Assembly: GCA_043812955.1 (NCBI GenBank)
Contig: JBDRLN010000064.1
Span: forward strand, 326 to 64,325
DNA: 64,000 nt
DNA from: Candidatus Omnitrophota bacterium
Lineage (GTDB): Bacteria; Omnitrophota; Gorgyraeia; Gygaellales; Profunditerraquicolaceae
Direction of reading: 5' to 3'
Shown here: positions 1 to 64,000 of the stretch, in pieces
Numbering within the stretch: position 1 is the first letter of the stretch
Layout: the number at the start of each line of letters is the position of its first letter
Program-made: the position numbers and the translations under genes
Notes under the pieces: generated by a model
Database searches by the model: none
Told to the model about the DNA's origin: nothing
The model's input: the letters and a program-made list of their open reading frames with translations, nothing else

Positions 1-146
1 GCAGGATAAAAGGAGGCATGTATCTTGCTCAGGATAAAAAATTATACTTGATTATTTTTACCCACTCTTTAAAAATAAGCCTCGAGGCTAATCCTGATCC
101 CGTATCAAATTAAATAATCCCAAAAACTAGGGAATGTTTCTTCGCT

Positions 147-203
147 AGGGGACGTTTCTATTCTTTAAGTTTGTATTAAGTTGTAAAAAATAGAAGCGTC
201 CCC
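147..203. repeat. Family-A palindrome copy 1: GGGGACGTTTCTATTC ... AAAAATAGAAGCGTCCCC, ~16-18 bp stem with one mismatch and ~20-nt AT loop
   Basis: Inverted repeat read directly; flanked by partial copies GGAATGTTTC (131-140) and GGAATGTCCCC (221-231). Confidence 0.8.
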
Positions 204-238
204 TGTTTATAGGAATGTCCCCGGTTTTAATTTTTCTA

Positions 239-265
239 TTGACATATTAAGTTTTTTTGTATAAT
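239..265 (+). promoter_or_regulatory. sigma70-like promoter: TTGACA (239-244), 15-nt spacer, TGTATAAT (258-265)
   Basis: Consensus -35 and -10/extended -10 hexamers ~70 bp upstream of the 335 start, which follows the RBS AAAAAGGAGGGGG. Confidence 0.5.
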
Positions 266-334
266 ATACTAACATTAGTCCGGTATCCCTATCAGGGCAG
301 TTTAAATTCTGGATAATCAAAAAAGGAGGGGGAA

Positions 335-1291
335 GTGAGTATAAGAAAATGGAGCGGGTTGGGTCTGGTGATTGCGGTATTGATGTGCGTCAGCGTATCT
401 TGGGCAGCGCAGAAAAAGGTCCTTTTTATTGATGCTTATCATGAAGGATATGCCTGGAGCGATGGTGAGGTTCAAGGGGCAAAAGATACAATCGGCAATA
501 AAGCGGAGTTTAAAGTTATTCGTATGGATACCAAGCGTAACGGATCGGAAGATTTCAAGAAACAGGCAGCGCTTCAGGTCAAGGCCGTAATAGAATCTTA
601 CAAGCCTGATGTGGTTATTGCCGCGGATGATAATCCCTCTAAGTATGTTATTGTTCCTTATTATAAAGATTCGAACATTCCGTTTGTATTTATCGGGGTT
701 AACTGGGATGCTTCTAGTTACGGATTTCCCTGGCCTAATGTTACCGGTGTATTGGAGGTTTCTGTTGTGAAGCCTCTTATTGAAATGATGCGGACCTACG
801 CTAAGGGTGACCGTTTGGGATTTATCGGTAAAGACAATGAAACCGATCGTAAAGAAGCGGACAACTGGACCAAAAAGTATGGCGTAGCGCTTAATACCAG
901 ATTTGTAAATACTTTTGAAGAATGGAAGGCTGCTTACAAAGAGTTAAACGATCAGTGTGATATGCTCTTTGTGGTTAATAATGCCGGTATCAAGGATTGG
1001 AATGATGCTGAAGCAAAAGCTTTTGTCAGAGAAGTTACTAAAATACCCACCAGTAGCTCGCATGATTTTATAGCCCCGTTTGTTTTAATTGATTATGCCA
1101 AGCTGGCTGAGGAACAAGGCGAGATCGGAGCAGAGATAGCCTTACAGATATTAAATGGTAAATCACCTAAAGATATACCGGTAACTAATAATAAAAAAGG
1201 CCAGACTTATGTTAATTTGCCTATTGCGAAAAAACTAGGCATTAAGTTCACGCCTCAGTTTTTAAGATCGTGTAAAGTTATTAACGAATAA
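335..1291 (+). CDS. secreted/periplasmic substrate-binding-like protein (ABC-type SBP fold, possibly COG2984/PF04392-like); GTG start; N-terminal signal peptide
   Basis: Hydrophobic N-terminus LGLVIAVLMCVSVSWAA; alpha/beta SBP-like composition; no permease or ATPase partner nearby. Confidence 0.4.
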   Translation: MSIRKWSGLGLVIAVLMCVSVSWAAQKKVLFIDAYHEGYAWSDGEVQGAKDTIGNKAEFKVIRMDTKRNGSEDFKKQAALQVKAVIESYKPDVVIAADDNPSKYVIVPYYKDSNIPFVFIGVNWDASSYGFPWPNVTGVLEVSVVKPLIEMMRTYAKGDRLGFIGKDNETDRKEADNWTKKYGVALNTRFVNTFEEWKAAYKELNDQCDMLFVVNNAGIKDWNDAEAKAFVREVTKIPTSSSHDFIAPFVLIDYAKLAEEQGEIGAEIALQILNGKSPKDIPVTNNKKGQTYVNLPIAKKLGIKFTPQFLRSCKVINE

Positions 1292-1376
1292 GGCTGCGAA
1301 TATTATTGCAGTAATTGACGCTGGTTTTAAAATCGGAGGTAAAATCAGCAGTTTAAGAGGCTCGGAAAAAACCGGG

Positions 1377-4154
1377 TTGATGCAAAAAGGGGTCAATCCG
1401 GTTTTTTCTTTTTTTTCGATGAAAAATAAAAAAACTTTATTAATCTTCTTATTGTTTCTTATTTCCTATTCTTTATTTGCTGAGCCTGCTTTTTCTGCCT
1501 CTCAGGCGGCGGAATATCTCTGCGATTTAGGTGTATCTTTTTATAAGCGCGAGAGATATGAAGAGGCGCTTACTGAATTTAAAAAAGCGCTGCTGCTTGA
1601 ACCCGATAATAAAATAGCCTTAAATTATATTAATAATGTATTTAACCGGCCTGTCCAACAGGCAGCCTCGCCTGTCGAACAACCTGCTAAAATAATTGCC
1701 CCGCAAGTACCTATCTTAGAGAACAAAAAAGTGACGACTAGCCGGGATCAAGTTATTCTTAGCGCTTTAAATAGCTACAGTCCAGTCCAATCTCAGGATA
1801 AATCTATTAATCAAACTTTACCTATTGATCAAACCGATAAAGCAATCAGTTATATAAATAGCAATACAGCCCAAGGAAATTTCGGAGTTCTGGATGTACA
1901 CGGAGATATTGCCTTGGGCGTAGGTTTTACTTCCGACGATTTTATCTGGAAAGATGCCAATGCTGATAAAATAGGAGTACCCAGGGAGAAAAACTGGAGG
2001 TATCTGTGGGGAGACGAAAAACACAATACTTACGATAAAAGGATTTTTGACCGCCTGAATCTGGATATAGAGACCAAATATAATTCGCCCTGGAATGCTT
2101 TTATGGAAATAACCGTTGATCCCTGGACTTTTGTCAGCAAGAAAGATGTGACCTCTTACTCTAATGTGGGAGGAGATTTTGTAGATATGCGTTTTAAATA
2201 CTGGTCTGCGGATAGAAGGACCGCAAATGAAGTATACCGTTCCAATAAAGGTAACATCATTAATATTAAACAGAATAAGGTTGTTGATGGTAAAACTAGC
2301 TTAATTAACCCTACGGCTTTAAATGATTGGTTTACAGATTTTAACCAGATAGAGCAGCAAAAACTTAAGATGGAATATCGCCCCTTAAGAAAACTCTGGA
2401 TTAATTATATAGACGATGATTATACCCTTAAGATATTTCCTATTTCCGACCAATTCGAGGCTTTAACTACCGATGACCCATTAAGGTTATCCGATAACCG
2501 TCACTATTGGGAAGAGGGCGCCTGGCTGGATGAGTATGAACCCAGCCGAGTATTTTATCCGGACAGCGGCTTAAAACCGATTAAAAGAGGAAGATGGATC
2601 AGGCGGATGTCTTTTTTTACCAAAGACAGCAGTGATGATTACCCCCATAGACTTACGTTTCTTCGGGGCGCGACTTTTAAAACTAAAACCGACTCTTATT
2701 CCTTTCAGGCCACCGTTGCTACTCCGATGAGCCTCTGGGATAATTACGAAAATTCAAATAGCATTAATTATGCTGACCGTTTAAAAATTCCTTTGAATGA
2801 AGACCTACAAGTAGGAATGGTTAATACGGTAAAATTAGGTTTAAATAAAGGCAGTTTAGAAGCCCAAAACGAGGTAACCGGGCTGGATTTAAATTATAAT
2901 TTGGATTGTAATACTGTCTTCTCGGCAGAAGCGGCGGGAAGTTACACCAGAATAGGGGAAGATCCAGGTTTTTACACAGTTTATCATGGGTTGGCAGGTA
3001 AAGCCGGGGTGAAATATGATGAATCTAAAGAGAAAAAAGGAGGATTTTATAAGTCAGAGGTATACGCTGCCCATATGGGCAATAAATTCTTTCCGGGATT
3101 GTCAAATTACCGTTATACCAGATCCGATGATCCAACTTTTAGCCGCAACGTATATTTTGATGAAATAGGTGATATTAATATACCCCTTATCTGGGGCGAT
3201 GGCATGGACCGGGCCAGAAATGCTCTCGGCCTTAAATTTAATATCAAAGGCTTTGATGAAAGATTAGACAATGATATCAAATACCGTAATGTCCATGAAG
3301 ATACGGGTAAATATGTTGAATCGGTATTAAGAGTAGAGTCTACCTATAAGGCTAATCCGCGATTAACTACTAAATTGTTGGGCTATTATCAGCATCTTCC
3401 CAAAACCCACGCTAATCAAGACCCCCTGCTTTACTTAAAGACTATGTATTCTTTAACCGATTATTTTTCTGATGTAGATGCCCATCCTGAAAATTCGGTA
3501 ATTGTCGATGATAAAGATCCGTCGATTGGCGCATTCGGAGCAGGGGCCCATTATTACCTGATAGAAGAATGCCTTGCGGTTGAAGGGATATATCAGCGGA
3601 CCAATGACCCGCTGGATTTTCCCCGTGGTTTGTTAAACGATAACTATGTTACAACCGAAACCCGAGATGGGCATCTCTGGGATAAAGTTTCTCCGTTTTT
3701 ATACGACCAGAGTTTTTTTAGCACGCCACCTTATCGATATTATGATATTGCCCGGACCAGATTGATCTACACCCCGAATGAAAAATGGGAACATATCTTT
3801 AGATTTACTTATAATGAAAATAGATACGCCAGCGCCTTAAATTATAATCTTAACCACGCCGGATTAGAAACAACCTATAAACCAAATGAGAAATGGACGT
3901 TTTGGGGTTCATATATTTACTCTCGCCTAATCGATGTTTATAAACAGAATGAACACCAAAAGAGAGCGGGATTCTCCGATGACCACCATAACTTTTTTAT
4001 CGGTACGGAATATAAATTAAACAAAGACGAAGCCTTTAACCTTCTTTATGGCGAGTTTGTGGCCTATAAGGAGCCTTTTCAACAGGGAAATTGGTGCCTT
4101 TCGTCCTTAGATACCCAGCACATAGTCCGCGTATCTTACCGCCGGAAATTCTAA
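1377..4154 (+). CDS. large secreted protein: N-terminal TPR repeats, then ~800-aa beta-rich region ending in aromatic ...YRRKF (possible outer-membrane beta-barrel)
   Basis: Signal peptide MKNKKTLLIFLLFLISYSLFA; real start more likely Met at 1419; TPR motif EEALTEFKKALLLEPDN; C-terminal Phe typical of OMPs. Confidence 0.55.
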   Translation: MMQKGVNPVFSFFSMKNKKTLLIFLLFLISYSLFAEPAFSASQAAEYLCDLGVSFYKRERYEEALTEFKKALLLEPDNKIALNYINNVFNRPVQQAASPVEQPAKIIAPQVPILENKKVTTSRDQVILSALNSYSPVQSQDKSINQTLPIDQTDKAISYINSNTAQGNFGVLDVHGDIALGVGFTSDDFIWKDANADKIGVPREKNWRYLWGDEKHNTYDKRIFDRLNLDIETKYNSPWNAFMEITVDPWTFVSKKDVTSYSNVGGDFVDMRFKYWSADRRTANEVYRSNKGNIINIKQNKVVDGKTSLINPTALNDWFTDFNQIEQQKLKMEYRPLRKLWINYIDDDYTLKIFPISDQFEALTTDDPLRLSDNRHYWEEGAWLDEYEPSRVFYPDSGLKPIKRGRWIRRMSFFTKDSSDDYPHRLTFLRGATFKTKTDSYSFQATVATPMSLWDNYENSNSINYADRLKIPLNEDLQVGMVNTVKLGLNKGSLEAQNEVTGLDLNYNLDCNTVFSAEAAGSYTRIGEDPGFYTVYHGLAGKAGVKYDESKEKKGGFYKSEVYAAHMGNKFFPGLSNYRYTRSDDPTFSRNVYFDEIGDINIPLIWGDGMDRARNALGLKFNIKGFDERLDNDIKYRNVHEDTGKYVESVLRVESTYKANPRLTTKLLGYYQHLPKTHANQDPLLYLKTMYSLTDYFSDVDAHPENSVIVDDKDPSIGAFGAGAHYYLIEECLAVEGIYQRTNDPLDFPRGLLNDNYVTTETRDGHLWDKVSPFLYDQSFFSTPPYRYYDIARTRLIYTPNEKWEHIFRFTYNENRYASALNYNLNHAGLETTYKPNEKWTFWGSYIYSRLIDVYKQNEHQKRAGFSDDHHNFFIGTEYKLNKDEAFNLLYGEFVAYKEPFQQGNWCLSSLDTQHIVRVSYRRKF

Positions 4155-4160
4155 TAATTA

Positions 4161-4212
4161 GGGGACGTTTCTATTTTTTTATTTGAAAAATTTGAAAAAA
4201 TAGAAACGTCCC
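4161..4212. repeat. Family-A palindrome copy 2: GGGGACGTTTCTATTTTTTT ... AAAAAATAGAAACGTCCC, between convergent genes; likely bidirectional terminator
   Basis: ~18-bp perfect stem, T-rich 3' flank on + strand; sits between the stop at 4154 (+) and the stop at 4221 (-). Confidence 0.8.
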
Positions 4213-4220
4213 GTTTGATT

Positions 4221-7200
4221 TTATTCTAAATAAATATCGATTTTTTTGATTTGCCTGTTGCGGATTTGTTCGGCGTAAGGCGAGGGTATGATTTCAGAAG
4301 TTATTTCTTTGGTATTTCCGGCCTGGTCAGATAGTATTATCTTCTTTATAAGAGCAGCGGCCTTACCAAACGTATTTTTCCTTTCCGGGTTATGGTATAT
4401 AACCGTGATTTTACTTAAAAAATTGAAAGTATAAGTTCTATCCTTCGAGAATAACCATCGCGGGAGAATAGGGCAGAACTTTAAATTTAATTCGTTTTTG
4501 TTATTCAAAACAAACGGCTGTTTTCCGATATTCATAACTAACCAGATATTTAAAAATTCCGCAGTTGAGCCGGAAAGGCGGGCTACAAATCCATTTCCAT
4601 GCAGTTTTTTATCCGGAAATACGCTGCTGACTAAAAATGACGAATTCTCTAGAATGCTCCTGCCGTAAACTTCAGGTTTTTGGAAAGGAATAAGGCAATT
4701 TTTAAAATCCTGAAAAAATTCTTCATAGAGCCCGCATTTAAGCAGTTCCAACAGATATTTATACTCCATATGCAGCCAGATAGATTCATTCTCTAGCCAG
4801 CCGGGAGTAAACACCCTGCAGCGCCCGATTTCTTCCGGCATGCTAGCCAGAGAAGAAGTTACTTTATACATCTTAAGTTTTTTATCGTAGAGCTGGCTTT
4901 TAAGGATTGCCTTATACATATTCTGGGCTTGGGCTTTATCCATTAGTCTTAAAGCATGAAAAGGTCCTTCCAAAAAGAAAGGCACTTTTTTCTGTTCAAA
5001 TTTCGTAGGTTTAATAAAGGGTGGTTCTAGGCTAACGAATTCTTCGACCACATTTATAAAATAGGAATAGTAAATGTTTTCTTTATTATCCCAGGCTTTA
5101 TTTAATCCTGAGTCTAATTTTTTTAGCGTATCTTCAAGTATGGTGATCAGCTCATCCCTATTAACCTGTTTTTCTTTTCCACTGACTCCAAAGTTAGTCT
5201 TCTGCCGATATTCCTCTTTTAAGGTGTGGGTTTTATCCCAGAAAATAAAGTCTTTATCATTAGTGTCAGTAGTAAAGTATTCGCGGATCAAAGCGCCTAA
5301 GCCAAAGAGCAGATTATATATTTCTTCAGCCAGAAACACATTTTCTATACTGTTTTTTTTGAGGCTTTCTTTTAAGAATATGGCCAGCCTTTTTAATTCA
5401 AAGGTTTCGCAACTTGATGATCCAAAAAGCGCGGGTAGACCGTTTAAGGAATCAAACCAGTTGGGCTTATCCGCCTCCATTTCAATACCTATTCCCGAGG
5501 GGTCAAGAGAAGCCAGCTTATTAGCTAAGATGCAGATCAATTTACCCGCGCAAGTGGTTTTATAAACTTCGCCTTGACCATGATCAGTCCTGGCTAAGCG
5601 CGGTGAGCTTACACGATTTTCCAACATCACTTTTTTTGAATCGTCAAAACCAACGGAATGCAATTGTTTAGGTAACCCATTGAGAAGAAGATATTTCTGG
5701 CAGCGGGGTTTTATAAACGTAAAATAATCATAAAACGTAAAATCTTTCTTTTCAAAGGCTAATTCTTTTAATTTCTCAGGATAGATTGCCAGGTAGTTTT
5801 CTATCAAGTCCAGATTATAGGCCCAGTGGTCAGTCCAAAAACCTTCATGAAAACTGGCTTCCTGGGATTTTTGGCAGTGAGAAAGAAGAATATTAATGAA
5901 TTCATCGGGTTTTACCTTCAGTTTAATTATTTTTTCTTCAAAAAATATAATGACCTCGCCGGGAGTAAAAGATTTGCTGAAGAACTCCGCTGTTTCCGGA
6001 GTAATTTTTCCCTGAATAAGAGTTTCTAATACCAGAAAAAACTGCTCCGGATTAGTCAGCCTGAATAAAGCGCCTTTGACTACTAAAGGGTTAAATCCGT
6101 CCAGTTGAATCAAGTTTAAGAACATGGTAATGTTTTCATCAGTTACCTCAGGATTAAACCAGTTGTCGCACCTGCGATTCTGATTAATGTCGCGGTAATT
6201 ACCATTACCTTGGGAGAAATAAGTAGGATCAAGTTCGTACTTATTATAGTCCCTTTCCAGATCTCCGTGTTTGCGGGAATAGAGATAAAATATGGTTTTA
6301 TGGAGTTTAGACTTGAAGCTGACCGGATAGCCACCGCGCATAATATTATCCAGGTAAGTCTGTTTGGCATAAAGGTCGAATTCTCTCGACGAGCTGCGGG
6401 TCGATATATCGTTCTGCAAATTTTCGATGGTCTCTTTATTCTGTTTCTTCTTTAAGTCTAAATAGCCTGCCTTCGTTATGCGGGAGAGGGAGGAATTCAG
6501 TATTTTTAGGTTGCGCATATTCCCGATTATGGAGTAATAAGTCTTCTGGGAATTGGGAGGAAGTTCAAAATCCAGGTCCAGAAAAGCGCAGGGGGTTTTA
6601 TTCTGAGTTATCTGGTTCTTGGGATAACGGAAAATTTTATTGCCCAGGAAATGATAGGGACAGGAAAAATCGCTTACCGGCCCAAATATGCATTGAGGAT
6701 CGACTACAGGCTTGATAATCTTTGAATGATTATTTTTGTCAAAGTGAAAACCCAGGAAGAAATTACCCTCTTTGATATGGATGACTTGTGGGCGGTCGAT
6801 CGGGTCGACATCTACTTTAAAGAAAGGAACATGATTCTCCAAATTCTCAACTTTCATCCAGGCCTCGACCGTACGGCTTAGTTTTTTCAAAAACAGATTA
6901 TATATTCCATACGGGACTATTTTAGGCACACCGTCCAACAACTGAATTTTACGGGTTTTTTTACCGGTATTTTTTATGGTTACGATCCTGACCAAGCCGG
7001 CATAGGAATCTTGGGGGATATTAAAATATTCAACTTCGGTTTTAAGTCCGAGAGTGGTATTTTCTTCCTGGATATTCAGGTCATGCGAAGTAATGGACAT
7101 CCTGGTATTTAGGTCAAAATCTATATTAGTAAACCCGTTATGAAAGGGCTCGTAAAATATATTATCTTTAGAGGAGAGTATCTTTACAAAAGTGCGGAAT

Positions 7201-7457
7201 CCCAGCAAGGAGACTGATTCCCAGGCTTTATTCGCCGGAAGGAATTCTAATATAGCGTGGTCGCGGTTTTTGACTCCGAAACTAATAATTGCCTGGCCGC
7301 GGTTAACATAGAAGAGCCACATTGGTATGCCGTATTCTCCGGCAATGCCCGGGAAAAAGCTGGCAAACGGCTTGGCATAGTTGTAATTTTCAATAATAAA
7401 TTCGTCTTTATCGTTTAAATAATATTTCGGTTTTTTATTTTTAAAATTTTTTGTCAT
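4221..7457 (-). CDS. large (1078 aa) cytoplasmic hypothetical protein, possibly a glycoside hydrolase/phosphorylase-like multidomain enzyme
   Basis: Long uninterrupted ORF with good RBS (AAGGGAG) before its ATG; no TM or signal peptide; weak resemblance to (alpha/alpha)6 glycosidase/phosphorylase architecture only. Confidence 0.6.
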   Translation of the reverse strand: MTKNFKNKKPKYYLNDKDEFIIENYNYAKPFASFFPGIAGEYGIPMWLFYVNRGQAIISFGVKNRDHAILEFLPANKAWESVSLLGFRTFVKILSSKDNIFYEPFHNGFTNIDFDLNTRMSITSHDLNIQEENTTLGLKTEVEYFNIPQDSYAGLVRIVTIKNTGKKTRKIQLLDGVPKIVPYGIYNLFLKKLSRTVEAWMKVENLENHVPFFKVDVDPIDRPQVIHIKEGNFFLGFHFDKNNHSKIIKPVVDPQCIFGPVSDFSCPYHFLGNKIFRYPKNQITQNKTPCAFLDLDFELPPNSQKTYYSIIGNMRNLKILNSSLSRITKAGYLDLKKKQNKETIENLQNDISTRSSSREFDLYAKQTYLDNIMRGGYPVSFKSKLHKTIFYLYSRKHGDLERDYNKYELDPTYFSQGNGNYRDINQNRRCDNWFNPEVTDENITMFLNLIQLDGFNPLVVKGALFRLTNPEQFFLVLETLIQGKITPETAEFFSKSFTPGEVIIFFEEKIIKLKVKPDEFINILLSHCQKSQEASFHEGFWTDHWAYNLDLIENYLAIYPEKLKELAFEKKDFTFYDYFTFIKPRCQKYLLLNGLPKQLHSVGFDDSKKVMLENRVSSPRLARTDHGQGEVYKTTCAGKLICILANKLASLDPSGIGIEMEADKPNWFDSLNGLPALFGSSSCETFELKRLAIFLKESLKKNSIENVFLAEEIYNLLFGLGALIREYFTTDTNDKDFIFWDKTHTLKEEYRQKTNFGVSGKEKQVNRDELITILEDTLKKLDSGLNKAWDNKENIYYSYFINVVEEFVSLEPPFIKPTKFEQKKVPFFLEGPFHALRLMDKAQAQNMYKAILKSQLYDKKLKMYKVTSSLASMPEEIGRCRVFTPGWLENESIWLHMEYKYLLELLKCGLYEEFFQDFKNCLIPFQKPEVYGRSILENSSFLVSSVFPDKKLHGNGFVARLSGSTAEFLNIWLVMNIGKQPFVLNNKNELNLKFCPILPRWLFSKDRTYTFNFLSKITVIYHNPERKNTFGKAAALIKKIILSDQAGNTKEITSEIIPSPYAEQIRNRQIKKIDIYLE

Positions 7458-7569
7458 TTATTTACTCCCTTAAGACCCCATAATAATTAGGATAAACCGT
7501 CTAATATTTGATTAACCTATTTTACATAATTTTACGAATTTGTCTACATCTTTTCTGGATAATGATAAT

Positions 7570-7624
7570 GGGGTCAGAATTATTTTTTAATACCCTGGGT
7601 GTTTAAAAATAATTCTGTGACCCC
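7570..7624. repeat. Family-B palindrome: GGGGTCAGAATTATTTTTT ... AAAAATAATTCTGTGACCCC
   Basis: Perfect ~19-bp inverted repeat with 16-nt loop, downstream (in transcript sense) of the minus-strand gene start; a half-copy occurs at 41083-41101. Confidence 0.75.
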
Positions 7625-7639
7625 ATTTCTCAATACCTT

Positions 7640-7668
7640 TTGACTTTGGGTTCGAAAAGTGCTAAAAT
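7640..7668 (+). promoter_or_regulatory. sigma70-like promoter for gatCAB: TTGACT, 17-nt spacer, TGCTAAAAT (extended -10)
   Basis: Consensus spacing; ~30 bp upstream of the GTG start at 7699 with RBS TAGGAGAAAG. Confidence 0.5.
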
Positions 7669-7698
7669 AAAGCATTAAATTAAGCATAGGAGAAAGCA

Positions 7699-7986
7699 GT
7701 GGCGATCAACAAAGATACAGTTGAATACGCAGCTAATTTATCCCGCATTGACATGGCGGATAATGAGTTAGAGAAATTATCCCGGCAGATCCAGGATATA
7801 GTTAATTATATTGATAAACTTAAAGCCCTGGATACCGCTGATATTGAACCTACAAGCCATATCCTGCCTATTAGTAATATATTGCGCGAAGATATTGCGG
7901 CTGCGTCATTACCGATAGAAAAAATCCTGAAAAATGCGCCTGCAAAAAAAGGTAATTTCTTCTCTGTCCCGAAAGTAATTGAATAA
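7699..7986 (+). CDS. gatC: Asp/Glu-tRNA(Asn/Gln) amidotransferase subunit C
   Basis: 95-aa protein immediately upstream of gatA and gatB; typical GatC size and operon position. Confidence 0.8.
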   Translation: MAINKDTVEYAANLSRIDMADNELEKLSRQIQDIVNYIDKLKALDTADIEPTSHILPISNILREDIAAASLPIEKILKNAPAKKGNFFSVPKVIE

Positions 7987-9468
7987 ATGGCCAGCCTAAA
8001 ACTTAATACCTTAACCGCACACGAATTATTGGAGAAACTTGATATTCAAGAAGTTTCTCCAGATGAGATTGTGGTTTGTCTCCAGGAGCAGATAAAAAAA
8101 GTCGATCCTATCGTCCGGGCTTATGCGCGCCTGGAGAAAGGCCTTAAAGATAAGCAGATTATGGGCAAGGGTGGGATTTTACAAGGGCTTCCAGTCTCCC
8201 TAAAAGATAATATTTGCACAGAAGGTTATAATACTGAATGCTGTTCCCGCATATTAGATGGTTTTAAGCCTCCTTACGATGCCACGGTAATCCGTAAATT
8301 AAAAGAAGCGGGAGCAACCGTCTTAAATATAAAAACCAATATGGATGAGTTTGCCTTTGGTTCTTCTACGGAGAATTCCTGTTTTGGCCCTACTCATAAT
8401 CCCTGGAATTTAGATTGTGTTCCCGGGGGTTCTTCGGGCGGCTCAGCCGCGGCTGTTGCCAGCAATGAAGCTGTATTTGCTATAGGAACGGATACTGGAG
8501 GCTCTATACGCCAACCAGCATCTTTTTGTGGCGTAGTCGGCCTTAAGCCGACCTATGGAAGAGTCTCCCGTAATGGATTGATTGCTTTTGCTTCAAGCCT
8601 TGATCAGATCGGCCCGATTACTAAAGATGTAAGAGACAGCGCGATATTAATGAATGTTATATCCGGATATGATCCTTATGACTCAACATCAGTCAATATA
8701 GGCGTTCCCGATTATACTAAATCATTAGTCAAGGATATCCATGGTTTAAAAATAGGCATACCCAAAGAATATTTTATTGAAGGAATGGATTCGGAGATAA
8801 AAAAGTTGACTGAAGACGCGATAAATAAATTAAAGGCCTTAGGGGCTGTTTGTACGCTGGTATCACTACCGCATACCGAATACGCGACTGCGGTTTATTA
8901 TATATTAGCTACTGCCGAGGCTAGTTCTAATCTATCCAGGTATGATGGCGTACAATACGGGCTGCGCAGCGAAAACCGTAAACCTTACCTGTCCGGCAGG
9001 CAGGCGGAAGCCGATAACCGGTTAATCGGCATGTATAAAACAACTCGGGGGAATGGTTTTGGCGACGAGGCAAAAAGAAGAATAATCCTGGGAACATTCG
9101 CCCTTTCACATGGATACTATGACGCTTATTACCTGCGGGCATTAAAAGTACGTACTTTGATAAAACAGGATTTTAACCGAATATTCAAGGAATACGATTG
9201 TATTGCCGCTCCTACAACGCCTTCTCCTGCGTTTAAAATCGGTGAGAGGGCGCAGGACCCTTTGAGTATGTACCTATCTGATATTTATACGATTTCGGCA
9301 AATTTAGCCGGTCTACCGGCGATATCCGTTCCTTGTGGTTTAACTAAAAATAATCTTCCGGCGGGATTACAGATTTTAGCTAAGCCGTTTGCGGAAGAGA
9401 CAATTTTTAAAGTAGCTTATACGTATGAACAAAATACGCCTTGGCACTTGCAGAGACCTAGTATTTAG
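7987..9468 (+). CDS. gatA: Asp/Glu-tRNA amidotransferase subunit A (amidase signature family)
   Basis: Amidase signature [12 protein letters not shown] and [12 protein letters not shown]. Confidence 0.95.
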
Positions 9469-9562
9469 ATGCGAAGAGAAGGTAGAGGTACAGGAAAAGG
9501 CATAGAAAAACTTTTCTTTACCTTCACCTATACCTTTACCTATTTATTTAAAATTCAATAAT

Positions 9563-10990
9563 ATGGAATACGAACCGGTTATAGGATTAGAGGTCCACCT
9601 GCATTTAAAAACCAAATCAAAGGCTTTTTGTAGCTGTCCGATTGAATTTGGCAATGAGCCAAATTCCCAGGTCTGCCCGGTATGTCTGGGATTCCCCGGG
9701 TCATTGCCGGTATTGAATAAAACAGCCCTGGAATATTCGATAAAAGTAGGTCTGGCTTTAAATTGTATTATCCAGGAATATACCAAATTTGACCGGAAAC
9801 ACTATTATTATCCTGATTTGCCAAAGAATTATCAGATATCCCAGTATGACCTGCCTATTTCTAAAGACGGGTTTTTGGATATTATTGTTGACGGAAAAAT
9901 AAAACGCGTCAATATCCGTCGGGCACATTTAGAGGAAGATGCCGGGAAGTTAATTCATAAAGATGACGTTACCCTGGTAGATTATAACCGCGCCGGCATT
10001 CCTTTATTGGAGATTGTCAGCGAGCCGGATATGAATTCACCGCAAGAAGCCTATGAATACTTGAATAAATTAAAAAGCATTATTGAATATCTGGATGTTT
10101 CGGATTGTGATATGGAAAAGGGGTCATTACGCTGCGACGCTAATATATCATTAAGGGAAAAAGGGAGTAATGGCCTGGGGATTAAGACTGAATTAAAGAA
10201 TATGAATTCTTTTAAAGCTGTTAAAGACGCATTAAGTTTCGAAATCAAACGCCAGGCAGACCTTTTAGATGACGGCGAGAAAATAATCCAGGATACCCGA
10301 TTATGGAATACCTTAGTACTAAAAACTCTGCCTATGCGCGTTAAAGAAGAAGCCAAGGATTACCGTTATTTTCCCGAGCCGGATCTTCCGCTGTTTATCA
10401 TAAACCAGGATAAAATTGCTGAGATCAAAAAAGAAATCCCTGAGCTTCCGGAAGAAAAAGCCCTACGCTTTCAAAAAGAATACAATATTCTAGAGTATGA
10501 TTCCCGCATTTTGGTGATTAGTAAAAAGGGCGCCCTATACGCTGAAGAATGCCTTAAGGCCTATCCGGGCAAAGATAAAAAGCCGGTAGTGAATTGGTTG
10601 ATCGGTCCCCTGCTTTCCGAGGCTAACAGCCGGAATTGTAATATATCAGAACTGAAAATTTCGGCTAAAGATTTAATCGAGTTAATCGGTTTTGTTGAAA
10701 GGCAGGAGATCTCTAATCTGTCGGCAAAATCAGTATTAACCGAAATTATCAGCGCGCAAAAATCCGCGGCCGCAGTAATAGCTGAGAAAAATTTGCTGCA
10801 GGTCTCTGATGTTTCAGGACTTGAGAACTATATCATCGAGGTTATCAAAGAAAACTCTCGTACGGTCAATGATTATAAAAATGGAAAAGAAAATTCCCTA
10901 ATGTTTTTGGTGGGCCAGGTGATGAAAAAAAGCCAGGGAAAGGCTAACCCCAAGGTGGCCCACGATATGTTAAAGAGGAGGCTGGTTTAA
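9563..10990 (+). CDS. gatB: Asp/Glu-tRNA amidotransferase subunit B
   Basis: N-terminus YEPVIGLEVHLHL; C-terminal GatB/YqeY domain. Confidence 0.95.
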   Translation: MEYEPVIGLEVHLHLKTKSKAFCSCPIEFGNEPNSQVCPVCLGFPGSLPVLNKTALEYSIKVGLALNCIIQEYTKFDRKHYYYPDLPKNYQISQYDLPISKDGFLDIIVDGKIKRVNIRRAHLEEDAGKLIHKDDVTLVDYNRAGIPLLEIVSEPDMNSPQEAYEYLNKLKSIIEYLDVSDCDMEKGSLRCDANISLREKGSNGLGIKTELKNMNSFKAVKDALSFEIKRQADLLDDGEKIIQDTRLWNTLVLKTLPMRVKEEAKDYRYFPEPDLPLFIINQDKIAEIKKEIPELPEEKALRFQKEYNILEYDSRILVISKKGALYAEECLKAYPGKDKKPVVNWLIGPLLSEANSRNCNISELKISAKDLIELIGFVERQEISNLSAKSVLTEIISAQKSAAAVIAEKNLLQVSDVSGLENYIIEVIKENSRTVNDYKNGKENSLMFLVGQVMKKSQGKANPKVAHDMLKRRLV

Positions 10991-10991
10991 T

Positions 10992-12269
10992 ATGCGTAAA
11001 AAATTTATTCTCGGAATAATTGTATCTTTATTGATATTAATATCTTCTTCCGCGGCAATTTCGGCTATAGATAAAAAAAAGGCCGAGATATATAAACAGG
11101 TGCAATTATTTTCTAATGCGCTGGCAATAATCCAGGCAGACTATGTAGAGGAACCTGTGCCCAAAGACCTGATCTACGGGGCTTTGAAAGGTATGCTTTC
11201 AAGCCTAGACGCACACAGCCAATTTATGGACTCAGAGACTTATAATGAATTAAAAATCAATACCGAAGGTAAGTTCGGGGGGTTGGGAATAGAAATTACC
11301 ATTAAAGACGGGTTATTAACCGTAGTTACGCCTATTGAAGATACCCCGGCCTGGAAAGCAGGGATAAAAGCTAATGACCGGATAGTCAAGATCAATAATG
11401 AGCTGACCCGGGATATAACCATTACTGACGCGGTAAAAAAAATGCGGGGTAAACCTGGCGAGACAGTCGGTATAACCATATTAAGGGAATCGGAAAAAAA
11501 GATCATCGACTTAAAAATTATCCGGGATATCATTAAAATCAGGGAAGTTAAAGACGCAAAGATCTTAGATAACCATATTGCCTATATCCGAATTATAGAA
11601 TTCAGCGAAAATACGGTGAGTGACCTGGATAAGGCTTTAGAAACCTTAATCAAGGCAGGAATGAAGGGGATAATCCTGGACTTAAGAAATAATCCGGGCG
11701 GGCTCTTAGACTCAGCGGCAAAGGTTGTTGAGCGCTTTATTGCAAAAAATAAATTAGTTGTTTATACTAAGTCCCGCATAAAATCCCAGGACTTAAAAAT
11801 AACCTCTCACTATGGGAATCCTATTCTGAATTTGCCGATTGTAGTATTGATCAATGAAGGGTCAGCTTCAGGCAGTGAAATAGTCGCTGGGGCTTTGCAA
11901 GATTACAGCCGGGCTATAATAGTAGGGGTAAAGTCATTCGGCAAAGGCTCGGTTCAGACAGTCATACCGTTAGGAGACGGCTCAGCCCTAAGGCTTACCA
12001 CTAGTAAATATTTTACCCCAAACGGTAAACTGATACACGGAAAAGGAATTATGCCGGATGTTATTGTTGAGGATGCCAGGAGTACTCCGGCAGAAAAAGT
12101 AGAGGCTATGCCGGAAGATAAAACAGCTGAGGTATTTGAACAGGTAGAAAAAAAAGATAATTTACCCGGTCAAATTAAAATTGACAACTATAAAAGCGAC
12201 AGCCAACTTATGCGGGCAATGGACATTCTAAAAGGCATTCTGGTCTATCGTAACATCGAGAATAGGTAG
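10992..12269 (+). CDS. ctpA: carboxyl-terminal processing protease (S41 family, PDZ-containing)
   Basis: Signal peptide, PDZ region, S41 motifs GGLLD and SASGSEIVAGALQD. Confidence 0.9.
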   Translation: MRKKFILGIIVSLLILISSSAAISAIDKKKAEIYKQVQLFSNALAIIQADYVEEPVPKDLIYGALKGMLSSLDAHSQFMDSETYNELKINTEGKFGGLGIEITIKDGLLTVVTPIEDTPAWKAGIKANDRIVKINNELTRDITITDAVKKMRGKPGETVGITILRESEKKIIDLKIIRDIIKIREVKDAKILDNHIAYIRIIEFSENTVSDLDKALETLIKAGMKGIILDLRNNPGGLLDSAAKVVERFIAKNKLVVYTKSRIKSQDLKITSHYGNPILNLPIVVLINEGSASGSEIVAGALQDYSRAIIVGVKSFGKGSVQTVIPLGDGSALRLTTSKYFTPNGKLIHGKGIMPDVIVEDARSTPAEKVEAMPEDKTAEVFEQVEKKDNLPGQIKIDNYKSDSQLMRAMDILKGILVYRNIENR

Positions 12270-12279
12270 GTTTAAGGAT

Positions 12280-13062
12280 ATGCTGCGTAATTATAAAATA
12301 GCGGTTGTAATTTTATCGACCTTGCTGATAATTCAGGGGGTATTTATTTTTGTTTTATTGAAACCCAAAAAAGCGGTTAAGGCCCCTCCAACTATTATAA
12401 AAACAAAGCCGCAGATTGCCATTGTTCTCGACGATTGGGGTTATAATTTAAACGGCCTGCCTGTTTTAGATCAGATAAAATACCCATTGACTATGTCGGT
12501 GTTGCCTAACCTGGCCTACTCTAAAACTATTTCCCTGGAATTGCACAACAGGGGATTTGAGATAATTCTGCATCTGCCAACAGAGCCTTTAGAAAAAATC
12601 AGGTTAGAAGAAAACACTATCCTTACTACAATGGATGAAATGACTATAAAAAATATTCTCAACCTAGATTTAGAAAATACCCCTTACGTCAAAGGCGTAT
12701 CCAACCATATGGGGTCAAAATTAACTTCAGATATTAAATCTTTAAGGTTTGTGTTTAAAGAATTAAAAAAAAGAAATCTTTTTTTCTTGGACAGTTTAGT
12801 CTCTTCAAGGTCGATTGCCTCAACTTTAGCGGCTAATGAACATATTTCATTCGCTAAGAGGGATGTATTCCTGGATAATAAGGCGGATTATAACTACATT
12901 AAACAACAGTTACAGGAATTAAAAAATATTGCAAAGGCCCGCGGAAAAGCGATAGGTATAGGACATGACCACAAGCTAACCTTAGAGGTCCTGCGCGATG
13001 TAATGCCTGAAATAGAACGAGAGGGGTTTAAGTTTGTTTTTGTTTCGGAATTAGTAAAATAA
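12280..13062 (+). CDS. divergent polysaccharide deacetylase family protein (YibQ-like), membrane anchored
   Basis: N-terminal TM; IAIVLDDWGYN motif typical of YibQ/PF04748. Confidence 0.7.
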   Translation: MLRNYKIAVVILSTLLIIQGVFIFVLLKPKKAVKAPPTIIKTKPQIAIVLDDWGYNLNGLPVLDQIKYPLTMSVLPNLAYSKTISLELHNRGFEIILHLPTEPLEKIRLEENTILTTMDEMTIKNILNLDLENTPYVKGVSNHMGSKLTSDIKSLRFVFKELKKRNLFFLDSLVSSRSIASTLAANEHISFAKRDVFLDNKADYNYIKQQLQELKNIAKARGKAIGIGHDHKLTLEVLRDVMPEIEREGFKFVFVSELVK

Positions 13063-13063
13063 T

Positions 13064-14047
13064 ATGTATACCTTAGGGATAGAGACATCCTGCGACGAGA
13101 CTTCAGCTGCCGTAGTCAAAGACGGCAATAAACTTCTTTCGAATATTGTGATTTCAAGCTTACCCCTGCATAATAAATATGGAGGAGTGATTCCTGAAAT
13201 CGCTTTTAGGGCGCAGATGGAGGCAATAACCTACGTGGCGGATTATGCCTTAAATGAAGCGAGGGTAAAATTAAATAATATTCGATTAATCTCTGTGACC
13301 GTTGGGCCGGGATTATTAGGCTCTCTGGTTGTGGGTTTATCTTTTGCTAAAGGAGTTGTTTTAAGTTCAGGAATTTCACTGCTGGGAGTGAATCATCTGT
13401 ATAGCCATATCTACGCCAGCTTCCTGAATAATAAAGCTATTCCAGAATTTCCTTTTATATCCTTGGTAGTCTCAGGAGGGCATACCAGCCTGTTTTTTAT
13501 GGAAGATTTTGACCGGATCAAAATTTTAGGCTCTACCCAGGATGATGCCTGCGGAGAGGCTTTTGATAAAACGGCAAAAATATTAGGCCTGGGATATCCC
13601 GGCGGGCCGATAATAGAAAAAATGGCTAAAAGCGCTAATCCCTACAAAATTAGGTTCAACTGCTCAAATACCAACAAAGCTTTAGATTTTAGTTTTAGTG
13701 GCATAAAAACCGCGGTATTATATTATGTCCGGGATAACGGCAGATCCGCGCTTAATGATATCTGTGCTTCATTTCAAAAAACAGTGATTGATACTTTAAT
13801 AGCTAAATCCCTACTGGCCTGCGAAACCAAAAAAACTAAAAAAATTGTGATCGGCGGCGGGGTGGCGGCGAATAATTATTTAAGGCGGGAATTTTACCGG
13901 GTGCTGCAGGAAGAGAACGGTATAAAATGCTATTTTCCCAACCAAGAGCTGTGTATGGATAATGCGGCTATGGTAGCTGGCCTAGGTTATCAATTATTCA
14001 GAAAAGGTTATAGGTCGGATCTGGATCTAAACGCCGCGCTTAATTAA
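13064..14047 (+). CDS. tsaD: tRNA N6-adenosine threonylcarbamoyltransferase
   Basis: N-terminus LGIETSCDETSAAV; Kae1/TsaD family. Confidence 0.9.
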   Translation: MYTLGIETSCDETSAAVVKDGNKLLSNIVISSLPLHNKYGGVIPEIAFRAQMEAITYVADYALNEARVKLNNIRLISVTVGPGLLGSLVVGLSFAKGVVLSSGISLLGVNHLYSHIYASFLNNKAIPEFPFISLVVSGGHTSLFFMEDFDRIKILGSTQDDACGEAFDKTAKILGLGYPGGPIIEKMAKSANPYKIRFNCSNTNKALDFSFSGIKTAVLYYVRDNGRSALNDICASFQKTVIDTLIAKSLLACETKKTKKIVIGGGVAANNYLRREFYRVLQEENGIKCYFPNQELCMDNAAMVAGLGYQLFRKGYRSDLDLNAALN

Positions 14048-14063
14048 CAATGGAGGAGAATGT

Positions 14064-14522
14064 ATGCTTACCGATAATCAGGTACTTTTCCGTTTAGTCA
14101 TGTCTGTATTTTTAGGGGGTTTAATCGGTTTAGAGCGTCAGTTGCATCGCCGTAATGCGGGGCTGCGCACTCACATTCTGGTCAGTCTGGGCTCTTGTCT
14201 TATAATGTTGACATCCATGTATGTTTTTGATATATATAAAAATATGGCGGATATTGATCCCAGCCGGATTGCCGCGGGAGTTATTACCGGTATTGGTTTT
14301 TTAGGAGCAGGCACAATAATCAGGGACAGGGATGGAATAAAGGGTTTAACTACAGCTGCCAGCCTGTGGGTTGCTTCCGGGATCGGTTTAGCCGTAGGCT
14401 GTGGTTTTTATACAGCAGGTTTATTTACCGCTTTACTATCCTTGGTCGCGCTTATATTATTGCGTAAAATAGAAGCGACTATGCTGGGCAAAGAAGATCA
14501 ATCTACTAAGGGAGGTGTCTAA
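14064..14522 (+). CDS. mgtC: MgtC/SapB family membrane protein
   Basis: RLVMSVFLGGLIGLERQ MgtC signature; 4 TM helices. Confidence 0.8.
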   Translation: MLTDNQVLFRLVMSVFLGGLIGLERQLHRRNAGLRTHILVSLGSCLIMLTSMYVFDIYKNMADIDPSRIAAGVITGIGFLGAGTIIRDRDGIKGLTTAASLWVASGIGLAVGCGFYTAGLFTALLSLVALILLRKIEATMLGKEDQSTKGGV

Positions 14523-15028
14523 TGGCATTTAGTAAAAAGAAGGCGGAAGAAAAGGTGCTAGATGTTGATGCTGCCATGCAGGGAACTCTTAGTTTTAAAG
14601 ATCCGGTTAATCTTAAAATCAACGGTAAATTTGAAGGAAACTTGGAGACCAAGGGGAATTTAACTGTCGGCTCAACGGCCATAGTGATTGCCGATATTAA
14701 AGGGGATAATATAATTATTGCCGGTAAGGTTAAGGGGAAGGTGATCGCCCGAGAAAAATTAACCCTTTTATCCAGCGCGATAGTAGAAGGAGAGATATTC
14801 CCTACCAGGTTATGCGTTGCCGATGGAGCGATCTTAGAAGGAAAATGTTCGATGCTGGCTGATTTTTTAAATGATGAAGAGTTAGCCCGATATCTTGAGG
14901 TAGACTTAAATTCTATTAACGAGTGGGCGAATTCCGGAAAAATCCCGGCAATCAAAGACGGAAATGGCTTTAAGTTTGAAAGAAAAGCCGTAGATTCCTG
15001 GATCGCCGCCGGAAAAATCGGTAAATAA
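14522..15028 (+). CDS. bactofilin domain fused to a C-terminal HTH_17 (excisionase-family) DNA-binding domain
   Basis: Bactofilin beta-helix repeats (GNLTVGSTAIVIADIKGDNIIIAGKVKGKVIA...); C-terminus EELARYLEVDLNSINEWANSGKIPAIKDGNGFKF matches excisionase-type HTH. Confidence 0.65.
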   Translation: MAFSKKKAEEKVLDVDAAMQGTLSFKDPVNLKINGKFEGNLETKGNLTVGSTAIVIADIKGDNIIIAGKVKGKVIAREKLTLLSSAIVEGEIFPTRLCVADGAILEGKCSMLADFLNDEELARYLEVDLNSINEWANSGKIPAIKDGNGFKFERKAVDSWIAAGKIGK

Positions 15029-15111
15029 TGAATTTAATATTTCACTTAAACCAATAACATTAATTAACATCCGCCGTAGCGTACCGTGGCGAAGGCGGAT
15101 AAAGGGTAAAT

Positions 15112-15420
15112 ATGGCAGAAGAAAAACTTTTGACTGTTAGAGATGTTTCCTATTTTCTTGGTATATCCGAAAAGGAAGTCCTGGATTTATCCGAGAGCGG
15201 TGTTATTCCCGCCTATAAAGTAGGAGGGGTCTACTTACGGTTTAAGCGGGACCAAGTTGAAGAATATAAAAAGAAGAATAAATCGCTATTACAGAAGAAT
15301 AACTTAAGCCTTGATTACCCGTTTTCCGACAGGGTCCAGGATTTTCTATACTTCAATGATTTTTATTTATTCTCTTTTGTGATTATAGCGCTGATTATCT
15401 TTATTATCTTTAAAGGATAA
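15112..15420 (+). CDS. HTH_17 (excisionase-family) DNA-binding protein with C-terminal TM anchor
   Basis: LLTVRDVSYFLGISEKEVLDLSESGVIPAYKVGGVYLRF; hydrophobic C-terminus LFSFVIIALIIFIIF. Confidence 0.55.
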   Translation: MAEEKLLTVRDVSYFLGISEKEVLDLSESGVIPAYKVGGVYLRFKRDQVEEYKKKNKSLLQKNNLSLDYPFSDRVQDFLYFNDFYLFSFVIIALIIFIIFKG

Positions 15421-15431
15421 AAAATTAATCC

Positions 15432-15821
15432 ATGGCAAGGATAAGAAAAGTTTTAAGGCACGTTTTTCATGTCCGGGGTTTAACCAGAAGTTTCAAACTG
15501 GCCCTGATCGGGATAGGTTACCTATTTTATTATCATCGAAATATGCGTATGATTTTCTTAGCTGGTATCACGGCTGCCCTCTTCGGGATTTATTTCGAGT
15601 TGCGCGGGATAGAGTTAGCCGTATTATGCGTAATCATAACTTTAGTTTTCATGGCCGAGATTTTTAATACAGCTATCGAGCTAGTTATAGATATAACCTG
15701 TAAAAAATACCACCCTTTGGTAAAATTGGTTAAAGATATTTCGGCGGCAGTAGTACTTATAGCTTCCTTAAACGCGGTAACCGTAGGATTTATATTATTT
15801 AGTAAACGTATTTTCCACTAA
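15432..15821 (+). CDS. dgkA: diacylglycerol kinase / undecaprenol kinase (prokaryotic DgkA family)
   Basis: 3-TM ~125-aa protein with AEIFNTAIELVID motif. Confidence 0.8.
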   Translation: MARIRKVLRHVFHVRGLTRSFKLALIGIGYLFYYHRNMRMIFLAGITAALFGIYFELRGIELAVLCVIITLVFMAEIFNTAIELVIDITCKKYHPLVKLVKDISAAVVLIASLNAVTVGFILFSKRIFH

Positions 15822-15830
15822 CCTTTTTTT

Positions 15831-15863
15831 ACACCCCGTAGGTGTAATACACCTACGGGGTGT
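15831..15863. repeat. Family-C hairpin: ACACCCCGTAGGTGT-AAT-ACACCTACGGGGTGT (15-bp perfect stem, 3-nt loop) at the dgkA stop
   Basis: Read directly; a near-identical hairpin occurs at 59730-59762. Confidence 0.8.
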
Positions 15864-15881
15864 ACGGATAGATCAAGTTTT

Positions 15882-15930
15882 GGCGGCGTAACTTTAGCCT
15901 GATAGAGTAGTCGGCTCATACCCGATTTGT
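15882..15930 (+). pseudogene. truncated duplicate of the 5' half of the tRNA(CAU) gene (acceptor, D-arm and anticodon arm only), followed by a TCCCGC/GCGGGA hairpin insert
   Basis: 15872-15928 is a near-identical direct repeat of 16022-16078 but lacks a T-arm and 3' acceptor strand. Confidence 0.6.
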
Positions 15931-16031
15931 CACTGCTTTTCCCGCTAAATAGAGCGGGATTTCGCTAGACTGTTTTATTGCGGCGCTCATAAATCCAGTA
16001 TTAACGTAGCAAATTTATAAACTTAAGTTTT

Positions 16032-16105
16032 GGCGGCGTAACTCAGCCTGATAGAGTAGTCGGCTCATACCCGATATGCCAGAGGTTTAAATCCTCTCGC
16101 CGCCA
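16032..16105 (+). tRNA. tRNA-Met-type (anticodon CAU; could be elongator Met, initiator, or the tRNA-Ile2 TilS substrate) with non-canonical D-loop/T-loop
   Basis: Cloverleaf: acceptor GGCGGCG/CGCCGCC, anticodon loop CUCAUAC, T-arm AGAGG-TTTAAAT-CCTCT; D-loop AGCCTGATA implies an A19:U56 covariation in place of G19:C56. Confidence 0.6.
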
Positions 16106-16251
16106 TAAATTTGATAGACGGTGGTTTTCCCGCCCAAAGTTTAACATTTAGGCGGAATCCCGCCTGGCAATAAGAGCATTCTGGCGGGAAAATCCAGTCG
16201 CCGCCACCAGTTCTTTTATAGCAGGCGGCATTTTATTATCGCATTAACTGG

Positions 16252-16344
16252 TTTTCCCGCAAAATAATATAATTATGCGGGATTAACTCGCAGACGGGCT
16301 TCGTCCTATGATTTACGTTGCTAACGCTTCCGTAAATCATCTGC
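16252..16344 (+). ncRNA. candidate structured 5'-leader element: TTTCCCGC-loop-GCGGGATTAACTCGCAGACGG ... CATCTGC (copy A)
   Basis: Shares a ~30-nt core (GCGGGATTAAYTCGCAGACGGSCTT) and an outer GCAGAYG/CRTCTGC helix with 50922-51038, upstream of the ACP gene. Confidence 0.4.
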
Positions 16345-16401
16345 TTGTTATAAATCCAGTCGCCGCCACCAGTTCTTTAATAAGTAAAGGGGATTCAAGA
16401 T

Positions 16402-16644
16402 ATGGATATCAAACCGACGGATAAATGGTATTTTAAAACTACCCCTATAATAATCACCTTTTTGGCAGTGGAACCTTTAGTTTTACCCTTAATCTGGTTC
16501 AACCCGAATAATAAAAAAAATAAAAAAATTGTATTAAGCATAGTTGTTAGCATTTTAAGCATTTTCTTAGGCATCGCGACTATAATCTCCTTCAAATCGA
16601 TTATTAAATATTACGGGCTGATAAATATTGGTTATTTAAAATAA
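16402..16644 (+). CDS. small 2-TM membrane protein (80 aa), hypothetical
   Basis: RBS AAAGGGGA upstream; two hydrophobic helices; no recognisable homology. Confidence 0.4.
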   Translation: MDIKPTDKWYFKTTPIIITFLAVEPLVLPLIWFNPNNKKNKKIVLSIVVSILSIFLGIATIISFKSIIKYYGLINIGYLK

Positions 16645-16701
16645 ACCTTCATCTATCTGGTTTCCCTATGAATTTTTATCCTGCCGGGTTAATATATAAT
16701 C

Positions 16702-17676
16702 ATGCTGCTTGATAAGATCAAGTCTACAGTTAAAAAGTATAGCCTTTTAAACAAAGGAGATACAGTGGTAGTCGGCGTATCCGGAGGACCGGATTCGATT
16801 ACCCTGCTTTATGCCTTAAATAACCTAAAAAATATATTCGGTCTTAAGCTGCATATTGCCCATATCGACCATAAACTACGCAGGGATTCCGGTCAGGATA
16901 AAGAGTTTGTGATTAAATTGGCCAATAATTTAAAAATACCAGTAACAGTAGAAACTCTCAATATCCGAAAATTATCTTCAAAAGGCTCCCTGGAAGAGAT
17001 AGCCCGGAACATGAGACTCGCTGCCCTATTCAGGATAGCCAAAAAAATCAAAGCCAAAAAGATCGCCCTGGGGCATAACCTGGATGATCAGGCAGAAACA
17101 ATCCTGATGCGTATATTAAGGGGCGCGGGATTATGCGGACTATCCGGAATATTACCCAAGAGAAAATTTTCCGGTTTTACTCTCATCCGGCCTTTAATCG
17201 AAGTAAGGCGCAGGGATATTGAGGTTTTTTTAAAAAGAAAAGGGGTTTTACCCAGAATCGATAAAACCAATTCAAAAGACATATATTTCCGGAACAAGAT
17301 CCGCAACAGGCTTTTTCCATTATTGGAAAGAGAATACAGCCCTAATCTTAAAGAAATATTATCGAATATGGCTGAAAATATTGGTAATGATTATGATTAC
17401 CTTCTGCGGGAGGCCTATAAACATTTAGCCCGAACCGGCAACAGGGTAAATTTAAAGAAGCTCTCTAACTTACATCCCTCAATTCAGAGATTAGTGCTGC
17501 GCTTAAGTATTATTAGGATAAAAGGCGATACCCGGGCTATTACCTTCCAGCATATCCGGGAACTGGAGGATTTGATCTCAAACCGCCCAGTTAATTCTAT
17601 AGTTGATCTGCCTAAAAATATATCCGTAATCAAGAAGGAAAAAAACCTCTATTTATACCGCAAAAAAACTCAATAA
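16702..17676 (+). CDS. tilS: tRNA(Ile)-lysidine synthetase
   Basis: PP-loop VGVSGGPDS; TilS N- and C-terminal domains. Confidence 0.9.
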   Translation: MLLDKIKSTVKKYSLLNKGDTVVVGVSGGPDSITLLYALNNLKNIFGLKLHIAHIDHKLRRDSGQDKEFVIKLANNLKIPVTVETLNIRKLSSKGSLEEIARNMRLAALFRIAKKIKAKKIALGHNLDDQAETILMRILRGAGLCGLSGILPKRKFSGFTLIRPLIEVRRRDIEVFLKRKGVLPRIDKTNSKDIYFRNKIRNRLFPLLEREYSPNLKEILSNMAENIGNDYDYLLREAYKHLARTGNRVNLKKLSNLHPSIQRLVLRLSIIRIKGDTRAITFQHIRELEDLISNRPVNSIVDLPKNISVIKKEKNLYLYRKKTQ

Positions 17677-17745
17677 ATACTTGATTTTATTGGTGTTTAA
17701 AGCTATAATTAAAAGTCTAAAAAGAGATACGGAAAGGAATAAATA

Positions 17746-19602
17746 ATGGCTAATAATCCCTCCAAGTTTAAAAAAAGCAAATTACCCAAACGCCTGCCCT
17801 TTGGATGGGTGATACTTACCCTGTTATTATTTTATTTATTTGCCGGTCTGATAAAATATCCACCTACGCAAATACCCAAAGATATACCCTATAGCGAATT
17901 TTATTCTTTATTAAAGAACTCTCCAAATAATATAAAATCACTCTCCAAGATCGAAACCCTGCTTGAAGGTGAATATACCGAAGGAGCTAAGTTTCGGGTA
18001 CTCATCCCGGAAAACGATACGGAACTGCTTAATTTGATCCGGCAGAATGTAAAATATTTTGAAGTTAAACCGCCGCGTACTTTTCTAGCTAGTTTATTAT
18101 TTAACTTTGGCCCGGTATTTTTATTCATTATTATCTGGTGGTTAATGGCATCAAAAGGAGAGCAATTGGGCAACCGGGTTATGTCTTTTGGAAAAATCCG
18201 TCCAAAAATTCAGACTGAAAAGGATGAAAAAGTAACCTTTAATGATGTGGCGGGAGTTGATGAAGCCAAGGAAGAACTTAAAGAAGTAATTGAATTTCTC
18301 AAAGATCCTAAGAAATTCCAGGTATTAGGCGGAAAAATACCCAAAGGCGTGCTGTTAGTCGGCGCTCCAGGAACAGGTAAAACTCTTTTAGCCAAGGCAG
18401 TTGCAGGTGAGGCCGGAGTGCCGTTTTATTCCATAAGCGGATCTGATTTTGTAGAGATGTTTGTCGGTGTAGGCGCCAGCCGGGTAAGGGATTTGTTTGA
18501 CCAGGGCAGAAAAGCAGCTAAAGTCTCAGGCAAAGGGGCGATTATTTTTATAGATGAAATAGATGCGGTTGGCCGCCTGCGTTTTTCCGGTATTGGCGGC
18601 GGCCATGACGAAAGAGAGCAGACTTTAAATGCCCTCTTAGTGGAGATGGATGGTTTTAATACTGAACAGGGTCTTATCTTGGTAGCGGCAACTAACCGGC
18701 CGGATACCTTGGATCCGGCGATCTTACGGCCAGGTAGGTTTGACCGGCATATCGTAGTAAATCTACCTGATATAAAGGGTAGGGAGGAAATACTAAAAGT
18801 CCACACCCGTAAGATCAAACTGGAACCAACAGTTGACTTGAAATCCATCGCCTCGCAGACACCGGGATTTTCCGGAGCGGATATCGCGAATCTTTGCAAT
18901 GAAGCAGCCCTAGTTGCTGCCCGGCAGAGTAAAAAAGCCGTAGATATGCAGGATTTTGAGAAATCCGTGGAAAGAGTCCTTATGGGCCCGGAGAAAAAAA
19001 GCCGGATTATCTCCAAAAAAGAAAAGGAGATTACCTCGCTTCACGAATCCGGGCATGCGCTTTTATCATTGCTTTTACCGGAAGTAAATCCTTTAAAGAA
19101 AGTCTCCATAATCCCCCGGGGGCTTGCCGGAGGCTATACTTTTACTCCGCCGCTTGAAGACAGACATTACTGGACTAAAACCGAATTAATCGCCGAAATT
19201 GTGATGATGCTAGGGGGGCGGGCCTCTGAAGAACTTACCTTAAGCGAAGTTACGACCGGAGCTCAAAATGACCTGGAAGTGGCTACCCAAATGGCCAGAA
19301 AAATGATCTGTCAGTTTGGGATGTCAGAGAAAATGGGTAACGTTACTTTAGGTAAACGGGAGGGAATGGTATTCTTAGGCCGGGATATGATGGAAGAGAG
19401 GAATTATAGCGACGCTACGGCCCGCCTCATTGATGAAGAAGTTAAAAGCATAATTGATACGGCGTACGCTAAGGCCAAGGTATTATTACGGGGGAGTTTG
19501 GAAAAATTAAAAACCCTTTCTAATACACTTTTGGAAAAAGAAGTGCTGGATGGGGAAGAAGTAAAAAAATTGTTGGGAATCGAGAAAAAAGACCTCGTTT
19601 AA
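17746..19602 (+). CDS. ftsH: ATP-dependent zinc metalloprotease FtsH
   Basis: 2 TM, AAA Walker A GAPGTGKT, zinc motif HESGHAL. Confidence 0.95.
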   Translation: MANNPSKFKKSKLPKRLPFGWVILTLLLFYLFAGLIKYPPTQIPKDIPYSEFYSLLKNSPNNIKSLSKIETLLEGEYTEGAKFRVLIPENDTELLNLIRQNVKYFEVKPPRTFLASLLFNFGPVFLFIIIWWLMASKGEQLGNRVMSFGKIRPKIQTEKDEKVTFNDVAGVDEAKEELKEVIEFLKDPKKFQVLGGKIPKGVLLVGAPGTGKTLLAKAVAGEAGVPFYSISGSDFVEMFVGVGASRVRDLFDQGRKAAKVSGKGAIIFIDEIDAVGRLRFSGIGGGHDEREQTLNALLVEMDGFNTEQGLILVAATNRPDTLDPAILRPGRFDRHIVVNLPDIKGREEILKVHTRKIKLEPTVDLKSIASQTPGFSGADIANLCNEAALVAARQSKKAVDMQDFEKSVERVLMGPEKKSRIISKKEKEITSLHESGHALLSLLLPEVNPLKKVSIIPRGLAGGYTFTPPLEDRHYWTKTELIAEIVMMLGGRASEELTLSEVTTGAQNDLEVATQMARKMICQFGMSEKMGNVTLGKREGMVFLGRDMMEERNYSDATARLIDEEVKSIIDTAYAKAKVLLRGSLEKLKTLSNTLLEKEVLDGEEVKKLLGIEKKDLV

Positions 19603-19724
19603 AAGCGGGGACGGTTCTGAAATCAAAGTAAAAGCCTGCCTGCCGGTGAGTCAGGTTCCTACTCTAGCTGGGAGGAGTAAAAGATTGTTTACCTAACTGT
19701 CCCTAGTGGCTCGAAAGAATAAAT

Positions 19725-20912
19725 ATGCGGATAATCCAAAATTACAATGACGCGGATCTAAAGAAGATGCTCCAAGAGATAAAGGTGGATCCTTACGGTA
19801 ATAACATTATGCGACCAAAAGCAGATTTTTATCTGGTCAAAATCAATTCCCTGGCCTGTATTGCCGCGAATATTTTAAAACAAGAGATGCTCTCGTTAGG
19901 CGCTGATGCCGCGGTTGCCAAGGATTCTATAAGCGGGATGATTAAATCAACGGATTGCCTTTTAATGGCCAACTTCACCCAGCTTAAACTTTTAAATGAA
20001 AAATTAAAACATCAGCCATTCGGCCTGAATAAATTAGCCAAAGACCTAGCGTCAGCTTTAGAGAATTACCGCAAAGATAAATTCATTCTTGATCTGGGAA
20101 AATACAAATTAAACCTGTCCCAACGCACCTATATCATGGGTATAGTCAATATAACTACTGATTCATTTAGCGGTGATGGACTCTACCACAAAACTAAAGA
20201 TATAATTAAATATGCCGAAGATTTATCCAAACAAGGAGCAGATATAATTGATGTGGGTGGAGAATCCAGCCGGCCGGGAGCAAAAAGTATTCCGGTAAAA
20301 GAGGAGCTGCGCCGGGTGATTCCGGTAATAAAAAAACTGGTAAAAAAAATCGGTGTGCCGATATCTGTGGATACCTATAAACCTGAAGTCGCTGAACAGG
20401 CCCTGGATAACGGAGCAACAATAGTAAACGATATTACCGGGCTTAGCGATAAACTAATGCGCAAAGTTGCGGCAAGATACAAGGCTGCGGTTGTTATTAT
20501 GCATATGCAGGGAACTCCCCGGAGCATGCAGAAAGATCCTCATTACGAGTCTTTGATCGATGAGATCATTGATTATCTGGGTAAGGCGGTAGACAGGGCA
20601 ATGGAAGCTGGAATAGACAGAGATAAAATCATAATTGACCCGGGTATTGGCTTTGGAAAAACTTTAGATCATAACCTAGAGATATTAAAAAAGCTTAAAG
20701 AATTTAAAACCTTAGGCATGCCCATATTAGTTGGAACTTCCCGAAAATCATTTATCGGAAAAATCCTGAACGCCCAGCCTCAAGAAAGGCTGTTTGGCAC
20801 AATATCCAGCTGTGTCCTGGCCAGCTTAAACTCAGCGAATATCTTAAGGGTTCACGATGTCAAAGCTGTGCGCGACGCCTTAAAAATAAGCGATAAAATA
20901 ATAAAACAATGA
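19725..20912 (+). CDS. folP: dihydropteroate synthase with ~130-aa N-terminal extension of unknown function
   Basis: IMGIVNITTDSFSGDG pterin-binding signature starts at ~residue 135; the N-terminal part has no assignable domain. Confidence 0.85.
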   Translation: MRIIQNYNDADLKKMLQEIKVDPYGNNIMRPKADFYLVKINSLACIAANILKQEMLSLGADAAVAKDSISGMIKSTDCLLMANFTQLKLLNEKLKHQPFGLNKLAKDLASALENYRKDKFILDLGKYKLNLSQRTYIMGIVNITTDSFSGDGLYHKTKDIIKYAEDLSKQGADIIDVGGESSRPGAKSIPVKEELRRVIPVIKKLVKKIGVPISVDTYKPEVAEQALDNGATIVNDITGLSDKLMRKVAARYKAAVVIMHMQGTPRSMQKDPHYESLIDEIIDYLGKAVDRAMEAGIDRDKIIIDPGIGFGKTLDHNLEILKKLKEFKTLGMPILVGTSRKSFIGKILNAQPQERLFGTISSCVLASLNSANILRVHDVKAVRDALKISDKIIKQ

Positions 20913-21658
20913 CTTTGCAGATCTGGAAACCAATAGTCGAAATTACCATACTCTGGTTTATTATTTATCATGTTTTGCGTTTTTTTGAAGGAACCCGGGC
21001 TTTATATGTTTTACGGGGAATAATAACTCTCTTGGCCGTATTTTTCTTATTTCAAAAACTAGACCTCAAAGTGCTGGATTGGCTTCTGAGTAAACTTTTC
21101 GGAATCTCGGTTATCGCTATTTTAATCATCTTTCACCCTGAAATAAAGCAAGGCTTGGCAAAACTTGGACGCAGGCGTTTATTTATGGTCCAGCTTAAGG
21201 AAAAAGAACTTGATCAGATACTGCGGGAATTAGCTGACTCAGCCGAAAAACTCTGCAAAGAAAAAATAGGAGGCCTCATTGTCATAGAAAATAATGATCC
21301 TTTAAGCGCTTATATTGAAAATGGAGTACCTGTCGATGCCAAGATATCCTCGGACCTGATCCAGGCGATATTTACTCCTAATAACCCCCTGCATGATGGG
21401 GGTTTAATTATACAGGCAGGAAGGATAGCGGCCGCGGGATGTTTATTTCCACTGATCCAAAATCAGGAATTAAGCCGCATCTATGGCACAAGGCACCGGG
21501 CTGCTTTAGGATTAAGTGAAGAGACTGACGCGATAATCATCGTAATTTCGGAGGAACGCCGGGATATATCGCTAGTTTACCAATCTAAGCTGCATAAAGA
21601 CTTGGGCAAAGACGAATTATCATCTAAAATCAAAGAGATAATCAAACCCAAAAAATAA
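20909..21658 (+). CDS. cdaA: diadenylate cyclase CdaA (c-di-AMP synthase), membrane anchored
   Basis: 3 N-terminal TM helices; DAC domain motifs DGGLIIQ and TRHRAALGLSEETDA. Confidence 0.9.
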   Translation: MTLQIWKPIVEITILWFIIYHVLRFFEGTRALYVLRGIITLLAVFFLFQKLDLKVLDWLLSKLFGISVIAILIIFHPEIKQGLAKLGRRRLFMVQLKEKELDQILRELADSAEKLCKEKIGGLIVIENNDPLSAYIENGVPVDAKISSDLIQAIFTPNNPLHDGGLIIQAGRIAAAGCLFPLIQNQELSRIYGTRHRAALGLSEETDAIIIVISEERRDISLVYQSKLHKDLGKDELSSKIKEIIKPKK

Positions 21659-21659
21659 T

Positions 21660-21779
21660 ATGCTTAAAAGAATATTACATTTTTTTACCTATCATCCTTG
21701 GCTGAAGGTCATCAGTTTAATCCTGGCGGTATTAACCTGGGTTTATATTTTTAGCGAAATAAATAGGCCGAATCATTAA
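21660..21779 (+). CDS. 39-aa CdaR/YbbR-like N-terminal TM fragment (remnant or mini-ORF) between cdaA and pdxJ
   Basis: Translation MLKRILHFFTYHPWLKVISLILAVLTWVYIFSEINRPNH resembles the TM start of the CdaA regulator YbbR, which canonically follows cdaA; no YbbR repeats follow. Confidence 0.35.
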   Translation: MLKRILHFFTYHPWLKVISLILAVLTWVYIFSEINRPNH

Positions 21780-21780
21780 A

Positions 21781-22491
21781 ATGAAAAAACTAGGCATAAA
21801 TATCGACCATGTGGCTACCCTGCGCCAGGCCCGCAGAGGCCGGGAACCTGACCCGGTGCTGGCCGCGTTAATATGCGAGTTGGCCGGGGCAGATAGTATT
21901 GTTGCGCATTTAAGGGAAGATCGCCGTCATATTAATGAAAGAGACCTGCGTATTTTAAAACAAACGCTTAAAACCAAACTTAACCTGGAGATGTCGGTCT
22001 CTCAAGACGTATTAAAAATTGCCTGCGGAATTTTACCCGGACAGGCAACGCTGGTGCCGGAGAAAAGGCAGGAATTAACCACCGAGGGCGGCTTAGACGC
22101 GGTAGCTAATTTTAAGAAAATTAAGACGGCCTGCGCTAAATTAGAAAATAAAGGTATACCGGTAAGCCTTTTTATTAACCCGGATATTAAACAGATCGAT
22201 GCCGCCTGTAAACTCGGAGTAGGAAAAATAGAATTGCACACCGGAAAATATGCTGATTCCAGAAATGACGACGAACAAAAGATATACCTAGAAGAATTAA
22301 AGACTGCGGCTGAGTACGCATTTAGCCAAGGATTACAGGTATTTGCCGGTCATGGCTTAAATTACCACAATGTAAAACAGGTCTCCCGGATTAAATGTAT
22401 CGAGGAATTGAATATAGGTCATTCCGTTATCTGCCAGGCGCTGATTGTAGGATTAGAAAAAGCTGTGCGTCAGATGAAGGCTTTAATATGA
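21781..22491 (+). CDS. pdxJ: pyridoxine 5'-phosphate synthase
   Basis: N-terminus LGINIDHVATLRQARRG. Confidence 0.9.
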   Translation: MKKLGINIDHVATLRQARRGREPDPVLAALICELAGADSIVAHLREDRRHINERDLRILKQTLKTKLNLEMSVSQDVLKIACGILPGQATLVPEKRQELTTEGGLDAVANFKKIKTACAKLENKGIPVSLFINPDIKQIDAACKLGVGKIELHTGKYADSRNDDEQKIYLEELKTAAEYAFSQGLQVFAGHGLNYHNVKQVSRIKCIEELNIGHSVICQALIVGLEKAVRQMKALI

Positions 22492-22844
22492 TAATCGGGA
22501 CCGGAGTGGATATAACTGAGGTAAAACGGCTTAAACAAGCGATAGACAGGTGGGGTAACGGTTTTTTAAACCGGGTTTTTACCGATAAAGAGCTTAAGAA
22601 CGCCTTGGCCCATGTAAATTTCTTCCAGCATCTGGCCGGCAGGTTTGCGGCTAAAGAAGCGGTATTTAAAGCTTTGGGTGAAGCTGACCTGCTCTGGAAA
22701 GACGTCCAGATCTTAAATGATAAACAGGGCAAACCGTATTGCGCCATACTTAACGGCAAAGCCAGGAATAAAGATATTCATATATCAATTTCTCACGTAA
22801 AAAATTATGCAGTTGCCAACGCGATTGTCGCGAAGAAGAGCTGA
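22488..22844 (+). CDS. acpS: holo-[acyl-carrier-protein] synthase
   Basis: MIIGTGVDITEVKRL start overlapping the pdxJ stop; 4'-phosphopantetheinyl transferase fold. Confidence 0.85.
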   Translation: MIIGTGVDITEVKRLKQAIDRWGNGFLNRVFTDKELKNALAHVNFFQHLAGRFAAKEAVFKALGEADLLWKDVQILNDKQGKPYCAILNGKARNKDIHISISHVKNYAVANAIVAKKS

Positions 22845-23652
22845 TTGCCATAAGGGGGATTTTGGCCATATATTTATTATAGCTGGTTCTTTGAAATATT
22901 CCGGCGCCGGCGTATTATGCGCTGAAGCGGCCTTGCGCAGCGGCGCGGGATTGGTAACTTTAGGCGTGCCCCAAAGTTTAGCTATATCCTTAATAAGAAT
23001 AAAGGCAAAAGAGGTAATGCTTCTGCCTCTGCCTGAAAATAATGATGGGAGTTTTTCCCTGTCTGGCTATGAACAGATAAGAGATTTTGCTTCCAAGATC
23101 AATGTATTAGCAATAGGCCCGGGCGCCGGAGAGAACAAGTCCACGCAAGGTTTAATCCGCAAGATTGTATTAAAAATAAATAAACCTATGGTTATTGATG
23201 CGGATGGGTTAAATGCGTTAGTTAGGCATCTAAATCTAGCGCGGGGTGTCAGAATATTAACACCCCATCCTGGAGAGATGGCTAAGCTAACAGGTATTAA
23301 AATAAAAGAGGTCCAAAAAAATAGAAAAGTGATTGCCAGAAAGATCAGTTCTGATTATAATACCACGGTTGTTTTAAAAGGCCGGAATACCATAATTGCG
23401 GACTACAACGGGAGTTTTTATCTTAATAAAACCGGTAATCCGGGTATGGCGACTGCCGGAAGCGGAGATGTATTAACCGGGATGATCGCGGCTTTTTTAG
23501 GCCAGGGTTTAACGGCGTTCCAGGCAGCCAAATACGCGGTTAACCTGCATGGCTTAGCCGGTGATCTAGCAGCTAAAGAAAAAACCCAAATGGGCATGCT
23601 AGCCTCGGATATTATCGCTAAGATACCAGAGGCAATCAAAAAATGCAGTTAA
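22807..23652 (+). CDS. nnr: ADP-dependent NAD(P)H-hydrate dehydratase (Nnr carbohydrate-kinase domain)
   Basis: HKGDFGHIFIIAGS ... GDVLTGMIAAFLGQG motifs. Confidence 0.8.
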   Translation: MQLPTRLSRRRADCHKGDFGHIFIIAGSLKYSGAGVLCAEAALRSGAGLVTLGVPQSLAISLIRIKAKEVMLLPLPENNDGSFSLSGYEQIRDFASKINVLAIGPGAGENKSTQGLIRKIVLKINKPMVIDADGLNALVRHLNLARGVRILTPHPGEMAKLTGIKIKEVQKNRKVIARKISSDYNTTVVLKGRNTIIADYNGSFYLNKTGNPGMATAGSGDVLTGMIAAFLGQGLTAFQAAKYAVNLHGLAGDLAAKEKTQMGMLASDIIAKIPEAIKKCS

Positions 23653-23653
23653 T

Positions 23654-23726
23654 GCCGGCTTAGCTCAGTTGGTAGAGCGTCTGTTTTGTAAACAGATGGT
23701 CGGGGGTTCAATTCCTCTAGCCGGCT
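23654..23726 (+). tRNA. tRNA-Thr (anticodon UGU)
   Basis: Cloverleaf: acceptor GCCGGCT/AGCCGGC, anticodon loop TTTGTAA, T-loop TTCAATT. Confidence 0.85.
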
Positions 23727-23794
23727 TTATTAAGTTCATAGGTGATAGTTCATAGCTTAATAGTAAAATCTATAAACTACGAACAGTGAACTAC

Positions 23795-23888
23795 GAACTA
23801 AAATGGGCAGGTACCCAAGTGGCTAAAGGGGACAGACTGTAAATCTGTTGCACTTCGTGCTTCGGGGGTTCGAAACCCTCCCTGCCCA
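23795..23888 (+). tRNA. tRNA-Tyr (anticodon GUA) with long variable arm
   Basis: Acceptor GGGCAGG/CCTGCCC, anticodon loop CTGTAAA, long variable arm, T-loop TTCGAAA. Confidence 0.85.
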
Positions 23889-23968
23889 TTAAAAAATTTT
23901 ACCAAAAGGTGTAACGGGGCGTGGCCTCCGTTAAAAAGTATGGCGGATTCACCACGCAAGATGCAATA

Positions 23969-24043
23969 CGGGGCGTGGCTCAGTTTGGCTAGAGCGCTTG
24001 AATGGGGTTCAAGAGGTCACAGGTTCAAGTCCTGTCGCCCCGA
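23969..24043 (+). tRNA. tRNA-Pro (anticodon GGG) with C1:G72
   Basis: Acceptor CGGGGCG/CGCCCCG, anticodon loop ATGGGGT, T-arm ACAGG-TTCAAGT-CCTGT. Confidence 0.8.
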
Positions 24044-24260
24044 AATATTGACGAGGCACAGGTTTCCCGCTTTATGCAGAAGTTCTCAAGCGGGATTTCG
24101 CCACGATGAGTTAATAAGGTGGCTCATCAAGTCCTGTCGCCCCGAATAAATGAGGACAGTTTCCCGCCAGATAGATAAATTGCCTGCGGGATCCCGACTG
24201 TTCAAGAGTGGGTGTCGGGTCAAGTCTGTCCGCCCCGAAATATTGACGAGGCACAGGTTG
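24026..24260 (+). repeat. ~2.5 degenerate tandem units (~95-100 bp); each is a copy of the tRNA-Pro 3' end (CAAGTCCTGTCGCCCCGA) plus a TTTCCCGC-loop-GCGGGAT hairpin
   Basis: 39-bp near-identical direct repeats at 24026-24064 and 24218-24260; a partial unit at 24124-24147; TCCCGC/GCGGGA hairpins at ~24063-24100 and ~24168-24205. Confidence 0.75.
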
Positions 24261-24266
24261 AAATTT

Positions 24267-24322
24267 GGGGACGTTTTTATTTTTTATGCCTTTATCAGTA
24301 GAAGAAAAATAGAAACGTCCCC
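24267..24322. repeat. Family-A palindrome copy 3: GGGGACGTTTTTATTTTTT ... AAAAATAGAAACGTCCCC
   Basis: Read directly; immediately upstream of the PilZ gene at 24351. Confidence 0.8.
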
Positions 24323-24350
24323 AAATAAACACGACTAGGAATAACCGGCC

Positions 24351-24704
24351 ATGGAAGAGCAGACCTATACAGATACTGAACGCAGGCAATTTGTAAGGAT
24401 GGATTATACGACTCCCTTGGCATATAAGGTATGCAAACAAGAAACCCTATCTAAAATATTAGAGGGATACACGGTAGATATAAGCCAGGCAGGATTACTT
24501 TGCAACTTAAAAGACTGGGTTAACATCGATGATGTTATGTGGCTCTCCTTTGAAAGAAGCGTATTGCGTATATTCGTAGAGCTGGAGAAAAGAAGCCTTA
24601 TTTATCAAAACGGCGTAATTGGCAAAGTGGTAAGAATACTGAATAACGATAATGGTTCTTATAATGTAGGCGTACAATTTCTGACCCGGGAAGAAAAAAT
24701 ATAG
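24351..24704 (+). CDS. single-domain PilZ (c-di-GMP receptor) protein
   Basis: PilZ motifs RRQFVR (RxxxR) and DISQAGL (DxSxxG); its stop lies 1 nt before the gpsA start. Confidence 0.7.
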   Translation: MEEQTYTDTERRQFVRMDYTTPLAYKVCKQETLSKILEGYTVDISQAGLLCNLKDWVNIDDVMWLSFERSVLRIFVELEKRSLIYQNGVIGKVVRILNNDNGSYNVGVQFLTREEKI

Positions 24705-24705
24705 T

Positions 24706-25704
24706 ATGAAAAAAATCAATATTGCTGTTCTAGGTGATGGGGGGTGGGGAACTACCTTGAGCCTCCTGCTTAATAAAACTGGTTTTGAAGTCACATTATG
24801 GAGCGTTTTTAAAGATTATGCCGCTTATTTAGATAAAAAAAGAGTAAATACCAGATTTCTGCCTAAGATCAAAATACCCCATAATATAACCATTACTGCA
24901 GATTTAAAAGAAGCCCTAACAGGCAAAAATTTAATCATTCTGGCAGTGCCATCGCAATATATGCGCCAGGTCTTAAAAAAGATTAAAAAAATTGAATACC
25001 CGAAGAAGGCAACTTATCTGAGCGTTACTAAGGGCATAGAAATTAAAACGCTGGATACGATGACCGATGTTATCCGGAAAGAATTGGGAGATGTAAAATT
25101 GGCGGTATTATCCGGGCCAACCATCGCCCATGAAGTAGCCTATGGCGTGCCGACTACAGCGGTAGTAGCTGCGCCTGACCATAAACTTTGTAAATATCTG
25201 CAGGATATTTTTATGTATGAAAGTTTCAGGGTTTATACCTCATCGGATACTATAGGGGTAGAATTGGGAGGCAGCGTAAAAAATGTTATTGCTATTGCCT
25301 GTGGCATATCTGACGGCCTGGGATTCGGCACAAATACTAAAGCCGCGCTTTTATCCCGGGGGCTGGCGGAAATCTCCCGATTAGGGATCGCAATGGGAGC
25401 GGATCCTAAAACTTTTAGCGGCGTAAGCGGGCTAGGTGACTTAGTAACAACCTGTATCAGCCTTTACAGCCGTAATAGGTACGTAGGCGAACAGATCGGC
25501 AAGGGGAAAACGCTAAATGAAATAAAGAAAACAATGCGGATGGTAGCCGAAGGCATACCCACATCTAAATCTACTTACGCGTTAAGTAAAAAATATAAAG
25601 TGGATATGCCAATAATAAGGGAAGTTTACCAGGTGCTTTATAAGAATAAATCTCCTAAAGATGCGGTTAGATATCTGATGACCCGCCAGAAGAAAGCAGA
25701 GTAA
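24706..25704 (+). CDS. gpsA: NAD(P)H-dependent glycerol-3-phosphate dehydrogenase
   Basis: N-terminus INIAVLGDGGWGTTL; GpsA fold. Confidence 0.9.
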   Translation: MKKINIAVLGDGGWGTTLSLLLNKTGFEVTLWSVFKDYAAYLDKKRVNTRFLPKIKIPHNITITADLKEALTGKNLIILAVPSQYMRQVLKKIKKIEYPKKATYLSVTKGIEIKTLDTMTDVIRKELGDVKLAVLSGPTIAHEVAYGVPTTAVVAAPDHKLCKYLQDIFMYESFRVYTSSDTIGVELGGSVKNVIAIACGISDGLGFGTNTKAALLSRGLAEISRLGIAMGADPKTFSGVSGLGDLVTTCISLYSRNRYVGEQIGKGKTLNEIKKTMRMVAEGIPTSKSTYALSKKYKVDMPIIREVYQVLYKNKSPKDAVRYLMTRQKKAE

Positions 25705-25780
25705 AAAAGGATAGGACAATAAACTTCTTTTTTAGTTTAGGATAATGAGATTGTGGATTGGTAAAGCTATACGCTAATAT

Positions 25781-25851
25781 GCGGGCATAGCACAGAGGAA
25801 GTGCAGTAGCCTTCCAAGCTACCTACACGGGTTCGAGTCCCGTTGCCCGCT
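25781..25851 (+). tRNA. tRNA-Gly (anticodon UCC)
   Basis: Acceptor GCGGGCA/TGCCCGC, anticodon loop CTTCCAA, T-arm CGGG-TTCGAGT-CCCG. Confidence 0.8.
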
Positions 25852-25972
25852 ATAAGTAGCCTTCTCCCGCTCAGAGAATATAGCAGAGAGGCGGGATCCC
25901 GCTATGATATAATATTAATAGTGGCGGGACAAGCGTAACATATATGTGAGTTCGATTCTCATCGCCCGCTAT
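25852..25972 (+). repeat. degenerate duplicate of the tRNA-Gly 3' end (GTGAGTTCGATTCTCATCGCCCGCTAT) preceded by a TCCCGC-loop-GCGGGA hairpin
   Basis: TTCGAGTCCCGTTGCCCGCTAT (tRNA) vs TTCGATTCTCATCGCCCGCTAT ~100 bp downstream; same arrangement as at the tRNA-Pro locus. Confidence 0.55.
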
Positions 25973-26000
25973 TGATAATATTCAAAAAGGGATTGCGAAT

Positions 26001-26357
26001 ATGAACAAAGAAAGAAGAAAATCCATACGCATCAAAAAACAGATAGACGCCCAATATCAACATATTATTAACGATAAAACAGTCTGGATTACAGTATTGG
26101 TCAATGATATCAGCGAAGCCGGGGCCTGCGTACTAATAGATAGATTCCCCCTGATAGGAGAAGAAATTATATTACGCTTAAGAACACCTTTAAATCCTGG
26201 AGAATGGCTTCAGGTCAATACCAAAGTCATAGACGTAGATAAATATATGACTAACACGTATTTTGCTAGATTGCATTTTATAGATCTGCAGGTCGAATAT
26301 AAAGAACGAATTAGAGAATATATTGATTTTTATCTGAAACGGGAGAAGCGCTTATGA
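26001..26357 (+). CDS. single-domain PilZ protein
   Basis: RRKSIR (RxxxR) and DISEAGA (DxSxxG); overlaps the hom start by 4 nt. Confidence 0.7.
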   Translation: MNKERRKSIRIKKQIDAQYQHIINDKTVWITVLVNDISEAGACVLIDRFPLIGEEIILRLRTPLNPGEWLQVNTKVIDVDKYMTNTYFARLHFIDLQVEYKERIREYIDFYLKREKRL

Positions 26358-27649
26358 AAAAAATAAACGTAGGAATAATTGGTTTCGGAAATGTCGGTTC
26401 GGGGGTTATCAGGATCTTGCAGGAGAGATCCGGATTACTATCCCAAAAGGTAGGTCTGGGCATCCAGGTCAAGAAAATCTGCGATAAGGATATTTTATCT
26501 AAACGCAATGTCAATATTAACAAAGGACTTTTGACTAAAAATCCTCTGGATATTATAAATAACCCTCAGATAGATATAGTGGTGGAATTAATGGGAGGTA
26601 TACATCCGGCCAAGGAGCTTATCTTAGGCGCTTTAAAAAAAGGGAAGAACATCGTCACTGCTAACAAAGCTTTATTGGCCCTTTATGGTAAAGAATTATT
26701 TGCTACTGCCTTTGACTGCGGAAAAAATATTTATTTTGAGGCAGCGGTCGGAGCAGGTATTCCGATCATTAAATCGCTCAAAGAAGGATTAGTGGCTAAC
26801 AAATTCAATAGTATCTACGGCATAGTCAATGGGACCTCTAATTTTATACTCTCTCAGATGTATAATAATAATTGTTCCTTTAATGAAGCCTTAAAAGAAG
26901 CTAAGGCCAGGGGATTTGCTGAAAAAGACCCGACCCTGGATATTGAAGGAATTGATTCAGCCCATAAGTTAATAATACTTACCTACCTTTGCTTTGGAAG
27001 GCTGATCTCGCTTGATGATATTTATATTGAAGGAGTTTCTCGTATATCCCTGGCTGATATTAATTATGCCAAGGAATTAAACCTCAAGGTAAAATTATTA
27101 GCCATTGCTAAAAAAGAGGGCGACAGCCTGGATGTCCGGGTCCACCCGACCCTGATACCTAATGAACACATGCTCTCTTCTGTAGATGAAGTCAATAACG
27201 CTATTTATGTATCTTCGGACCTGGCCGGCAATCTTTTATTCTATGGCCCGGGGGCCGGTCAATCATCAGCGGCCTCGGCCGTAGTCTCGGATATAATTGA
27301 TTTAACCAATGATATAAAAGCCGGTTTATTCCGGTCGACCTTGAATATTATCACTGATAAGTCAATAAAAAAATTGTCCAAAATAGATGAGATACAAAGC
27401 CGCTACTATATCCGGATGCTAGTTTTAGATAAGCCTGGCGTACTGGCTAAGCTATCCGGGGTATTATCTAAATTCGGAATCAGTATCGCTTCGGTAACCC
27501 AGAAAGAGAGAAGAAAAGCCCAGAGCGTGCCCATTGTTATGATTATCCACGAAGCTAAAGAAAAGAATTTAAGAGAGGCTTTACGGATTATTGATCGCCT
27601 GGATATTGTGAAGGAAAAATCCGTGGCTATCCGGATGGAGAGAGTATGA
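26354..27649 (+). CDS. hom: homoserine dehydrogenase (with C-terminal ACT domain)
   Basis: N-terminus [15 protein letters not shown]; Hom catalytic and ACT regions. Confidence 0.9.
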
Positions 27650-28773
27650 TTTCCGATAAAGCATATAAAGGCTTGATAATTAAGTATCGACAATATCTGC
27701 CGGTAACCAAAAAAACGCCGGTGATTACCCTTAATGAGGGAAATACTCCTCTGATTTATGCCAATTACCTGAGCAAGATGATTGGAAAGGGTTTTGAAGT
27801 TTATTTAAAATACGAAGGATTGAATCCCACTGGTTCATTTAAAGACCGGGGCATGACCCTGGCAATATCAAAAGCCTGCGAAGAAGGCTCAAAAGCGGTG
27901 ATCTGCGCTTCAACCGGTAATACCTCAGCATCCGCAGCTGCCTACGCTGCCAGGGCAGGAATCAAATGTATCGTGCTTATACCCAGCGGAGCAATTGCTT
28001 TAGGTAAATTAAGCCAAGCCTTGATCCACGGAGCTACTGTTTTAGCTGTAGACGGTAATTTTGACGATGCGCTAAATCTGGTTAAGGAGATTACAGCTAA
28101 ATACCCCATTACCTTAGTAAATTCACTTAATCCTTATCGTATTGAAGGGCAAAAAACCGCCAGTTTTGAAATCTGCGATTTCTTGACCGATGCACCAAAT
28201 TTTCAGATTATGCCCGTAGGAAATGCCGGAAATATTACTGCCTACTGGAAAGGTTATAAGGAGTATAAAAAAATAGGTAAATCCGTTAAATTACCCAGAA
28301 TGCTGGGTTTCCAGGCTGAAGGTTCGGCCCCCATTGTAAGAGGCCATCCGATTAAAAATCCTGAAACTATTGCCACGGCGATAAGGATAGGCAATCCTGC
28401 CAGCTGGAAACAGGCAGAACAAGCCCGCGACGAATCCAACGGTCTTATTGACCTGGTCTCGGATAAAGAAATAATCCAAGCCTATAAACTATTATCGATA
28501 AAAGAAGGGGTGTTTGTAGAACCAGCATCAGCAGCTTCTATTGCCGGATTATTAAAATTAGCTAAAAAGGGCTATTTTGAGCGGTTGTCGGTTAGCGGTT
28601 GTCGGTTAGCGTCCGCTCACCGTTCACCGCGAACCGCGAACCGAAAGCTTCGCATTGTATGTATACTCACCGGACATGGCCTGAAAGATCCGGACAGGGC
28701 AATTAAAACTATTAAAGCGCCAAAGATCATAAAACCAAATATGAAGGCGATATTGAAAGAAATTGGATACTAG
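27646..28773 (+). CDS. thrC: threonine synthase carrying a ~20-aa in-frame insertion encoded by a GC-rich palindromic element
   Basis: PLP site SFKDRGM; the C-terminus [44 protein letters not shown] is ~20 aa longer than canonical ThrC (KKG...IVCxLTGHG). Confidence 0.9.
28579..28650. repeat. GC-rich repetitive/palindromic insert inside thrC: tandem CGGTTGTCGGTTAG x2, then CACCGTTCACCGCGAACCGCGAACCG
   Basis: Sharp local GC rise; direct repeats with inverted symmetry (GAGCGG...CCGCTC; CGGTT.../...AACCG); reading frame preserved. Confidence 0.7.
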
Positions 28774-29515
28774 CAAAACTAAAAACTCAAAGCGCAAGAC
28801 TCAAAGTTTAAAACTTAAAGCTAAAAACTTTAAGCGCAAAACTCAAAGCTTAAAGGGAAAAAAGGTATTAATTACTGCCGGACCGACTTGGGCAGCCATA
28901 GATGATGTAAGGGTAATCTCTAATACTGCCACAGGAGAAACCGGAAGGCTTTTAGCTGAGAAATTAACAACTAAAGGCGCTAAGGTTGCTCTTCTAATTA
29001 ACGCGGAAAACAGATGCTGGCTAAATAAAAAAATTAAAATTCTGACCTTTAGGTTCTTTGACCAGCTCAAAAAACATATTGTCAAAGAAGTGTCATCCGG
29101 AAGATACGATATTTTTATACATTCAGCCGCAGTTTCTGATTATAGGCCGGCTAAATCAGTTAAAGGAAAAATCAATTCGGGTAAATTTAAGCTCCGCCTG
29201 GATTTAGTCCCTACCCCTAAAATCATTAACCGGATAAAGAAAATTGATAGTTCTTTGTTCTTAGTTGGTTTCAAATACGAGCCTGGTAATGATAAAAAAA
29301 CTTTGATTCAGAAGGCAAAAAAACTAATGTCTAAGTCAAACGCGGATATTATTGTTGCCAATACATCAGGCAAAAAAGGTTACCAAGCGTATATCATAAA
29401 CAGGGATAAGATATTCTGTGGTCCGGTCTATAATAAATCGGTAATGATCAATAGCCTTATACAGGCGATAAACAGGTCATTTGGTTTAAAGAAAACGTTA
29501 CAAAAAAGCAATTAA
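28763..29515 (+). CDS. coaB: phosphopantothenate--cysteine ligase (stand-alone CoaB domain, no CoaC) with Lys-rich repetitive N-terminus
   Basis: [30 protein letters not shown] matches the CoaB core; N-terminal KRKTQSLK repeats are encoded by tandem DNA repeats. Confidence 0.7.
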
Positions 29516-29532
29516 GGAATATAATATAAACC

Positions 29533-30729
29533 ATGAAATACATAGTTTTAGTCGCGGATGGAATGGCGGATTACCCGATTGCAGAATTGGGTAATCGTAC
29601 GCCTTTGGAAGCTAGCCGCACTCCTAATATGGATTATATAGCTAGGCAAGGAAGGCTGGGCCGGGTAAAAACTATACCCGAGAATATGATTCCAGCTTCA
29701 GATGTGGCTAATATTTCTATACTGGGATACGATCCTAAAATATATTATACCGGCAGAGGGCCCCTAGAGGCGGCTAATTTAGGCATTGAAATGGAAGGCG
29801 ATGATGTGGCTTTTCGCTGCAACTTAGTTACTATCGCTAATGATAAAATGATAGATTACAGCTCTGGGCATATAAGTTCTAAAGAGGCCAGCGTTTTGAT
29901 TAAGGCAGTCAACCATAATTTAGGCAGCGATAAATTCAAATTCTATCCCGGGATAAGCTACAGGCATTTATTGCTGGTAAAAAAAAGCGCTGATGAGCAA
30001 CTGGAAAAAATAAATTGCGTCGCCCCCCATGATATCTTTGAACAGAATATTGTTAAATTTCTGCCTAAAGGAAAAAATAGCGATAACTTAATCAAGTTAA
30101 TGCGTGATTCCCAAAAAGTCCTGGAGGCCCATGAGATAAACCAAGTGAGAATTGACCTTAAGGAGAATCCGGCAAATATGATTTGGTTGTGGGGCCAGGG
30201 GAAAAAGCCGGATTTACCTAAATTTACCGATAAGTACGGGCTCAGCGGTAGCGTAATATCTGCGGTTGATCTGATCAAAGGTCTGGGTAAGGTTATCGGA
30301 CTCAACGTAATTAATGTTGCCGGCGCTACCGGATACTATGATACCGACTATAAAGGTAAGGCTAATGCCGCGATAAGGTCCCTGGAGAACAATGATTTTG
30401 TTTTTGTCCATGTGGAGGCACCGGATGAGGCCGGGCATAACGGAGATTTGAGGGAAAAGATAACCGCTATTGAAAGATTTGACCAGTTAGTGGTAGGGAC
30501 AATATTAGAGGCATTTAAACGTAAAAAGAATTTTAAGATCATGGTTTTGCCTGACCACGCGACACCGGTATCTTTAAAAACGCATACCTCTGATGTAATA
30601 TGTTTCGGCATTTTCGGGAAAGGCATCATCGGCAGGGGTTTTTTGAATTACAGCGAAAAGGAGGCGGCGAAATCCGACCTCTATTTTGATAAAGGCCACG
30701 AATTAATGGATTATTTTATTAAATCCTAA
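29533..30729 (+). CDS. apgM: cofactor-independent phosphoglycerate mutase, archaeal-type (ApgM family)
   Basis: N-terminus MKYIVLVADGMADYPI; metalloenzyme domain. Confidence 0.85.
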   Translation: MKYIVLVADGMADYPIAELGNRTPLEASRTPNMDYIARQGRLGRVKTIPENMIPASDVANISILGYDPKIYYTGRGPLEAANLGIEMEGDDVAFRCNLVTIANDKMIDYSSGHISSKEASVLIKAVNHNLGSDKFKFYPGISYRHLLLVKKSADEQLEKINCVAPHDIFEQNIVKFLPKGKNSDNLIKLMRDSQKVLEAHEINQVRIDLKENPANMIWLWGQGKKPDLPKFTDKYGLSGSVISAVDLIKGLGKVIGLNVINVAGATGYYDTDYKGKANAAIRSLENNDFVFVHVEAPDEAGHNGDLREKITAIERFDQLVVGTILEAFKRKKNFKIMVLPDHATPVSLKTHTSDVICFGIFGKGIIGRGFLNYSEKEAAKSDLYFDKGHELMDYFIKS

Positions 30730-30739
30730 AAAAGCAGAG

Positions 30740-31057
30740 GTGATCATGAATGAGAAAAGAAAATTTTACAGGTCGGCGGTTCCGCTGGATAAACTGAAGT
30801 GCAGGATAATCGAGCCCGTAAGCATAGCTAACGATACTGAATTTTCTATTCTTAATATAAGCGTAATGGGCATAGCCTTTGAAAGCGATGAAAAAATAGA
30901 CCACGACGCCATCAGGCTAGCGATCAAATTTCCTTTTACTTCTTATGAAGAAGCGGCCTATGTCTGGGGCAGGGTAGTATATTCGAATAAAATGCTGAAT
31001 AATGATAAACACCTTATCGGTATAGCCTTTATAAGAAAAAAACAGGGTCATAAATAA
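30740..31057 (+). CDS. single-domain PilZ protein
   Basis: RKFYR (RxxxR) and NISVMGI (NxSxxG); its stop overlaps the lysC start codon. Confidence 0.65.
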   Translation: MIMNEKRKFYRSAVPLDKLKCRIIEPVSIANDTEFSILNISVMGIAFESDEKIDHDAIRLAIKFPFTSYEEAAYVWGRVVYSNKMLNNDKHLIGIAFIRKKQGHK

Positions 31058-32271
31058 TGAAAAAACTGATTGTGCAGAAATTTGGCGGTTCTTCGGTGGC
31101 GAATGTCGAACGAATTCAGAATGTAGCTAAAAGGGTCGTTGGCTATAAAAAAGAAGGCCATGATTTAGTGGTGGTAGTATCAGCCTTAGGAGACACTACC
31201 GATGAACTGATCGAACTGGCAAATCAGATCAGCAATGATCCTCCGGAACGGGAGATGGATATGCTTTTATCAACTGGAGAACAGATATCCGTTGCCCTGC
31301 TGGCTATGGCAATCCATAAGCTTGGCTTTGAGGCAATTTCTTTTACCGGAGCGCAAGTCGGGATAATTACCGATAAAAACCACACCCAGGCCAGGATTAT
31401 CAAAATAAATGCCGATAGAATCCGCCGAGCCTTAAAAGAAGGCAAGATCGTTATTGTAGCCGGGTTTCAGGGAATAACCATCGATGAAAATATCACTACC
31501 CTGGGAAGAGGCGGGTCTGATCTTACTGCCGTGGCCTTGGCCAAAGAACTAAACGCTAACGAATGCGAGATATATACCGATGTAGAGGGTATTTATACTA
31601 CGGATCCCCGGATCGAACCCAAGGCAAAAAAGATTAAAGCCATTACTTTTGACGAAATGCTGGAGATGGCTTCTTTGGGCGCCCAGGTAATGCAGCCCCG
31701 TTCCATAGAAGTAGCCAAGAAATTCAACGTCCCGATACACGTACGTTCGTCATTATCATTAAAACGCGGAACTATGATCATCAAGGAGGTAAAAATAATG
31801 GAAGATGCGCTTATCACCGGCGTAACCCTGAATAAAAATGAGACCAAGATTACTGTCTGCGATGTTCCGGATAAGCCCGGAGTGGCAGCCAGAATATTTA
31901 AAGAACTCTCTGATAGCGGCATTAGCGTAGACATGATCGTTCAGAATGTCTCTCATACCCGCAAAACCGATATCTCGTTTACCGTGTCTAAGGCAAATTC
32001 TGCTAAAACAATACGCAAGGCTAAAAAAACATCCCAGGCGATCGGTGCAGGCGTTGTACTGGAAGACGCAGATATTGCCAGGGTCTCGGTAGTCGGCGTA
32101 GGCATGAAATCACACCACGGAGTTGCCGCGACCATGTTCGGGACTTTAGCCGAAAATAAAATCAACATTGAAATGATCTCTACATCCGATATAAGTATCT
32201 CCTGCATCATCCAGAAGAAATTCGCGGAATTAGCAGTTAGAGAAATACATAAAAAGTTTGGCCTGGGATAA
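31057..32271 (+). CDS. lysC: aspartate kinase (with ACT domains)
   Basis: N-terminus QKFGGSSVAN; two C-terminal ACT repeats. Confidence 0.9.
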   Translation: MKKLIVQKFGGSSVANVERIQNVAKRVVGYKKEGHDLVVVVSALGDTTDELIELANQISNDPPEREMDMLLSTGEQISVALLAMAIHKLGFEAISFTGAQVGIITDKNHTQARIIKINADRIRRALKEGKIVIVAGFQGITIDENITTLGRGGSDLTAVALAKELNANECEIYTDVEGIYTTDPRIEPKAKKIKAITFDEMLEMASLGAQVMQPRSIEVAKKFNVPIHVRSSLSLKRGTMIIKEVKIMEDALITGVTLNKNETKITVCDVPDKPGVAARIFKELSDSGISVDMIVQNVSHTRKTDISFTVSKANSAKTIRKAKKTSQAIGAGVVLEDADIARVSVVGVGMKSHHGVAATMFGTLAENKINIEMISTSDISISCIIQKKFAELAVREIHKKFGLG

Positions 32272-33862
32272 TAATTTAAGCCGGAGGCATGAAATGCGCA
32301 AGATTCAAATATATGATACGACCTTAAGAGACGGATCCCAAGGCGAAGGTATTTCTTATTCGGTCAGCGATAAAGTGCGTATCGCTGAAGAATTAGACCT
32401 TTTGGGAGTTGATTATATTGAAGGCGGCTGGCCAGGTTCAAACCCGAAAGACATGGAATTCTTTTTAAAGATGTCCCAGAAGACCCTGAAAAATGCCCAA
32501 TTAACCGCTTTTAGTATGACTCGCAGGCCGAATATCAGAGCATCCCAGGACACGAATATAAAAGATTTGATCAAATCCCGGGTCAAGATCATAACCATTG
32601 TCGGTAAAACTTGGGATCTGCACGTCAGCGACGTTTTAAAAGTAACCTTGGATGAAAACCTGGAAATGATCAAAGATACTGTTTCTTTTTTAGTGTCTGC
32701 CGGCCTTACTGTTTTTTATGATGCTGAACATTTTTTTGACGCCTATAAGGCTAATAAGGAATACGCTTTAAAAACTATTGCCTTCTGCCAAGAGGCAGGG
32801 GCTAAAGCGGTTGTGCTCTGTGATACTAACGGTGGCTCGCTTCCTTCGGAGATTTCGCAGGTGATCAATCAAATCCTACCCTTAGTGAAAGTTCCCTTAG
32901 GTATTCACTGCCATAATGATTGCGGAATGGCTATAGCTAATTCAATCGCGGCAGTTGAATCCGGGGCTGATATGGTCCAGGGAACTATTAACGGTTATGG
33001 TGAACGCTGCGGTAACGCTGATCTGATCCCGGTTATCGCTAATCTCAGAATTAAGTTAGGACTTAAGGCGTTGGGCGAAGACAAATTAAAAGAATTAACC
33101 AAGGTCTCCCATTTTGTCAGTGAAATAAGCAATATGAAACAAAGGGATGACCAGCCTTTTGTGGGAGCCTCGGCATTTGCCCACAAAGGCGGAATGCACA
33201 TCAATGCGGTAATAAAGAACTCTCTGGCCTACGAGCATTGCGAGCCAGGGATCGTCGGTAACCATAGGAGATTCTTGATATCGGAGCTGGGAGGAAAAAC
33301 CGGGATAATGCTCAGGGCTAAAGCCATGGAATTTGACTTAAGCAAAGAGAATCCTCAGACCCAGAGAATACTTAAATTGATCCAGAACCTGGAACATCAA
33401 GGGTATCATTTTGAAGCGGCTGAGGCATCTTTTGAATTATTAATGAAGAGGGCGCTTAAGAAGTATAAAAAATTCTTTGAATTGCAGGGATTCAGGATTG
33501 TGATAGAGAAGATATCCAATAAAAAGATAACCTCGGAAGCGATCATAAAACTAAAGGTAAAGGGCAAAATGGAACATACCGCCGCTGAAGGGGATGGCCC
33601 GGTCAATGCCCTGGATAATGCCGTAAGAAAAGCCTTAAAAAATTTCTATCCCACATTGTCTAAAATGCATCTGGCGGACTTTAAGGTCCGGGTATTGGAT
33701 GAACAAGCCGGAACCGCGGCTAAAGTACGGGTATTAATTCAGTCTCAGGATGAAAAGGATGATTGGAATACCATCGGCGTGCATGAAAATATTATCGAGG
33801 CATCCTGGCAGGCGATGGTCGACAGTATCGAATATAAATTGCTTAAAGATAAAGTATCTTAA
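32258..33862 (+). CDS. cimA: citramalate synthase / 2-isopropylmalate synthase family (CimA-like, 534 aa)
   Basis: IYDTTLRDGSQGEGIS HMGL-like TIM barrel plus C-terminal LeuA dimerisation region. Confidence 0.8.
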   Translation: MAWDNNLSRRHEMRKIQIYDTTLRDGSQGEGISYSVSDKVRIAEELDLLGVDYIEGGWPGSNPKDMEFFLKMSQKTLKNAQLTAFSMTRRPNIRASQDTNIKDLIKSRVKIITIVGKTWDLHVSDVLKVTLDENLEMIKDTVSFLVSAGLTVFYDAEHFFDAYKANKEYALKTIAFCQEAGAKAVVLCDTNGGSLPSEISQVINQILPLVKVPLGIHCHNDCGMAIANSIAAVESGADMVQGTINGYGERCGNADLIPVIANLRIKLGLKALGEDKLKELTKVSHFVSEISNMKQRDDQPFVGASAFAHKGGMHINAVIKNSLAYEHCEPGIVGNHRRFLISELGGKTGIMLRAKAMEFDLSKENPQTQRILKLIQNLEHQGYHFEAAEASFELLMKRALKKYKKFFELQGFRIVIEKISNKKITSEAIIKLKVKGKMEHTAAEGDGPVNALDNAVRKALKNFYPTLSKMHLADFKVRVLDEQAGTAAKVRVLIQSQDEKDDWNTIGVHENIIEASWQAMVDSIEYKLLKDKVS

Positions 33863-36544
33863 ATGCCTGAACTTGACAAGCAGTATAACCCCAAAGAAAC
33901 CGAAGATAAATGGTATAAATTCTGGGAAGAAAATAACCTCTTTGCTGCAAAACCTCAATCCCCTAAAAAACCATTCAGCATAGTAATTCCGCCTCCTAAT
34001 GTAACCGGCATCCTGCATATGGGCCATGCCCTGAATAATACTATTCAGGACATTCTCATCCGCTATCATAGGATGAAAGGGGAAGAATCATTATGGATGC
34101 CCGGGACTGACCACGCCGGGATCGCTACCCAGAATGTAGTGGAGAAATCAATTGCTAAAGACGGACTGAAGCGTCAGGATCTAGGCCGGGATAAATTTAT
34201 CCAGAGGGTCTGGCAATGGAAGGAAGAATACGGCTCGACCATTATCCGTCAGCTTAAAAAATTAGGGTCTTCCTGTGATTGGCAGAGGATCCGCTTTACC
34301 ATGGATGAAGAATACTCGAAATCCGTGGTCGAGGTTTTTGTTAGGCTTTATGAAAAAGGCCTGATCTATCAAGGCAATTATATTATCAACTGGTGCCCGC
34401 GCTGCCAAACCGCGCTATCCGATGAAGAAGCCCCTCACCATGAGCTCCAGGGAAATTTATATTATTTACGATATCCGCTTAAAGATTACCCGCAAGATTT
34501 CGTAGTTGTTGCAACTACCCGTCCGGAAACAATGCTGGGGGATACTGCGGTAGCAGTAAATCCTAAAGACAAACGCTACCAGAAATTAATCGGTAAAATC
34601 CTTATCCTGCCGCTGATTAAGCGCGAAATTAAAATTATCGCTGATTCTATGGTAGATACAAAATTCGGTACAGGGGCGGTTAAGGTTACTCCGGCCCATG
34701 ACCCGAATGATTACGCTTTAGGCAAAAAACACAACCTGGAATTCGTGAATGTAATGTATCCTGATGCCCGAATGAATCAAAATGCCGCAGATTATAAAGA
34801 TATGGACAGGTTTGAAGCTAGAGAGGTCATCCTGGAAGATTTAAAAGAACAGGGGCTTTTAGAAAAAATCGAACCTCATAATTTGTCCGCCGGACACTGC
34901 TACCGCTGTCACACCATAATCGAACCTTATCTATCCAAACAGTGGTTTGTGAAAATGAAACCTTTGGCTATACCGGCTATAGAGGTAGTTAAAAAAGGTA
35001 AAATAAAATTTTATCCCAGCCGCTGGACTAAAGTTTATCTTAACTGGATGGAGAATATCCAGGATTGGTGCATATCCCGTCAGATCTGGTGGGGACATCG
35101 CTTGCCGGTATATTATTGTAAGGATTGCCTGCAACAAGCCTGCGGGTCCACAGTCCACAAAGTCCATCAGTCCACAACAAACAGAAAAGGTATAATAGTT
35201 TCCTGCGTAAAACCTGAAAAATGCCCAGACTGCGGCTCAAGCGATATATATCAGGATGAGGATGTCTTAGATACCTGGTTTTCTTCCTGGCTCTGGCCTT
35301 TTGCAACTTTTAGAAGTGAATTAGACCTGAAATATTTCTATCCCACTTCAACCCTGGTAACTGCTCCTGAAATAATTTTCTTCTGGGTAGCCAGAATGAT
35401 CATGGCTGGGATGGAATTCCTAAAAGACATCCCCTTTAAAGATGTCTACATCCACGGCACTGTCAGGGATATAGAAGGTAAAAAAATGTCCAAATCATTG
35501 GGAAATATAATTGATCCCTTGGAAATTATTAATGAATACGGAACTGATGCCCTGCGTTTCAGCTTAATTTCTATAACTGCCCAGGGCCAGGATGTATTCC
35601 TCTCTAAGGAAAGGTTTGAACAGGGAAGGAATTTTGCTAATAAGATCTGGAATGCCTCCAGATTTATCCTGATGAACCTGGGATCCGAGAATACAAAAGC
35701 AGATCTATGTGCTTTCTTTAAACAAGAGCGATTAGATACGGCTAATCGCTGGATCTTAAGCCGTTTTTACTCAACAGTTAAACAAGCCTATAAATTACTG
35801 GATAACTACCGTTTTAATGAAGCGCTGAACCTGCTTTATCATTTTTTTTGGCATGAATTTTGCGATTGGTATTTAGAGATCATCAAAGCGGATATCAAAA
35901 ACCCCCATAATCAGGTAGTGATGTATAAAATACTGGAAAAATTCTTAAAGGCAATTCATCCTTTTATGCCTTTTATCAGCGAAGAGATTTGGCAAAAACT
36001 TCCCCATCAGGACATATCAATAATGGTTACACGGGTTGTGCATATCCAGGAAGAGATTATTGATAAAAAAATTGAAAATAAAATGGCTTTGTTGCTTGAA
36101 TTAATTACTACCATTAGGAATATGCGCTGGGAATTAGAGATATTACCCCAGGCCTGCGTAGATGTCAAAATCTGTACTTTAAACAAGGCTAATAGGGCTT
36201 TTATAGGGCAATCTTCGGCTTGCGTTAAAAACCTGGCAAAACTAATGAATCTTGTTTTAGAATCAGAATATGGGCCTGCGCAGGGTCAATTTGCCGTGGT
36301 TTTAAAGGATATGCACGTGGTTATTCCTCTTGCCGGACTGATAGATATTGAAAAATATAAGCAAAAAACATGGGAAAGAATCAAAAAAACCGATTCCGAT
36401 ATTAAAGCCAAAGGAATAATGTTGGCAAATAAAGATTTTGTTAAAAGGGCTCCCGCGCACATCGTAGAAAAGGAGAAACTTAAACTCCAGGAACTTAATG
36501 AAACCCTTAATAAACTGAAAGGAGTCATCCATGGCCTTGGATAA
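33863..36544 (+). CDS. valS: valine--tRNA ligase
   Basis: HMGH and KMSKS motifs, editing domain, C-terminal coiled coil. Confidence 0.95.
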   Translation: MPELDKQYNPKETEDKWYKFWEENNLFAAKPQSPKKPFSIVIPPPNVTGILHMGHALNNTIQDILIRYHRMKGEESLWMPGTDHAGIATQNVVEKSIAKDGLKRQDLGRDKFIQRVWQWKEEYGSTIIRQLKKLGSSCDWQRIRFTMDEEYSKSVVEVFVRLYEKGLIYQGNYIINWCPRCQTALSDEEAPHHELQGNLYYLRYPLKDYPQDFVVVATTRPETMLGDTAVAVNPKDKRYQKLIGKILILPLIKREIKIIADSMVDTKFGTGAVKVTPAHDPNDYALGKKHNLEFVNVMYPDARMNQNAADYKDMDRFEAREVILEDLKEQGLLEKIEPHNLSAGHCYRCHTIIEPYLSKQWFVKMKPLAIPAIEVVKKGKIKFYPSRWTKVYLNWMENIQDWCISRQIWWGHRLPVYYCKDCLQQACGSTVHKVHQSTTNRKGIIVSCVKPEKCPDCGSSDIYQDEDVLDTWFSSWLWPFATFRSELDLKYFYPTSTLVTAPEIIFFWVARMIMAGMEFLKDIPFKDVYIHGTVRDIEGKKMSKSLGNIIDPLEIINEYGTDALRFSLISITAQGQDVFLSKERFEQGRNFANKIWNASRFILMNLGSENTKADLCAFFKQERLDTANRWILSRFYSTVKQAYKLLDNYRFNEALNLLYHFFWHEFCDWYLEIIKADIKNPHNQVVMYKILEKFLKAIHPFMPFISEEIWQKLPHQDISIMVTRVVHIQEEIIDKKIENKMALLLELITTIRNMRWELEILPQACVDVKICTLNKANRAFIGQSSACVKNLAKLMNLVLESEYGPAQGQFAVVLKDMHVVIPLAGLIDIEKYKQKTWERIKKTDSDIKAKGIMLANKDFVKRAPAHIVEKEKLKLQELNETLNKLKGVIHGLG

Positions 36545-37385
36545 ACTAGACCCTCGTAAGATAGAAAGCATAGTTAAACAAGCTTTAGTTGAAGATATTG
36601 GCAAAGGAGATATTACCACTCAGTTAACTATCCCTAAAGATAAACTTATTAAAGGAACAGTGCTGGCTAAAGAAGATTGCGTAGTTTGCGGATTAGATAT
36701 AATGGAGGCGGCTTTTAAAACCGTAGATAAAAATATTAAATTCTCTCCTCAGGCTAAAGAGGGACATAAAGTTAAGAAAGGGAAGGCGATTGCCCTGGTA
36801 GAAGGCAAGGCCCAAAATATTCTTAGCGCTGAGCGGGTAGGATTGAATTTATTATCCCTGCTTTCATCCGTAGCCACTAAAACCAGGGAATATGTGGATA
36901 GGATTGAACCATCTAAAGTAAAGATCTCGGATACCCGTAAGACCATTCCCGGTTTGAGGGACCTGCAAAAATACGCGGTCAGGGTAGGAGGAGGACATAA
37001 CCACCGCATGAGCCTGGATGAAATGGTCCTAATCAAAGACAACCATATCAAGGTTACCGAGGGATATTCCAAACTTCCTATCGTGCCTAAAGGCTTTAAG
37101 ATTGAGGTAGAGGTTCAAAATCTGGAAGAATTTAAACATGCGCTTAAATTTAAGCCGGATTTTATTATGCTGGACAATATGGATATAGCCGATATGAAAA
37201 AAGCTGTAGAGATACTTAATAATACTCTTTTTAAAAGCCATCATCCCCGGACAAAACTTGAAGCCTCGGGAGGAGTTAATCTGGATAATATTAAGGAGAT
37301 TGCCTCAACCGGAGTAGATATAATCTCCATCGGAGACATTACTCATTCCATAAAATCGGTTGACATATCCCTAGAAGTTGAATGA
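36531..37385 (+). CDS. nadC: nicotinate-nucleotide pyrophosphorylase (carboxylating)
   Basis: QPRTase family; Gly-rich GGG motif MVLIKDNH...ASGGV. Confidence 0.9.
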   Translation: MALDKLDPRKIESIVKQALVEDIGKGDITTQLTIPKDKLIKGTVLAKEDCVVCGLDIMEAAFKTVDKNIKFSPQAKEGHKVKKGKAIALVEGKAQNILSAERVGLNLLSLLSSVATKTREYVDRIEPSKVKISDTRKTIPGLRDLQKYAVRVGGGHNHRMSLDEMVLIKDNHIKVTEGYSKLPIVPKGFKIEVEVQNLEEFKHALKFKPDFIMLDNMDIADMKKAVEILNNTLFKSHHPRTKLEASGGVNLDNIKEIASTGVDIISIGDITHSIKSVDISLEVE

Positions 37386-38215
37386 AAAGAATAGTATTAC
37401 CGGTAGCGGTATTTTTATTCAGCGCCATATTCATTTATTCCCTTCGTGCCCAAAATTTCGCGAAAAAACCTCAGGAAAAAATATCCCTGTCTGAGCCTCA
37501 AAAATCATTAGTTAAAGGCGAAACCCTTGAATACTCGGTTGAGTGGCTAGGTATACCCTCCGGGGTAATAATTTTTAATGTCGTAGGTACATTTAACTAC
37601 AAGGGAAGAGAATGCTATTATCTGAAATTCTGGGCTAGACTAAATAATTTTTTTGCCAGGTTTTATGATGTTGAATACAACATCGAAAGCTTTGTAGACG
37701 TTGAGCATTTTTATCCCTATTATTATATAAAGAGGAGCCGTTACCGGAATAAATTATGTGTTGAAACGATTGAATTTGACCGCTTGGCCAATACTGCTAA
37801 AACCACTATCGACGGAATAACCGAGGACCTGATAAACTCGTCGTTAAAAAATAAAGTCAAACAACCCCGTACTTCGCTGATCAATGAAAAAAGCCTTGAT
37901 CCGCTTTCCGCAATTTATTTCCTGCGCCTTCAGGATATCGCGCTTAATCAGGAGACCGGATTCTTTATTTACCATGATCGTTCCAATTGGCAGGTTAGCG
38001 TAAAATCAGACGCTCCATATTTAAGAGACTTGCGCAGGATTGGAACGCTGGCGATTATAGAATTAACTCCGCAGTCCAGCCTCACAGGTTTTGTTTTCGG
38101 AAAAAATAACGCGAATATTTATCTAACCCCGGATTCCCGGCGTATCCCGGTAGAATTCAGTGCAAACACAGCTATAGGCTTTATCCGGGCCCGGATCAAA
38201 AAAATCCCTAATTAA
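37382..38215 (+). CDS. DUF3108-like secreted protein
   Basis: Signal peptide; LEYSVEWLGIPSGV motif typical of DUF3108. Confidence 0.6.
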   Translation: MKRIVLPVAVFLFSAIFIYSLRAQNFAKKPQEKISLSEPQKSLVKGETLEYSVEWLGIPSGVIIFNVVGTFNYKGRECYYLKFWARLNNFFARFYDVEYNIESFVDVEHFYPYYYIKRSRYRNKLCVETIEFDRLANTAKTTIDGITEDLINSSLKNKVKQPRTSLINEKSLDPLSAIYFLRLQDIALNQETGFFIYHDRSNWQVSVKSDAPYLRDLRRIGTLAIIELTPQSSLTGFVFGKNNANIYLTPDSRRIPVEFSANTAIGFIRARIKKIPN

Positions 38216-38216
38216 A

Positions 38217-40196
38217 ATGGATGGATTCAAACTAACCTCGCGTTACAAACCCCGCGGAGACCAGCCTAAAGCGATACAAGGATTAAATCAAAGCGTTTTA
38301 AGTAGGAATAAATATCAGACCCTTTTAGGCGTAACCGGTTCAGGTAAAACCTTTACCCTGGCAAATATTATCCATAAGGTAAATCTCCCTACCCTGGTAA
38401 TATCTCATAATAAAACCCTGGCCGCCCAGTTATATTCTGAATTTAAGGAATTCTTTCCCCATAATGCCGTGGAATATTTTGTCAGCTACTATGATTATTA
38501 TCAGCCAGAGGCCTACATGCCAGCAACCGATACCTATATTGAAAAAGACGCTTCCATTAATGACCGACTGGACCGCCTGCGCTTATCCGCTACCAGTAGC
38601 CTGATGTCCCGCCAGGACGTGATTATCATAGCCTCGGTATCCTGCATTTACAATCTAGGTTCGCCTGAAGAATACCGGGAATCCCTAGTTTTTATAGAAA
38701 GAGGTGAAGTTGCCTCCAGGGATAGCCTGATCTCCCGCTTTATCCGGATACAATATGAGCGTAATGATTATGAATTTGTAAGAGGCAGGATCCGGGTAAG
38801 AGGGGATGTAGTAGAAATTTACCCAACTTATAGCGAAAAAGCCCTGCGCCTGGAATTCTTTGGTGATATAATTGAAAAAATACAGGAAATAGACCCGGTA
38901 TCTGCGAAAGTTTTAAATCAGTTAGAAAAAATTGCTGTTTATCCGGCAAAACATTTTATCGCCCCATCTGACAGGATTGATAGCGCAATTAAATCAATCG
39001 AATCAGAACTTAAGGTTCAATTCGACTTCTTAAAAGGCAAAAATAAGCTCTTGGAAGCCCAGCGCCTGGAATCCCGGACTAAATACGACATGGAGATGCT
39101 AAAAGAAATCGGTTATTGTCACGGGATCGAGAATTATTCCCGCCAACTCTCAAACCGGCCCGCCGGCTCAAGGCCGTATTGTTTGATCGATTATTTCCCT
39201 AAAAAATTCTTAACCATTATAGACGAATCCCATGTAACTATACCTCAAATTAGAGGAATGTATAACGGGGATAAGGCCAGAAAGGAAACTCTGGTGGATT
39301 ATGGTTTTAGGCTTCCATCCTGCTTAGATAACAGACCTTTAAAATTTAGCGAATTTGAAAAGGTCATCCAGCAGGTTATTTTTACCTCAGCTACTCCGGA
39401 TGAATATGAAACTAAGAAAAGCAAAAATAAAATATTTGAACAAATAATCCGGCCTACCGGGTTAGTTGACCCACAAATCATCATCAGGCCTACCGAAGGG
39501 CAGATCCCAGATTTAATCCAGGAGGTTAAGAAACGGTCTAAGCAAAACAGCCGGATCTTATTAACTACCTTGACTAAAAGAATGGCCGAAGATTTGACCA
39601 GTTACCTTCAAGAAAAAGGACTTAAGGTTAAATATTTGCATTCCGAGATCAAAACTATCGAACGCTCTAAAATACTCAGAGCCTTAAGGCGGAAGGAATT
39701 TGACTGCCTGGTAGGGATTAATCTTTTAAGAGAAGGTCTGGATCTACCCGAAGTATCCTTGGTAGCGATCTTAGACGCGGATAAAGAAGGCTTCCTACGA
39801 TCGGCAACATCACTGATCCAGGTTTCCGGGAGGGCGGCCCGCAATATTAACGGCTGCGTAATAATGTACGCCGATACAATAACTGGATCAATGAAAAAAG
39901 CGATTACCGAAAGCTCACGGCGCAGGAAGATCCAACTGGAATTTAACCGGAATAATAAAATCACTCCTAAAGGAATAGTAAAAGCGATAAAATCAGGAAT
40001 AGAGGATATGGAAAGCGCGGAAGAATTTGTCCAAGACCTTACAGGTGTGAAAAAAGAGGAATACGAGTTGAAAAATTATATTTCCGAGTTAGAATATGAG
40101 ATGGAATTAGCCAGCCGTAACCTGCATTTTGAAAAAGCGGCTCAGCTAAGGGACAAGATAAAAGACATTAAAGACAGCCTGAAGTCTAAAGGCTAA
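38217..40196 (+). CDS. uvrB: excinuclease ABC subunit B
   Basis: Walker A GVTGSGKTFT, helicase motifs, C-terminal UVR domain. Confidence 0.95.
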   Translation: MDGFKLTSRYKPRGDQPKAIQGLNQSVLSRNKYQTLLGVTGSGKTFTLANIIHKVNLPTLVISHNKTLAAQLYSEFKEFFPHNAVEYFVSYYDYYQPEAYMPATDTYIEKDASINDRLDRLRLSATSSLMSRQDVIIIASVSCIYNLGSPEEYRESLVFIERGEVASRDSLISRFIRIQYERNDYEFVRGRIRVRGDVVEIYPTYSEKALRLEFFGDIIEKIQEIDPVSAKVLNQLEKIAVYPAKHFIAPSDRIDSAIKSIESELKVQFDFLKGKNKLLEAQRLESRTKYDMEMLKEIGYCHGIENYSRQLSNRPAGSRPYCLIDYFPKKFLTIIDESHVTIPQIRGMYNGDKARKETLVDYGFRLPSCLDNRPLKFSEFEKVIQQVIFTSATPDEYETKKSKNKIFEQIIRPTGLVDPQIIIRPTEGQIPDLIQEVKKRSKQNSRILLTTLTKRMAEDLTSYLQEKGLKVKYLHSEIKTIERSKILRALRRKEFDCLVGINLLREGLDLPEVSLVAILDADKEGFLRSATSLIQVSGRAARNINGCVIMYADTITGSMKKAITESSRRRKIQLEFNRNNKITPKGIVKAIKSGIEDMESAEEFVQDLTGVKKEEYELKNYISELEYEMELASRNLHFEKAAQLRDKIKDIKDSLKSKG

Positions 40197-40336
40197 AATT
40201 AAAAGTCTAAAGGACGAATAAAGATTAAAGGTAAAAGATAAAAAGTATAAAATCATATGTTTAAATCTTTGATCTTGGAGTTTTGGTCTTCCTTTAAGAT
40301 TTAAACTCCAATCTTTAAACCTTAAGGTCACTAAAT

Positions 40337-41071
40337 ATGTTATTAGCACTCGATATAGGTAATACTAACATAGCTCTAGGCGTATTCACCAATAACCAAC
40401 TTATTAGAAAATACGCCATTCCCACTAAAATTAAAGATTATTACCCGGATTTAAAAAAAATTACTCGGAAAAACAGAATTACCAGCTGCATCATCTGCAG
40501 CGTTGTTCCGAAGGTAACTAAACGATTAACCTGGGCGCTTAGAAAAGCAGCAGTTAAGAAAATCGGGGTCTGCGGCGTTCATCGTAAAATCCCGATTAAA
40601 AACCTTTACCACTATCCTAGCCAGGTTGGCCAAGACAGATTAGTAAACGCTTATGCCGCTATATCTCTTTACCGATCTCCGGCAATTATCATAGATTTCG
40701 GAACCGCAATAACCTTTGATGTTGTTTCCGCTAAAAAAGAATATAAGGGAGGGCTGATCATTCCCGGATTAGGAATCTCTTTGGAGACCCTGGCGGAGAA
40801 TACCGCACTTTTGCCGAAAGTTAAATTAGCTAAACCCCGTGAGCTTATTGGCCAAGATACCCGCAATAGCATTTTAAGCGGAATAATCTATGGATATAGT
40901 ACGCTAACTGACGGCTTAATCAGGAAACTAAAAACCAACCTCAATAATAAACCCATAGTTATCGGCACTGGCGGTAATATTAAACTGATAGCTGATTACT
41001 GCCGGGAAATAGATAAAATAGACATCAATCTCACCCTCAAAGGCCTTTCTTTAATCTCTAAATCTACGTAG
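40337..41071 (+). CDS. coaX: type III pantothenate kinase
   Basis: N-terminus LLALDIGNTNIALG. Confidence 0.9.
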   Translation: MLLALDIGNTNIALGVFTNNQLIRKYAIPTKIKDYYPDLKKITRKNRITSCIICSVVPKVTKRLTWALRKAAVKKIGVCGVHRKIPIKNLYHYPSQVGQDRLVNAYAAISLYRSPAIIIDFGTAITFDVVSAKKEYKGGLIIPGLGISLETLAENTALLPKVKLAKPRELIGQDTRNSILSGIIYGYSTLTDGLIRKLKTNLNNKPIVIGTGGNIKLIADYCREIDKIDINLTLKGLSLISKST

Positions 41072-41106
41072 AGATGGGAAGAAACGGGGTCAGAATTTTT
41101 TTTAAT

Positions 41107-41163
41107 TAGGGGACGTTTCTATTTTTAATTACTTTAAAAGAAAAAAATAGAAACGTCCCCTAA
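41107..41163. repeat. Family-A palindrome copy 4: GGGGACGTTTCTATTTTT ... AAAAATAGAAACGTCCCC, followed by partial direct repeat TCGTCCCCTAAT
   Basis: Read directly; preceded by a half-copy of family B (GGGGTCAGAATTTTTTTT, 41083-41101). Confidence 0.8.
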
Positions 41164-41180
41164 TCGTCCCCTAATTTTGC

Positions 41181-41209
41181 TTGACAAAACATTGTTTTAC
41201 TTGTATATG
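41181..41209 (+). promoter_or_regulatory. candidate sigma70 promoter (TTGACA, 17-nt spacer, TATATG) followed by ATATG-type short repeats (possible operator) upstream of the HTH gene
   Basis: TTGACA at 41181-41186; AT-rich -10 region; repeated TGTATATG/TGTAGATATG/TGATATGTC motifs at 41200-41240. Confidence 0.4.
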
Positions 41210-41258
41210 TATAATTAGTGTAGATATGCTTTGATATGTCTAAATAGGAGATGAATTT

Positions 41259-41447
41259 ATGTCCAAAACTCAAGAAATCATGACCACCAAAGAGGTAGCT
41301 GACTATTTGCATGTGCACCCCTTAACTGTTCATCGCTATGCCCGAGAAGGTAAGATACCGGCATTTAAAATCGGGACAGACTGGCGTTTTCATCGCAAAT
41401 ATCTGGAAAATTGGATTCGGCAAAAGGTGGACTCAAAAAACAAATGA
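41259..41447 (+). CDS. small HTH_17 (excisionase/MerR-like) DNA-binding protein
   Basis: MTTKEVADYLHVHPLTVHRYAREGKIPAFKIGTDWRF. Confidence 0.65.
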   Translation: MSKTQEIMTTKEVADYLHVHPLTVHRYAREGKIPAFKIGTDWRFHRKYLENWIRQKVDSKNK

Positions 41448-41478
41448 ATTAATTTATCCCTAAAACATTATTTTAGCT

Positions 41479-42072
41479 ATGTGGTATTGGGTATTTTGCG
41501 CGATATTCTCGGTAATAGGCAGGTCGCTATTTAGATTAAAAGTAGAGGGTCTGGAAAATATACCCTCGAAAACTAATTTTATAATAGTCTCTAATCATAA
41601 TAGTTTTCTTGACCCTTTGGTATTTATGGCGGTTATTCCTAAAAAAGTATATTGCATCGCTTTAAGAGATATCTATAAAATCAACTGGATGTCCTGGTTT
41701 TTAAAGGCCGCGGAGACTTTGCCCAGTGGTAGCGCATCGATTAAAGCAGTAAACCTATTACAGCTGAACAAAAATATAGGTTTATTCCCCGAAGGGGGAA
41801 TCAGTCGTGATGGTAAACTAAAAGAATTCAGAAGGGGCGCTGCTTTATTAGCCTATAAAACCGGACGCCCGATACTCCCTTGTGCGATATTAGGAACCTA
41901 TGAATCGCTTCCTTTTGGCTCACGGATCCCAAGGCTGCGGCCCATAAAACTTAAGATCGGAAAACCTATTTATTTTAGTAAAGAATTCGACGAAGAGATA
42001 GATAGCCTGTCGTTACAAGACGGTATACTCAAAATCAGAACTACGATCAAAGGAATGTTAAATGCAAAATAA
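41479..42072 (+). CDS. plsC: 1-acyl-sn-glycerol-3-phosphate acyltransferase family
   Basis: NHNSFLDP (HX4D) and FPEGG motifs. Confidence 0.8.
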   Translation: MWYWVFCAIFSVIGRSLFRLKVEGLENIPSKTNFIIVSNHNSFLDPLVFMAVIPKKVYCIALRDIYKINWMSWFLKAAETLPSGSASIKAVNLLQLNKNIGLFPEGGISRDGKLKEFRRGAALLAYKTGRPILPCAILGTYESLPFGSRIPRLRPIKLKIGKPIYFSKEFDEEIDSLSLQDGILKIRTTIKGMLNAK

Positions 42073-43633
42073 TGAGTTGTTTGAAATAGCGTTAAGCAGA
42101 GTGATTCCGGCTGAGAAATGGAGAATAATACGCCTGCTGACTAAGGTCTGGGAATTTCCTTCCTACATAGGCTGTGTCAAAGAGGCCTCAGTTATCCAAA
42201 AAAAACATAACACTATGCGCACAAAATGGCGGATCCAGGTAGACCACGTGCCGATCAGTTGGATAGAAGAAGATACTCTGGACCTTAAAGAAAATGCCAT
42301 TTACTTTAAAGCGATTGAAGGAGACTTGCCGGAATTCCAGGGTAAATGGTCATTTTACAGCCATCCTGACGGAACAGAAGTTAAGGTAAATGTCTTTCTT
42401 AAGGTCGGTATACCGGCAATCAACGATTTCGCGGATAATTATATAAAAAAATTAGTCACCAAAAATTTTGAGGCAATTCTAGAGGCAATAGAGCGTAGGC
42501 TGATCTCTACTAAATATTCCAGCTATAAACGCGGCAACAAAAATAAAATAGCTGGGTTCGGCATTATCGCCCATCTATATAATTATTGCCATCTGGAAAA
42601 ATGCCTGACTACTTTAAAACCAGGCATTAAGATGCCTTCCCGGGCTTTCCTGCAGCAGCTATATCAGATTACCCCGTCATTTAAGCTCTACGATATTGGT
42701 AAGTTCACTTCTAAAACCGGTGATACGCTAAAAGGATGTGTAGTCATGGCCACTTTTATCCCGGATATGATAGAGCAGGATCAATGGGCAGTCTTCTCCA
42801 AGATCACTAAGGCCTGCAAGATCGCTGAAAAAAACGGAATAGGGATAGTTACTCTTTCCTGTTTCGCATCGATGGTGCCGCAGAAAATCGACCATAATGT
42901 TTCGGATGATGTGCAGATCCCGATAACCACGGGAAATTCATTTACCGTGGCCATGGTTATGGAATCTTTATTAAAAGCCTGCCGTTTACTGCGTATTGAT
43001 TTAAAGCATTCAAAATGCGCTATTATCGGAGGCTGCGGAGATATCGGAAGCGCCTGTGCTCAGATCCTAACAGAAAAGGTAAATCAACTTTGTCTTGCCG
43101 GCAGAACTCCTGCGAAGCTAAAAAGTTTAAGCGATGAACTTACCCGTAAACACAAAGCTAAAATAATCACAAGTACTGATAATGAATTGGCGATTAAGGA
43201 TGCAGATATAGTGATTTGCGCGGCTAACCCCAGCGCCTCAATCATAAACATTAACTGGTTTAAGCCCGGAGCTGTAATCTGCGACGTAGGATACCCTAAA
43301 AATACTCCATATTTTTCCAGCCGCGAAGATATTTTAATATTCTCCGGTGGTTTGGTAAAATCCCCGACACCAATAAATTTCCCAATAGATATGGGCCTGC
43401 CTGCCCCGGATATCCTCTATGCCGCTTATGCCGAAGGTATAATACTGGCATTTGAAAAAAGATATGAAAATTTCACTCCGGAAAAAGGAAATATTACCCC
43501 AGAAATGGTTGATGAGATAAAAAAACTCGGGGCTAGGCATGGATTCGAAACAGCGGACTTTTACTGGGAAGGAAAATTGATCAGCGCTGAAAAGATCAAT
43601 AAAATAAAGAAAATCAAACAATTGATAAAATAA
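42062..43633 (+). CDS. fusion protein: N-terminal SRPBCC (polyketide cyclase/START-like) domain + full acyl-ACP reductase (AAR, cyanobacterial aldehyde-forming type) domain
   Basis: AAR-like blocks FGIIAHLYN, TTGNSFTVAMV, IIGGCGDIGSACAQIL, ICDVGYPKN, LYAAYAEGIILAFE, ARHGFE align with Synechococcus AAR; N-terminal ~170 aa resembles the SRPBCC ligand-binding fold. Confidence 0.65.
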   Translation: MQNNELFEIALSRVIPAEKWRIIRLLTKVWEFPSYIGCVKEASVIQKKHNTMRTKWRIQVDHVPISWIEEDTLDLKENAIYFKAIEGDLPEFQGKWSFYSHPDGTEVKVNVFLKVGIPAINDFADNYIKKLVTKNFEAILEAIERRLISTKYSSYKRGNKNKIAGFGIIAHLYNYCHLEKCLTTLKPGIKMPSRAFLQQLYQITPSFKLYDIGKFTSKTGDTLKGCVVMATFIPDMIEQDQWAVFSKITKACKIAEKNGIGIVTLSCFASMVPQKIDHNVSDDVQIPITTGNSFTVAMVMESLLKACRLLRIDLKHSKCAIIGGCGDIGSACAQILTEKVNQLCLAGRTPAKLKSLSDELTRKHKAKIITSTDNELAIKDADIVICAANPSASIININWFKPGAVICDVGYPKNTPYFSSREDILIFSGGLVKSPTPINFPIDMGLPAPDILYAAYAEGIILAFEKRYENFTPEKGNITPEMVDEIKKLGARHGFETADFYWEGKLISAEKINKIKKIKQLIK

Positions 43634-43643
43634 TTAATATTCA

Positions 43644-44741
43644 ATGAAAAAAGTTAAACCTCATTTTGCTTTTTTAATTCACCCGCCAGAACTTAAGGAT
43701 GTTTCTAAGCGATACCCTATTGCTAATTATATACCTGGATTTATCTTGGAAAAGATCCTTCGGATTTTACCACCGCTGATCGGAACGCAGATAACCGGTT
43801 TTAAATTAAACGGTAAAGAAATCCCGGGCATAATAGTAATTTGCCCACTCACAGCCCAACAAATGTTAAAATATCCGCAGCTCGCAGAGAAAAAGGTTAC
43901 TCAAAGCGTTCTCCTGGCTGAACGCCTGGGTTGCGAGTATATCGGCCTAGGTGCCTTTACCTCCATAGCTACAGATGGAGGTCTAAGTTTAATAAATAAG
44001 GTTAATAATATTAAATTAACTTCAGGTAACGTTTATGCCGCTGCCCTTATTATTGAAAATATTCAAAAAGCTGCCAAAATATTAAATACGGACATTTCTA
44101 AAGCCAGTCTGGCGATCGTAGGCGCCGCAGGTTCAGTTGGTTCGGCCTGCTCAAGAATACTCAGTAAAAAAGTAAATAAGATCATACTTATTGACAAAAG
44201 GTTCGATGAATTAGGCAAAATAGCGCAAGTTATAAAATCTAATAATAACCAGATCGATCTCGAATATTATCCCAATATACCATCGCCTATCCATGCGGAT
44301 ATCGTGGTTTCTGTTGCTAGCGCGTCAAAAGGTATAATTGAATCCTCACATCTAAGGCCAGGCACTATTGTTATTGATGCAGCTCAACCTCATAATGTTT
44401 CAGCAAAAGTCCTGGAAACGCGCAATGATGTAATAATCATCCATTCCGGAATAGCATATTTAGCGGGAATAGATTTACAAATGAACATCGGCCTGAACAA
44501 AGAAGAGATCTATGCCTGCCTGGGAGAAGTGTTAATGCTTATGTATCGAAACTGGGATAATCACTATAGCCTGGGGCCAGTAAATCCCGAACTTGTAGAA
44601 GAAGTACTGGTATATGCGCCGAAAATCGGATTACGGGTAGCTGATTTTCGTAATGGAAAAAAAATGGTTAAAGATGAAGATATTATTAGAGTAATAAAGA
44701 GTTGTCATAGCGGAGAGAAAAATGGCTTATCAAGTCTGTAA
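43644..44741 (+). CDS. acyl-ACP reductase (AAR) family paralog, stand-alone
   Basis: FAFLIHPPELKDV, LGAFTSI, VGAAGSVGSACSRIL, YACLGEVLMLMYRNWDNHYSLG match AAR blocks. Confidence 0.7.
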   Translation: MKKVKPHFAFLIHPPELKDVSKRYPIANYIPGFILEKILRILPPLIGTQITGFKLNGKEIPGIIVICPLTAQQMLKYPQLAEKKVTQSVLLAERLGCEYIGLGAFTSIATDGGLSLINKVNNIKLTSGNVYAAALIIENIQKAAKILNTDISKASLAIVGAAGSVGSACSRILSKKVNKIILIDKRFDELGKIAQVIKSNNNQIDLEYYPNIPSPIHADIVVSVASASKGIIESSHLRPGTIVIDAAQPHNVSAKVLETRNDVIIIHSGIAYLAGIDLQMNIGLNKEEIYACLGEVLMLMYRNWDNHYSLGPVNPELVEEVLVYAPKIGLRVADFRNGKKMVKDEDIIRVIKSCHSGEKNGLSSL

Positions 44742-45756
44742 TAAGTGTATTCTTGATACAAATATCCCTTATATTAATTTTAATAACGACGGTGTTTGTA
44801 ATATATGCGTTGATCATCAAAAGGCTCTAACGGGTGAGCCGATTAAAGATTACGAAAGGTTAGAGAAAAAATTCGCAAAATTGGTAAAAACAAATAATAA
44901 AAAAATCAAGTATGACTGTTTATGCCTTTATAGCGGAGGCAAAGACAGCACTAATATGCTTTATAACCTAGTAAAAAAACACAATCTTAAAGTGTTGGCT
45001 TTTACGCTGGATAACTGGTTTCTCTCAAAACAAACCTACTCCAATATCAATAAGGTTTTATCGAAATTGAATATTGATCATATAATTTTCAAACCTTCCT
45101 GGAACTTAACGGAATCTTTATTTAAATCCGGGATTTATAAGACTGGAAATTCAAAAGAAGCTCAAAAAATGTCATTTCTGATAGGCCATGTTTGCTGGCC
45201 TTGTTTTGTTATGATTAGTATTTTTTCAATCAAAACAGCTTTAGAAAAGAATATACCCAATATTATAGTCGGCACTACTCCCGGTCAGCTTACCCAAAAG
45301 GAGAGCACTCTTTTAAGTAAATATTCCGGAATAACTGATGTGTATAAAAAAATGATACTCCCTTTTTTAAAAATACTGGATAACGATGAAAAATATTATT
45401 TGAATTTATCGCTGGGTGAAAAACTCAAGAGCCTAAAGCTTAAACTTGTACCTTTTTATGAATACCATCGATATTGCGAAGAAGACGTTTTTAAAACAGT
45501 TGAAACTGAATTTGGATGGCAAAAACCGCAGGATACTGATTCCTGCAGCAGTAATTGCTCGATTAATTCCCTGGGCATATTAATTCATAGGAAAAAATAT
45601 AATATCAGTCCGTATTTAATCCCCCTGGCTCATGATGTAAGGGAAGGCTTAGTAAATCGGGAGAAGGCCATGAGCGATACATCTTCAGTCATCGACGAAA
45701 ATCTGGCGCGGGATATGGCGGCAAAACTGAATATTAACTGCGAAGACATCTTATGA
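44722..45756 (+). CDS. N-acetyl sugar amidotransferase-like PP-loop ATP pyrophosphatase (WbuX/PseA-like)
   Basis: N-terminal Cys cluster CNKC...CNIC followed by the PP-loop YSGGKDST. Confidence 0.65.
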   Translation: MAYQVCNKCILDTNIPYINFNNDGVCNICVDHQKALTGEPIKDYERLEKKFAKLVKTNNKKIKYDCLCLYSGGKDSTNMLYNLVKKHNLKVLAFTLDNWFLSKQTYSNINKVLSKLNIDHIIFKPSWNLTESLFKSGIYKTGNSKEAQKMSFLIGHVCWPCFVMISIFSIKTALEKNIPNIIVGTTPGQLTQKESTLLSKYSGITDVYKKMILPFLKILDNDEKYYLNLSLGEKLKSLKLKLVPFYEYHRYCEEDVFKTVETEFGWQKPQDTDSCSSNCSINSLGILIHRKKYNISPYLIPLAHDVREGLVNREKAMSDTSSVIDENLARDMAAKLNINCEDIL

Positions 45757-47960
45757 GCTTTAGATTAATTAATTATATTATTTCTTATGCTCTAGTGGGC
45801 ACGGTATTAACCTACCTGGCTTGCTTTATTTATTTCAGAGACAGAAAAAACTGGTTATTCAAAATTTTCGCTCTTTACAATTTATCTATCGCCTGGTGGT
45901 GCATTTTCTCAATACCTGCAATAATAGCCCCTAATAACGAGACCGGCGTATTGTGGTGCAGAATATTTATCAGCGGCGTTATTTTTATGCCCACCCTGGT
46001 TCTGCATTGCGCTTATTTACTATTAGGATATTCAGATAATAATAAATGTAAACTTATATTAAAAATATCCTACCTGTTATCTTTTATATTTTTACTTTTA
46101 AACTTTACGCCTTTTTTAATTCCAGCGGCTGAAAAAAAGTCGACTTTACTTTCTTATACGGTACCGGGACCGTTTTTTCATCTTCATGTTTTACACTTCT
46201 TTTTTATTATGCTCTACGCAGAAACCCTTTATTTAACCCATTATTTAAAAATCAGGGTTAAGGAAAAAATAGAAAGCAGGAAATACCTGTATTATTTTCT
46301 TTCATCTGTCATAGCTACTTTAGGCGGTGGCGCCAATTATCTTCCTGTTTATAGGTTTGAAATTCCATTCCTGAATCCTTACGGGACATATACAATTCTT
46401 TTATACGCCTCAGTTGTTACTTATACAATTATCCGCTACCGCTTTCTAAATACGTCTGTTATTATTACTCGCGCGGGTATATTTTTAGGTGTTTACGCTA
46501 TTGTCCTGGGATGCCCGTTTATCCTCGCAACCTCAGGGAAAAGCCCTCTTGTCAATCTATTCGGCCCGCTTTGGTGGGCCGGGCCGTTGGTTTTAATGGC
46601 TTCTTTGGGGACCTTGGGACCGTTTGTTTATATCTCCCTGCGCAAAAAAGCCGATGCCATACTCTTAAGAGAACAGCTGCGCTATCAGGATATCTTAAAA
46701 CTGGCGGCAGTAGATATGACCCGGATCCGCAACCTGCAAAAATTACTGGATTTTATTGCCCAAATCATCACTGAATCTGTGCGCATTTCCCATTCAGTAA
46801 TATATTATTTTAATCCGGAGAGTAAGCGTTTTGAATTGAAAGCCGGGATCAACTTAAATAAAAACCAGCCAACTGTAATCGATAATAAAAATAAGTTAGC
46901 CGCTTGGCTCGAGAAAAACAAACTGCCTCTGGTTTATGAAGAGATTAGAGATAGATCTAAAAATCATCCTGAATTTGTGGAATTAGAAAAACAGATGCGT
47001 TTGTTAAATGCTGATGTGGCTTTACCCTGTATCCTGGAGAATAAATTACTGGATATTATTATATTGGGGAAGAAGCTTTCAGGAAATATCTATACCTCTG
47101 ACGATCTGGATAACTTCCTTACTTTAGCAAAAGAAACCGCCTTGGCTACGGAAAATGCCCAACTATATGGGAAAATAGAGGAAGATGTGAAGCAAAGGAC
47201 CAAAGACCTGGTGGAGCTTCAAAAACAACTTATCCAGGCAGAAAAATTAGCCACCGTAGGTACGCTTGCTGGCGGCGTAGCCCATGAAATAAATAATCCC
47301 CTGACTGCGATCTTAACTAATGTCCAGATGCTCTTAAGATCGGATGAGTTAGATAAAGAGTCGCTAGAGATGATCGAAGAAGCGACTAAACGCTGCAAGA
47401 CTATTGTTCAGAAATTAATGGTTTACGCCAAAAAACCGCATCAGGAAACAATCGCTCCTTCTAAGATAAATTTAAAGGATACTCTTAATAGCGCTATCGC
47501 CTTCCTGAAATATCAATTTGAGCAGGATAATATAAAAATCAATATCGATGCCCTCAGGGATACTTATTTAGTTGAAGGCAACCAGAATGAGCTAGAGCAG
47601 GTAATAACCAACATAATACTCAATGCCAAAGATGCCATTAAACAAATTAAAAAAAGTGGTATAATAGAGTTGTCTCTAACGCAAACTGAAAGTTCGGTTA
47701 AAGTTGAAATCAAGGATGATGGAGTAGGAATTTCTAAAGATATAATCAACCGGATATTTGACCCTTTTTTTACCACTAAAGACGTGGGTAAAGGCTTAGG
47801 CCTGGGACTTTCGATCTGCCAATCTATCCTGGAAAAACATAAAGGAAAAATCACGGTCCGCTCTGAAATTAATAAAGGAGCGGTGTTTACTATTATATTA
47901 CCCGGCTTAAAAGATATCGACAGAGCAAATAGCTTAAAAGATGGAGGCCGCAATGGCTAA
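45753..47960 (+). CDS. sensor histidine kinase: multi-TM (7TM-type) N-terminal domain + GAF + HisKA + HATPase
   Basis: 7-8 TM helices; H-box AHEINNPLTAI; G-boxes DDGVGI and GKGLGLGLSI. Confidence 0.85.
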   Translation: MSFRLINYIISYALVGTVLTYLACFIYFRDRKNWLFKIFALYNLSIAWWCIFSIPAIIAPNNETGVLWCRIFISGVIFMPTLVLHCAYLLLGYSDNNKCKLILKISYLLSFIFLLLNFTPFLIPAAEKKSTLLSYTVPGPFFHLHVLHFFFIMLYAETLYLTHYLKIRVKEKIESRKYLYYFLSSVIATLGGGANYLPVYRFEIPFLNPYGTYTILLYASVVTYTIIRYRFLNTSVIITRAGIFLGVYAIVLGCPFILATSGKSPLVNLFGPLWWAGPLVLMASLGTLGPFVYISLRKKADAILLREQLRYQDILKLAAVDMTRIRNLQKLLDFIAQIITESVRISHSVIYYFNPESKRFELKAGINLNKNQPTVIDNKNKLAAWLEKNKLPLVYEEIRDRSKNHPEFVELEKQMRLLNADVALPCILENKLLDIIILGKKLSGNIYTSDDLDNFLTLAKETALATENAQLYGKIEEDVKQRTKDLVELQKQLIQAEKLATVGTLAGGVAHEINNPLTAILTNVQMLLRSDELDKESLEMIEEATKRCKTIVQKLMVYAKKPHQETIAPSKINLKDTLNSAIAFLKYQFEQDNIKINIDALRDTYLVEGNQNELEQVITNIILNAKDAIKQIKKSGIIELSLTQTESSVKVEIKDDGVGISKDIINRIFDPFFTTKDVGKGLGLGLSICQSILEKHKGKITVRSEINKGAVFTIILPGLKDIDRANSLKDGGRNG

Positions 47961-48336
47961 AAGGATCCTGATAGTTGATGATGAAGCAATGATAACCAAG
48001 AGCCTGAAAAAACTACTCACTAAAGAAGGTTTTGAGCCAGTCATTGTCTCAGGAGGCAACGAGGCATTGGGCCAGGTAAAAACTAATGACTTTGATTTGT
48101 TGATTATAGACATACGTATGCCCCAGATGGATGGGATTGAAACGATCCGGGCGATCAGAGAGTATATGGCGGTAGAAGGCAAAGATCCTATACCGGAAAT
48201 TGTTATCACCGGCTATGCTGATGAAAATAAATATAAATGCGCGGTTGACTTAAAAGTAAACGCCTATATCTATAAACCATTTGATACCAGCGAGTTCCTT
48301 GGCACAATAAGAGAAGTTCTAGAGAAAAACCCTTAG
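47941..48336 (+). CDS. stand-alone response-regulator receiver (CheY-like) protein
   Basis: ILIVDDE ... LLIIDIRMPQMDG receiver motifs; no output domain. Confidence 0.85.
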   Translation: MEAAMAKRILIVDDEAMITKSLKKLLTKEGFEPVIVSGGNEALGQVKTNDFDLLIIDIRMPQMDGIETIRAIREYMAVEGKDPIPEIVITGYADENKYKCAVDLKVNAYIYKPFDTSEFLGTIREVLEKNP

Positions 48337-48339
48337 GAT

Positions 48340-49566
48340 ATGAACAAAGCAGTCATTACAGGAGTCGGGGTAATTGCTCCAAACGGGATCGGTAAAGAGG
48401 AATACTGGAAAGCCTTGAAAAGCGGTACATCCGGGATAAGGCCGATCAGTGTTTTTGATTCCAGCTTATTTAAGGCCCACTTAGCCGCGGAAGTAATTAA
48501 TTTTGATCCGGTAACCTATTTGGGAGACAAGGGTTTAAGAAATCTGGACCGGGGAACTAAATTCCTTTGTTCCGCGGCCAAATTAGCCATAGACGACGCC
48601 AAGCTAGAGATTAACGATGATAATTCTAATGACATCGGAGTTGTTACAGCTACAACCTTGTCCGTTATCTGGAATATCTCCACATTCAGTAAAGAAGCCG
48701 AAGACGAAGGCCCTCAATTCGTAAACCCGGCCATGTTTCCCGGAACAACCATTAATGCCCCTTCAAGCCAGGTATCCATAAGATTCAATATAAAAGGCTT
48801 TAATACTACTATCTCCACAGGCTTTACCGCAGGTTTAGACAGCCTTAGGTACGCTATTGATTTTATTAAACTTGGCCGGGCAAAAGCGATTTTAGTCGCT
48901 GGAGTAGAATCTCTTTTTTTTCAGACCTTTGTTGGTTTCCATAAACTGGAATTCCTGGCCGGTATTAAAGGAGAAGAGGTATGCGCTCCTTTTGACCTGC
49001 GTAGAAACGGTATCATAATTGGAGAGGGGAGCGCCGTACTGATCCTGGAAAACGAAAAAGACGCTTTAAAAAGAAAAGCTAAAATATATGCTGAAGTTTC
49101 CGCGGTCGAGAATTTCTTCGACCCTTTTCGCAGCGGCAGATATAATCCCAAGGCCGAAGGATTAAAACGCTCAATTACCCATTCTTTAAAAAAAGCAAAA
49201 ATAAAAAACAGCGAAATAAATTATATCTCATCTTCTGCTAACTCAGTTCCGGCGCAGGATATGTTAGAAACTAAAGCGATTAAAGATGTTTTTGAAAACC
49301 AAGCAAGGAACATTCCGATTAGCTCTATTAAATCTATGATTGGAGAAGCGGTAAGCGCGTCAGGGATATTGCAGGTTGCTGCGTGTTTAGGGGCTATGGA
49401 GAATAATTTCATACCTCCGACCATAAATTACCAAGCACCTGACCCGGCTTGCGATTTAGATTATGTCCCCAATAAATCCCGGGATAAAAGGGTAGAAAAA
49501 GCCTTAATAACTAATTTTGGTCCGGGCGGAAACAATGCCGCAGCCATCATTGTGAAATATGAATAA
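48340..49566 (+). CDS. beta-ketoacyl synthase homolog lacking the catalytic Cys-His-His triad (KSbeta/chain-length-factor-like)
   Basis: Thiolase/KS fold, but the active-site position reads TGFTAGL (no Cys) and His positions read SSSANS / GEAVSASG. Confidence 0.75.
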   Translation: MNKAVITGVGVIAPNGIGKEEYWKALKSGTSGIRPISVFDSSLFKAHLAAEVINFDPVTYLGDKGLRNLDRGTKFLCSAAKLAIDDAKLEINDDNSNDIGVVTATTLSVIWNISTFSKEAEDEGPQFVNPAMFPGTTINAPSSQVSIRFNIKGFNTTISTGFTAGLDSLRYAIDFIKLGRAKAILVAGVESLFFQTFVGFHKLEFLAGIKGEEVCAPFDLRRNGIIIGEGSAVLILENEKDALKRKAKIYAEVSAVENFFDPFRSGRYNPKAEGLKRSITHSLKKAKIKNSEINYISSSANSVPAQDMLETKAIKDVFENQARNIPISSIKSMIGEAVSASGILQVAACLGAMENNFIPPTINYQAPDPACDLDYVPNKSRDKRVEKALITNFGPGGNNAAAIIVKYE

Positions 49567-50776
49567 GAATACCAGAATAGTAGTTACCGGCTTAGGAGTG
49601 ATCTCTGCTATCGGGATCGGAAAAAAGCAATTTTGGGATGCCGCACTTGCCGGGACATCCGGGATCAGCGATATCGTTTCTGTAGACACTACTGGTTTTA
49701 AATGCCATCGTGGCGGAGAAGTCAAAGATTTCCATCCTGAAGATTTTATTCCTAAAAGAAAGGTTAAATATCTTGGCCGGGCTTCACAACTGGCTATTGC
49801 CGCTGCTAAATTAGCCATTGAAGATAGCGGAATTGTATTTAAAGAAATACCTAAAACAAAACTAGGTGTCCTCGTGGGCACTACTATGGGCGAAAAACCT
49901 GTGGAAGAATTAATTCAGTCCTGGGTAAAAGGCGGATTAAAAGATTTAGACCGGCGCAGGATCCTTCAGGCCTCAGCCAATAATATATCGGCCAATGTAG
50001 CTTTGTATTTTAAAGCCAAAGCTCAGAATTATCTTTTTCCAACAGCCTGCGCAGCCGGAAACTACGCTATTGGATATGGATTTGATTTGATTAAAAGCGG
50101 CAGCTTGGATTTTGTTTTAGCCGGAGGGGCAGAACCTTTTTCTTATACCGCTTATATGGGTTTTCAACGGCTTTACGCCATGGCAACTGATAAATGCCAA
50201 CCCTTTGATAAAAACCGCAAAGGAATGATGTTAGGCGAAGGTTCAGGAATGCTTCTTTTAGAAAAACTGAAGTCAGCCCTGGAAAGAGGGGCGAATATCT
50301 ACGCCGAGATCTTAGGATACAGCCTATCCTGCGATGCCCATCATCCTACAGCTCCTGAAGTTGGCGGGATTTCTATGGTTATGGAAAAAGCCCTAAAGGA
50401 AACTAATATTTCTTATAAAGACGTTGATTATATCTGTTCTCACGGCACCGGCACACCGATGAATGATAAGGTTGAATCCCAGGCAATTAAGAATGTATTT
50501 AAAGAACGCTATAAAGATATACCGGTAAATTCCCTAAAATCAATGCTCGGACATAGCATGGGCGCTGCCTCAGCGATTGAGGCTTTATCCTGTTGCTTGT
50601 CGGTAAAAGAGGACCTGATCCCGCCGACTATAAATTACGAAACCCCTGACCCGGATTGCGATATAGATTGTGTCCCGAATGTCAAAAGAGAAAAAATTGT
50701 GAATATCGCCTTTAATAACGGTTTTGCTTTTGGCGGGAATAATTCCTGTTTAGTGATTAAAAAATTCATTAAATAA
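49559..50776 (+). CDS. beta-ketoacyl-ACP synthase (KAS II/FabF-like, KSalpha partner) with intact Cys-His-His
   Basis: PTACAAGNYAIG (Cys), CSHGTGTPMND (His), GHSMGAAS (His); overlaps the upstream KS by 8 nt. Confidence 0.85.
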   Translation: MNKNTRIVVTGLGVISAIGIGKKQFWDAALAGTSGISDIVSVDTTGFKCHRGGEVKDFHPEDFIPKRKVKYLGRASQLAIAAAKLAIEDSGIVFKEIPKTKLGVLVGTTMGEKPVEELIQSWVKGGLKDLDRRRILQASANNISANVALYFKAKAQNYLFPTACAAGNYAIGYGFDLIKSGSLDFVLAGGAEPFSYTAYMGFQRLYAMATDKCQPFDKNRKGMMLGEGSGMLLLEKLKSALERGANIYAEILGYSLSCDAHHPTAPEVGGISMVMEKALKETNISYKDVDYICSHGTGTPMNDKVESQAIKNVFKERYKDIPVNSLKSMLGHSMGAASAIEALSCCLSVKEDLIPPTINYETPDPDCDIDCVPNVKREKIVNIAFNNGFAFGGNNSCLVIKKFIK

Positions 50777-50921
50777 GTGAGGGCATAAGTTATGGAGCTG
50801 GACATAATAAACAAGGCGTCCGCCACAAAGTCGCCACAGGAATTGGCGACCCGCCAAGCTATGTGGAGGGATCGGCGGATCCGCCAATATTTATGGCGGA
50901 ACATAACTTATATATCCATAC

Positions 50922-51038
50922 TTATCCCGCCCTTTTGGCGTGATAAAAAACAAATTCTATCAAAAAAGCGGGATTAATTCGCAGACGGCCTTGCGGCCTA
51001 CGAATTGCGTCGTAAGAATCACTCCCTAAGTCGTCTGC
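50922..51038 (+). ncRNA. candidate structured 5'-leader element (copy B) upstream of the ACP gene: TCCCGC...GCGGGATTAATTCGCAGACGG-GGCCTTGCGGCC-...-CGTCTGC
   Basis: Homologous core with 16252-16344; outer helix GCAGACGG (50981-50988) / CGTCTGC (51032-51038) ends 5 nt before the RBS AAAGGAG. Confidence 0.4.
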
Positions 51039-51058
51039 TCATTAAAGGAGAGTATAAA

Positions 51059-51310
51059 ATGGCAAAAGACAACTTTACAGAAATAAAAAAAGATGTCAAA
51101 AATAAGGTTTCGGAGATCATTGAGGTTGGGGAAGAGAAGTTAAAAGATGAAACCAAATTCGTGGAAGACCTGGGAGTTGACAGCATGATGGCGCTGGAGA
51201 TCGTCGCCAGCATAGAGAAAAAATACAAGATCAGCATTCCCGAAGCGGACATACCCAAGATCCGCTGCCTTAATGATATCTACACAGTGCTTGAAAAAAC
51301 ATTGAAATGA
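51059..51310 (+). CDS. acyl carrier protein (discrete, cluster-associated)
   Basis: LGVDSMMALEIV phosphopantetheine-attachment motif (DSM variant); RBS AAAGGAGAG; 83 aa. Confidence 0.8.
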   Translation: MAKDNFTEIKKDVKNKVSEIIEVGEEKLKDETKFVEDLGVDSMMALEIVASIEKKYKISIPEADIPKIRCLNDIYTVLEKTLK

Positions 51311-51344
51311 AAATAATCGCTTTTCCCAATTATGAGGTGATAAA

Positions 51345-51791
51345 GTGAGTAACATATGGGATATAAATAAAATCCAGGAGATCCTGCCCCAAAGATATCC
51401 TTTTTTATTCATTGATAGCGTAGTAGAGATAAATGAAGAGGAAGGAAAGGTATCCTGCCTGAAAAACGTAAGTATTAATGATTACTTCTTTAGGGGGCAT
51501 TTTCCCGGAAACCCGGTTATGCCGGGAGTTATCATTATTGAGGCAATGGCCCAAGCCAGCATTATTCTTTACGCGGCTTTAAAACCGGAAATCGCCGTCA
51601 AACACCCGGTTTATTACCTGGGTAACGTGGATATCAAATTCCTCAAACCCGTATTGCCCGGCAACCAGCTTATCCTGCAAATTTCCAAAGAAAAAATAAT
51701 GGATAAGGCAGGCATTGTCAGCGCTGAGGCAAAAGTAAATAATGCAGTTGTAGCCAAAGGCAGGATTACCTTCGGGGTTCAGCCTAAATAA
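51345..51791 (+). CDS. 3-hydroxyacyl-ACP dehydratase (FabZ/FabA hotdog family)
   Basis: YPFLFIDSV ... FFRGHFPGNPVMPGVIIIEAMAQ. Confidence 0.85.
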   Translation: MSNIWDINKIQEILPQRYPFLFIDSVVEINEEEGKVSCLKNVSINDYFFRGHFPGNPVMPGVIIIEAMAQASIILYAALKPEIAVKHPVYYLGNVDIKFLKPVLPGNQLILQISKEKIMDKAGIVSAEAKVNNAVVAKGRITFGVQPK

Positions 51792-51869
51792 AATTATTGA
51801 CAAACGCGTAAATCCCATTTATAATCGTTCTTAGAAAGTATACATTAATGTTAACTAACAAGGAACGAT

Positions 51870-52550
51870 ATGGAAAAAGAATATGCCCTCAATCTATCCT
51901 CCCAAATCGGAATTGACGTACAGCAGGTGGTCAGAGAAGAGATCGAGCTTATTTTCCTTAAGGCCCTTTTTGAATCAAAAATTTCAGATTCATTAGTTTT
52001 TAAGGGCGGCACAGCCCTGCGGCTTATATATAATTCGCCGCGTTTCTCAGAGGACCTCGATTTTTCCCTGACTGCCGCGATAACCTACCGTGATTTTAAA
52101 ACAATAATTTCCAGGATAATCAAATCGGATGATCGTTTTTCCATAAACGACCTGGCTGAAAAATTTTACACCTGCCTGGCTGAAATCCGGGTAAAAGAAG
52201 CCTGGATGGACCAGGCATTCTCGCTTAAAATCGAAGTATCTAAACGCCCGGAAAAAATAAAATCAGCGAATCTCGCAAATATGCTGGCAAAATCTCCCGC
52301 TACCAACTTAATGGTCATGACTAAGGTATATACGCTTAAAAAGATACTTGAAGATAAACAGCGTTTGCTTTCCGAACGAAAAATGCCCCGGGACATCTTT
52401 GATACCTGGTATATCTGCCAAAAAACCGGGGAACCATTTACTTTTAAACAATTCGGTTATCCCAAAGGAAAAATCCGCCAGGAATTAAGAAAATTTCTTC
52501 CCCGCGGTTTTTACTCGGTTATTGATGAACTGGAGAAATTAAATGCTTAA
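51870..52550 (+). CDS. AbiEii/AbiGii-family nucleotidyltransferase (type IV TA toxin-like)
   Basis: FKGGTALRLIYNSPRFSEDLDFS nucleotidyltransferase motif. Confidence 0.6.
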   Translation: MEKEYALNLSSQIGIDVQQVVREEIELIFLKALFESKISDSLVFKGGTALRLIYNSPRFSEDLDFSLTAAITYRDFKTIISRIIKSDDRFSINDLAEKFYTCLAEIRVKEAWMDQAFSLKIEVSKRPEKIKSANLANMLAKSPATNLMVMTKVYTLKKILEDKQRLLSERKMPRDIFDTWYICQKTGEPFTFKQFGYPKGKIRQELRKFLPRGFYSVIDELEKLNA

Positions 52551-53124
52551 GGTATATGAAGCCCTGCTTAATTTAGATAAACGCTACCTTAGCGCCAGGG
52601 AAATAGCGCGCATACTCAATATCAGCTCCGGAAATAGAAAAGTATCGATAAGCAGGCTTACAAAGAGGAAGATACTGCGTAGGCTCAGGCGCAATCTTTA
52701 CGAAGTATCGCTAAAACCAACGGATATCCTTGAAGCCGCTAACAGCGTTTACCAACCGAGTTATCTTTCATTTACCTATTGCCTGGGCAAACTCGGGTTA
52801 TTGAACCAGATCGCTTATGAAATAGAATTTGCCACCCCAAAGAAAACAAAGAGGATTGAAATCCGCGGCCGCGGCGTGATCTTCCGCAAAATTAAAAAAG
52901 AATTATTTTTTGGTTACGAGCTTAACGACAATATTTTTACAGCGAAGCCTGAGAAGGCGCTTTTGGATACATTATATTTAAAAACAAAAGGCCTGGCGGT
53001 TATCAATGAGAAAGAACTTAATCTTAAAGATATTAATAAACAGAAAATAATCACGATGAGCAGGAAATTTCCGCTCAAAGTCCAGCAAGAAACAAAAAAA
53101 CTTATTTCAAAATATGTCAAATAA
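52543..53124 (+). CDS. AbiEi-like antitoxin/transcriptional regulator (winged-helix N-domain)
   Basis: N-domain LSAREIARILNIS...RLTKRKILRRLRRNLYEV resembles the AbiEi antitoxin domain; 8-nt overlap with the upstream NTase gene. Confidence 0.5.
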   Translation: MLKVYEALLNLDKRYLSAREIARILNISSGNRKVSISRLTKRKILRRLRRNLYEVSLKPTDILEAANSVYQPSYLSFTYCLGKLGLLNQIAYEIEFATPKKTKRIEIRGRGVIFRKIKKELFFGYELNDNIFTAKPEKALLDTLYLKTKGLAVINEKELNLKDINKQKIITMSRKFPLKVQQETKKLISKYVK

Positions 53125-54214
53125 ACCCGCGATATTCCTGACCGGAGCTACGGGATTAGTCGGATCATACCTATTAAAACTATTCCTGGAAAAAAACCAT
53201 AAAGTTTTTGCCTTAGGCAGGGGTAAAAACGAGAAAACTACCATAGAAAGGGTAATGGAGGTTTTGAGATTCTGGGATAAAAATATACCAAACAGCAAAA
53301 TTAATAATCTCCAGATTATAGAAGGCGACGTAGCTGAAAATAATCTAGGGCTGGATAAAAACAGCAGAAAAATGCTGGCTCTGGAGACAGAAGAAATCTT
53401 CCATTCCGCAGCTATCACTGATCTGCACCGGCCGATAAAAGAAATCAACAAGGTCAACGTAGGTGGCACCAGAAACATCATGATTTTCGCTGAAAAACTG
53501 AATAAAGAACGCCTGGTAAAAGTAAATCACATCAGCACCGCTTATATTTACGGCAATTATAGGGGCGTATTCAAGGAAGATTCCCTAGACGTCAAACAGA
53601 AATTTAATACCAATTATGAAAGTTCCAAGTTCGAAGCCGAAAAACTGATCAGTGAATTCCGCAAGAAAGGACTTTGGATAGATATTTTTCGGCCGTCAAT
53701 GGTTACCGGAGACACCAAAACCGGAAAGACCTTCCAATTCCGCCATATCTACCAATTCATTAACCTCTGCTGCTTAGAAATATTTGACACCCTGCCGCTG
53801 AAAAACGGTAGGGTAAGCTTGGTTCCTATAGATGTTTTCTCCGAAGCCGCGTATGTTATAACCAGGAAGAACCGGGCCAAATGCGCGAATTATCATCCTT
53901 TTCCGGCTAAACTGGTCAGCGTGGAGAAAATCGTTGATTTAGGCCATCAGATCATTGGCTTTAAGAAGCCAAAATTGGTCCTGCCCGAAGAATTCCGGAT
54001 GGATACCCTGACTCCTTCCCAGAGATTAATTCTACGGGGAACTATTCTGGCAATAAACTTCCAGACTAAGCTTAATTCTAACTATACTAAGCAAATCTTA
54101 AAAAAATATCATTTTAATATGCCTGAAATCACCAATAAATTGCTGGCTAAGAATATTGAATATTTCAAGGATAATATCCGAATCGGAGGCGTCTACCATG
54201 ACCGGAAGATTTGA
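53114..54214 (+). CDS. thioester-reductase (TR) domain protein / fatty acyl reductase (NAD_binding_4, SDR-type)
   Basis: IFLTGATGLVGSYLL Rossmann motif; FHSAAITD...NVGGTRNIM...VNHISTAYIYG matches TR-domain blocks. Confidence 0.7.
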   Translation: MSNKPAIFLTGATGLVGSYLLKLFLEKNHKVFALGRGKNEKTTIERVMEVLRFWDKNIPNSKINNLQIIEGDVAENNLGLDKNSRKMLALETEEIFHSAAITDLHRPIKEINKVNVGGTRNIMIFAEKLNKERLVKVNHISTAYIYGNYRGVFKEDSLDVKQKFNTNYESSKFEAEKLISEFRKKGLWIDIFRPSMVTGDTKTGKTFQFRHIYQFINLCCLEIFDTLPLKNGRVSLVPIDVFSEAAYVITRKNRAKCANYHPFPAKLVSVEKIVDLGHQIIGFKKPKLVLPEEFRMDTLTPSQRLILRGTILAINFQTKLNSNYTKQILKKYHFNMPEITNKLLAKNIEYFKDNIRIGGVYHDRKI

Positions 54215-55472
54215 TTACATAATCGTGGGCGCCGGCCTCTGCGGACTTACTTTAGCCAAAGGACTTAGCCAGAAAAACAAAAAAGTCCTGGTCTTGGAAC
54301 AGGGTGGCTATATTAAGAAATTTGGCAATTTATTATACGCAGCTTCAATTTACGATAAATTCACTCTATCTAAAAGTAGACAGGGATTTATAATTCTGCG
54401 CTCATTTGGAGTAGGCGGAACAAGCATAGTCAGCTGCGGCAATGCCGTGGAATTTCCTGAGGAAGAAATAAATAAGATAGGTATAGATTTCCGCAGCGAA
54501 TTGGATTCAGCAAAAAAAGAATGCTGCCAAACCACCAAACACCCTATTGGAAAAGCTTCAATGAAGATAATGAAAACTGCTAATCAATTAGGATACGATA
54601 TGCAACCAATGCCCAAACTCGGTTTAGAAAAATGTGTATCTTGTGGCAATTGCATTTTAGGGTGCGGTCATCTGGCAAAATGGACTGCAGCAGAATACCT
54701 CAAAGATATTAATAAACATGATGTTTGTATAATTACCGGTTTTAAAGTCAAAAAGGTATTGAGCTCCGCTGGTAAAGCAATAGGAATAGAAGGAAGCGGT
54801 GGTTTATTCTCAAGTCAAAAATATTTTTCCGATAAAATAATCCTTTCTGCCGGAGGTATCGGTACTCCGATCATATTGCAAAAATCAGGAGTAGAAGAAG
54901 CTGGAAAAAGTCTTTTTGTGGATTTTTTCACCAATATATACGGGATCAATAAAGAATTTAACCAGGCTAAAGAAGTAAGTATGTCGGTGGTCTGCGCAAA
55001 ATTTCACAAGAAAGACGGCTTTATACTTTCACCTTTTATTGACAGTTCAATCGGGCTTTTAGCCTGCGTTGAGATTAAACACGCCGGTTACGCTCTAAAG
55101 CTAAATAGCCTGATGGGATTAATGAATAAAATTAACGATGATAATGTTGGCCGGGTTTATCCCAACGGCGCTGTTGACAAAGCACTCACTCAAAATGACT
55201 GGAAAAAATTAAGAAAAGGCAATGAAATAGCTACAGAAATCCTGATTAAAAGCGGGGTGAATCCTAAGAGTATATTTATTACCTTGCCCAGAGGAGCGCA
55301 TCCCGGAGGAACAGCTGCTATTGGTAAAGTTGTAAATACCAGCTTAGAGACTAAAATAAAAAATCTTTACGTTTGTGATTGCAGTGTATTACCGGAAGCT
55401 CCCGGTTTTCCGCCAATCTTGACCCTGATCGCCATTTCCAAATGGTTTGCTAAGAATGTTTTGTTGAAATAA
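54198..55472 (+). CDS. GMC-family FAD-dependent oxidoreductase-like protein
   Basis: N-terminus DYIIVGAGLCGLTLA (FAD fingerprint); C-terminal GGTAAIGKVVNTSLETKIKNLYVCDCSVLP resembles the GMC C-terminal motif; start at 54198 after RBS GGAGG. Confidence 0.55.
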   Translation: MTGRFDYIIVGAGLCGLTLAKGLSQKNKKVLVLEQGGYIKKFGNLLYAASIYDKFTLSKSRQGFIILRSFGVGGTSIVSCGNAVEFPEEEINKIGIDFRSELDSAKKECCQTTKHPIGKASMKIMKTANQLGYDMQPMPKLGLEKCVSCGNCILGCGHLAKWTAAEYLKDINKHDVCIITGFKVKKVLSSAGKAIGIEGSGGLFSSQKYFSDKIILSAGGIGTPIILQKSGVEEAGKSLFVDFFTNIYGINKEFNQAKEVSMSVVCAKFHKKDGFILSPFIDSSIGLLACVEIKHAGYALKLNSLMGLMNKINDDNVGRVYPNGAVDKALTQNDWKKLRKGNEIATEILIKSGVNPKSIFITLPRGAHPGGTAAIGKVVNTSLETKIKNLYVCDCSVLPEAPGFPPILTLIAISKWFAKNVLLK

Positions 55473-56056
55473 TGAGCATATTAAAATTAATTAAACAAAG
55501 AACAGCGGTTAGAAAGTATAAAAATAAAGCTATTTCTGCTAAAAGAATAGCAAAAATAATAGAGGCTGGAATATGGGGCCCGTCTATTCATGGTATACAA
55601 TCTTGGAAATTCGTAATAGTACATAATAAAAACATAATTAATAAAATTTCGAATATAACGGCTAAAAAATCTAAAAAAATTAATATTCCAACTTTTATTT
55701 CAATTCCGACTATAAAAGCACTCGCCAGTACAGAAATACTCATTTGCATATATAATACCAGAAAATTTAGCTTATTTGCCAGTAGATTAAATAAGTTATA
55801 TAAGAAGAATGCTGAAGTTGCAGAATTATCAGCAATTTCGGCAGCTATTCAGAATATGATTCTTACTGCAGAAGACCTTAAAATTGGGTCGTGTTGGCTA
55901 GATATGCCATTGTTCTGCAAAGAGGATATCAGCCATATAATAAAAGAACCTACAGGAGAATTAGTAGCGCTTTTAACTCTAGGGTATGCTGTCGACACAA
56001 GAAAATATAGAACACCACGTAAAATAACTAAAGAAACAGTTAGGTATCTAAAATAG
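55472..56056 (+). CDS. nitroreductase-family flavoprotein
   Basis: LIKQRTAVRKYKNKAIS N-terminal nitroreductase motif; size ~190 aa. Confidence 0.65.
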   Translation: MSILKLIKQRTAVRKYKNKAISAKRIAKIIEAGIWGPSIHGIQSWKFVIVHNKNIINKISNITAKKSKKINIPTFISIPTIKALASTEILICIYNTRKFSLFASRLNKLYKKNAEVAELSAISAAIQNMILTAEDLKIGSCWLDMPLFCKEDISHIIKEPTGELVALLTLGYAVDTRKYRTPRKITKETVRYLK

Positions 56057-56058
56057 GC

Positions 56059-57513
56059 ATGAATAAGGAGTACGATATAATAATTATTGGGGCTGGAATC
56101 GGCGGACTAACCTGTGGTTGTTATCTGGCGAAGGCTGGCTTAAAGGTTCTAATCGTAGAGCAACATTATAAAGCAGGAGGATATTGCACTTCTTTTGAAA
56201 GGCAGGGGTATAAATTTGATGTTGGAGTACATTATTTCGGAGGAATAAAAAAAGGTATTTTAAGTGTTATCCTTGATGACTTAAATTTAAGAAAAACAAT
56301 AAAGTTTAAACAGTTTAATCCTACCGATAAAATAATTACCCCAAAAGCTACCACATATATTAGGTCTAATCCCAAAGATACTATCCGAGAATTTAAGGAT
56401 AACTTTCCATCGGAAAACATGAACATTGATGCATTCTTTAAATTTATAAAACAAGATAATTTTATTAATATTTACAAAAGAACATCAAAGGTGACTTTTA
56501 ATGATGTCTTGGACGAATTTTTTAAGAACCAGGTTTTAAAAGCTACCTTTAACGTCCTTTTAAGGAATATCGGATTATGCGCCAACGATGCATCGGCCCT
56601 AGCAACAATAATATTCCTGAGAGAATACATACTTGATCCCGGATATTATCCTGAAGGCGGAATACAAAAATTTCCTGAAGCCCTACTCGATAAATTCAGG
56701 GAATATGGCGGAATGGTTATGTTAGCTCAAAAGGTAAATAAAATTATTACCGGGAATAATCAAGTTAGGGGTGTCCGGCTTAAGAACGAAAAAACAATTA
56801 AAGCCAGGTATGTAATTTCAAATGCCGATGTCACTGAAACCTTTGGGGAATTGCTTGATATAAAAACAGAGGAATTAAAAAAAATAAGGAAGTTAGCTAT
56901 TTCACCTTCGGCTTTTATTGTTTACCTTGGCTTAAATGAAGATTTCATAAAGCAGATAAAGGATCCGTGCAATATATGGCCTTTTTCAACTTATAGCCTG
57001 ACCAAATCTCCAATTAATCATAAGAACGACATACTTAAAGGAAAACCATTATTAAGCTTACTTACTTTTCCTCATTCCCATGATTTAACTTATAAAAATC
57101 GGAAAAAACCAACAATGCAATTAATGGGGTTAACTTATTATGAATCAAAAGGATTTTGGGCAAAAAATAGAGACAAACTAACTAATAAATTGATAATAGA
57201 AGCTGAAAAATTATTTCCGTCTTTGAAGAAATATATTGTTATAAAAGAGAGCGCTACACCAATTACCTGTAAAAGATATACTTCAAACAGCTATGGCTCT
57301 GCTTTTGGCTGGGCTTCAACAGTTAAACAAATTAATCCTTTAGCTTCTCCGGCAAAAACCTCTATTAAAGGATTATTTCTCACTGGACATTGGTGTACTG
57401 TGGGAAGCGGACAGGGAGGGATCCCAAAAGTAGCTTTCTCTGGCAGAAGAACAGCTAGTTTAATTTTGAAGGAATGTGCCATAAAGTCGTATTTAAGTGA
57501 CTACCTATTATAA
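56059..57513 (+). CDS. phytoene-desaturase-family (CrtI-like) FAD-dependent oxidoreductase/desaturase
   Basis: YDIIIIGAGIGGLTCGCYLAKAGLKVLIVEQHYKAGGYCTSF dinucleotide-binding motif; amine-oxidase/CrtI-like length. Confidence 0.7.
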   Translation: MNKEYDIIIIGAGIGGLTCGCYLAKAGLKVLIVEQHYKAGGYCTSFERQGYKFDVGVHYFGGIKKGILSVILDDLNLRKTIKFKQFNPTDKIITPKATTYIRSNPKDTIREFKDNFPSENMNIDAFFKFIKQDNFINIYKRTSKVTFNDVLDEFFKNQVLKATFNVLLRNIGLCANDASALATIIFLREYILDPGYYPEGGIQKFPEALLDKFREYGGMVMLAQKVNKIITGNNQVRGVRLKNEKTIKARYVISNADVTETFGELLDIKTEELKKIRKLAISPSAFIVYLGLNEDFIKQIKDPCNIWPFSTYSLTKSPINHKNDILKGKPLLSLLTFPHSHDLTYKNRKKPTMQLMGLTYYESKGFWAKNRDKLTNKLIIEAEKLFPSLKKYIVIKESATPITCKRYTSNSYGSAFGWASTVKQINPLASPAKTSIKGLFLTGHWCTVGSGQGGIPKVAFSGRRTASLILKECAIKSYLSDYLL

Positions 57514-57520
57514 TTAAAAA

Positions 57521-59740
57521 ATGAATATTTATACCAATTCCTCAATTCTCATCTTTTTTTCAAGCATATTACTTCTCATAATTACTTTAATGAAAGGTGG
57601 GGGGAGAAGAATAGCTGGCATATGGTCATTCACAAGCCTAGCAATATCATTTTGGGGATTTGGTGGATATAAATTTTCCACTGCGACTTCGGATAAAGAT
57701 GCATTCTTCTGGTGGCAAATAGCGCATATTGGTGTTATATTTACACCGATTTTATTTTATCATTTTGTCTATGATTTCTTAAAATTAAATAAAAAATATC
57801 AAAAATTATTACTTTATGCCTTATATATAATAGGCTTCTTTTTATTAATACTTAACTTCATACCCTCGCGTAACATATTTCTCGGACAGGTAAGACTTTA
57901 TTTTACACACGATCGGTATTTTATTCATTATTGGCCGGATAATAGAAATATCTTATACTTATTGTTTTATATTTTCTTCTATTGGATTCTACTTATATAT
58001 GCTTTTTTAATTCTCATAAACGCTTACAAAAATTCAAAAGGAATATTGCGTAATCAATTAAAATATTTCATATTAGGTTCTTTAATCGCCTGGGTTGGCC
58101 CTCATGGTGATTACCTACCTGTTTTTGGAATTAACATTTATCCTTATTCAAATTTTTTAATTGGAATTTATCCCTTAATTTTTGTATACGCTATACTTAA
58201 GTATAGGTTAATGGATATTACATTAGCTTTTACTCGCGCTAGCATATTCTTAGTCACATATACTTTAATCTTAGGCATACCATTTGCTGTAGCAACTATT
58301 TTTAAAGATAAACTAATCGCTATATTCGGGGGAAATTGGTGGATTTCTCCTTTAGTATTAATGGGTATTCTAGCTACTGTTGGCCCATTTATTTACATCT
58401 ACCTTAACCGTAAGGCGGAAGAGGCGCTGTTAAGAGAGCAGAAACGCTATCAAAACACCTTAAAGCAGGCTTCAATAGGAATGACCCGGATCCGTAATTT
58501 AAGAAGGCTGCTGGAATTGATCGCCCATATCGTTACCAAAACCGTTAAAATAGCTTACGTAGCAATTTATCTTTATGACCCGGATACCGATGAATATATC
58601 CTGCAAGTCAGCCGGGATAAAGGGAGAATATCTATCCCTAAAGTGCCGGCGGATAACCCTTTAATTAAATGGATAATATTAAAGCGCCAACCCCTAATTT
58701 ACGAAGAAGTTAAACACCAGATGGGAGAAAACAACAAAGAACTATATAAATTACTGGAAGAGAACATGCGGCTTTTAACCGCCTCAGTGATCATTCCCAG
58801 CCTTTTAGAGAAAAAACCAATGGGCTTTATTGTCTTGGGAGATAAGATGTCCGGGCAAATTTATACCCTTGACGATTTAAACGTCTTCCAGGTACTGGCC
58901 AGCCAGGCAGCCCTGGCGATTGAAAACGCTAAATTTATCGAAGAAGCTAAAGAGATGCAGGTTCAAATCGCCCAGGCTGAAAAAATGGCTACTATCGGAA
59001 CTATGGCTGACGGCTTATCGCATCAGATAAATAACCGTTTTTACGCGCTATCATTAATAGCCGGTGATAGTATTGACACTATCAAGCATACCGACATTAC
59101 CAATTGCACTCCGGAGATAAAAGAAATGGTTAACCAGATCAATCACGCCTTAGAACGCATCCAGACTAATGTCGGGCAGGGGAGCGAGGTAGTCAAGGGT
59201 ATCTTAAAATATACCCGCAAAGAAGAAGCGGTATTTGAAGTAATATCCTTAGACCAGGTTATTAACGGCACCCTGGAAATGGTCCAATACAAGGTCAAGC
59301 TATCTGAAATTGATATTATCCGTGATTATCCTATAGACATCCCCAGGTTAAAGGCCAATCTGGTCCAGCTGGAAGAGGTATTTTTTAATTTTGTGGATAA
59401 TGCCTATGATTCCATAGTTGAACGCCGCAATCTGCTAAAAGAACCGGGTTACCGGGGAAAGATTATAATCTCGGCTAAAGCTAATGGGAAAGTATTAGAA
59501 ATCGTAGTCCAGGATAATGGCTTGGGCGTAAAAGAAGAAAACATCAAAAAAGTATTTACCCCGTTTTTTACCACCAAGGTCTCTTCGCGCAAAGGCACCG
59601 GCCTTGGGCTTTACGTAATTAATAAAATCGTCACTGACGGGCATAAAGGTAAAATCAACTTCGCCTCCCAATACAAGGTAGGCACCCGATTTACCCTGGA
59701 ACTGCCGATTAATCAGGATACTCCCGCGTCCACCCCGTAG
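57521..59740 (+). CDS. sensor histidine kinase paralog (7TM-type domain + GAF + HisKA + HATPase)
   Basis: Paralogous to 45753-47960 (e.g. LLREQKRYQNTLKQASIGMTRIRNLRRLLELIAHIV vs LLREQLRYQDILKLAAVDMTRIRNLQKLLDFIAQII); H-box LSHQINN; G-box GTGLGLYV. Confidence 0.85.
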   Translation: MNIYTNSSILIFFSSILLLIITLMKGGGRRIAGIWSFTSLAISFWGFGGYKFSTATSDKDAFFWWQIAHIGVIFTPILFYHFVYDFLKLNKKYQKLLLYALYIIGFFLLILNFIPSRNIFLGQVRLYFTHDRYFIHYWPDNRNILYLLFYIFFYWILLIYAFLILINAYKNSKGILRNQLKYFILGSLIAWVGPHGDYLPVFGINIYPYSNFLIGIYPLIFVYAILKYRLMDITLAFTRASIFLVTYTLILGIPFAVATIFKDKLIAIFGGNWWISPLVLMGILATVGPFIYIYLNRKAEEALLREQKRYQNTLKQASIGMTRIRNLRRLLELIAHIVTKTVKIAYVAIYLYDPDTDEYILQVSRDKGRISIPKVPADNPLIKWIILKRQPLIYEEVKHQMGENNKELYKLLEENMRLLTASVIIPSLLEKKPMGFIVLGDKMSGQIYTLDDLNVFQVLASQAALAIENAKFIEEAKEMQVQIAQAEKMATIGTMADGLSHQINNRFYALSLIAGDSIDTIKHTDITNCTPEIKEMVNQINHALERIQTNVGQGSEVVKGILKYTRKEEAVFEVISLDQVINGTLEMVQYKVKLSEIDIIRDYPIDIPRLKANLVQLEEVFFNFVDNAYDSIVERRNLLKEPGYRGKIIISAKANGKVLEIVVQDNGLGVKEENIKKVFTPFFTTKVSSRKGTGLGLYVINKIVTDGHKGKINFASQYKVGTRFTLELPINQDTPASTP

Positions 59741-59762
59741 GTGGAGTCCACCTACGGGGTGG
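59730..59762. repeat. Family-C hairpin: CCACCCCGTAGGTGG-AGT-CCACCTACGGGGTGG (15-bp stem, 3-nt loop) spanning the histidine kinase stop codon
   Basis: Read directly; same core as the hairpin at 15831-15863. Confidence 0.8.
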
Positions 59763-59873
59763 AATATAGTCAAAGTAATTGACAACCAGGCTAAATAGCG
59801 ATATCTTGTACATCTGTACCCATGATCAAAGTCATAATCTTTGATGTTTTTTTAAAACAGGAGAAGAGCTTAA

Positions 59874-60242
59874 ATGGCAAAGATACTTATTGTTGACGAC
59901 GAGAATGACGTGCTGGAGTTCGCGGCAAATTTCTTCCGCAAGCGCAAGATTGGAGTGGCTGTGGCTACCAGCGGAGAAGAAGCCTTAAGTAAATTAGAGG
60001 CTGAAGCCCCGGATTTAATATTGCTGGACATTCAAATGGGGGGGATCAATGGGATTGAAACCCTGGAACGCCTGCGCCAGATGAATGGTAACATTAAGGT
60101 CATCATGGTTACCGGCAAGGCCCCTATGGCGGACGGGGCGCTGGAAAAATGCCTGAATTTAGGCGCGCTGGCTTATATCCACAAACCACTTAAGTTGGAT
60201 GAACTTGAAAGGGTAGTCCTTAAAACTTTAGGCGCAAAATGA
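59874..60242 (+). CDS. stand-alone response-regulator receiver protein
   Basis: ILIVDDE ... LILLDIQMGGINGIE. Confidence 0.85.
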   Translation: MAKILIVDDENDVLEFAANFFRKRKIGVAVATSGEEALSKLEAEAPDLILLDIQMGGINGIETLERLRQMNGNIKVIMVTGKAPMADGALEKCLNLGALAYIHKPLKLDELERVVLKTLGAK

Positions 60243-61405
60243 ATATCAATTACAAAAAAGAGCTAGAGCTGGCGGCAAAGAATATGATCATGGTCCACGA
60301 ACCCGACTTACTGATCAAGATGATCGCCCGCACTATTGTCCAGAAAGTCGGAATTAAACACGCCGGCATATTACTTCATAATGAAGAAGAGAAGAGTTAT
60401 ATCTTAAACGTCTCCCACGGAGCCAAAGGCATAAAAATCCCGGCGGGTTTTGCCCGCATAGATTATGACAACGCCCTTATCCGGATATTCCAGGAAAACA
60501 AGAAAAATCCCTTCTTGGAAAACGGATCATTTATTTACCATAATGTAAAAAAAGTAATAGCTAATCACAGCTATCCTCCTGAATTCAAAGAACTCTTGAG
60601 TCAGTCATTATATCAAATGGAAATTTTTGATTCCATAGCCTGCATTCCCAGTTATTTTCGGGATGACCTTTTAGGCGTATTGCTTCTGGGAGCAAAAACT
60701 GATAACCAGAATTTTGAACAGGAAGAATTGGATTTTTTTACCGCCCTGGCTTCGGATGTAGCTATGGCTATTCGCAACGCCCAGCTGTTTAAGGAATTGG
60801 AAGGCGAACTGCAAAAAAAACGCCGTTTGTTTATTAATACTACCGTGGCCTTAGCCGCTGCAGTTGACGCCAAAGACCACTATACCCACGGCCATATTAA
60901 CCGGGTAACCGCTATATGCCTAGAGATAGCCAAAGAGCTGAATCAAAAAAATAAAAAAACTTTTGATGAGAAGTTTATGGAAAACTTACATATCGCCAGC
61001 CTCCTGCACGATATCGGAAAGATCGGCATCCCGGAATATATCCTGAATAAAGAAGGCCCATTAAACGAAGAGGAGAGGCAGAAGATAAATGAACACCCGA
61101 TGATCGGAGTTACCATCCTTCAGCCGATAAGTGAACTAGACGAGGCAATAATGGGAGTAAAACACCACCATGAAAGATATGATGGCCTGGGGTATCCCAG
61201 CGGTTTAAAAAAAGAGGAGATCCCTATGATTGCCGCAATAATATCTGTAGCTGACACCTATGACGCCATGACTTCTAATAGGCCATACCGTAAAGCCCTG
61301 GATAAAGATCAAGCCCTGAATGAGATCAAAAACCAGATCGGAAAACAATTTCATCCGTCAATAGCCGCTGTATTCGTCGAACTTTTTAATGAAGGCAAGA
61401 TATAA
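60239..61405 (+). CDS. GAF-domain HD-GYP phosphodiesterase (c-di-GMP hydrolase family)
   Basis: HDIGKIGIP (HD) and HHERYDGLGYP (GYP) motifs; N-terminal GAF-like region. Confidence 0.8.
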   Translation: MNINYKKELELAAKNMIMVHEPDLLIKMIARTIVQKVGIKHAGILLHNEEEKSYILNVSHGAKGIKIPAGFARIDYDNALIRIFQENKKNPFLENGSFIYHNVKKVIANHSYPPEFKELLSQSLYQMEIFDSIACIPSYFRDDLLGVLLLGAKTDNQNFEQEELDFFTALASDVAMAIRNAQLFKELEGELQKKRRLFINTTVALAAAVDAKDHYTHGHINRVTAICLEIAKELNQKNKKTFDEKFMENLHIASLLHDIGKIGIPEYILNKEGPLNEEERQKINEHPMIGVTILQPISELDEAIMGVKHHHERYDGLGYPSGLKKEEIPMIAAIISVADTYDAMTSNRPYRKALDKDQALNEIKNQIGKQFHPSIAAVFVELFNEGKI

Positions 61406-61407
61406 TC

Positions 61408-62523
61408 ATGGCTGGTAAACGCGTCCTCCTCTTACATATCTCCCAGGTATCCGGACATCGCAGCGCCAGCATCGCTATTGAAAAAGCTTTAAGAATATTA
61501 TCCAAAGACACAGAAATCTTAAATCTTAACGCCTTCCGTTACACCAACCCGATCGCTGAGAAATTAATTAACCGCCTTTATATGGCGGTGATCAAGAATA
61601 CTCCTTTAATATGGGATTATCTTTATGACAACCAAAAAGTAGCCAAGAAACTTGATCGCTGGAAAAAATTAGTCCATAAATTTAATAACTCCCGCCTTAA
61701 ACAACTCTTTGATGAATTTAAACCCGATGTAGTCGCCTGCACCCAGGCCTTCCCCTGCGGCATGGTTGCGGATTACAAGTTGACCCATAACTCTAATATA
61801 CCCCTCTTGGCAGTGCTTACTGATTACGCCCCGCACTCCTACTGGATCTATGATAATGTAGATTATTTTATTACCCCAGCGGAAGAGATAAGCCAACGGC
61901 TGATAAATAAGGGGGTTGACCCTAAAAAAATAAAATCATTAGGTATCCCTATTGACCCTAAATTCAATGAACCGATAGATCGTGCTTTAGTCTGGAAAAA
62001 ATTAGGTTTAAACTCAAGCTTACCAACCATTCTGATAATGGGAGGTAGCCATGGTTTAGGCCCGATCACCACTATTATTAAATCCCTGGATAAGGTTAAG
62101 CTTGAAATCCAGGAAATAATCGTAGCCGGGGCAAATAAAAAACTTTACTATTTTCTGGATAAGAAAATCAAAAAACTAAAGAAAAAGATATTGCTTCTGG
62201 GTTTTAGCGATAATATACATGAGCTAATGGGAATCTCGAGCGTAATAATCACCAAGCCGGGAGGAATGAGTCTCTCTGAAGCGCTGGTTAAGAAACTTCC
62301 GATGGTTATCGTTAAACCGCTCCCCGGACAGGAGGCTGCTAACACCGCTTATCTACTTGAAAAAAAAGCTATTATTAAAACCGATAATTTAAAAAAGATA
62401 AACCTGGTAATTAGTAGCCTGTTGGGTGACCCGGAAAAATTAAAAAAGCTCTCAGAATCAGCGGCAAGTATTAGCAAACCTGATTCCAGTTTAGATATTG
62501 CTAAACTAATTTTAAATTTATAA
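61408..62523 (+). CDS. MGDG-synthase/UgtP-like diacylglycerol glycosyltransferase (GT28)
   Basis: N-terminal VLLLHISQVSGHRSASIAIEKAL MGDG_synth motif; C-terminal GT28 domain (KPGGMSLSEAL). Confidence 0.7.
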   Translation: MAGKRVLLLHISQVSGHRSASIAIEKALRILSKDTEILNLNAFRYTNPIAEKLINRLYMAVIKNTPLIWDYLYDNQKVAKKLDRWKKLVHKFNNSRLKQLFDEFKPDVVACTQAFPCGMVADYKLTHNSNIPLLAVLTDYAPHSYWIYDNVDYFITPAEEISQRLINKGVDPKKIKSLGIPIDPKFNEPIDRALVWKKLGLNSSLPTILIMGGSHGLGPITTIIKSLDKVKLEIQEIIVAGANKKLYYFLDKKIKKLKKKILLLGFSDNIHELMGISSVIITKPGGMSLSEALVKKLPMVIVKPLPGQEAANTAYLLEKKAIIKTDNLKKINLVISSLLGDPEKLKKLSESAASISKPDSSLDIAKLILNL

Positions 62524-62534
62524 TTTTTTTTGAT

Positions 62535-63392
62535 ATGTTAAGTTATATCCTATACCGCTTTGCACAATTCATCGCCTTATCCCTGCCGATAAAATTGGCC
62601 TATAGAGTCGCCATTTTTTTTTCCGATATCCACTACCTCTTTGCCGATAAAGACCGGGCCAGGACATATGCCAACCTAAAAGCGATATTCCCGGAAAAGC
62701 CCAGCCAGGAGATTCGGCGTATCCGCTTAGGGATGTTTAGAAATTTTGCCAAATACTTAGTTGATTTTTTCCGTTTCTCCGTAGTAGATGAGGAATTCAT
62801 CAAAAAAAACGTTACCCTGGTAAACATCAATTATCTTAACCAGGTATTAAATAATGGCAAAGGAGGGATTTTATTAAGCGCGCATTTAGGAAATTGGGAA
62901 TTAGGCGGTATAGCGGTTCCTCTTTTAGGCTATCCTACATCAGCGGTCGCTCTCACCCATAAACACATAAAAGTAAATAATTTCTTTGTTTCCCAACGAG
63001 AAAATAAAGGATTAAAAGTAATACCCCTAGGTAAGGCGGTTAAACAGTGCTTAAGCGCAATCGCCTCAAACCAGCTAATTGCCCTAGTGGGAGATAGAGA
63101 TTTCAGCGAAAAAGGGATGATAGTGGATTTCTTTAATAAACCCACCATCTTTCCTGAAGGACCGGCAGTTTTTCATTTAAAAACCGGAGCCCCGATAATC
63201 CCGATATTTATGCTTAGAAATCAGGATGATTCATTCACCTATAAGCTGGAAAAGCCGATTGAGTTTACTCCCACAGGAGACAGGAATAAAGATGTTAAAG
63301 AATTAATTAGCCTTTATAAACTGATATTTGAGGATTATATCCGCAAATATCCTGACCAATGGTATATGTTCCGTCAATTCTGGGTTAAATAA
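62535..63392 (+). CDS. lysophospholipid/lipid-A-type acyltransferase (LpxL/HtrB/MsbB family)
   Basis: Lipid A biosynthesis acyltransferase family fold with HLGNWE (HX4E-like) motif. Confidence 0.7.
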   Translation: MLSYILYRFAQFIALSLPIKLAYRVAIFFSDIHYLFADKDRARTYANLKAIFPEKPSQEIRRIRLGMFRNFAKYLVDFFRFSVVDEEFIKKNVTLVNINYLNQVLNNGKGGILLSAHLGNWELGGIAVPLLGYPTSAVALTHKHIKVNNFFVSQRENKGLKVIPLGKAVKQCLSAIASNQLIALVGDRDFSEKGMIVDFFNKPTIFPEGPAVFHLKTGAPIIPIFMLRNQDDSFTYKLEKPIEFTPTGDRNKDVKELISLYKLIFEDYIRKYPDQWYMFRQFWVK

Positions 63393-64000
63393 TGAAAACC
63401 TGTGTAATTATACCTACCTATAACGAAGCTAAAACAATAGGAAAATTAACCGCTAAGATCCGCGGCAGACAATTAGAAGTTTTAATAATCGATGACGGCT
63501 CGCTGGATAATACCGGACAGATCGCTCTAGATAACGCAGCAATTGTTTTAAAAAACGATATCAATAAAGGCAAGGGGGCCTCATTCATCAGGGGGTTTAA
63601 TTACCTGGTCGAGCGCGATTTTGACTTGATAATCACTATGGATGGCGACGGACAACACGACCCCGAGGAGATACCGGCCTTTATCCAAGCTGCGCAAGAT
63701 CACAATTATGGCATTGTGGTAGGTAACCGAATGTGTAATTGCGAGGGGATGCCTTTACTCAGGGTAATTACCAATAAATTTATGTCCTGGATTATCTCCG
63801 GAATCGCCAGGCAGAATATTCCCGATACACAGTGTGGATTCCGTCTGATAAAAAAAGAGGTAATTCAAGAAGTTAAATTAGCTACTTCAAGATACGAAAC
63901 TGAATCAGAGATATTGATCCGGGCGGCGCAAAAAGGGTTTAAAATAGGCTCAATACCTATTAAGAGTATATATCGGGGAGAGAAAAGCAGGATCAACCCT
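63392..64000 (+). CDS. family-2 glycosyltransferase (Dpm1/GtrB-like), truncated at window end
   Basis: CVIIPTYNEAKTI ... DDGSLDNT ... DGDGQHDP DXD-type GT-A motifs. Confidence 0.75.
   Translation, partial: MKTCVIIPTYNEAKTIGKLTAKIRGRQLEVLIIDDGSLDNTGQIALDNAAIVLKNDINKGKGASFIRGFNYLVERDFDLIITMDGDGQHDPEEIPAFIQAAQDHNYGIVVGNRMCNCEGMPLLRVITNKFMSWIISGIARQNIPDTQCGFRLIKKEVIQEVKLATSRYETESEILIRAAQKGFKIGSIPIKSIYRGEKSRINP

Follow-up and report, generated by a model that had tools for sequence, protein, structure and literature searches.

Single-domain PilZ proteins are known as adaptors that bind an enzyme and modulate it, as MapZ does with CheR1 in Pseudomonas aeruginosa (PMC6370697) and N5MapZ with HemK in Xanthomonas citri (PMC11250160); both act in trans and adjust enzyme activity to the level of c-di-GMP. 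A PilZ domain can also be fused in cis to an enzyme, as in the cellulose synthase BcsA (PDB 4p00). In the Omnitrophota, small pilZ homologs have been described downstream of giant genes (bioRxiv 10.1101/2023.11.21.568195), which are surface/secretion-related and carry GGDEF domains.

The window, that is, the whole 64-kb stretch analysed here, stems from a MAG of Candidatus Omnitrophota, an uncultured group, and encodes three stand-alone PilZ proteins which resemble MapZ and N5MapZ in size (about 100–130 aa) and in their RxxxR and (D/N)xSxxG motifs. With the pilZ homologs of the giant genes they share the phylum, the small single-domain form and a conserved position beside particular genes, but their genes precede gpsA, hom and lysC, and they belong to distinct subfamilies. 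The earlier note had taken this arrangement to be undescribed, and indeed no description of it was found in the searchable literature; it would be a variation on the known theme of the single-domain PilZ adaptor.

By analogy to MapZ and N5MapZ, it is proposed that PilZ1, PilZ2 and PilZ3 are adaptors, each expressed together with the enzyme whose gene directly follows, and that each would bind this enzyme, the activity of which would then be set by the amount of c-di-GMP in the cell. The target of PilZ1 would be GpsA, which makes glycerol-3-phosphate, the backbone of phospholipids, from DHAP; that of PilZ2 (in most relatives, of its paralogue PilZ_H) would be Hom, and that of PilZ3 would be LysC, the last two enzymes representing entry and branch steps in the aspartate family. 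Envelope and amino-acid biosynthesis would thereby be tied to the messenger governing lifestyle switches. Conserved adjacency and a natural gene fusion suggest such control of core lipid and amino-acid synthesis, and for the scheme as a whole a probability of roughly 45% is estimated, the case for control being plausible at GpsA, less strong at Hom and least so at LysC; we infer c-di-GMP binding, enzyme contact, and the effect on catalysis and its direction alike. The far-reaching version, in which dedicated adaptors dock on all three enzymes and c-di-GMP directly throttles core anabolism in a large clade of ultra-small Omnitrophota, is doubtful. If it were true, a lifestyle messenger would gate growth post-translationally, like a valve, at the level of membrane, cell-wall and amino-acid synthesis, affecting the phospholipid backbone, threonine, methionine, lysine and diaminopimelate, and the enzymes would form a hitherto undescribed class of PilZ targets.

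Three small PilZ genes in a syntenic block

The three small open reading frames singled out by the earlier note were recovered, all on the same strand (Table 1), and encode proteins of 117, 118 and 105 aa with PilZ as their sole Pfam domain. Both motifs are intact in 3/3 translations, as had been claimed: RRQFVR and DISQAG in PilZ1, RRKSIR and DISEAG in PilZ2, KRKFYR and NISVMG in PilZ3, the second motif being accepted 15–40 residues C-terminal of the first. The proposed check against the PilZ profile had a divided outcome, as PilZ1 and PilZ2 exceed the gathering cut-off of PF07238 (22.5 bits) while PilZ3, with E = 6.9e-4, stays slightly under it; yet the profile of the PilZ3 orthologs aligns in hhalign with that of the PilZ2-type proteins at 98.1% (E = 1e-13, motif regions aligned) and with the PilZ1-type at 92.8%. 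Homology of PilZ3 to the PilZ superfamily is thus supported at the profile level despite the low Pfam score. Individual PilZ3 orthologs gave 22.4 bits, 18.9 bits, no match and 26.8 bits with the Pfam model; PilZ2-type and PilZ_H orthologs gave 32.8–49.3 bits. Measured against the closest relative, pN/pS is 0.11 for PilZ1, 0.31 for PilZ2 and 0.19 for PilZ3, comparable to the genes nearby (0.07–0.34); purifying selection acts on the three ORFs, which are real genes and members of the PilZ superfamily. A local PilZ HMM detected no further PilZ-like ORF in the 64-kb window and, over about 1.15 Mb of related loci, matched essentially only at the three positions.

Table 1. Location of the features discussed, in window coordinates
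Feature	Coordinates	Strand	Basis
cdaA, c-di-AMP synthase, same conserved syntenic block	20909..21658	+	Pfam DAC + CdaA_N
tRNA-Thr(tgt), tRNA-Tyr(gta), tRNA-Pro(ggg) cluster, directly upstream of PilZ1	23654..24043	+	ARAGORN, Rfam
Two partial copies of tRNA-Pro 3' end	24124-24166 and 24217-24259		repeat search
PilZ1, single-domain PilZ, 117 aa; PilZ1-type family abutting gpsA clade-wide	24351..24704	+	Pfam PilZ 39.7 bits
gpsA, NAD(P)H-dependent glycerol-3-phosphate dehydrogenase	24706..25704	+	NF000942, Pfam NAD_Gly3P_dh_N + _C
tRNA-Gly(tcc), between gpsA and PilZ2	25781..25851	+	ARAGORN, Rfam
Partial 3'-end copy of tRNA-Gly	25950-25972		repeat search
PilZ2, single-domain PilZ, 118 aa	26001..26357	+	Pfam PilZ 42.0 bits, leave-one-out HMMs, clustering, pN/pS 0.31
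hom, homoserine dehydrogenase, C-terminal ACT domain	26354..27649	+	NF004976
thrC, threonine synthase	27646..28773	+	TIGR00260 335 bits
coaB-like phosphopantothenate-cysteine ligase domain protein, within thr operon	28763..29515	+	Pfam DFP 142.9 bits
apgM-family protein	29533..30729	+	NF003242 571.2 bits (cut-off 426), TIGR02535 546.9 bits (cut-off 446.3)
PilZ3, divergent PilZ-like, 105 aa from GTG	30740..31057	+	Pfam 20.4 bits, hhalign, pN/pS 0.19
lysC, monofunctional aspartate kinase, two ACT domains	31057..32271	+	NF005155
LeuA/CimA-family synthase, conserved downstream neighbour of lysC	32258..33862	+	L001 ortholog Pfam HMGL-like, HCS_D2, LeuA_dimer; synteny
GAF/HD-GYP protein, candidate c-di-GMP phosphodiesterase	60239..61405	+	Pfam HD_5 124.1 bits

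The downstream genes had been named correctly: gpsA (428.6 bits, cut-off 257), hom (518.7 bits, cut-off 205) and lysC (595.1 bits, cut-off 346) all exceed the cut-offs of their NCBIfam models. The junctions, too, are as had been read, with a TAG, one base and ATG between PilZ1 and gpsA (1-nt spacer), ATGA between PilZ2 and hom (4-nt overlap), and TAATG between PilZ3 and lysC, where the stop shares 1 nt with the lysC start codon. What did not hold is the special meaning given to them as translational coupling; in 28 of the window's 53 pairs of neighbouring genes on the same strand the gap is at most 4 nt, which makes such spacing the default in this compact genome and leaves the coupling argument with little weight. 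One could still imagine that the small ORFs are selected mainly for an effect in cis, their translation determining how fast the enzyme downstream is translated, with the protein product secondary. Overlapping or abutting stop and start codons at 3/3 junctions, and the 14-nt overlap which is the commonest arrangement of PilZ1 with gpsA, would be in line with this; however, a mere leader would need neither the constraint seen (pN/pS 0.05–0.31) nor the many invariant residues, those of the ligand-binding motifs included, each enzyme gene has a purine-rich, Shine-Dalgarno-like sequence before its own start, 16/64 gaps between PilZ_H and hom (31–161 nt) are beyond coupling distance, and tight spacing is found genome-wide. 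A leader function is therefore regarded as very improbable.

For comparison, about 65 species-level Omnitrophota (GTDB species representatives) were used. The block from cdaA to valS is syntenic as a whole in the clade, so the adjacency of PilZ and enzyme genes is partly inherited. When the stability of a junction is expressed as the percentage of loci at which the gap does not exceed 170 nt, PilZ1 to gpsA reaches 97% and PilZ_H to hom 100%, as opposed to 0% for nnrD to PilZ1, 40% for gpsA to PilZ_H, 68% for coaB to the apgM-like gene and 48% for the latter to lysC; the PilZ-enzyme junctions are among those almost never broken, and adjoining ones are often interrupted. Nevertheless, the unrelated coaB is embedded in the thr operon as stably as the PilZ genes are beside the enzymes, which means that stable adjacency needs no functional link.

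It may be that the PilZ proteins do serve as receptors of c-di-GMP but have their targets elsewhere (for example pili, secretion or the giant surface proteins), and that they occupy a housekeeping operon only for steady co-transcription, their place being preserved by inherited synteny and by the cost of disrupting an overlap. Besides synteny, coaB and the prevalence of overlapping junctions, this reading can draw on the recurrence of small pilZ genes beside the unrelated giant genes of Omnitrophota and on the varying number of PilZ copies (1 to 3) between gpsA and hom; against it stand the restriction of PilZ ORFs to three positions and the repeated rearrangement of the flanking junctions. 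Taken together with the observations on the individual pairs below, receptors that merely ride along in these operons are thought to be unlikely.

PilZ1 and glycerol-3-phosphate dehydrogenase

Conservation of the pairing among relatives, which had been named as a check, was found for gpsA: a PilZ1-type gene lies within 30 nt of it at 38/48 loci, and it is absent upstream of gpsA in seven species. The motif pair is intact in 40/42 PilZ1-type sequences; in 31 orthologs RxxxR as well as the Ser and Gly of the second motif are invariant, the two arginines being R12 and R16 of the alignment. The best 120 PilZ1 homologs are PilZ-only proteins of 129–176 aa.

The strongest new evidence is a natural PilZ1-GpsA fusion protein, found in two species of one lineage. 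One form (P0125, 466 aa) is present in ENA, in NCBI and in two Logan assemblies, i.e., in four independent assemblies; the other (P0126, 463 aa) comes from the second species. Between the two, identity is 82% over the PilZ portion and 79% over the GpsA portion, and these are joined by different linkers. Such a fusion is a classic genomic hint (“Rosetta stone”) of a functional link, and its retention through about 20% sequence divergence speaks against targets elsewhere. In BcsA, PilZ is C-terminal in a membrane exopolysaccharide synthase, whereas in this fusion it forms the N-terminal part, ahead of a soluble NAD(P)H dehydrogenase which belongs to central lipid metabolism. Here, moreover, the fused form is the exception: only 2 of the best 120 matches to the fusion query are fused, the remainder being unfused GpsA. 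When the natural fusion was modelled with AF2 (pTM 0.53), the C-domain of GpsA came out too poorly for the docking of the domains to be judged. The evolutionary rates of PilZ1 and GpsA show no specific covariation (partial r = 0.12, p = 0.15), as would be expected if PilZ1 had its target elsewhere. On balance, control of GpsA by c-di-GMP through PilZ1 seems somewhat favoured.

PilZ proteins beside hom and lysC

At hom, the pairing recurs at nearly all loci compared, albeit through another protein than the one seen here: a PilZ gene precedes hom by at most 161 nt at 65/66 Omnitrophota loci (vs 0/8 in non-Omnitrophota outgroups), and the near-universal neighbor is PilZ_H, which is absent from this genome. 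In most relatives the PilZ2-type gene is located one gene further upstream, before the PilZ_H gene that abuts hom. As judged by leave-one-out HMMs (103.5 bits vs the PilZ2-type, 39.1 bits vs PilZ_H), the PilZ2 of the window is of the PilZ2-type subfamily and not the paralogue conserved beside hom. That in this lineage, which lacks PilZ_H, another PilZ tightly overlaps hom is not what receptors with distant targets would lead one to expect, and neither is the rate covariation of PilZ_H with Hom (partial r = 0.47, p = 0.005), a specific one, as the values for PilZ_H with ThrC, CoaB and GpsA are 0 or less. Fusions of PilZ to Hom or to LysC were not found among the best 150 representatives. A functional link of PilZ to Hom is put forward tentatively, as somewhat less probable than the scheme overall.

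At lysC the expected conservation did not materialize, as a PilZ3-type gene abuts it at only 6/46 loci, representing a small lineage. The PilZ3 start is more likely the ATG at 30746, which would give a protein of 103 aa, because a GAGGTG Shine-Dalgarno sequence lies 5 nt upstream and the codon matches a Met invariant among the orthologs. Both arginines of RxxxR are invariant in the PilZ3-type alignment (R7, R11), as they are in the PilZ2-type (R6, R10).

PilZ proteins which do not bind the ligand exist, the Xanthomonas protein XAC1133 being an example, and it is conceivable that some or all of the PilZ proteins described here, above all the PilZ3-type, no longer sense c-di-GMP and are constitutive small subunits or stabilizers of the enzyme next to them. 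In most PilZ3-type orthologs Asn replaces the Ser of the motif (NINxGG), the full motif pair being retained in only 4/8, PilZ3 itself falls below the Pfam cut-off, and the strict regular expression for the motifs does not match 15/67 PilZ_H sequences (it matches 52/67). This is countered by the invariant residues of the 31 PilZ1 orthologs, by the full motif pair in 21/23 PilZ2-type sequences and by the intact motifs of the three window proteins, and a ligand-independent role is accordingly deemed improbable. Regarding the proposed adaptors, c-di-GMP control of LysC through PilZ3 is the part least to be expected and is unlikely. A loose parallel, by analogy only, is PII-NAGK, where a small protein that binds a signal attaches to an enzyme of the amino-acid-kinase fold and modulates both flux and feedback inhibition; LysC is of the same Pfam family (AA_kinase), but PII is not of the PilZ fold, ligand and enzyme are others, and no homology is implied.

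Second messengers and further genes of the window

The c-di-AMP synthase CdaA and the HD-GYP phosphodiesterase reported earlier are both encoded in the window, the latter as a candidate identified by its Pfam domain and motifs (HD at residue 257, HHE at 310, GYP at 318); its gene is located downstream of a response-regulator gene. No GGDEF gene is present in the 64 kb. The HD-GYP protein shows, as far as its domains tell, that this genome has the potential for c-di-GMP turnover.

The two models passed by the apgM-family protein differ in name, one denoting a cofactor-independent phosphoglycerate mutase and the other a “proposed homoserine kinase.” In thrC, alignment with L001 revealed that, compared to the closest relative, a repeat of about 18 aa is inserted in frame (roughly 28585–28644).

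PilZ genes and their junctions in the window

The genes of the window lie on the plus strand nearly throughout and are densely packed; the segment concerned runs tRNA-Thr, tRNA-Tyr, tRNA-Pro, PilZ1, gpsA, tRNA-Gly, PilZ2, hom, thrC, coaB, an apgM-family gene, PilZ3, lysC, a LeuA/CimA-family gene and valS. An earlier note on this DNA had described three small PilZ genes, each preceding and translationally coupled to a core metabolic gene, and the pairs themselves are confirmed. All three ORFs are present, their products carry RxxxR followed by (D/N)xSxxG in three of three cases, and the downstream genes each exceed the curated NCBIfam cut-off for gpsA, hom or lysC. The close junctions are also as described (a 1-nt spacer between PilZ1 and gpsA, an ATGA overlap between PilZ2 and hom, a TAATG overlap between PilZ3 and lysC); they are uninformative, however, because 28 of the 53 same-strand gene pairs in the window are separated by 4 nt or less.

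Coordinates of the features discussed (window positions unless a related locus is named)
Feature	Coordinates	Length	Remarks
Minus-strand gene	4221-7457 (-)	1078 aa	
Bactofilin/HTH_17 protein	14522-15028	168 aa	
CdaA	20909-21658		
tRNA-Pro 3' copy	24124-24166		60% identical to reference copy
tRNA-Pro 3' copy	24217-24259		88% identical to reference copy
PilZ1	24351-24704	117 aa	Pfam PilZ 39.7 bits
tRNA-Gly 3'-end copy	25950-25972		~100 nt past tRNA-Gly
PilZ2	26001-26357	118 aa	Pfam PilZ 42.0 bits
thrC insertion	28585-28644	~18 aa	in frame
coaB-like gene	28763-29515		
apgM-family gene	29533-30729		
PilZ3	30740-31057	105 aa	Pfam PilZ 20.4 bits, E = 6.9e-4
PilZ3, probable start	30746		ATG
GAF/HD-GYP protein	60239-61405		HD, HHE and GYP motifs
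PilZ1-GpsA fusion	L049:8037-9437	466 aa	
PilZ1-GpsA fusion	L086:2415-3806		
CstA gene (example)	L019:14184-15773	529 aa	apgM-like/lysC junction
Loci compared for PilZ_H replacement (examples)	L009:9260-9955; L014:4297-5033		

Profile searches bore out the assignment for PilZ1 and PilZ2, while PilZ3 falls just under the Pfam cut-off of 22.5 bits. An alignment of PilZ3 orthologs nevertheless matches the PilZ2-type profile with 98.1% probability (E = 1e-13, motif regions in register) and the PilZ1 profile with 92.8% probability, which places PilZ3 within the superfamily as a divergent member. Its translation probably starts at an internal ATG, which is preceded at 5 nt by a GAGGTG Shine-Dalgarno sequence and whose methionine is invariant among the orthologs. 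Spurious ORFs are ruled out by conservation over about 65 species and by pN/pS values against the closest relative of 0.11 (PilZ1), 0.31 (PilZ2) and 0.19 (PilZ3), the neighbouring genes giving 0.07-0.34. An exact-sequence look-up of PilZ2 returned no record, but a homolog search gave an identical NCBI protein (P0001), entered under Candidatus Omnitrophota, from a MAG of which the window derives. There are no further PilZ-like ORFs within the 64-kb window, and about 1.15 Mb of related loci hold just one PilZ match outside the three positions.

The gaps 5' of PilZ1 and PilZ2 yielded only tRNAs with Rfam at gathering thresholds and ARAGORN, with no riboswitch or leader RNA; a consensus scan for promoters and terminators gave counts not above those of shuffled sequence. 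Two further proteins named in the earlier note are also confirmed, the c-di-AMP synthase CdaA and a GAF/HD-GYP protein, the latter as a candidate phosphodiesterase; no GGDEF gene was seen among the window proteins scanned.

Conservation and gene fusion among relatives

A search anchored on Hom, with one genome per GTDB species, gave 78 loci, about 68 from Omnitrophota (Hom 55-89% identical) and 8 from outgroups, and annotating them by BLAST, by clustering and by a local PilZ HMM run in iterations resolved four PilZ subfamilies. PilZ1-type genes adjoin gpsA within 30 nt in 38 of the 48 loci with upstream sequence, most commonly by a 14-nt overlap (2 lie farther off and 1 is fused; in 7 loci, L024, L026, L050-L052, L054 and L082, the gene is absent). 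PilZ_H, the hom-adjacent paralogue of most relatives, adjoins hom in 64 of the 66 loci from Omnitrophota, at no more than 30 nt in 48 of them, at 31-150 nt in 15 and at 161 nt in 1. PilZ2-type genes usually lie 5' of PilZ_H (about 18 species); one to three PilZ genes stand between gpsA and hom, and PilZ3-type genes adjoin lysC in 6 of 46 loci. The pairing is conserved for gpsA and hom and restricted to one lineage for lysC. Where the apgM-like gene meets lysC, three states occur: the two genes abut directly (about 22 loci), a gene for the carbon-starvation transporter CstA stands between them (17 loci), or a PilZ3-type gene does (7 species, that of the window among them).

Leave-one-out HMMs score the PilZ2 of the window at 103.5 bits against the PilZ2-type and 39.1 bits against PilZ_H; its lineage (the window and its close relatives L001 and L007) therefore lacks the near-universal PilZ_H. 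There the PilZ2-type gene overlaps hom, in effect one paralogue standing in for another where position is conserved, and counting this lineage a PilZ gene lies immediately 5' of hom in 65 of 66 Omnitrophota loci and in 0 of 8 outgroups.

Adjacency by itself is weak evidence because the entire block from cdaA to valS is conserved among relatives, which is what would be expected of the main rival explanation, namely that the PilZ proteins are receptors with unrelated targets hitch-hiking inside housekeeping operons. Within the block, the proportion of loci in which a gap does not exceed 170 nt is 97% for PilZ1 to gpsA and 100% each for PilZ_H to hom and hom to thrC, as compared with 0% for nnrD to PilZ1, 40% for gpsA to PilZ_H, 68% for coaB to the apgM-like gene and 48% for the latter to lysC; a caveat is that thrC to coaB reaches 95% although these genes have no obvious functional link. 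The coaB-like gene is stably set between thrC and the apgM-family gene across the clade; in this block, then, genes can be stable neighbours without sharing a pathway. The apgM-family gene meets the cut-offs of two NCBIfam models, one for phosphoglycerate mutase and one for a "proposed homoserine kinase" (TIGR02535). Hitch-hiking is rather unlikely overall.

In a related locus, L049, a single ORF spans PilZ1 and GpsA, and no ATG, GTG or TTG is left at the usual gpsA start position. A database search with this ORF gave 2 PilZ+GpsA proteins among the 120 matches listed, the other 118 being unfused GpsA of 329-354 aa. One, P0125, is identical to the L049 fusion and is present in an ENA assembly, in two Logan assemblies from separate runs and at NCBI; the other, P0126 (463 aa), belongs to another genome (GCA_030018895.1), and its linker differs. 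Fusion loci (L049, L086 and L087-L089) come from two Omnitrophota species and independent assemblies. P0125 and P0126 are mutually closest: their PilZ parts are 82% identical, against at most 71% with any stand-alone PilZ1, and their GpsA parts 79%, against at most 77% with unfused GpsA. This points to a single ancestral fusion, kept through about 20% divergence, and constitutes a Rosetta-stone argument for a functional link between PilZ1 and GpsA. Fusions of PilZ to Hom or LysC were seen neither in about 66 local loci nor, in an exhaustive profile search, among the best 150 of 206 matches, which hold single or tandem PilZ domains only. The long matches to the PilZ2/PilZ3 profile, many of them (P0246-P0250 and others, 220-265 aa) among its best non-orthologous ones, contain two PilZ domains in tandem and may be fused pairs of PilZ2-type and PilZ_H genes.

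Candidate PilZ adaptors of biosynthetic enzymes

The reading with most support takes these proteins for single-domain PilZ adaptors that are expressed together with a partner enzyme and act on it; through them c-di-GMP would modulate the supply of glycerol-3-phosphate and the flux through the aspartate family, with binding of the ligand, formation of a complex and any effect on kinetics all being inferred. The second-messenger control proposed in the earlier note is supported in part, and unevenly by pair. For PilZ1 and GpsA, conserved adjacency and the fusion make a link somewhat better than an even bet (about 0.55). A PilZ-Hom link is tentative, falling a little short of even odds; it draws on near-universal adjacency, on the second paralogue that takes the position when PilZ_H is missing, and on covariation. 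In a crude mirror-tree test with 31 species, PilZ_H and Hom gave a partial r of 0.47 (p = 0.005) and values of zero or below were obtained with ThrC, CoaB and GpsA, the specificity of the test being low here because enzyme-enzyme pairs correlate too; PilZ1-GpsA covariation in the 31 species was not significant (r = 0.12). For PilZ3 and LysC, given the restricted lineage and the degenerate motif of the orthologs, a link is unlikely. A leader-cistron role for the small genes is very improbable. That the PilZ proteins are ligand-independent accessory subunits is improbable; R12, R16, S45 and G48 are invariant across 31 PilZ1 orthologs, and the degenerate motif is that of the PilZ3 orthologs. Modelled with AF2, the natural fusion gave confident PilZ and GpsA Rossmann domains and a poor GpsA C-domain (pTM 0.53), and the model is hence uninformative on docking.

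Most known outputs of c-di-GMP concern motility, adhesion, exopolysaccharide, secretion and transcription, and the Omnitrophota are an uncultured, possibly host-dependent phylum. If true, the adaptor reading would extend the reach of c-di-GMP to core metabolism through PilZ proteins on central biosynthetic enzymes and would offer a handle on growth control in such a phylum; if hitch-hiking is true, the region is a tidy case of gene order conserved within a lineage and says little about mechanism. The mechanism proposed is that of MapZ-CheR1 and N5MapZ-HemK (PMC6370697, PMC11250160), but the partner class differs, being core biosynthetic enzymes here, and in its fused form PilZ1-GpsA resembles the cis-acting PilZ domain of BcsA. 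Small pilZ genes at conserved positions are also found in Omnitrophota next to giant genes (bioRxiv 10.1101/2023.11.21.568195), where the positions are likewise conserved but the neighbours are different. The claim that the arrangement is undescribed stands as far as open-access papers go: no report was found that connects PilZ or c-di-GMP receptors to gpsA, hom or lysC, and nothing relevant came up on PilZ or c-di-GMP in connection with homoserine dehydrogenase, aspartate kinase, gpsA or IlvH. The hypothesis is readily testable with small soluble proteins, standard enzyme assays and the natural PilZ-GpsA fusion as a construct, and more than 1,300 natural PilZ1 homologs are usable for paired-alignment complex prediction.

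Other features of the region

The PilZ1 proteins of the window and of L001 end in "...TREEKI", whereas most orthologs continue into a C-terminal tail some 20 aa long (consensus NLTxIYPKxxF...), which in those species has a 14-nt overlap with the start of gpsA. Partial direct copies of tRNA 3' ends lie immediately 5' of PilZ1 and PilZ2; the two tRNA-Pro copies, located past tRNA-Pro, comprise the T-arm/acceptor end and about 20 nt downstream. These copies look like decayed tRNAs or like attachment-site duplications that integrating elements left behind. A tRNA immediately 5' of PilZ2-type genes is seen in other species as well, and over-extended ORFs there start with translated tRNA sequence.

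Compared with ThrC of the closest relative, that of the window carries an insertion that consists of short GC-rich repeats, both tandem and inverted (GCGGTTGTCGGTTA twice ... CGCGAACCGCGAACCG); this may be a small repeat element that the coding sequence tolerates. The longest coaB ORF begins 27 codons 5' of the alignment start of its L001 ortholog, and the extra N-terminus is lysine-rich, with KRKTQSLK occurring twice. Elsewhere, the sole large minus-strand gene of the window gave no Pfam match at E <=0.001, and a further protein has an unusual architecture, a bactofilin domain followed by a C-terminal HTH_17 DNA-binding domain.

Follow-up and report, generated by a model that had tools for sequence, protein, structure and literature searches.

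An in-frame insert in the threonine synthase gene (thrC) of a Candidatus Omnitrophota bacterium was found to consist of two opposed arrays of seven-nucleotide units, and it is probably not a transposed module but a heptanucleotide microsatellite that underwent an inverted duplication and is tolerated by the disordered loop in which it lies. The gene lies in a 64,000-nt stretch of DNA (hereafter, the window), whose relevant features are listed in Table 1. Arrays of the same period but with different units occupy the same site in related Omnitrophota, and further genes are affected.

The window ThrC is identical to P0001, annotated as 'MAG: threonine synthase [Candidatus Omnitrophota bacterium]', and shares 61% identity (E 9e-145) with Aquifex ThrC (2zsj), in an alignment of two matched stretches broken at the loop site. 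All of the ThrC motifs are present on either side of the insert and the ORF is open, so that the reading frame is preserved, as had been noticed from the sequence alone. When the protein was aligned with the solved structures 6cgq and 1uim, a 20-residue gap fell exactly at the loop position. The 20 extra codons start after GYF, and the minimum loop length over 80 related loci is 5 aa, as against 25 aa in the window. Thus, the impression of about 20 additional residues was borne out, and the alignment to ThrC orthologues delimited the insertion to this loop. Six Arg and five Ser residues account for 11 of the 25 loop residues, in agreement with the description of the peptide as Arg/Ser-rich. 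In an AlphaFold2 model, residues 317-329 have pLDDT values below 50 and lie between a helix (293-313) and a strand (335-341). Since this model is mediocre overall (63-sequence alignment, mean pLDDT 70.6, TM 0.63 to 2zsj), it was used solely to see that the insert is of low confidence and is placed between a helix and a strand.

Table 1. Coordinates of thrC, its insert and the other heptamer arrays in the window.
Feature	Position	Strand	Basis or remark
thrC, threonine synthase, host of the insert	27646..28773	+	ORF list; 375 aa
Hypervariable ThrC loop, codons 312-336	28579..28653	+	25 aa; 5 aa in the shortest relatives
Left heptamer array, CGGTTGT CGGTTAG CGGTTGT CGGTTAG	28582..28609	+	TRF, exact matches, direct repeat D1
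Palindrome centre, AGCG TC CGCT (apical stem and loop)	28608..28617	.	Sequence; apical pairs in folds
Right heptamer array, CTCACCG TTCACCG CGAACCG CGAACCG	28616..28643	+	TRF, period-7 scans, inverted repeats I1, I2, I4
About 12 degenerate A-rich heptamers, CTNAAAG type	28774..28855	+	Directly past the thrC stop; TRF periods 7, 14, 42
(GTCCACA)x4, in frame in valS (33863-36544)	35146..35177	+	TRF, sequence
GC-rich in-frame insert in gatA (7987-9468): GAAAACC GTAAACC, hairpin CCTGTCCGGCAGGCAGG, then GCCGATAACCGG	8968..9030	+
Opposed degenerate heptamer arrays, AGTTCAT then ACTACGA type	23733..23800	.	Intergenic, tRNA-Thr/tRNA-Tyr; TRF
A-rich heptamer arrays, AAGTCTA and AAAGATA	40182..40252	+	3' end of a uvrB-like ORF (38217-40196) and spacer; TRF, period-7 scan

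The left array, which encodes RLSVSGCRL, is rich in G and T on the coding strand. It holds CGGTTGTCGGTTAG twice in tandem (28582-28609), and TRF reported it (28580-28611) both as 2.3 copies of a 14-nt period at 100% and as 4.6 copies of a 7-nt period. The right array is made of four NNNACCG units in the opposite orientation (reverse complement, CGGTTCG CGGTTCG CGGTGAA CGGTGAG) and encodes HRSPRTANR; it was detected by TRF with period 7 (ACCGCGA x2.6, 28626-28643) and by period-7 scans (28613-28644 and 28612-28646). The extra DNA amounts to 60 nt, while the arrays span 28582-28643, or about 62-63 nt. The insert has a GC content of 0.61-0.65, compared with a window mean of 0.40 (sd 0.08, 60-nt windows), and the highest CpG density of the window (11 CpG in 60 nt). 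Its inverted repeat has 24-nt arms that are 79% complementary and 9 nt apart. The DNA had thus been aptly described as GC-rich, repetitive and palindromic, with its 14-mer present twice. As single-stranded DNA, the insert folds at -20 kcal/mol (z = -3.2; 1 of 200 shuffles as good), and for the opposite strand z is -3.0, which none of 200 shuffles matched; the value is z = -1.9 when the insert is folded as RNA with wider flanks. The core CGGTTNNCGGTT occurs 11 times in the window at one mismatch or less, against 2.7 expected (none of 100 shuffles reached 11), and five of the 11 matches fall within the insert.

Is the expanded loop common in Omnitrophota? Among 120 Omnitrophota homologues, the ThrC loop is expanded in about 84%, with lengths of 5 to 33 aa that cluster near 7, 13, 19-20 and 25 aa. 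Identical loop residues were counted 187 times at an offset of 7 and at most 95 times at any other offset in these homologues. At the DNA level, 7 was the best period in 22 of the 46 loops with at least six extra residues, while the same was true for 85 of 920 control coding segments (9%). In about half of the expanded thrC loops no period of 7 stands out, and these may represent arrays that have decayed, or they may have another origin. The units differ from locus to locus: (CGAACAC)x4 in L002 and L022, (CGCACAA)x4 in L031, (CGATTAC)x5 in L046, (GTGCGTC)x4 in L043, (TTACGAG)x4 in L008, and (TCCARNC)x4 (TTMAAGC)x2 in L081, the closest relative at 90% identity. A lineage-specific linker would be expected to recur in relatives as the same segment in non-repetitive DNA. 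No such case was seen among the relatives; their segments differ, and about half are clearly of period 7.

These loops form a graded series, from a direct array alone (L002, L022) through one inverted unit next to four direct units (L085), (CGGTTCT CGGTTAT)x2 CGG (CCGAACA)x3 (L082), and (CGGTGCT)x4 opposite AGCACC units (L086), up to the full inverted arrays, as in the window. The hairpin z values of the window, L082 and L086 are -3.2, -3.45 and -3.85, respectively. The turnover of the loop is very fast: within the same 90%-identity protein clusters, the inserts range from none to 23 extra residues. For example, NRFSVIGSRLSAEHRTPNT and NRFSAEQRTANS belong to such clusters and differ by 7 aa, while other members have an unrelated insert or none (KRKAR versus SRQSGIPPLAGKRAACSMQRAAR). 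All 80 thrC loci that are readable across the loop are intact there, with only in-frame states. No frameshifted thrC allele was found among the loci, and three failures of the search pattern were due to truncation at a contig end or to VTGHG in place of LTGHG. The arrays average 66% A+C on the coding strand. A composition of this kind is consistent with the filtering out of stop codons and hydrophobic residues, as the codons that can be built from A and C alone specify K, N, T, Q, H and P.

It is likely that the codons for a short, disordered loop at the ThrC surface harbour an array of NNNACCG- or CGAACAC-type units, which would grow and shrink by slipped-strand mispairing. Of the resulting length changes, only those that leave the reading frame intact would persist (as a rule three units, or 21 nt and 7 aa), and only with units free of stop codons in all three frames. 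In the window lineage, a part of the array may have been copied in inverted orientation beside itself, by template switching within the array or by snap-back synthesis; such reverse copying would yield the G/T-rich left arm (CGGTTNN)x4 and thereby the hairpin. The same process is probably at work elsewhere in these genomes, both between genes and in those parts of other housekeeping genes that accept inserts (valS, gatA and the 5' end of coaB). Slippage, template switching and the neutrality of the peptide are suggested by the patterns described above. As for the peptide, it is most likely a passenger, neutral or mildly deleterious, which forms a flexible extension to a loop where almost any sequence is tolerated.

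Several other heptamer arrays were found in the window. The CTNAAAG-type array behind thrC is read through by a CoaB/DFP-like ORF (28763-29515) as an N-terminal extension; it is 42 nt (six units) longer in the window than in the 90%-identical L081 and is missing from L084. The valS array lies in the loop between two CxxC zinc knuckles. In 35 loci, this ValRS loop has 0 to 27 aa added, and the L081 orthologue has the Pfam ValRS domains. The GatA loop is hypervariable in 120 GatA homologues and contains peptides with a 7-aa period. Thus, the ValRS and GatA loops vary across the phylum as the ThrC loop does, and L081 has more in-frame GC-rich inserts in further genes. Separately, the valS gene of L022 was seen to have a palindromic insert with an in-frame TAA.

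A count over 1.18 Mb of related loci gave 79 arrays of period 7 and no more than 15 at any other period from 5 to 12, whereas 200 kb of E. coli DNA has no period-7 array. A genome-wide preference for period 7 rests mainly on these related loci, as the excess within the window itself is small (two clean arrays at period 7 and two at period 14, versus 0.00 in shuffles). The arrays are often located at gene borders.

Do copies of the insert exist elsewhere? Within the 64-kb window, the 14-mer and the CGGTTNNCGGTT core have only chance-level matches with one to three mismatches outside the insert, and the search for further copies of the 14-mer or the palindrome yielded no second copy there. Runs of at least two CGGT[TG]NN or NN[AC]ACCG units were found 11 times in 1.25 Mb of related DNA, and 10 of the 11 are at the thrC loop, which indicates an orthologous, locally evolving array and not a dispersed family. 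On the other hand, the same units appear in different genes. A metagenomic PurL (L157) has an in-frame insert, (CGGTTAT CGGTTAG)x2 CGCG (CAAACCG)x2 CCTGCCTGTCCGGCAGGCAGG CAAACCG (peptide ERLSVSGYRLARKPQTACLSGRQ), which is almost the same as the left arm of the window thrC insert joined to the window gatA hairpin. The peptide ERLSVSG[CY]RLA is common to the window ThrC and this PurL (ERLSVSGYRLA). The scan that led to it required the CGGTT core, which leaves as independent evidence only the flanks and the two bases that vary in each unit. The other metagenomic matches in which (CGGTTNN)x4 seemed to lie in an ORF were mostly spurious long ORFs on high-GC contigs, and only the L157 PurL is convincing. 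Several genomes have the hairpin CTGCCTnnCCGGCAGGCAG in their thrC loops (L012, L084; peptides LPVRQAG and LPGRQAG in P0011, P0043 and P0004), and it also occurs in GatA loops (P0140, P0166) and in the window gatA. Likewise, CGAACAC units are found in two genes of L022, thrC and valS, as well as in the GatA of P0155/P0170. Both the recurrence of units across genes and the L157 insert count against a purely in-situ origin, which does not predict such recurrence unless the selection filter makes the units converge.

It was assessed whether genomes have their own sets of units. Within a genome, 13% of the unit pairs are within one mismatch of each other, compared with 3.6% between genomes (reached in 18 of 2000 permutations). 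This enrichment is modest, comes partly from adjacent inverted partners, and is suggestive only. A vocabulary of heptamers shared between genomes was not established, since 3.6% is close to a rough random expectation of 2-3% (within one mismatch, over 14 rotations and strands). There is a small chance that Omnitrophota and neighbouring candidate phyla have self-propagating heptamer-array elements or a dedicated repeat-generating process. If so, a limited vocabulary (CGGTTNN/NNAACCG, CGAACAC, CGCAATA, CCTGCCT and others) may have been seeded into spacers and permissive loops, such loops may be the fastest-evolving parts of otherwise conserved enzymes, and the arrays might serve as structured RNA/DNA signals or contingency-like switches.

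The sequence-only reading had compared the insert with the small palindromic mobile elements of Rickettsia (RPEs). This comparison holds insofar as the insert is in frame, GC-rich and hairpin-forming and lies in a loop with pLDDT below 50, but it does not extend to mobility, since there is no second copy in the window, the units are of 7 nt, and relatives have different arrays at the same codon position. An in-frame insertion into thrC of a small palindrome of RPE-, MITE- or REP-like type, dispersed or mobile and able to enter other genes as well, is unlikely; the heptamer periodicity would then be a property of the element family. The L157 insert, the CTGCCTnnCCGGCAGGCAG hairpin in thrC and GatA loops of several genomes, the greater similarity of units within genomes and the further in-frame GC-rich inserts of L081 would agree with such an element. 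However, the L157 match was conditioned on the CGGTT core, the within-genome similarity stems partly from adjacent inverted partners, and 10 of the 11 tandem runs are at the thrC site. A fuzzy search for the CTGCCTGTCCGGCAGGCAG hairpin (CTGCCT motif) gave four matches in 1.25 Mb, one of them weak, which are too few for a dispersed family. The borders of the insert (TTTGAG/CGG and CCG/AAAGCT) have no separate terminal repeats or target-site duplication when compared by eye with the insert-free L001. Furthermore, array dynamics account better for the graded series and for the steps of 7 aa than the gain and loss of a unit by insertion and excision would.

It is similarly improbable that the hairpin or the periodic array is a selected nucleic-acid signal, with the peptide as its price. 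Such a signal could take the form of an mRNA stem-loop close to the 3' end of thrC with an effect on decay, pausing or translation; alternatively, it could be an array read in 7-nt steps by a single-strand-binding protein. Stable hairpins with different arms exist in three lineages (the window, L082 and L086): both arms of L086 are changed, to GGTGCT and AGCACC, while the window and L082 have CGGTT with AACCG or ACACCG. This joint change could reflect selection for pairing rather than neutrality, but repeated copying from arm to arm explains it equally well. An opposed (NNAACCG) array lies within 170 nt in 26 of 120 metagenomic (CGGTTNN)x4 arrays, opposed pairs have also been reported for the GGGAATC repeats of Xanthomonas (PMC4692102), and the location at gene borders would suit a signal. 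Nevertheless, the hairpin or the whole insert is missing in close relatives (L001 and P0272/P0273; L002 and L022 have direct arrays only), and the element is thus dispensable. The gatA insert and the array pair of the tRNA spacer (z = -0.85) fold no better than shuffles. A search of 28300-29000 against Rfam gave no match beyond a chance snoRNA (E = 0.28). An intrinsic terminator was ruled out, as no T-run follows the stem.

A lineage-specific functional loop under protein-level selection (for regulation, interaction or localisation) is very unlikely: the insert is in frame, Arg/Ser-rich and in a flexible region, and most Omnitrophota ThrCs have some extension here, but the loop sequences are unrelated among proteins that are 90% identical elsewhere, the lengths vary from 5 to 33 aa, and the regularity is that of DNA, a 7-nt period read in three frames, not of codons or residues. 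An assembly or sequencing artefact can hardly be the explanation; although repeats and hairpins are error-prone and the exact protein has been recorded on one contig only (P0001, one member), the frame is intact, the same architecture is present in independent NCBI, JGI, ENA and Logan assemblies, L082 equals L083 from two sources, P0028 is on five contigs, and there are clusters of 5-16 members.

If the insert is a heptanucleotide microsatellite, how does it compare with known repeats? Heptanucleotides are the most abundant class of long simple sequence repeats (LSSRs) in most bacterial genomes, polymerase slippage has been proposed for them, and these repeats are described as mainly intergenic, while units in coding regions tend to be multiples of three (Mrazek, Guo and Shah 2007, summarised in PMC4692102 and PMC4679880). 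The Omnitrophota arrays resemble heptanucleotide LSSRs in their head-to-tail 7-nt units, few copies per array, over-representation of period 7, and differences in length and sequence among close relatives at one site. They differ in that the thrC-type arrays are in frame in conserved housekeeping enzymes, in the same loop across the phylum, and are read in three frames. In Xanthomonas (GGGAATC) and Nostoc (GGGGA(T/C)T), heptamer arrays also differ in length or sequence among close relatives at the same position (Rehm et al. 2015, PMC4692102), and some Xanthomonas repeats are convergent opposite-strand pairs with potential stem-loops (PMC4692102). Those arrays are intergenic with one G-rich, quadruplex-capable unit per genus, whereas the Omnitrophota have many units per genome, none of G4 type, and some are coding. 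The TAACTGA direct repeats of marine Beggiatoaceae and cyanobacteria (MacGregor 2015, PMC4679880) have a single favoured unit that lies mostly just upstream of start codons, with the intra-ORF cases mostly at protein termini; in contrast, the Omnitrophota arrays have diverse units in internal loops of conserved enzymes. The STRRs of Calothrix PCC 7601 are three tandemly repeated heptanucleotides (cited in PMC4692102). The thrC insert does not belong to them, as its host is a Candidatus Omnitrophota and not a heterocystous cyanobacterium and its units are CGGTTNN and NNNACCG.

RPEs are elements of about 150 bp (100-150 bp) that lie in frame in unrelated housekeeping genes and form families with a conserved peptide and dozens of copies per genome (Ogata et al. 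2000, summarised in PMC10969869). The thrC insert is like an RPE in being palindromic DNA in frame in a housekeeping gene, apparently compatible with fold and function. It is unlike an RPE in that its roughly 60-63 nt are tandem 7-nt units, it is single-copy and not part of a multi-copy family in the 64 kb, 10 of the 11 arrays in 1.25 Mb being at thrC, and the orthologous thrC site holds unrelated sequences in relatives. Contingency loci are phase-variable coding SSRs that switch surface or restriction-modification genes in host-adapted pathogens. The thrC array shares with them a non-triplet SSR inside a coding sequence, where the gain or loss of a single unit would cause a frameshift, but it sits in an essential enzyme, as do the arrays in the translation enzymes, and only in-frame states are found (80 of 80 thrC loci). 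MITEs, which have terminal inverted repeats and a target-site duplication, and REPs, which are extragenic palindromes of 20-40 bp present in many copies, are also a poor match, as the insert is intragenic, single-copy in the window and without a visible duplication at its borders. Translational bypass elements such as T4 gene 60 and the mitochondrial byps break the frame or contain a stop, and the ribosome has to skip them; the thrC insert, by contrast, can be translated straight through in frame.

Selection would be expected to remove non-triplet microsatellites from the coding sequences of essential genes, while here the 7-nt class is found in the ThrC, ValRS and GatA loops across a phylum. 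The repeats turn over faster than 10% protein divergence accumulates, apparently in frame-keeping steps. If confirmed genome-wide, these arrays would map, in nature, which loops of conserved enzymes tolerate insertions, would be a source from which disordered peptide segments arise de novo, and would make a clean system in which to ask why 7-nt slippage is favoured in bacterial replication. They would also burden small-genome and possibly host-dependent bacteria with a measurable load of frameshift mutations in essential genes. For annotators, genome-wide confirmation would mean that GC-rich palindromic in-frame inserts in MAGs need be neither assembly errors nor mobile elements. As a separate observation, the window has other palindromes that, unlike the thrC insert, are truly multi-copy, and their appearance differs from that of the insert.

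It was found that the threonine synthase of the window, which is identical to P0001 of a Candidatus Omnitrophota MAG, can be aligned over its full length with threonine synthases of solved structure (2zsj, 9e-145; 6cgq; 1uim), the sole break being a 20-residue gap directly after ...KKGYF. The DNA of the extra codons reads GAG (CGGTTGT CGGTTAG)x2 CG TC CG (CTCACCG TTCACCG CGAACCG CGAACCG) AAAGCTTCGC. Its GC content is 0.61-0.65 in a window of 40% GC, and no other 60 nt of the window are as rich in CpG. Its halves are complementary (24-nt arms, 79%), and the 75-nt stretch is predicted to fold as single-stranded DNA at -20 kcal/mol (z = -3.2; 1 of 200 shuffles was equally good; z = -3.0 for the opposite strand). 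The extra residues and the GC-rich, internally repetitive and palindromic DNA described in the sequence-only reading are all present. According to TRF, each arm is a tandem array of 7-nt units. Since the right arm on the minus strand (CGGTTCG CGGTTCG CGGTGAA CGGTGAG) has units of the same type as the left arm, the insert consists of two opposed heptamer arrays, with almost no spacer at the centre (AGCG TC CGCT). Because 7 is not a multiple of 3, successive units of a heptamer array fall in all three frames and encode a peptide with a period of 7 aa. The insert is probably a microsatellite of heptanucleotide units that includes an inverted duplication, and the permissive loop in which it lies is probably a hotspot across the phylum.

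In 120 Omnitrophota ThrC homologues (76-90% identical), this loop is 5 to 33 aa long and its sequences are unrelated, in an otherwise highly conserved protein, and only 19 have a loop of 8 residues or fewer. Loop lengths cluster near 7, 13, 19-20 and 25 aa. Repeats at offset 7 are common (e.g., KRNTQYARRNT, RRAACGVRRAA, KHGTRYTVHGT), with 187 identical residues at this offset versus at most 95 at any other. The loop DNA was compared from 80 genome loci and 6 contigs. Period 7 was best in 22 of the 46 loops with at least six extra residues, and in 9% of equally sized control coding segments of the same genes. The thrC frame is intact across the loop in all 80 readable loci, a count that leaves aside L063, whose contig ends before the loop. 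The peptide SRQSGIPP(K/L)AGK, encoded by a GC-rich palindrome (TTTTCCCGCC...GCGGGAAAA), recurs in the loops of P0009, P0016, P0030, P0039, P0094, L010 and L084, lineages scattered on the ThrC tree.

Are heptamer arrays confined to thrC? In 1.18 Mb of related loci, there are 79 period-7 arrays versus at most 15 for any other period from 5 to 12 (51 versus at most 10 at a stricter threshold), while none was found in 200 kb of E. coli K-12. The period-7 arrays occupy spacers, both ends of genes and the interiors of long ORFs. The thrC insert may point to a genome-wide phenomenon.

Heptamer arrays and associated features in the window, and loop arrays of related thrC genes
Feature	Position	Strand	Description
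thrC	27646-28773	+	ORF
thrC extra codons 312-336	28579-28653	+	alignment gap
Array in valS (33863-36544)	35146-35177		(GTCCACA)x4, in frame, loop between two CxxC zinc knuckles
GC-rich insert in gatA (7987-9468)	8968-9030		in frame; GAAAACC GTAAACC, then hairpin CCTGTCCGGCAGGCAGG
thrC-coaB junction	28774-28855		about 12 degenerate A-rich heptamers, thrC stop to conserved CoaB start (KVLITAGPT)
tRNA-Thr	23654-23726
tRNA-Thr/tRNA-Tyr spacer	23733-23800		filled by degenerate opposed arrays (AGTTCAT type, then ACTACGA type)
tRNA-Tyr	23804-23889
thrC loop, L002 and L022			(CGAACAC)x4
thrC loop, L031			(CGCACAA)x4
thrC loop, L046			(CGATTAC)x5
thrC loop, L043			(GTGCGTC)x4
thrC loop, L008			(TTACGAG)x4
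thrC loop, L081 (closest relative, 90% identity, syntenic)			(TCCARNC)x4 (TTMAAGC)x2

The zinc-knuckle loop of ValRS adds 0 to 27 aa among 35 related loci. Across 120 GatA homologues, the loop matching the gatA insert is likewise hypervariable; its offset-7 repeats include TENRKPKTENR, from (GAAAACC)n, and AEHRTPNTEHR, from (CGAACAC)n. At the thrC-coaB junction, the window exceeds L081 by 6 units (42 nt), and no such units occur in L084. The only in-frame start ahead of CoaB is a TTG at 28763, overlapping thrC; thus, the junction array would be translated into a Lys-rich N-terminal extension. Arrays inside ORFs have a mean coding-strand A+C content of 66%. Codons composed solely of A and C specify K, N, T, Q, H or P, and none of them is a stop. 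This bias, and the recurrence of similar units in different genes, would be accounted for by a filter that retains hydrophilic heptamers free of stops.

Several further sites were seen. ValRS has a second hotspot near aa 205-235 (L081 has a 14-aa insert at aa 208), and a second indel region of GatA lies near aa 54. In L022, a palindromic insert in the valS zinc-knuckle loop (8130-8220; GTCATTGCGAG...CTCGCAATGAC) has an in-frame TAA at its centre, so that valS is broken into two ORFs sharing one frame; this could be an error, a pseudogene or something bypassed. In L081, an in-frame insert of 21 aa, GC-rich and partly palindromic (LLDTRRLPTACPLARLGQVDG, ~5214-5276), lies in a carbohydrate-kinase gene (4782-5690) and is absent from the window orthologue (22807-23652). 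Clean arrays of the AGTTCAT unit are also found upstream of thrC in L002, and in L075.

Heptanucleotides are the commonest class of long SSRs in most bacterial genomes and polymerase slippage is their proposed cause, according to Mrazek et al. (2007) as cited in PMC4692102 and PMC4679880. In Xanthomonas, GGGAATC repeats at fixed positions differ among close relatives, and some are arranged as convergent pairs (PMC4692102); the TAACTGA repeats of Beggiatoa include 10 sets within ORFs and one inverted repeat at an ORF end (PMC4679880). I found no published description of heptamer arrays in Omnitrophota; the words "heptamer" and "palindrom" are absent from a 2026 preprint on complete Omnitrophota genomes.

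How the palindrome arose is suggested by a graded series of thrC loops. L002 and L022 have a direct A/C-rich array only; L085 has four direct units with a single inverted one (CGGTTAT CGG) joined to them; in L082 and L083, the loop reads (CGGTTCT CGGTTAT)x2 CGG (CCGAACA)x3; L086 has (CGGTGCT)x4 facing CAGCACC TAACACC TAGCACC; and in the window there are four units on each side. A 7-aa difference separates NRFSVIGSRLSAEHRTPNT... from NRFSAEQRTANS... inside a single 90%-identity cluster, which at the peptide level would fit three inverted units having been gained or lost. The arms join with zero (CGG|CCG) or nearly zero spacer, which would be the trace expected of snap-back or template-switch copying. 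In L086, the core is changed in both arms (GGTGCT/AGCACC), suggesting that the arms have been repeatedly copied from each other or selected to pair. A neighbour-joining tree built from the ThrC core places the window together with L086 (inverted arrays), L001 (no insert), P0003 (12-aa loop), L084 (another GC-rich hairpin) and L081 (another array). Members of a single 90%-identity cluster can have KRKAR, SRQSGIPPLAGKRAACSMQRAAR or KKTGVTKSPSHQVTR as their loop. Thus, the loop evolves much faster than the remaining protein.

It is rather unlikely that the insert belongs to a dispersed or mobile family. No second copy was found in the 64 kb window, 10 of the 11 tandem CGGT[TG]NN/NN[AC]ACCG runs in 1.25 Mb of related loci lie in the thrC loop itself, and no target duplication was seen at the insert borders. 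On the other hand, a metagenome scan for (CGGTTNN)x4 gave at least 120 contigs (38-74% GC) of soil, sediment and water origin, with arrays, often (ACGGTTC)n or (GCGGTTR)n, mostly outside genes. An opposed (NNAACCG) array lies 10-170 nt away in 26 of the 120 contigs listed. (CGGTTNN)n arrays are thus far from rare in such contigs, and the arrangement looks like a general bacterial architecture. In one contig, L157, a purL gene (1280-4402, minus strand) has an in-frame insert, ERLSVSGYRLARKPQTACLSGRQANRRPK (3440-3530), encoded by (CGGTTAT CGGTTAG)x2, AAACCG units and a CCTGCCTGTCCGGCAGGCAGG hairpin; its left arm is nearly that of the window thrC and its hairpin is that of the window gatA, although the match is weakened since L157 was found through the (CGGTTNN)x4 scan. 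A second insert of like kind, RLPAACLPDRQGQAG, lies near the PurL N-terminus. Moreover, L022 has (CGAACAC)x4 in thrC and valS alike, and unit similarity is somewhat higher within than between genomes. These points may reflect ectopic copying or convergence under a coding filter. As for the likeness to Rickettsia palindromic elements (RPEs) drawn earlier, the in-frame palindrome stands, but the insert differs in size and copy number from RPEs, which PMC10969869 describes as ~150 bp, multi-copy and sharing conserved peptides.

In an AlphaFold2 model of the window ThrC (63-sequence alignment, mean pLDDT 70.6), which matches ThrC structures (TM 0.63 to 2zsj), the inserted loop lies after helix 293-313 and before strand 335-341; its residues 317-329 have pLDDT below 50. 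It directly precedes the strand leading into the conserved LTGHGLKD motif, which is kept in all relatives with loops of 5 to 33 residues. No Rfam family was found for the insert region, and a terminator reading of the hairpin was rejected for lack of a T-run. No evidence of a function was found for the peptide or the hairpin; close relatives without them argue that both are dispensable.

Other palindromes were found in the window, all outside long ORFs. A hairpin that is nearly perfect, GGGGACGTTTCTATTTTT(N15-20)AAAAATAGAAACGTCCCC, is present three times (4162-4212, 24263-24326 and 41105-41164) and is a true multi-copy palindrome, terminator- or REP-like and unrelated in sequence to the thrC insert. 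Two 35-nt perfect palindromes (15830-15864 and 59729-59763), T(A/C)CACCCCGTAGGTG(T/G)A N T(A/C)CACCTACGGGGTG(T/G)A, are a second small repeat family.

What the first reader, a model, noticed from the sequence alone, without database searches (positions are those of the whole stretch)
41479..57513. Candidate novel lipid/polyketide-type biosynthetic island with fatty-aldehyde-forming reductases, a KS/CLF pair and redox tailoring
From plsC (41479) through the FabF-like KS (50776), every junction overlaps or nearly abuts, which suggests one operon. The overlaps or gaps are 42072/42062, 43633/43644, 44741/44722, 45756/45753, 47960/47941, 48336/48340 and 49566/49559.

The gene set is:
- plsC
- SRPBCC-AAR fusion
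- second AAR paralog
- PP-loop amidotransferase
- 7TM-GAF histidine kinase and receiver
- dead KS (chain-length-factor-like)
- active KS
- then ACP and FabZ-like dehydratase
- then a TR-domain reductase, GMC oxidoreductase, nitroreductase and CrtI-like desaturase

This combines type-II-PKS logic (KSalpha/KSbeta, discrete ACP, SRPBCC cyclase-like fold) with the cyanobacterial alkane-pathway reductase AAR but no ADO partner, plus two further redox enzymes (GMC, CrtI-like). Downstream glycosyl/acyl transferases (61408-64000) could attach a product to a lipid head group.

I do not recognise this combination as a described pathway. It is reminiscent of, but does not match, aryl-polyene, ladderane or hydrocarbon clusters.
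Basis: partly seen in the sequence, partly recalled or inferred. Interest (0 to 1): 0.88.

Follow-up and report, generated by a model that had tools for sequence, protein, structure and literature searches.

The report
Ladderane-like lipid locus in Omnitrophota
This is a conserved membrane-lipid gene locus of an uncultured Omnitrophota bacterium that joins the unusual fatty-acid-synthase parts described as unique to ladderane-making anammox bacteria to aldehyde-forming reductases and an acyltransferase; its product is unknown, but it gives a natural comparison set for an unsolved lipid pathway.

Summary
The gene set and the tight junctions are real. The window comes from Candidatus Omnitrophota.

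The locus is not a foreign island. It is a syntenic block of at least 22 genes (41259 to beyond 64000), and parts or all of it recur across the phylum.

**Synthase core.** The dead KS, active KS, ACP and FabZ are the closest relatives of the anammox "Cluster I" proteins:
- Identities are 45, 54, 43 and 48%.
- Both KS clades join their anammox counterparts with 100% bootstrap support.
- FabZ carries both amxFabZ hallmark substitutions.
- The CrtI-like enzyme is nearer to Kuste3607 than to true CrtI.
- The Cluster I B12-radical-SAM gene is absent here, but homologues occur in other Omnitrophota loci.

**Phylum-wide core.** This is PlsC-type acyltransferase, then the SRPBCC/AAR-like fusion, then a 7TM histidine kinase and a receiver.
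- In this genome the fusion has lost the AAR catalytic Cys (Ala). The adjacent paralog keeps it.
- In relatives, the slot after the fusion holds carbonyl-tailoring enzymes.

It missed an AbiE toxin-antitoxin pair and a small HTH gene. The aromatic type II PKS and alkane-pathway readings are not supported.

**Best reading.** A dedicated acyl-ACP assembly line feeds acylation and reduction to aldehyde, making an unusual membrane lipid.

Verdict: new variant of a known kind; interest moderate to high.

The parts
41259..41447 (+). HTH_17 small DNA-binding protein (62 aa), the first gene of the module
   Evidence: ORF found by translation. An HTH_17 gene sits at the same place before plsC in L001, L003, L004, L085 and L090.
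41479..42072 (+). PlsC-family acyltransferase (197 aa)
   Evidence: Pfam Acyltransferase 87.6 bits. The best NCBIfam models are acyl-[ACP]--phospholipid O-acyltransferases. HNSFLD and FPEGG motifs are intact. It lies directly upstream of the fusion in 49 of 76 species loci.
42062..43633 (+). SRPBCC (START-like) domain fused to an AAR-like NAD(P) reductase domain. The catalytic-Cys position is Ala455 in this genome.
   Evidence: Pfam Polyketide_cyc plus Rossmann hits. TIGR04058 scores 141 bits against a cutoff of 450. PDB 6jzu AAR E 6e-29, with the C294 position aligned to Ala. The same position is Cys in most Omnitrophota orthologues. The codon is GCT, against TGT and TCT in relatives.
43644..44741 (+). 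AAR-like paralog (AAR2) that keeps the catalytic Cys (C292)
   Evidence: PDB AAR E 3e-23, with Cys aligned to C294. TIGR04058 scores 101 bits and the PigE N-terminal domain model 134 bits. Cys-containing AAR2 genes follow the fusion in L001, L012, L051, L059 and L085.
44722..45756 (+). WbuX-like PP-loop ATP-dependent amidotransferase-type protein
   Evidence: TIGR03573 scores 131 bits against a cutoff of 203. The SGGKDS motif is present. There is only a weak PDB hit to an N-acetyl sugar amidotransferase. The gene was seen only in the window lineage.
45753..47960 (+). 7TM sensor histidine kinase HK1
   Evidence: HisKA_7TM, HisKA and HATPase_c domains. A kinase of this type follows the fusion within 4.5 kb in 43 of 47 species loci.
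47941..48336 (+). Stand-alone receiver RR1
   Evidence: Response_reg only, 131 aa. It is conserved after HK1.
48340..49566 (+). KSb: catalytically dead, chain-length-factor-like ketosynthase, counterpart of anammox amxFabFmut
   Evidence: The triad is Phe/Ser/Glu. It scores 364 bits and 45% identity to 9s5h_C. It forms a clade with amxFabFmut at 100% bootstrap. All 120 homologues examined lack the triad.
49559..50776 (+). KSa: active ketosynthase, counterpart of anammox amxFabF2
   Evidence: Cys-His-His is intact. It scores 478 bits and 54% identity to 9s5h_B; the next best hits are Iga11 at 335 bits and FabF at 307 bits. It forms a clade with amxFabF2 at 100% bootstrap. The fabF equivalog score of 407 is below the 494 cutoff.
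50777..51058 (+). Strongly structured 282-nt spacer between KSa and ACP, not shared with the closest relative
   Evidence: RNA fold -92.6 kcal/mol, z -3.9. The relative L087 has an unrelated 71-nt spacer. There is no other copy in the held DNA and no Rfam match.
51059..51310 (+). Dedicated acyl carrier protein
   Evidence: PP-binding domain. The best PDB hit is amxACP 9s5i_E, 43% identity. The acpP equivalog score of 46 is below the 70 cutoff. The start was taken from gene calls in L085/L087.
51345..51791 (+). FabZ-type dehydratase of the amxFabZ kind
   Evidence: The best PDB hits are amxFabZ 7qv0/8ayb at 140 bits, against 110 for canonical FabZ. Tunnel Ile (AQASIIL) and a hydrophobic residue at the ACP patch are both present.
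51797..51825 (+). Perfect sigma-70 consensus promoter (TTGACA-17-TATAAT) in front of abiEii
   Evidence: It is the only 12/12 match in 19.5 kb.
51870..53124 (+). AbiEii nucleotidyltransferase toxin and AbiEi antitoxin pair, probably an inserted cassette rather than a pathway gene
   Evidence: Pfam AbiEii 69 bits. PADLOC AbiEii 91 bits and AbiEi 92 bits. The pair is 100% identical to the relative while its neighbours are 93-97.5% identical. It is absent between FabZ and TR in L001 and L090.
53114..54214 (+). Stand-alone thioester-reductase-type SDR (TR)
   Evidence: NAD_binding_4 167 bits; TIGR01746 scores 150 bits. GATGLVG and YESSK motifs are present. It follows FabZ directly in L001 and L090.
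54198..55472 (+). Short GMC-family flavoprotein oxidoreductase
   Evidence: GMC_oxred_N and GMC_oxred_C domains. In 7 other species a GMC gene sits directly after the fusion.
55472..56056 (+). Nitroreductase-fold flavoprotein
   Evidence: Nitroreductase 88 bits; the best NCBIfam model is the FbiB C-terminal domain. It is conserved before HK2 in L058 and L090.
56059..57513 (+). CrtI-family flavoprotein, closer to anammox Kuste3607 than to phytoene desaturase
   Evidence: crtI_fam scores 138 bits against a cutoff of 238. It is 33% identical (162 bits) to Kuste3607, against 22% (69 bits) to P. agglomerans CrtI. The family is found across Omnitrophota.
57521..59740 (+). 7TM-GAF sensor histidine kinase HK2
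   Evidence: HisKA_7TM, GAF and HATPase_c domains. It is conserved in L016, L019, L037, L056 and L090.
59874..60242 (+). Stand-alone receiver RR2
   Evidence: Response_reg domain only.
60239..61405 (+). GAF-HD-GYP-type phosphodiesterase
   Evidence: HD_5 124 bits plus GAF. It is syntenic in L016, L019, L037, L056 and L090.
61408..62523 (+). MGDG-synthase-like (GT28) glycolipid glycosyltransferase
   Evidence: MGDG_synth 92 bits; the diglucosyl-DAG synthase model scores 230 bits. It is syntenic in L016, L026, L037 and L090.
62535..63392 (+). Lipid A-type (LpxL-like) acyltransferase
   Evidence: Lip_A_acyltrans 160 bits. It is syntenic in L016, L026 and L090.
63392..64000 (+). Family-2-like glycosyltransferase; the ORF runs off the window end
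   Evidence: The translation reads MKTCVIIPTYNE...DDGSLDNT. A Glycos_transf_2 gene sits at the same place in L090.

Best explanation
This is a lipid-biosynthesis locus of Omnitrophota, much of it recurring across the phylum, built from three linked parts.

**A. Dedicated type II synthase.** The components are an active ketosynthase KSa paired with a dead, CLF-like KSb, their own ACP, and a FabZ with a narrowed tunnel. They are the counterparts of the anammox 'Cluster I' proteins. By analogy with the characterised anammox heterodimer, KSa/KSb primes by decarboxylating malonyl-ACP and elongates acyl chains on the dedicated ACP. Ketoreduction and enoyl reduction come from genes outside this window. 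The Kuste3607-like flavoprotein probably desaturates or isomerises the chain.

**B. Branch point for the acyl-ACP.** The Aas/PlsC-like acyltransferase esterifies the chain onto a glycerolipid. The AAR-type reductase AAR2 reduces the thioester to a fatty aldehyde. In this genome the SRPBCC-AAR fusion has lost its nucleophile and probably serves as a lipid-binding partner. The aldehyde is then processed by carbonyl-handling enzymes: the TR reductase, the GMC flavoprotein and the PP-loop enzyme. The result would be an alcohol or another reduced chain, possibly for an alkyl (ether) or otherwise non-ester linkage.

**C. Control and head-group genes.** Two 7TM histidine-kinase/receiver pairs and an HD-GYP protein control or sense the process. 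The GT28, LpxL-like and GT2 enzymes build the glycolipid context.

**Status of each claim**
- Shown: gene content, motifs, closest-relative relationships and synteny.
- Inferred from characterised homologues: KS/CLF priming, the short-chain bias of FabZ, and aldehyde formation by a Cys-bearing AAR.
- Speculative: the final product, ether linkage included, and the regulatory role of the kinases.
For: **Gene order, junctions and domains:**

**Organism and conservation**
- The best homologues are Omnitrophota MAG proteins.
- Across the 80 species loci returned by one scan of GTDB species representatives, PlsC lies directly upstream of the fusion in 49 of 76 loci. A 7TM kinase lies within 4.5 kb downstream in 43 of 47.
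- The whole order, HTH to GT2, recurs in a 1.62-Mb Omnitrophota contig (L090) and in GCA_041643395.1.

**Synthase core**
- The best PDB hits are anammox proteins: KSa 478 bits against 335 for the next hit; KSb 364 against 279; FabZ 140 against 110; amxACP is the top ACP hit.
- Identities are 54, 45, 48 and 43%.
- In the NJ tree both clades join their anammox counterparts with 100% bootstrap.
- The amxFabZ hallmarks Ile69 and a hydrophobic residue at 115 are present here and in all cluster FabZs examined.
- The KSb family lacks the triad in 120 of 120 members.
- The biochemistry of the anammox heterodimer and FabZ comes from 10.64898/2026.05.19.726425 and PMC10139942.
- The CrtI-like protein is nearer to Kuste3607 (162 bits) than to CrtI (69 bits).

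**Link between the ACP and the AAR module**
- An ACP of this type sits directly before plsC in L040, L049 and L058.

**Aldehyde hub**
- AAR homology and Cys status.
- The slot after the fusion holds these families:
  - NAD_binding_4 SDRs (8 proteins)
  - GMC oxidoreductases (7)
  - B12-rSAM enzymes (4)
  - formyltransferases (3)
  - aminotransferases (2)
  - a LuxD-like acyltransferase
  - an AMP-ligase plus PlsC fusion

**Motifs:** the PlsC, TR and PP-loop motifs are intact.
Against: - No product is known for any member of this family, the anammox cluster included.
- FabG, FabD and an enoyl reductase are not in the window, so the synthase is not self-contained.
- The amx-type KS cassette lies within 10 kb of the fusion in only 7 of 32 species loci with enough flank. 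The two modules are therefore not always physically linked.
- In one deep lineage a canonical-type FabF occupies the KS position (L073). This fits an ordinary housekeeping role.
- Loss of the fusion's Cys is not always matched by a Cys-bearing paralog nearby (L005, L036, L090).
- No enzyme known to form an ether bond (AGPS, PlsA/Ger) is present.
- AAR and PigE homology is distant; TIGR04058 scores of 141 and 101 bits fall far below the 450-bit cutoff.
Confidence: 0.55

Rival explanations
1. Ordinary housekeeping. The locus is simply the FAS II and phospholipid/glycolipid machinery of Omnitrophota. The KS/CLF pair is the lineage's normal elongation enzyme, and the products are ordinary membrane acyl chains.
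For: - Parts of the locus recur across the phylum, and upstream synteny with housekeeping genes (valS, nadC, uvrB, coaX) is shared with several relatives.
- Composition is ordinary.
- gpsA and acpS lie in the same window.
- A 1.62-Mb genome carries the whole block.
- A canonical-type FabF occupies the same position in L073.
- KSb-type proteins are very common in several anaerobic phyla: 6730 hits at E<=1e-20.
Against: - KSa, KSb and the ACP fall below the NCBIfam equivalog cutoffs. FabZ falls below TIGR01750 but passes the PRK00006 FabZ model.
- FabZ carries the tunnel Ile that goes with a preference for chains of up to about eight carbons in the anammox enzyme. amxFabZ also does not accept substrates on canonical ACP (PMC10139942).
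- Anammox bacteria keep a canonical FAS II beside this set.
- The absence of FabG, FabD and FabI here implies that other fab genes exist elsewhere.
- Three thioester reductases plus GMC and CrtI-like enzymes are not part of ordinary phospholipid synthesis.
Confidence: 0.25
2. Polyene or pigment-type secondary metabolite. The cluster would be a highly reducing type II PKS, like the aryl-polyene or ishigamide systems. With no enoyl reductase, it would make a conjugated polyene acyl chain that the PlsC-like enzyme anchors to a lipid.
For: - The KSa clade is sister to the ishigamide KS Iga11 at 98% bootstrap.
- There is no ER in the cluster.
- The FabZ of relatives also hits the ApeI/ApeP-like families.
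- A PlsC-like acyltransferase and a glycosyltransferase recall ApeD and ApeJ (own knowledge of APE clusters).
- A CrtI-like enzyme is present.
Against: - There is no starter-unit enzyme (ammonia lyase or CoA ligase), no thioesterase and no LolA/MMPL export genes.
- Phylum-wide conservation in very small genomes of dark, anoxic habitats argues against a pigment.
- The CLF residue is Tyr/Phe.
Confidence: 0.1
3. Lipid-signal module. The SRPBCC-AAR protein makes or binds a fatty aldehyde or alcohol that the adjacent 7TM kinase senses. The locus would be mainly a signalling or homeostasis circuit for membrane state.
For: - In 29 of 56 species loci the fusion gene abuts or overlaps the 7TM kinase gene with nothing between.
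- The kinase and receiver are the most constant neighbours, present in 43 of 47 loci.
- A 7TM kinase also follows the KS cassette in a Nitrospirae MAG.
- Both receivers lack output domains, and an HD-GYP protein follows.
Against: - Co-occurrence does not show that a ligand is sensed.
- The PlsC partner and the tailoring enzymes point to bulk lipid chemistry.
- No experimental precedent for such sensing was found in the library.
Confidence: 0.1
4. Ladderane biosynthesis, or alkane formation by an AAR/ADO-type route.
For: - Four Cluster I counterparts are present, plus a fifth weaker match to the CrtI-like enzyme Kuste3607.
- AAR homologues are present.
Against: - There is no B12-rSAM in the window and no ADO-like gene.
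- The same cassette occurs in Nitrospirae and other phyla.
- Ladderanes are reported only from anammox bacteria.
Confidence: 0.03

Closest known systems
Anammox 'Cluster I' (KustE3603-3608: amxACP, amxFabZ, amxFabF2, amxFabFmut, phytoene-dehydrogenase homologue, B12 radical SAM), the putative ladderane cluster
   Same: - A KS plus dead-KS pair, with the dead copy encoded just upstream.
- A dedicated ACP.
- A FabZ with the tunnel Ile and a hydrophobic ACP-patch residue.
- A CrtI-family flavoprotein closer to Kuste3607 than to CrtI.
- Identities of 43-54%, and clades with 100% bootstrap for both KS types.
   Different: - There is no B12-rSAM in this window. Kuste3608-like genes (35-37% identity) do sit next to the fusion in five other Omnitrophota loci (L011, L028, L030, L031, L060).
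- The CLF residue is Phe/Tyr rather than Val/Thr.
- The host is Omnitrophota, not an anammox bacterium.
- Here the cassette is joined to the PlsC, AAR-type reductases and 7TM kinases.
- The product is unknown in both systems.
Cyanobacterial acyl-ACP reductase AAR (TIGR04058; PDB 6JZU) and the AAR-like N-terminal domain of PigE
   Same: - The same fold and the same NAD(P) motif.
- AAR2 and most fusion orthologues keep the nucleophilic Cys.
- The expected chemistry is reduction of an acyl thioester to an aldehyde.
- In L036 and L040 an aminotransferase sits in the slot after the fusion, which recalls the reductase-plus-aminotransferase architecture of PigE (for L036; for the second).
   Different: - Homology is distant: 141 and 101 bits against a cutoff of 450.
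- There is no ADO partner.
- The N-terminal SRPBCC fusion is specific to Omnitrophota and a few other PVC genomes.
- The fusion in this genome has Ala in place of Cys.
Myxobacterial ElbD/Elb ether-lipid system
   Same: - The logic is the same: thioester reductase, carrier protein, AGPAT/PlsC-type acyltransferase and NAD-dependent SDRs (PMC9131029).
- ElbD-like hits have been reported in 93 of 267 Black Sea Omnitrophota MAGs (PMC11868695).
- One Omnitrophota locus (L035) has an AMP-ligase plus PlsC fusion in the slot.
   Different: - Here the parts are separate genes, and the reductase is of the AAR type rather than FAR/NAD_binding_4 alone.
- No sequence comparison with ElbD was possible.
- How ElbD forms the ether bond is itself unknown.
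Highly reducing type II PKS / aryl-polyene systems (Iga11/Iga12, ApeO/ApeC)
   Same: - A heterodimeric KS/CLF, a discrete ACP and a FabZ-like dehydratase.
- A lipid-anchoring acyltransferase.
- The KSa clade is sister to Iga11.
   Different: - There are no starter, thioesterase or export genes.
- The locus is conserved as a core locus, not as an accessory BGC.

Membership tests
Anammox Cluster I-type synthase | Active FabF2-type KS paired with a triad-less FabFmut encoded immediately upstream | tested here: met
   KSb has Phe/Ser/Glu and KSa has Cys/His/His. KSb lies upstream with an 8-nt overlap. Both fall in clades with the anammox proteins at 100% bootstrap.
Anammox Cluster I-type synthase | amxFabZ hallmarks: Ile in place of the tunnel Gly (position 69), and a hydrophobic residue in place of Arg/Lys at position 115 | tested here: met
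   The window FabZ has AQASIIL and Met at the patch position. The tunnel Ile is present in all 13 cluster FabZs examined, Nitrospirae included; the patch residue is never Arg/Lys in them (Met, Leu, Ile or Ala, but Ser in L035).
Anammox Cluster I-type synthase | Dedicated amxACP-type carrier protein | tested here: inconclusive
   amxACP is the best PDB hit, but only at 46.8 bits and 43% identity. The acpP equivalog cutoff is not reached. The 3-10 helix feature is not testable from sequence.
Anammox Cluster I-type synthase | Phytoene-dehydrogenase homologue of the Kuste3607 type | tested here: inconclusive
   It is 33% identical (162 bits) to the first 400 residues of Kuste3607, against 69 bits to CrtI. 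No tree was built, and only a truncated reference sequence was available.
Anammox Cluster I-type synthase | Cobalamin-dependent radical SAM enzyme (Kuste3608 type) in the cluster | tested here: not met
   tblastn with four Kuste rSAM sequences finds nothing in the window. Homologues are found in L011, L028, L030, L031, L060 and L084.
Housekeeping FAS II (fabF, acpP, fabZ equivalogs) | Scores at or above the NCBIfam equivalog cutoffs, and presence of fabD/fabG/fabI/fabH | tested here: not met
   fabF scores 339 and 407 against a cutoff of 494. acpP scores 46 against 70. fabZ scores 148 against 155, though PRK00006 scores 144 against 113. There is no FabD, FabG, FabI or FabH in the 64 kb. Whether a second set exists elsewhere in the genome could not be tested.
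Aromatic type II PKS (KSalpha/KSbeta plus cyclase) | CLF with the active-site Gln, and a stand-alone SRPBCC aromatase/cyclase | tested here: not met
   The CLF position is Phe here and Tyr or Phe in the family. The SRPBCC domain is fused to a reductase, and its best PDB hit is a START-like protein of unknown function. The actinorhodin KS and CLF score far below the FabF-like hits.
Cyanobacterial alkane pathway (AAR plus ADO) | AAR equivalog with catalytic Cys, and an adjacent aldehyde-deformylating oxygenase | tested here: not met
   TIGR04058 scores 141 and 101 bits against a cutoff of 450. Cys is present only in AAR2. Every cluster ORF matches another family, and none is ADO-like.
Aryl-polyene cluster | Aryl starter enzymes (ammonia lyase or CoA ligase), a thioesterase, and LolA/MMPL-type export genes | tested here: not met
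   None of these families appears among the cluster ORFs.
ElbD-type ether-lipid system | Homology of the reductase and acyltransferase to the ElbD domains, and ether lipids in the organism | not testable with these tools
   No ElbD sequence was available and there are no lipid data. Only the analogous domain logic is seen.

The most novel reading that the evidence does not exclude
The 'ladderane Cluster I' synthase is not specific to ladderanes. It would be one branch of a widespread anaerobic pathway, found in Omnitrophota, Nitrospirota and others, that builds unusual acyl chains on a private ACP.

In Omnitrophota this pathway would feed a previously undescribed AAR-type 'fatty-aldehyde hub': PlsC, the SRPBCC-AAR fusion, and a hypervariable tailoring slot. 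The hub would make lineage-specific non-ester lipids such as alkyl ethers, fatty amines or formamides, or rSAM-modified chains. 7TM kinases would monitor the process.

Comparing genomes with and without the Kuste3608-like rSAM would then isolate the steps that are truly specific to ladderane formation.
Probability: 0.25. Interest if true: 0.8.

Novelty: new variant of a known kind. Interest (0 to 1): 0.6.

Why it matters
Ladderane biosynthesis has been an open problem for two decades. Current work treats Cluster I as unique to ladderane producers.

This locus shows close counterparts in a non-anammox phylum, hallmark residues included, and the same cassette in a Nitrospirae MAG. Most Cluster I enzymes therefore probably perform a more general task. 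The field gains natural minus-rSAM and plus-rSAM comparison sets.

The locus also exposes a module found in many Omnitrophota species that has not been described: PlsC, the SRPBCC-AAR fusion and a 7TM kinase, followed by a variable slot of carbonyl-tailoring enzymes. The searchable library yielded nothing on the lipids of this phylum of ultra-small, possibly host-dependent bacteria. The module is a candidate route to ether-linked or other reduced lipids in anaerobes. If so, it bears on the origin of environmental alkyl-glycerol and branched-tetraether biomarkers.

Tried and rejected
- **Exact-sequence look-ups.** Look-ups of the window's fusion protein and of the 100%-identical CrtI-like hit found no contig on record. 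The rest of the source genome could therefore not be examined. The key question of whether a canonical FAS II set exists elsewhere stays open.
- **Literature.** No paper combined Omnitrophota with acyl-ACP reductase. Searches on Omnitrophota with fatty-acid, phospholipid or ether-lipid terms turned up nothing on the phylum's lipid synthesis. A search combining AAR with ether lipid gave nothing relevant. The main Omnitrophota genomics paper does not discuss lipids. A search for the PDB codes 9S5H/9S5I found nothing useful.
- **RNA and repeats.** Rfam found only five tRNAs, at 16.0-25.9 kb and all outside the locus. The structured KSa-ACP spacer has no other copy in the held DNA.
- **Promoters and terminators.** Counts are no higher than in shuffled sequence, apart from the single perfect promoter.
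- **Paralog hand-over idea.** I considered that loss of the fusion's Cys is always compensated by a downstream Cys-bearing paralog. This holds for the window, L001 and L012, but not for L005, L036 or L090. It is kept only as a local explanation.
- **Rejected readings.** The SRPBCC domain as an aromatic polyketide cyclase is rejected (see the membership tests). A horizontally acquired island is rejected on composition and conserved synteny.
- **Not run.** Structure prediction and fold search were not run. Sequence-level matches already fixed the folds, and the tools would not report inter-domain geometry.

Full report
**Observation**

From plsC to the second ketosynthase, every junction is an overlap of 4-20 nt or a gap of 3-10 nt.

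Pfam and NCBIfam confirm the domain list:
- PlsC-type acyltransferase
- Polyketide_cyc (SRPBCC) fused to an AAR-like Rossmann domain
- a second AAR-like protein
- a WbuX-like PP-loop protein
- a HisKA_7TM kinase and a receiver
- two ketoacyl synthases
- an ACP
- a FabZ
- a NAD_binding_4 thioester reductase
- a GMC flavoprotein
- a nitroreductase-fold protein
- a CrtI-family flavoprotein

- An AbiEii/AbiEi pair at 51870-53124 was missed.
- A conserved 62-aa HTH_17 gene at 41259-41447 was missed.
- Pfam detects GAF in HK2 only.
- The ACP and GMC genes probably start at 51059 and 54198.

Upstream lie housekeeping genes: hom, thrC, coaB, lysC, a leuA-like gene, valS, nadC, uvrB and coaX. Further up are gpsA, pdxJ and acpS. 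Composition is unremarkable.

**Organism and conservation**

The best homologues of three cluster proteins are all from Candidatus Omnitrophota MAGs. One assembly, GCA_041643395.1, has the identical gene order at 85-100% protein identity.

One scan of GTDB species representatives returned 80 loci encoding the fusion protein. Nearly all are labelled Omnitrophota. About a dozen carry Planctomycetes-type or 'uncultured bacterium' titles, and one is titled Brocadiia. In those loci:
- PlsC lies directly upstream of the fusion in 49 of 76 loci.
- A 7TM kinase follows within 4.5 kb in 43 of 47 loci.
- An amx-type KS cassette lies within the 10-kb flank in 7 of 32 loci.

A 1.62-Mb Omnitrophota contig (L090) carries almost the same order as the window:

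HTH_17 - AAR paralog - PlsC - fusion - unknown - HK - RR - RR - FabG - KSb - KSa - ACP - FabZ - TR - nitroreductase - HK2 - RR2 - HD-GYP - GT28 - LpxL-like - GT2

The feature is therefore a conserved locus of at least 22 genes that extends beyond the coordinates given. It is not an acquired island.

**The synthase core**

KSa keeps the Cys-His-His triad. KSb has Phe/Ser/Glu at those positions, and all 120 closest homologues of KSb also lack the triad (Tyr/Phe, Ser/Ala, Glu).

The nearest solved structures of all four synthase proteins are anammox Cluster I proteins:

| Window protein | Best PDB hit | Bits (next best) | Identity |
|---|---|---|---|
| KSa | 9s5h_B, amxFabF2 | 478 (335 Iga11, 307 FabF) | 54% |
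| KSb | 9s5h_C, amxFabFmut | 364 (279) | 45% |
| ACP | 9s5i_E, amxACP | 46.8 | 43% |
| FabZ | 7qv0/8ayb, amxFabZ | 140 (110 canonical) | 48% |

I built a neighbour-joining tree with canonical FabFs, Iga11 and the cluster KS genes of five Omnitrophota and one Nitrospirae MAG. It places KSa with amxFabF2 and KSb with amxFabFmut, each at 100% bootstrap.

The two substitutions that define 'anammox-specific' FabZ are both present here. These are Ile for the tunnel Gly, and a hydrophobic residue for the Arg/Lys of the ACP patch (PMC10139942). The tunnel Ile is present in every cluster FabZ examined.

The CrtI-like protein is 33% identical (162 bits) to the available 400 residues of Kuste3607, against 69 bits to true CrtI. 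According to PMC4790861, Kuste3607 does not complement crtI.

A Nitrospirae MAG has the cassette FabG-KSb-ACP-FabZ-KSa-CrtI-like-KS3 followed by a 7TM kinase. Identities to the window are 60, 65, 50 and 52% for KSb, KSa, ACP and FabZ.

The 2026 preprint on the anammox pair calls the cluster unique to ladderane producers. Rattray et al. 2009 had already found similar clusters in some Deltaproteobacteria. antiSMASH 'ladderane' calls in Omnitrophota MAGs have been reported without interpretation.

The Cluster I B12-rSAM is absent from the window. Kuste3608/2803-like genes (35-37% identity, with B12-binding, Radical_SAM and DUF4070 domains) do lie right after the fusion gene in Omnitrophota loci L011, L028, L030, L031 and L060.

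**The reductive module**

Both AAR-like proteins match cyanobacterial AAR structures (E 6e-29 and 3e-23) and the AAR-like N-terminal domain of PigE. They lie far below the AAR equivalog cutoff.

- At the position of the AAR nucleophile Cys294, AAR2 has Cys and the fusion has Ala.
- The fusion codon is GCT here, TGT in the 90%-identical relative and TCT in an 83% relative. The change is therefore real and stepwise.
- The fusion keeps Cys in all but six of the surveyed species loci; the exceptions are L001, L005, L008, L012, L036 and L090.
- A third paralog family, located upstream of plsC in many species, never has Cys.

The gene slot between the fusion and the kinase is empty in 29 of 56 species loci. 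In the other 27 it holds one or two genes, 38 proteins in all:

| Slot family | Proteins |
|---|---|
| NAD_binding_4/epimerase SDRs | 8 |
| GMC oxidoreductases | 7 |
| B12-rSAM | 4 |
| Formyltransferases | 3 |
| Class I/II aminotransferases | 2 |
| ICMT/PEMT methyltransferases | 2 |
| LuxD-like acyltransferase-methyltransferase | 1 |
| AMP-ligase plus PlsC fusion | 1 |

The slot also holds AAR2 genes in some species. This repertoire is what one expects around a carbonyl intermediate, which supports aldehyde formation.

The PlsC protein has intact HX4D and FPEGG motifs. Its best NCBIfam matches are acyl-ACP-dependent phospholipid acyltransferases. In three species the amx-type ACP gene sits immediately before plsC. 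That ties the carrier protein to this module.

**Mechanism proposed**

The steps, with their status:
1. KSa/KSb primes and elongates on the private ACP. This is inferred from the anammox heterodimer.
2. FabZ dehydrates, probably with a short-chain bias. This is inferred.
3. KR and ER activities are supplied from elsewhere. FabG is in-cluster in relatives but not here.
4. The Kuste3607-like flavoprotein may add or move double bonds, and the nitroreductase-fold flavoprotein may remove them. This is speculative.
5. The acyl-ACP is either transferred to a glycerolipid by PlsC or reduced by AAR2 to an aldehyde. In this genome the Cys-less fusion would act as a lipid-binding partner.
6. TR, GMC and the PP-loop enzyme process the carbonyl.
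7. GT28, the LpxL-like enzyme and GT2 provide the glycolipid context.
8. The two 7TM kinase systems and the HD-GYP protein regulate or sense the process.

An ether-linked product is attractive by analogy with ElbD systems and because anammox lipids are partly ether-linked. No ether-forming enzyme was identified, however.

**Rivals**

- **Housekeeping.** This is the strongest rival. It gains from the recurrence of the locus across Omnitrophota and from L073, where a canonical-type FabF sits after the kinase and receiver. It loses on four points: the sub-threshold equivalog scores for KSa, KSb and the ACP, the amxFabZ hallmarks, the missing FabG/FabD/FabI, and the surplus of reductases.
- **Polyene secondary metabolite.** It fits the KSa-Iga11 relationship and the lack of an ER. 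It lacks starter, release and export genes.
- **Signalling.** It rests on the tight adjacency of the fusion and the kinase.
- **Ladderane or alkane synthesis.** Both are very unlikely in this genome.

**Limits**

- The rest of the genome could not be reached.
- The anammox reference sequences were partial, reconstructed from alignments or truncated in a supplement.
- The tree is a small NJ tree.
- All functional statements beyond homology are inference.

**Verdict**

The locus is a new variant of the Cluster I-type (ladderane-like) synthase family, joined to an undescribed aldehyde-forming, acyl-transferring module found in many Omnitrophota species. The product is unknown. Interest is moderate to high, mainly as a comparative handle on ladderane biosynthesis and on Omnitrophota lipid synthesis, on which the library searches here found nothing.

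Noticed in passing
window 51797-53124: An AbiEii/AbiEi toxin-antitoxin pair, toxin first, lies inside the lipid locus directly behind a perfect TTGACA-17-TATAAT promoter. It is 100% identical to the copy in GCA_041643395.1, while the flanking FabZ and TR are 93% and 97.5% identical. Another Omnitrophota locus (L066 19365-20622) has an AbiEii plus HTH pair at the equivalent place.
   Followed up: partly
window 50777-51058: The 282-nt KSa-ACP spacer is strongly structured (z -3.9) and rich in GGCGG/CCGCC palindromes. The closest relative has an unrelated 71-nt spacer in its place, although the flanking genes are 92-99% identical. There is no Rfam match and no second copy.
   Followed up: partly
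L011 11634-13100; L028, L030 and L031 at about 11.5-13.0 kb; L060; L084 19899-21218: B12-binding radical SAM proteins, 35-37% identical to anammox Kuste3608/Kuste2803, sit immediately after the SRPBCC-AAR gene in several Omnitrophota species. L011 also has amx-type ACP, FabZ and KSb genes in the same locus.
   Followed up: partly
L036 4059-6109; L039 11596-13505; L040 7018-9173; L005 11569-13266: In other species the slot after the fusion holds one of three sets: an aminotransferase plus a formyltransferase (L036, and by the family counts L040), an SDR plus a formyltransferase (L039), or a LuxD-like acyltransferase fused to a methyltransferase (L005). This hints at lineage-specific fatty amine, formamide or other aldehyde derivatives.
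   Followed up: partly
L073 18039-20044: A deep-branching Omnitrophota MAG has a canonical-type FabF (48% identical to B. subtilis FabF) and a 4HBT thioesterase where other lineages have the KS/CLF pair.
   Followed up: partly
window 38217-59740 compared with L085/L087: Protein identity to the closest relative is a mosaic: 85-90% for coaX, uvrB and the fusion; 92-93% for plsC, ACP and FabZ; 94-100% for the other genes from AAR2 through HK2 (99% for RR1-KSa, 100% for AbiE). This suggests recent recombination or a sweep within the locus.
   Followed up: no
L012, L017, L020, L028, L030, L031, L038, L051, L053, L066, L081 and L090, upstream of plsC: A third AAR-like paralog family (about 310-405 aa) lies just upstream of plsC. 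It always has Ser, Ala, Thr, Gln or Pro at the catalytic-Cys position. It is absent from the window.
   Followed up: partly
window 4221-7457 (- strand) and 1377-4154 (+ strand): A 1078-aa ORF has no Pfam match. A neighbouring 925-aa protein has only a single TPR hit. Neither was examined further.
   Followed up: no
window 16032-16105, 23654-24043 and 25781-25851: Five tRNA genes, three of them clustered after the NAD(P)H-hydrate dehydratase gene. This is ordinary.
   Followed up: no
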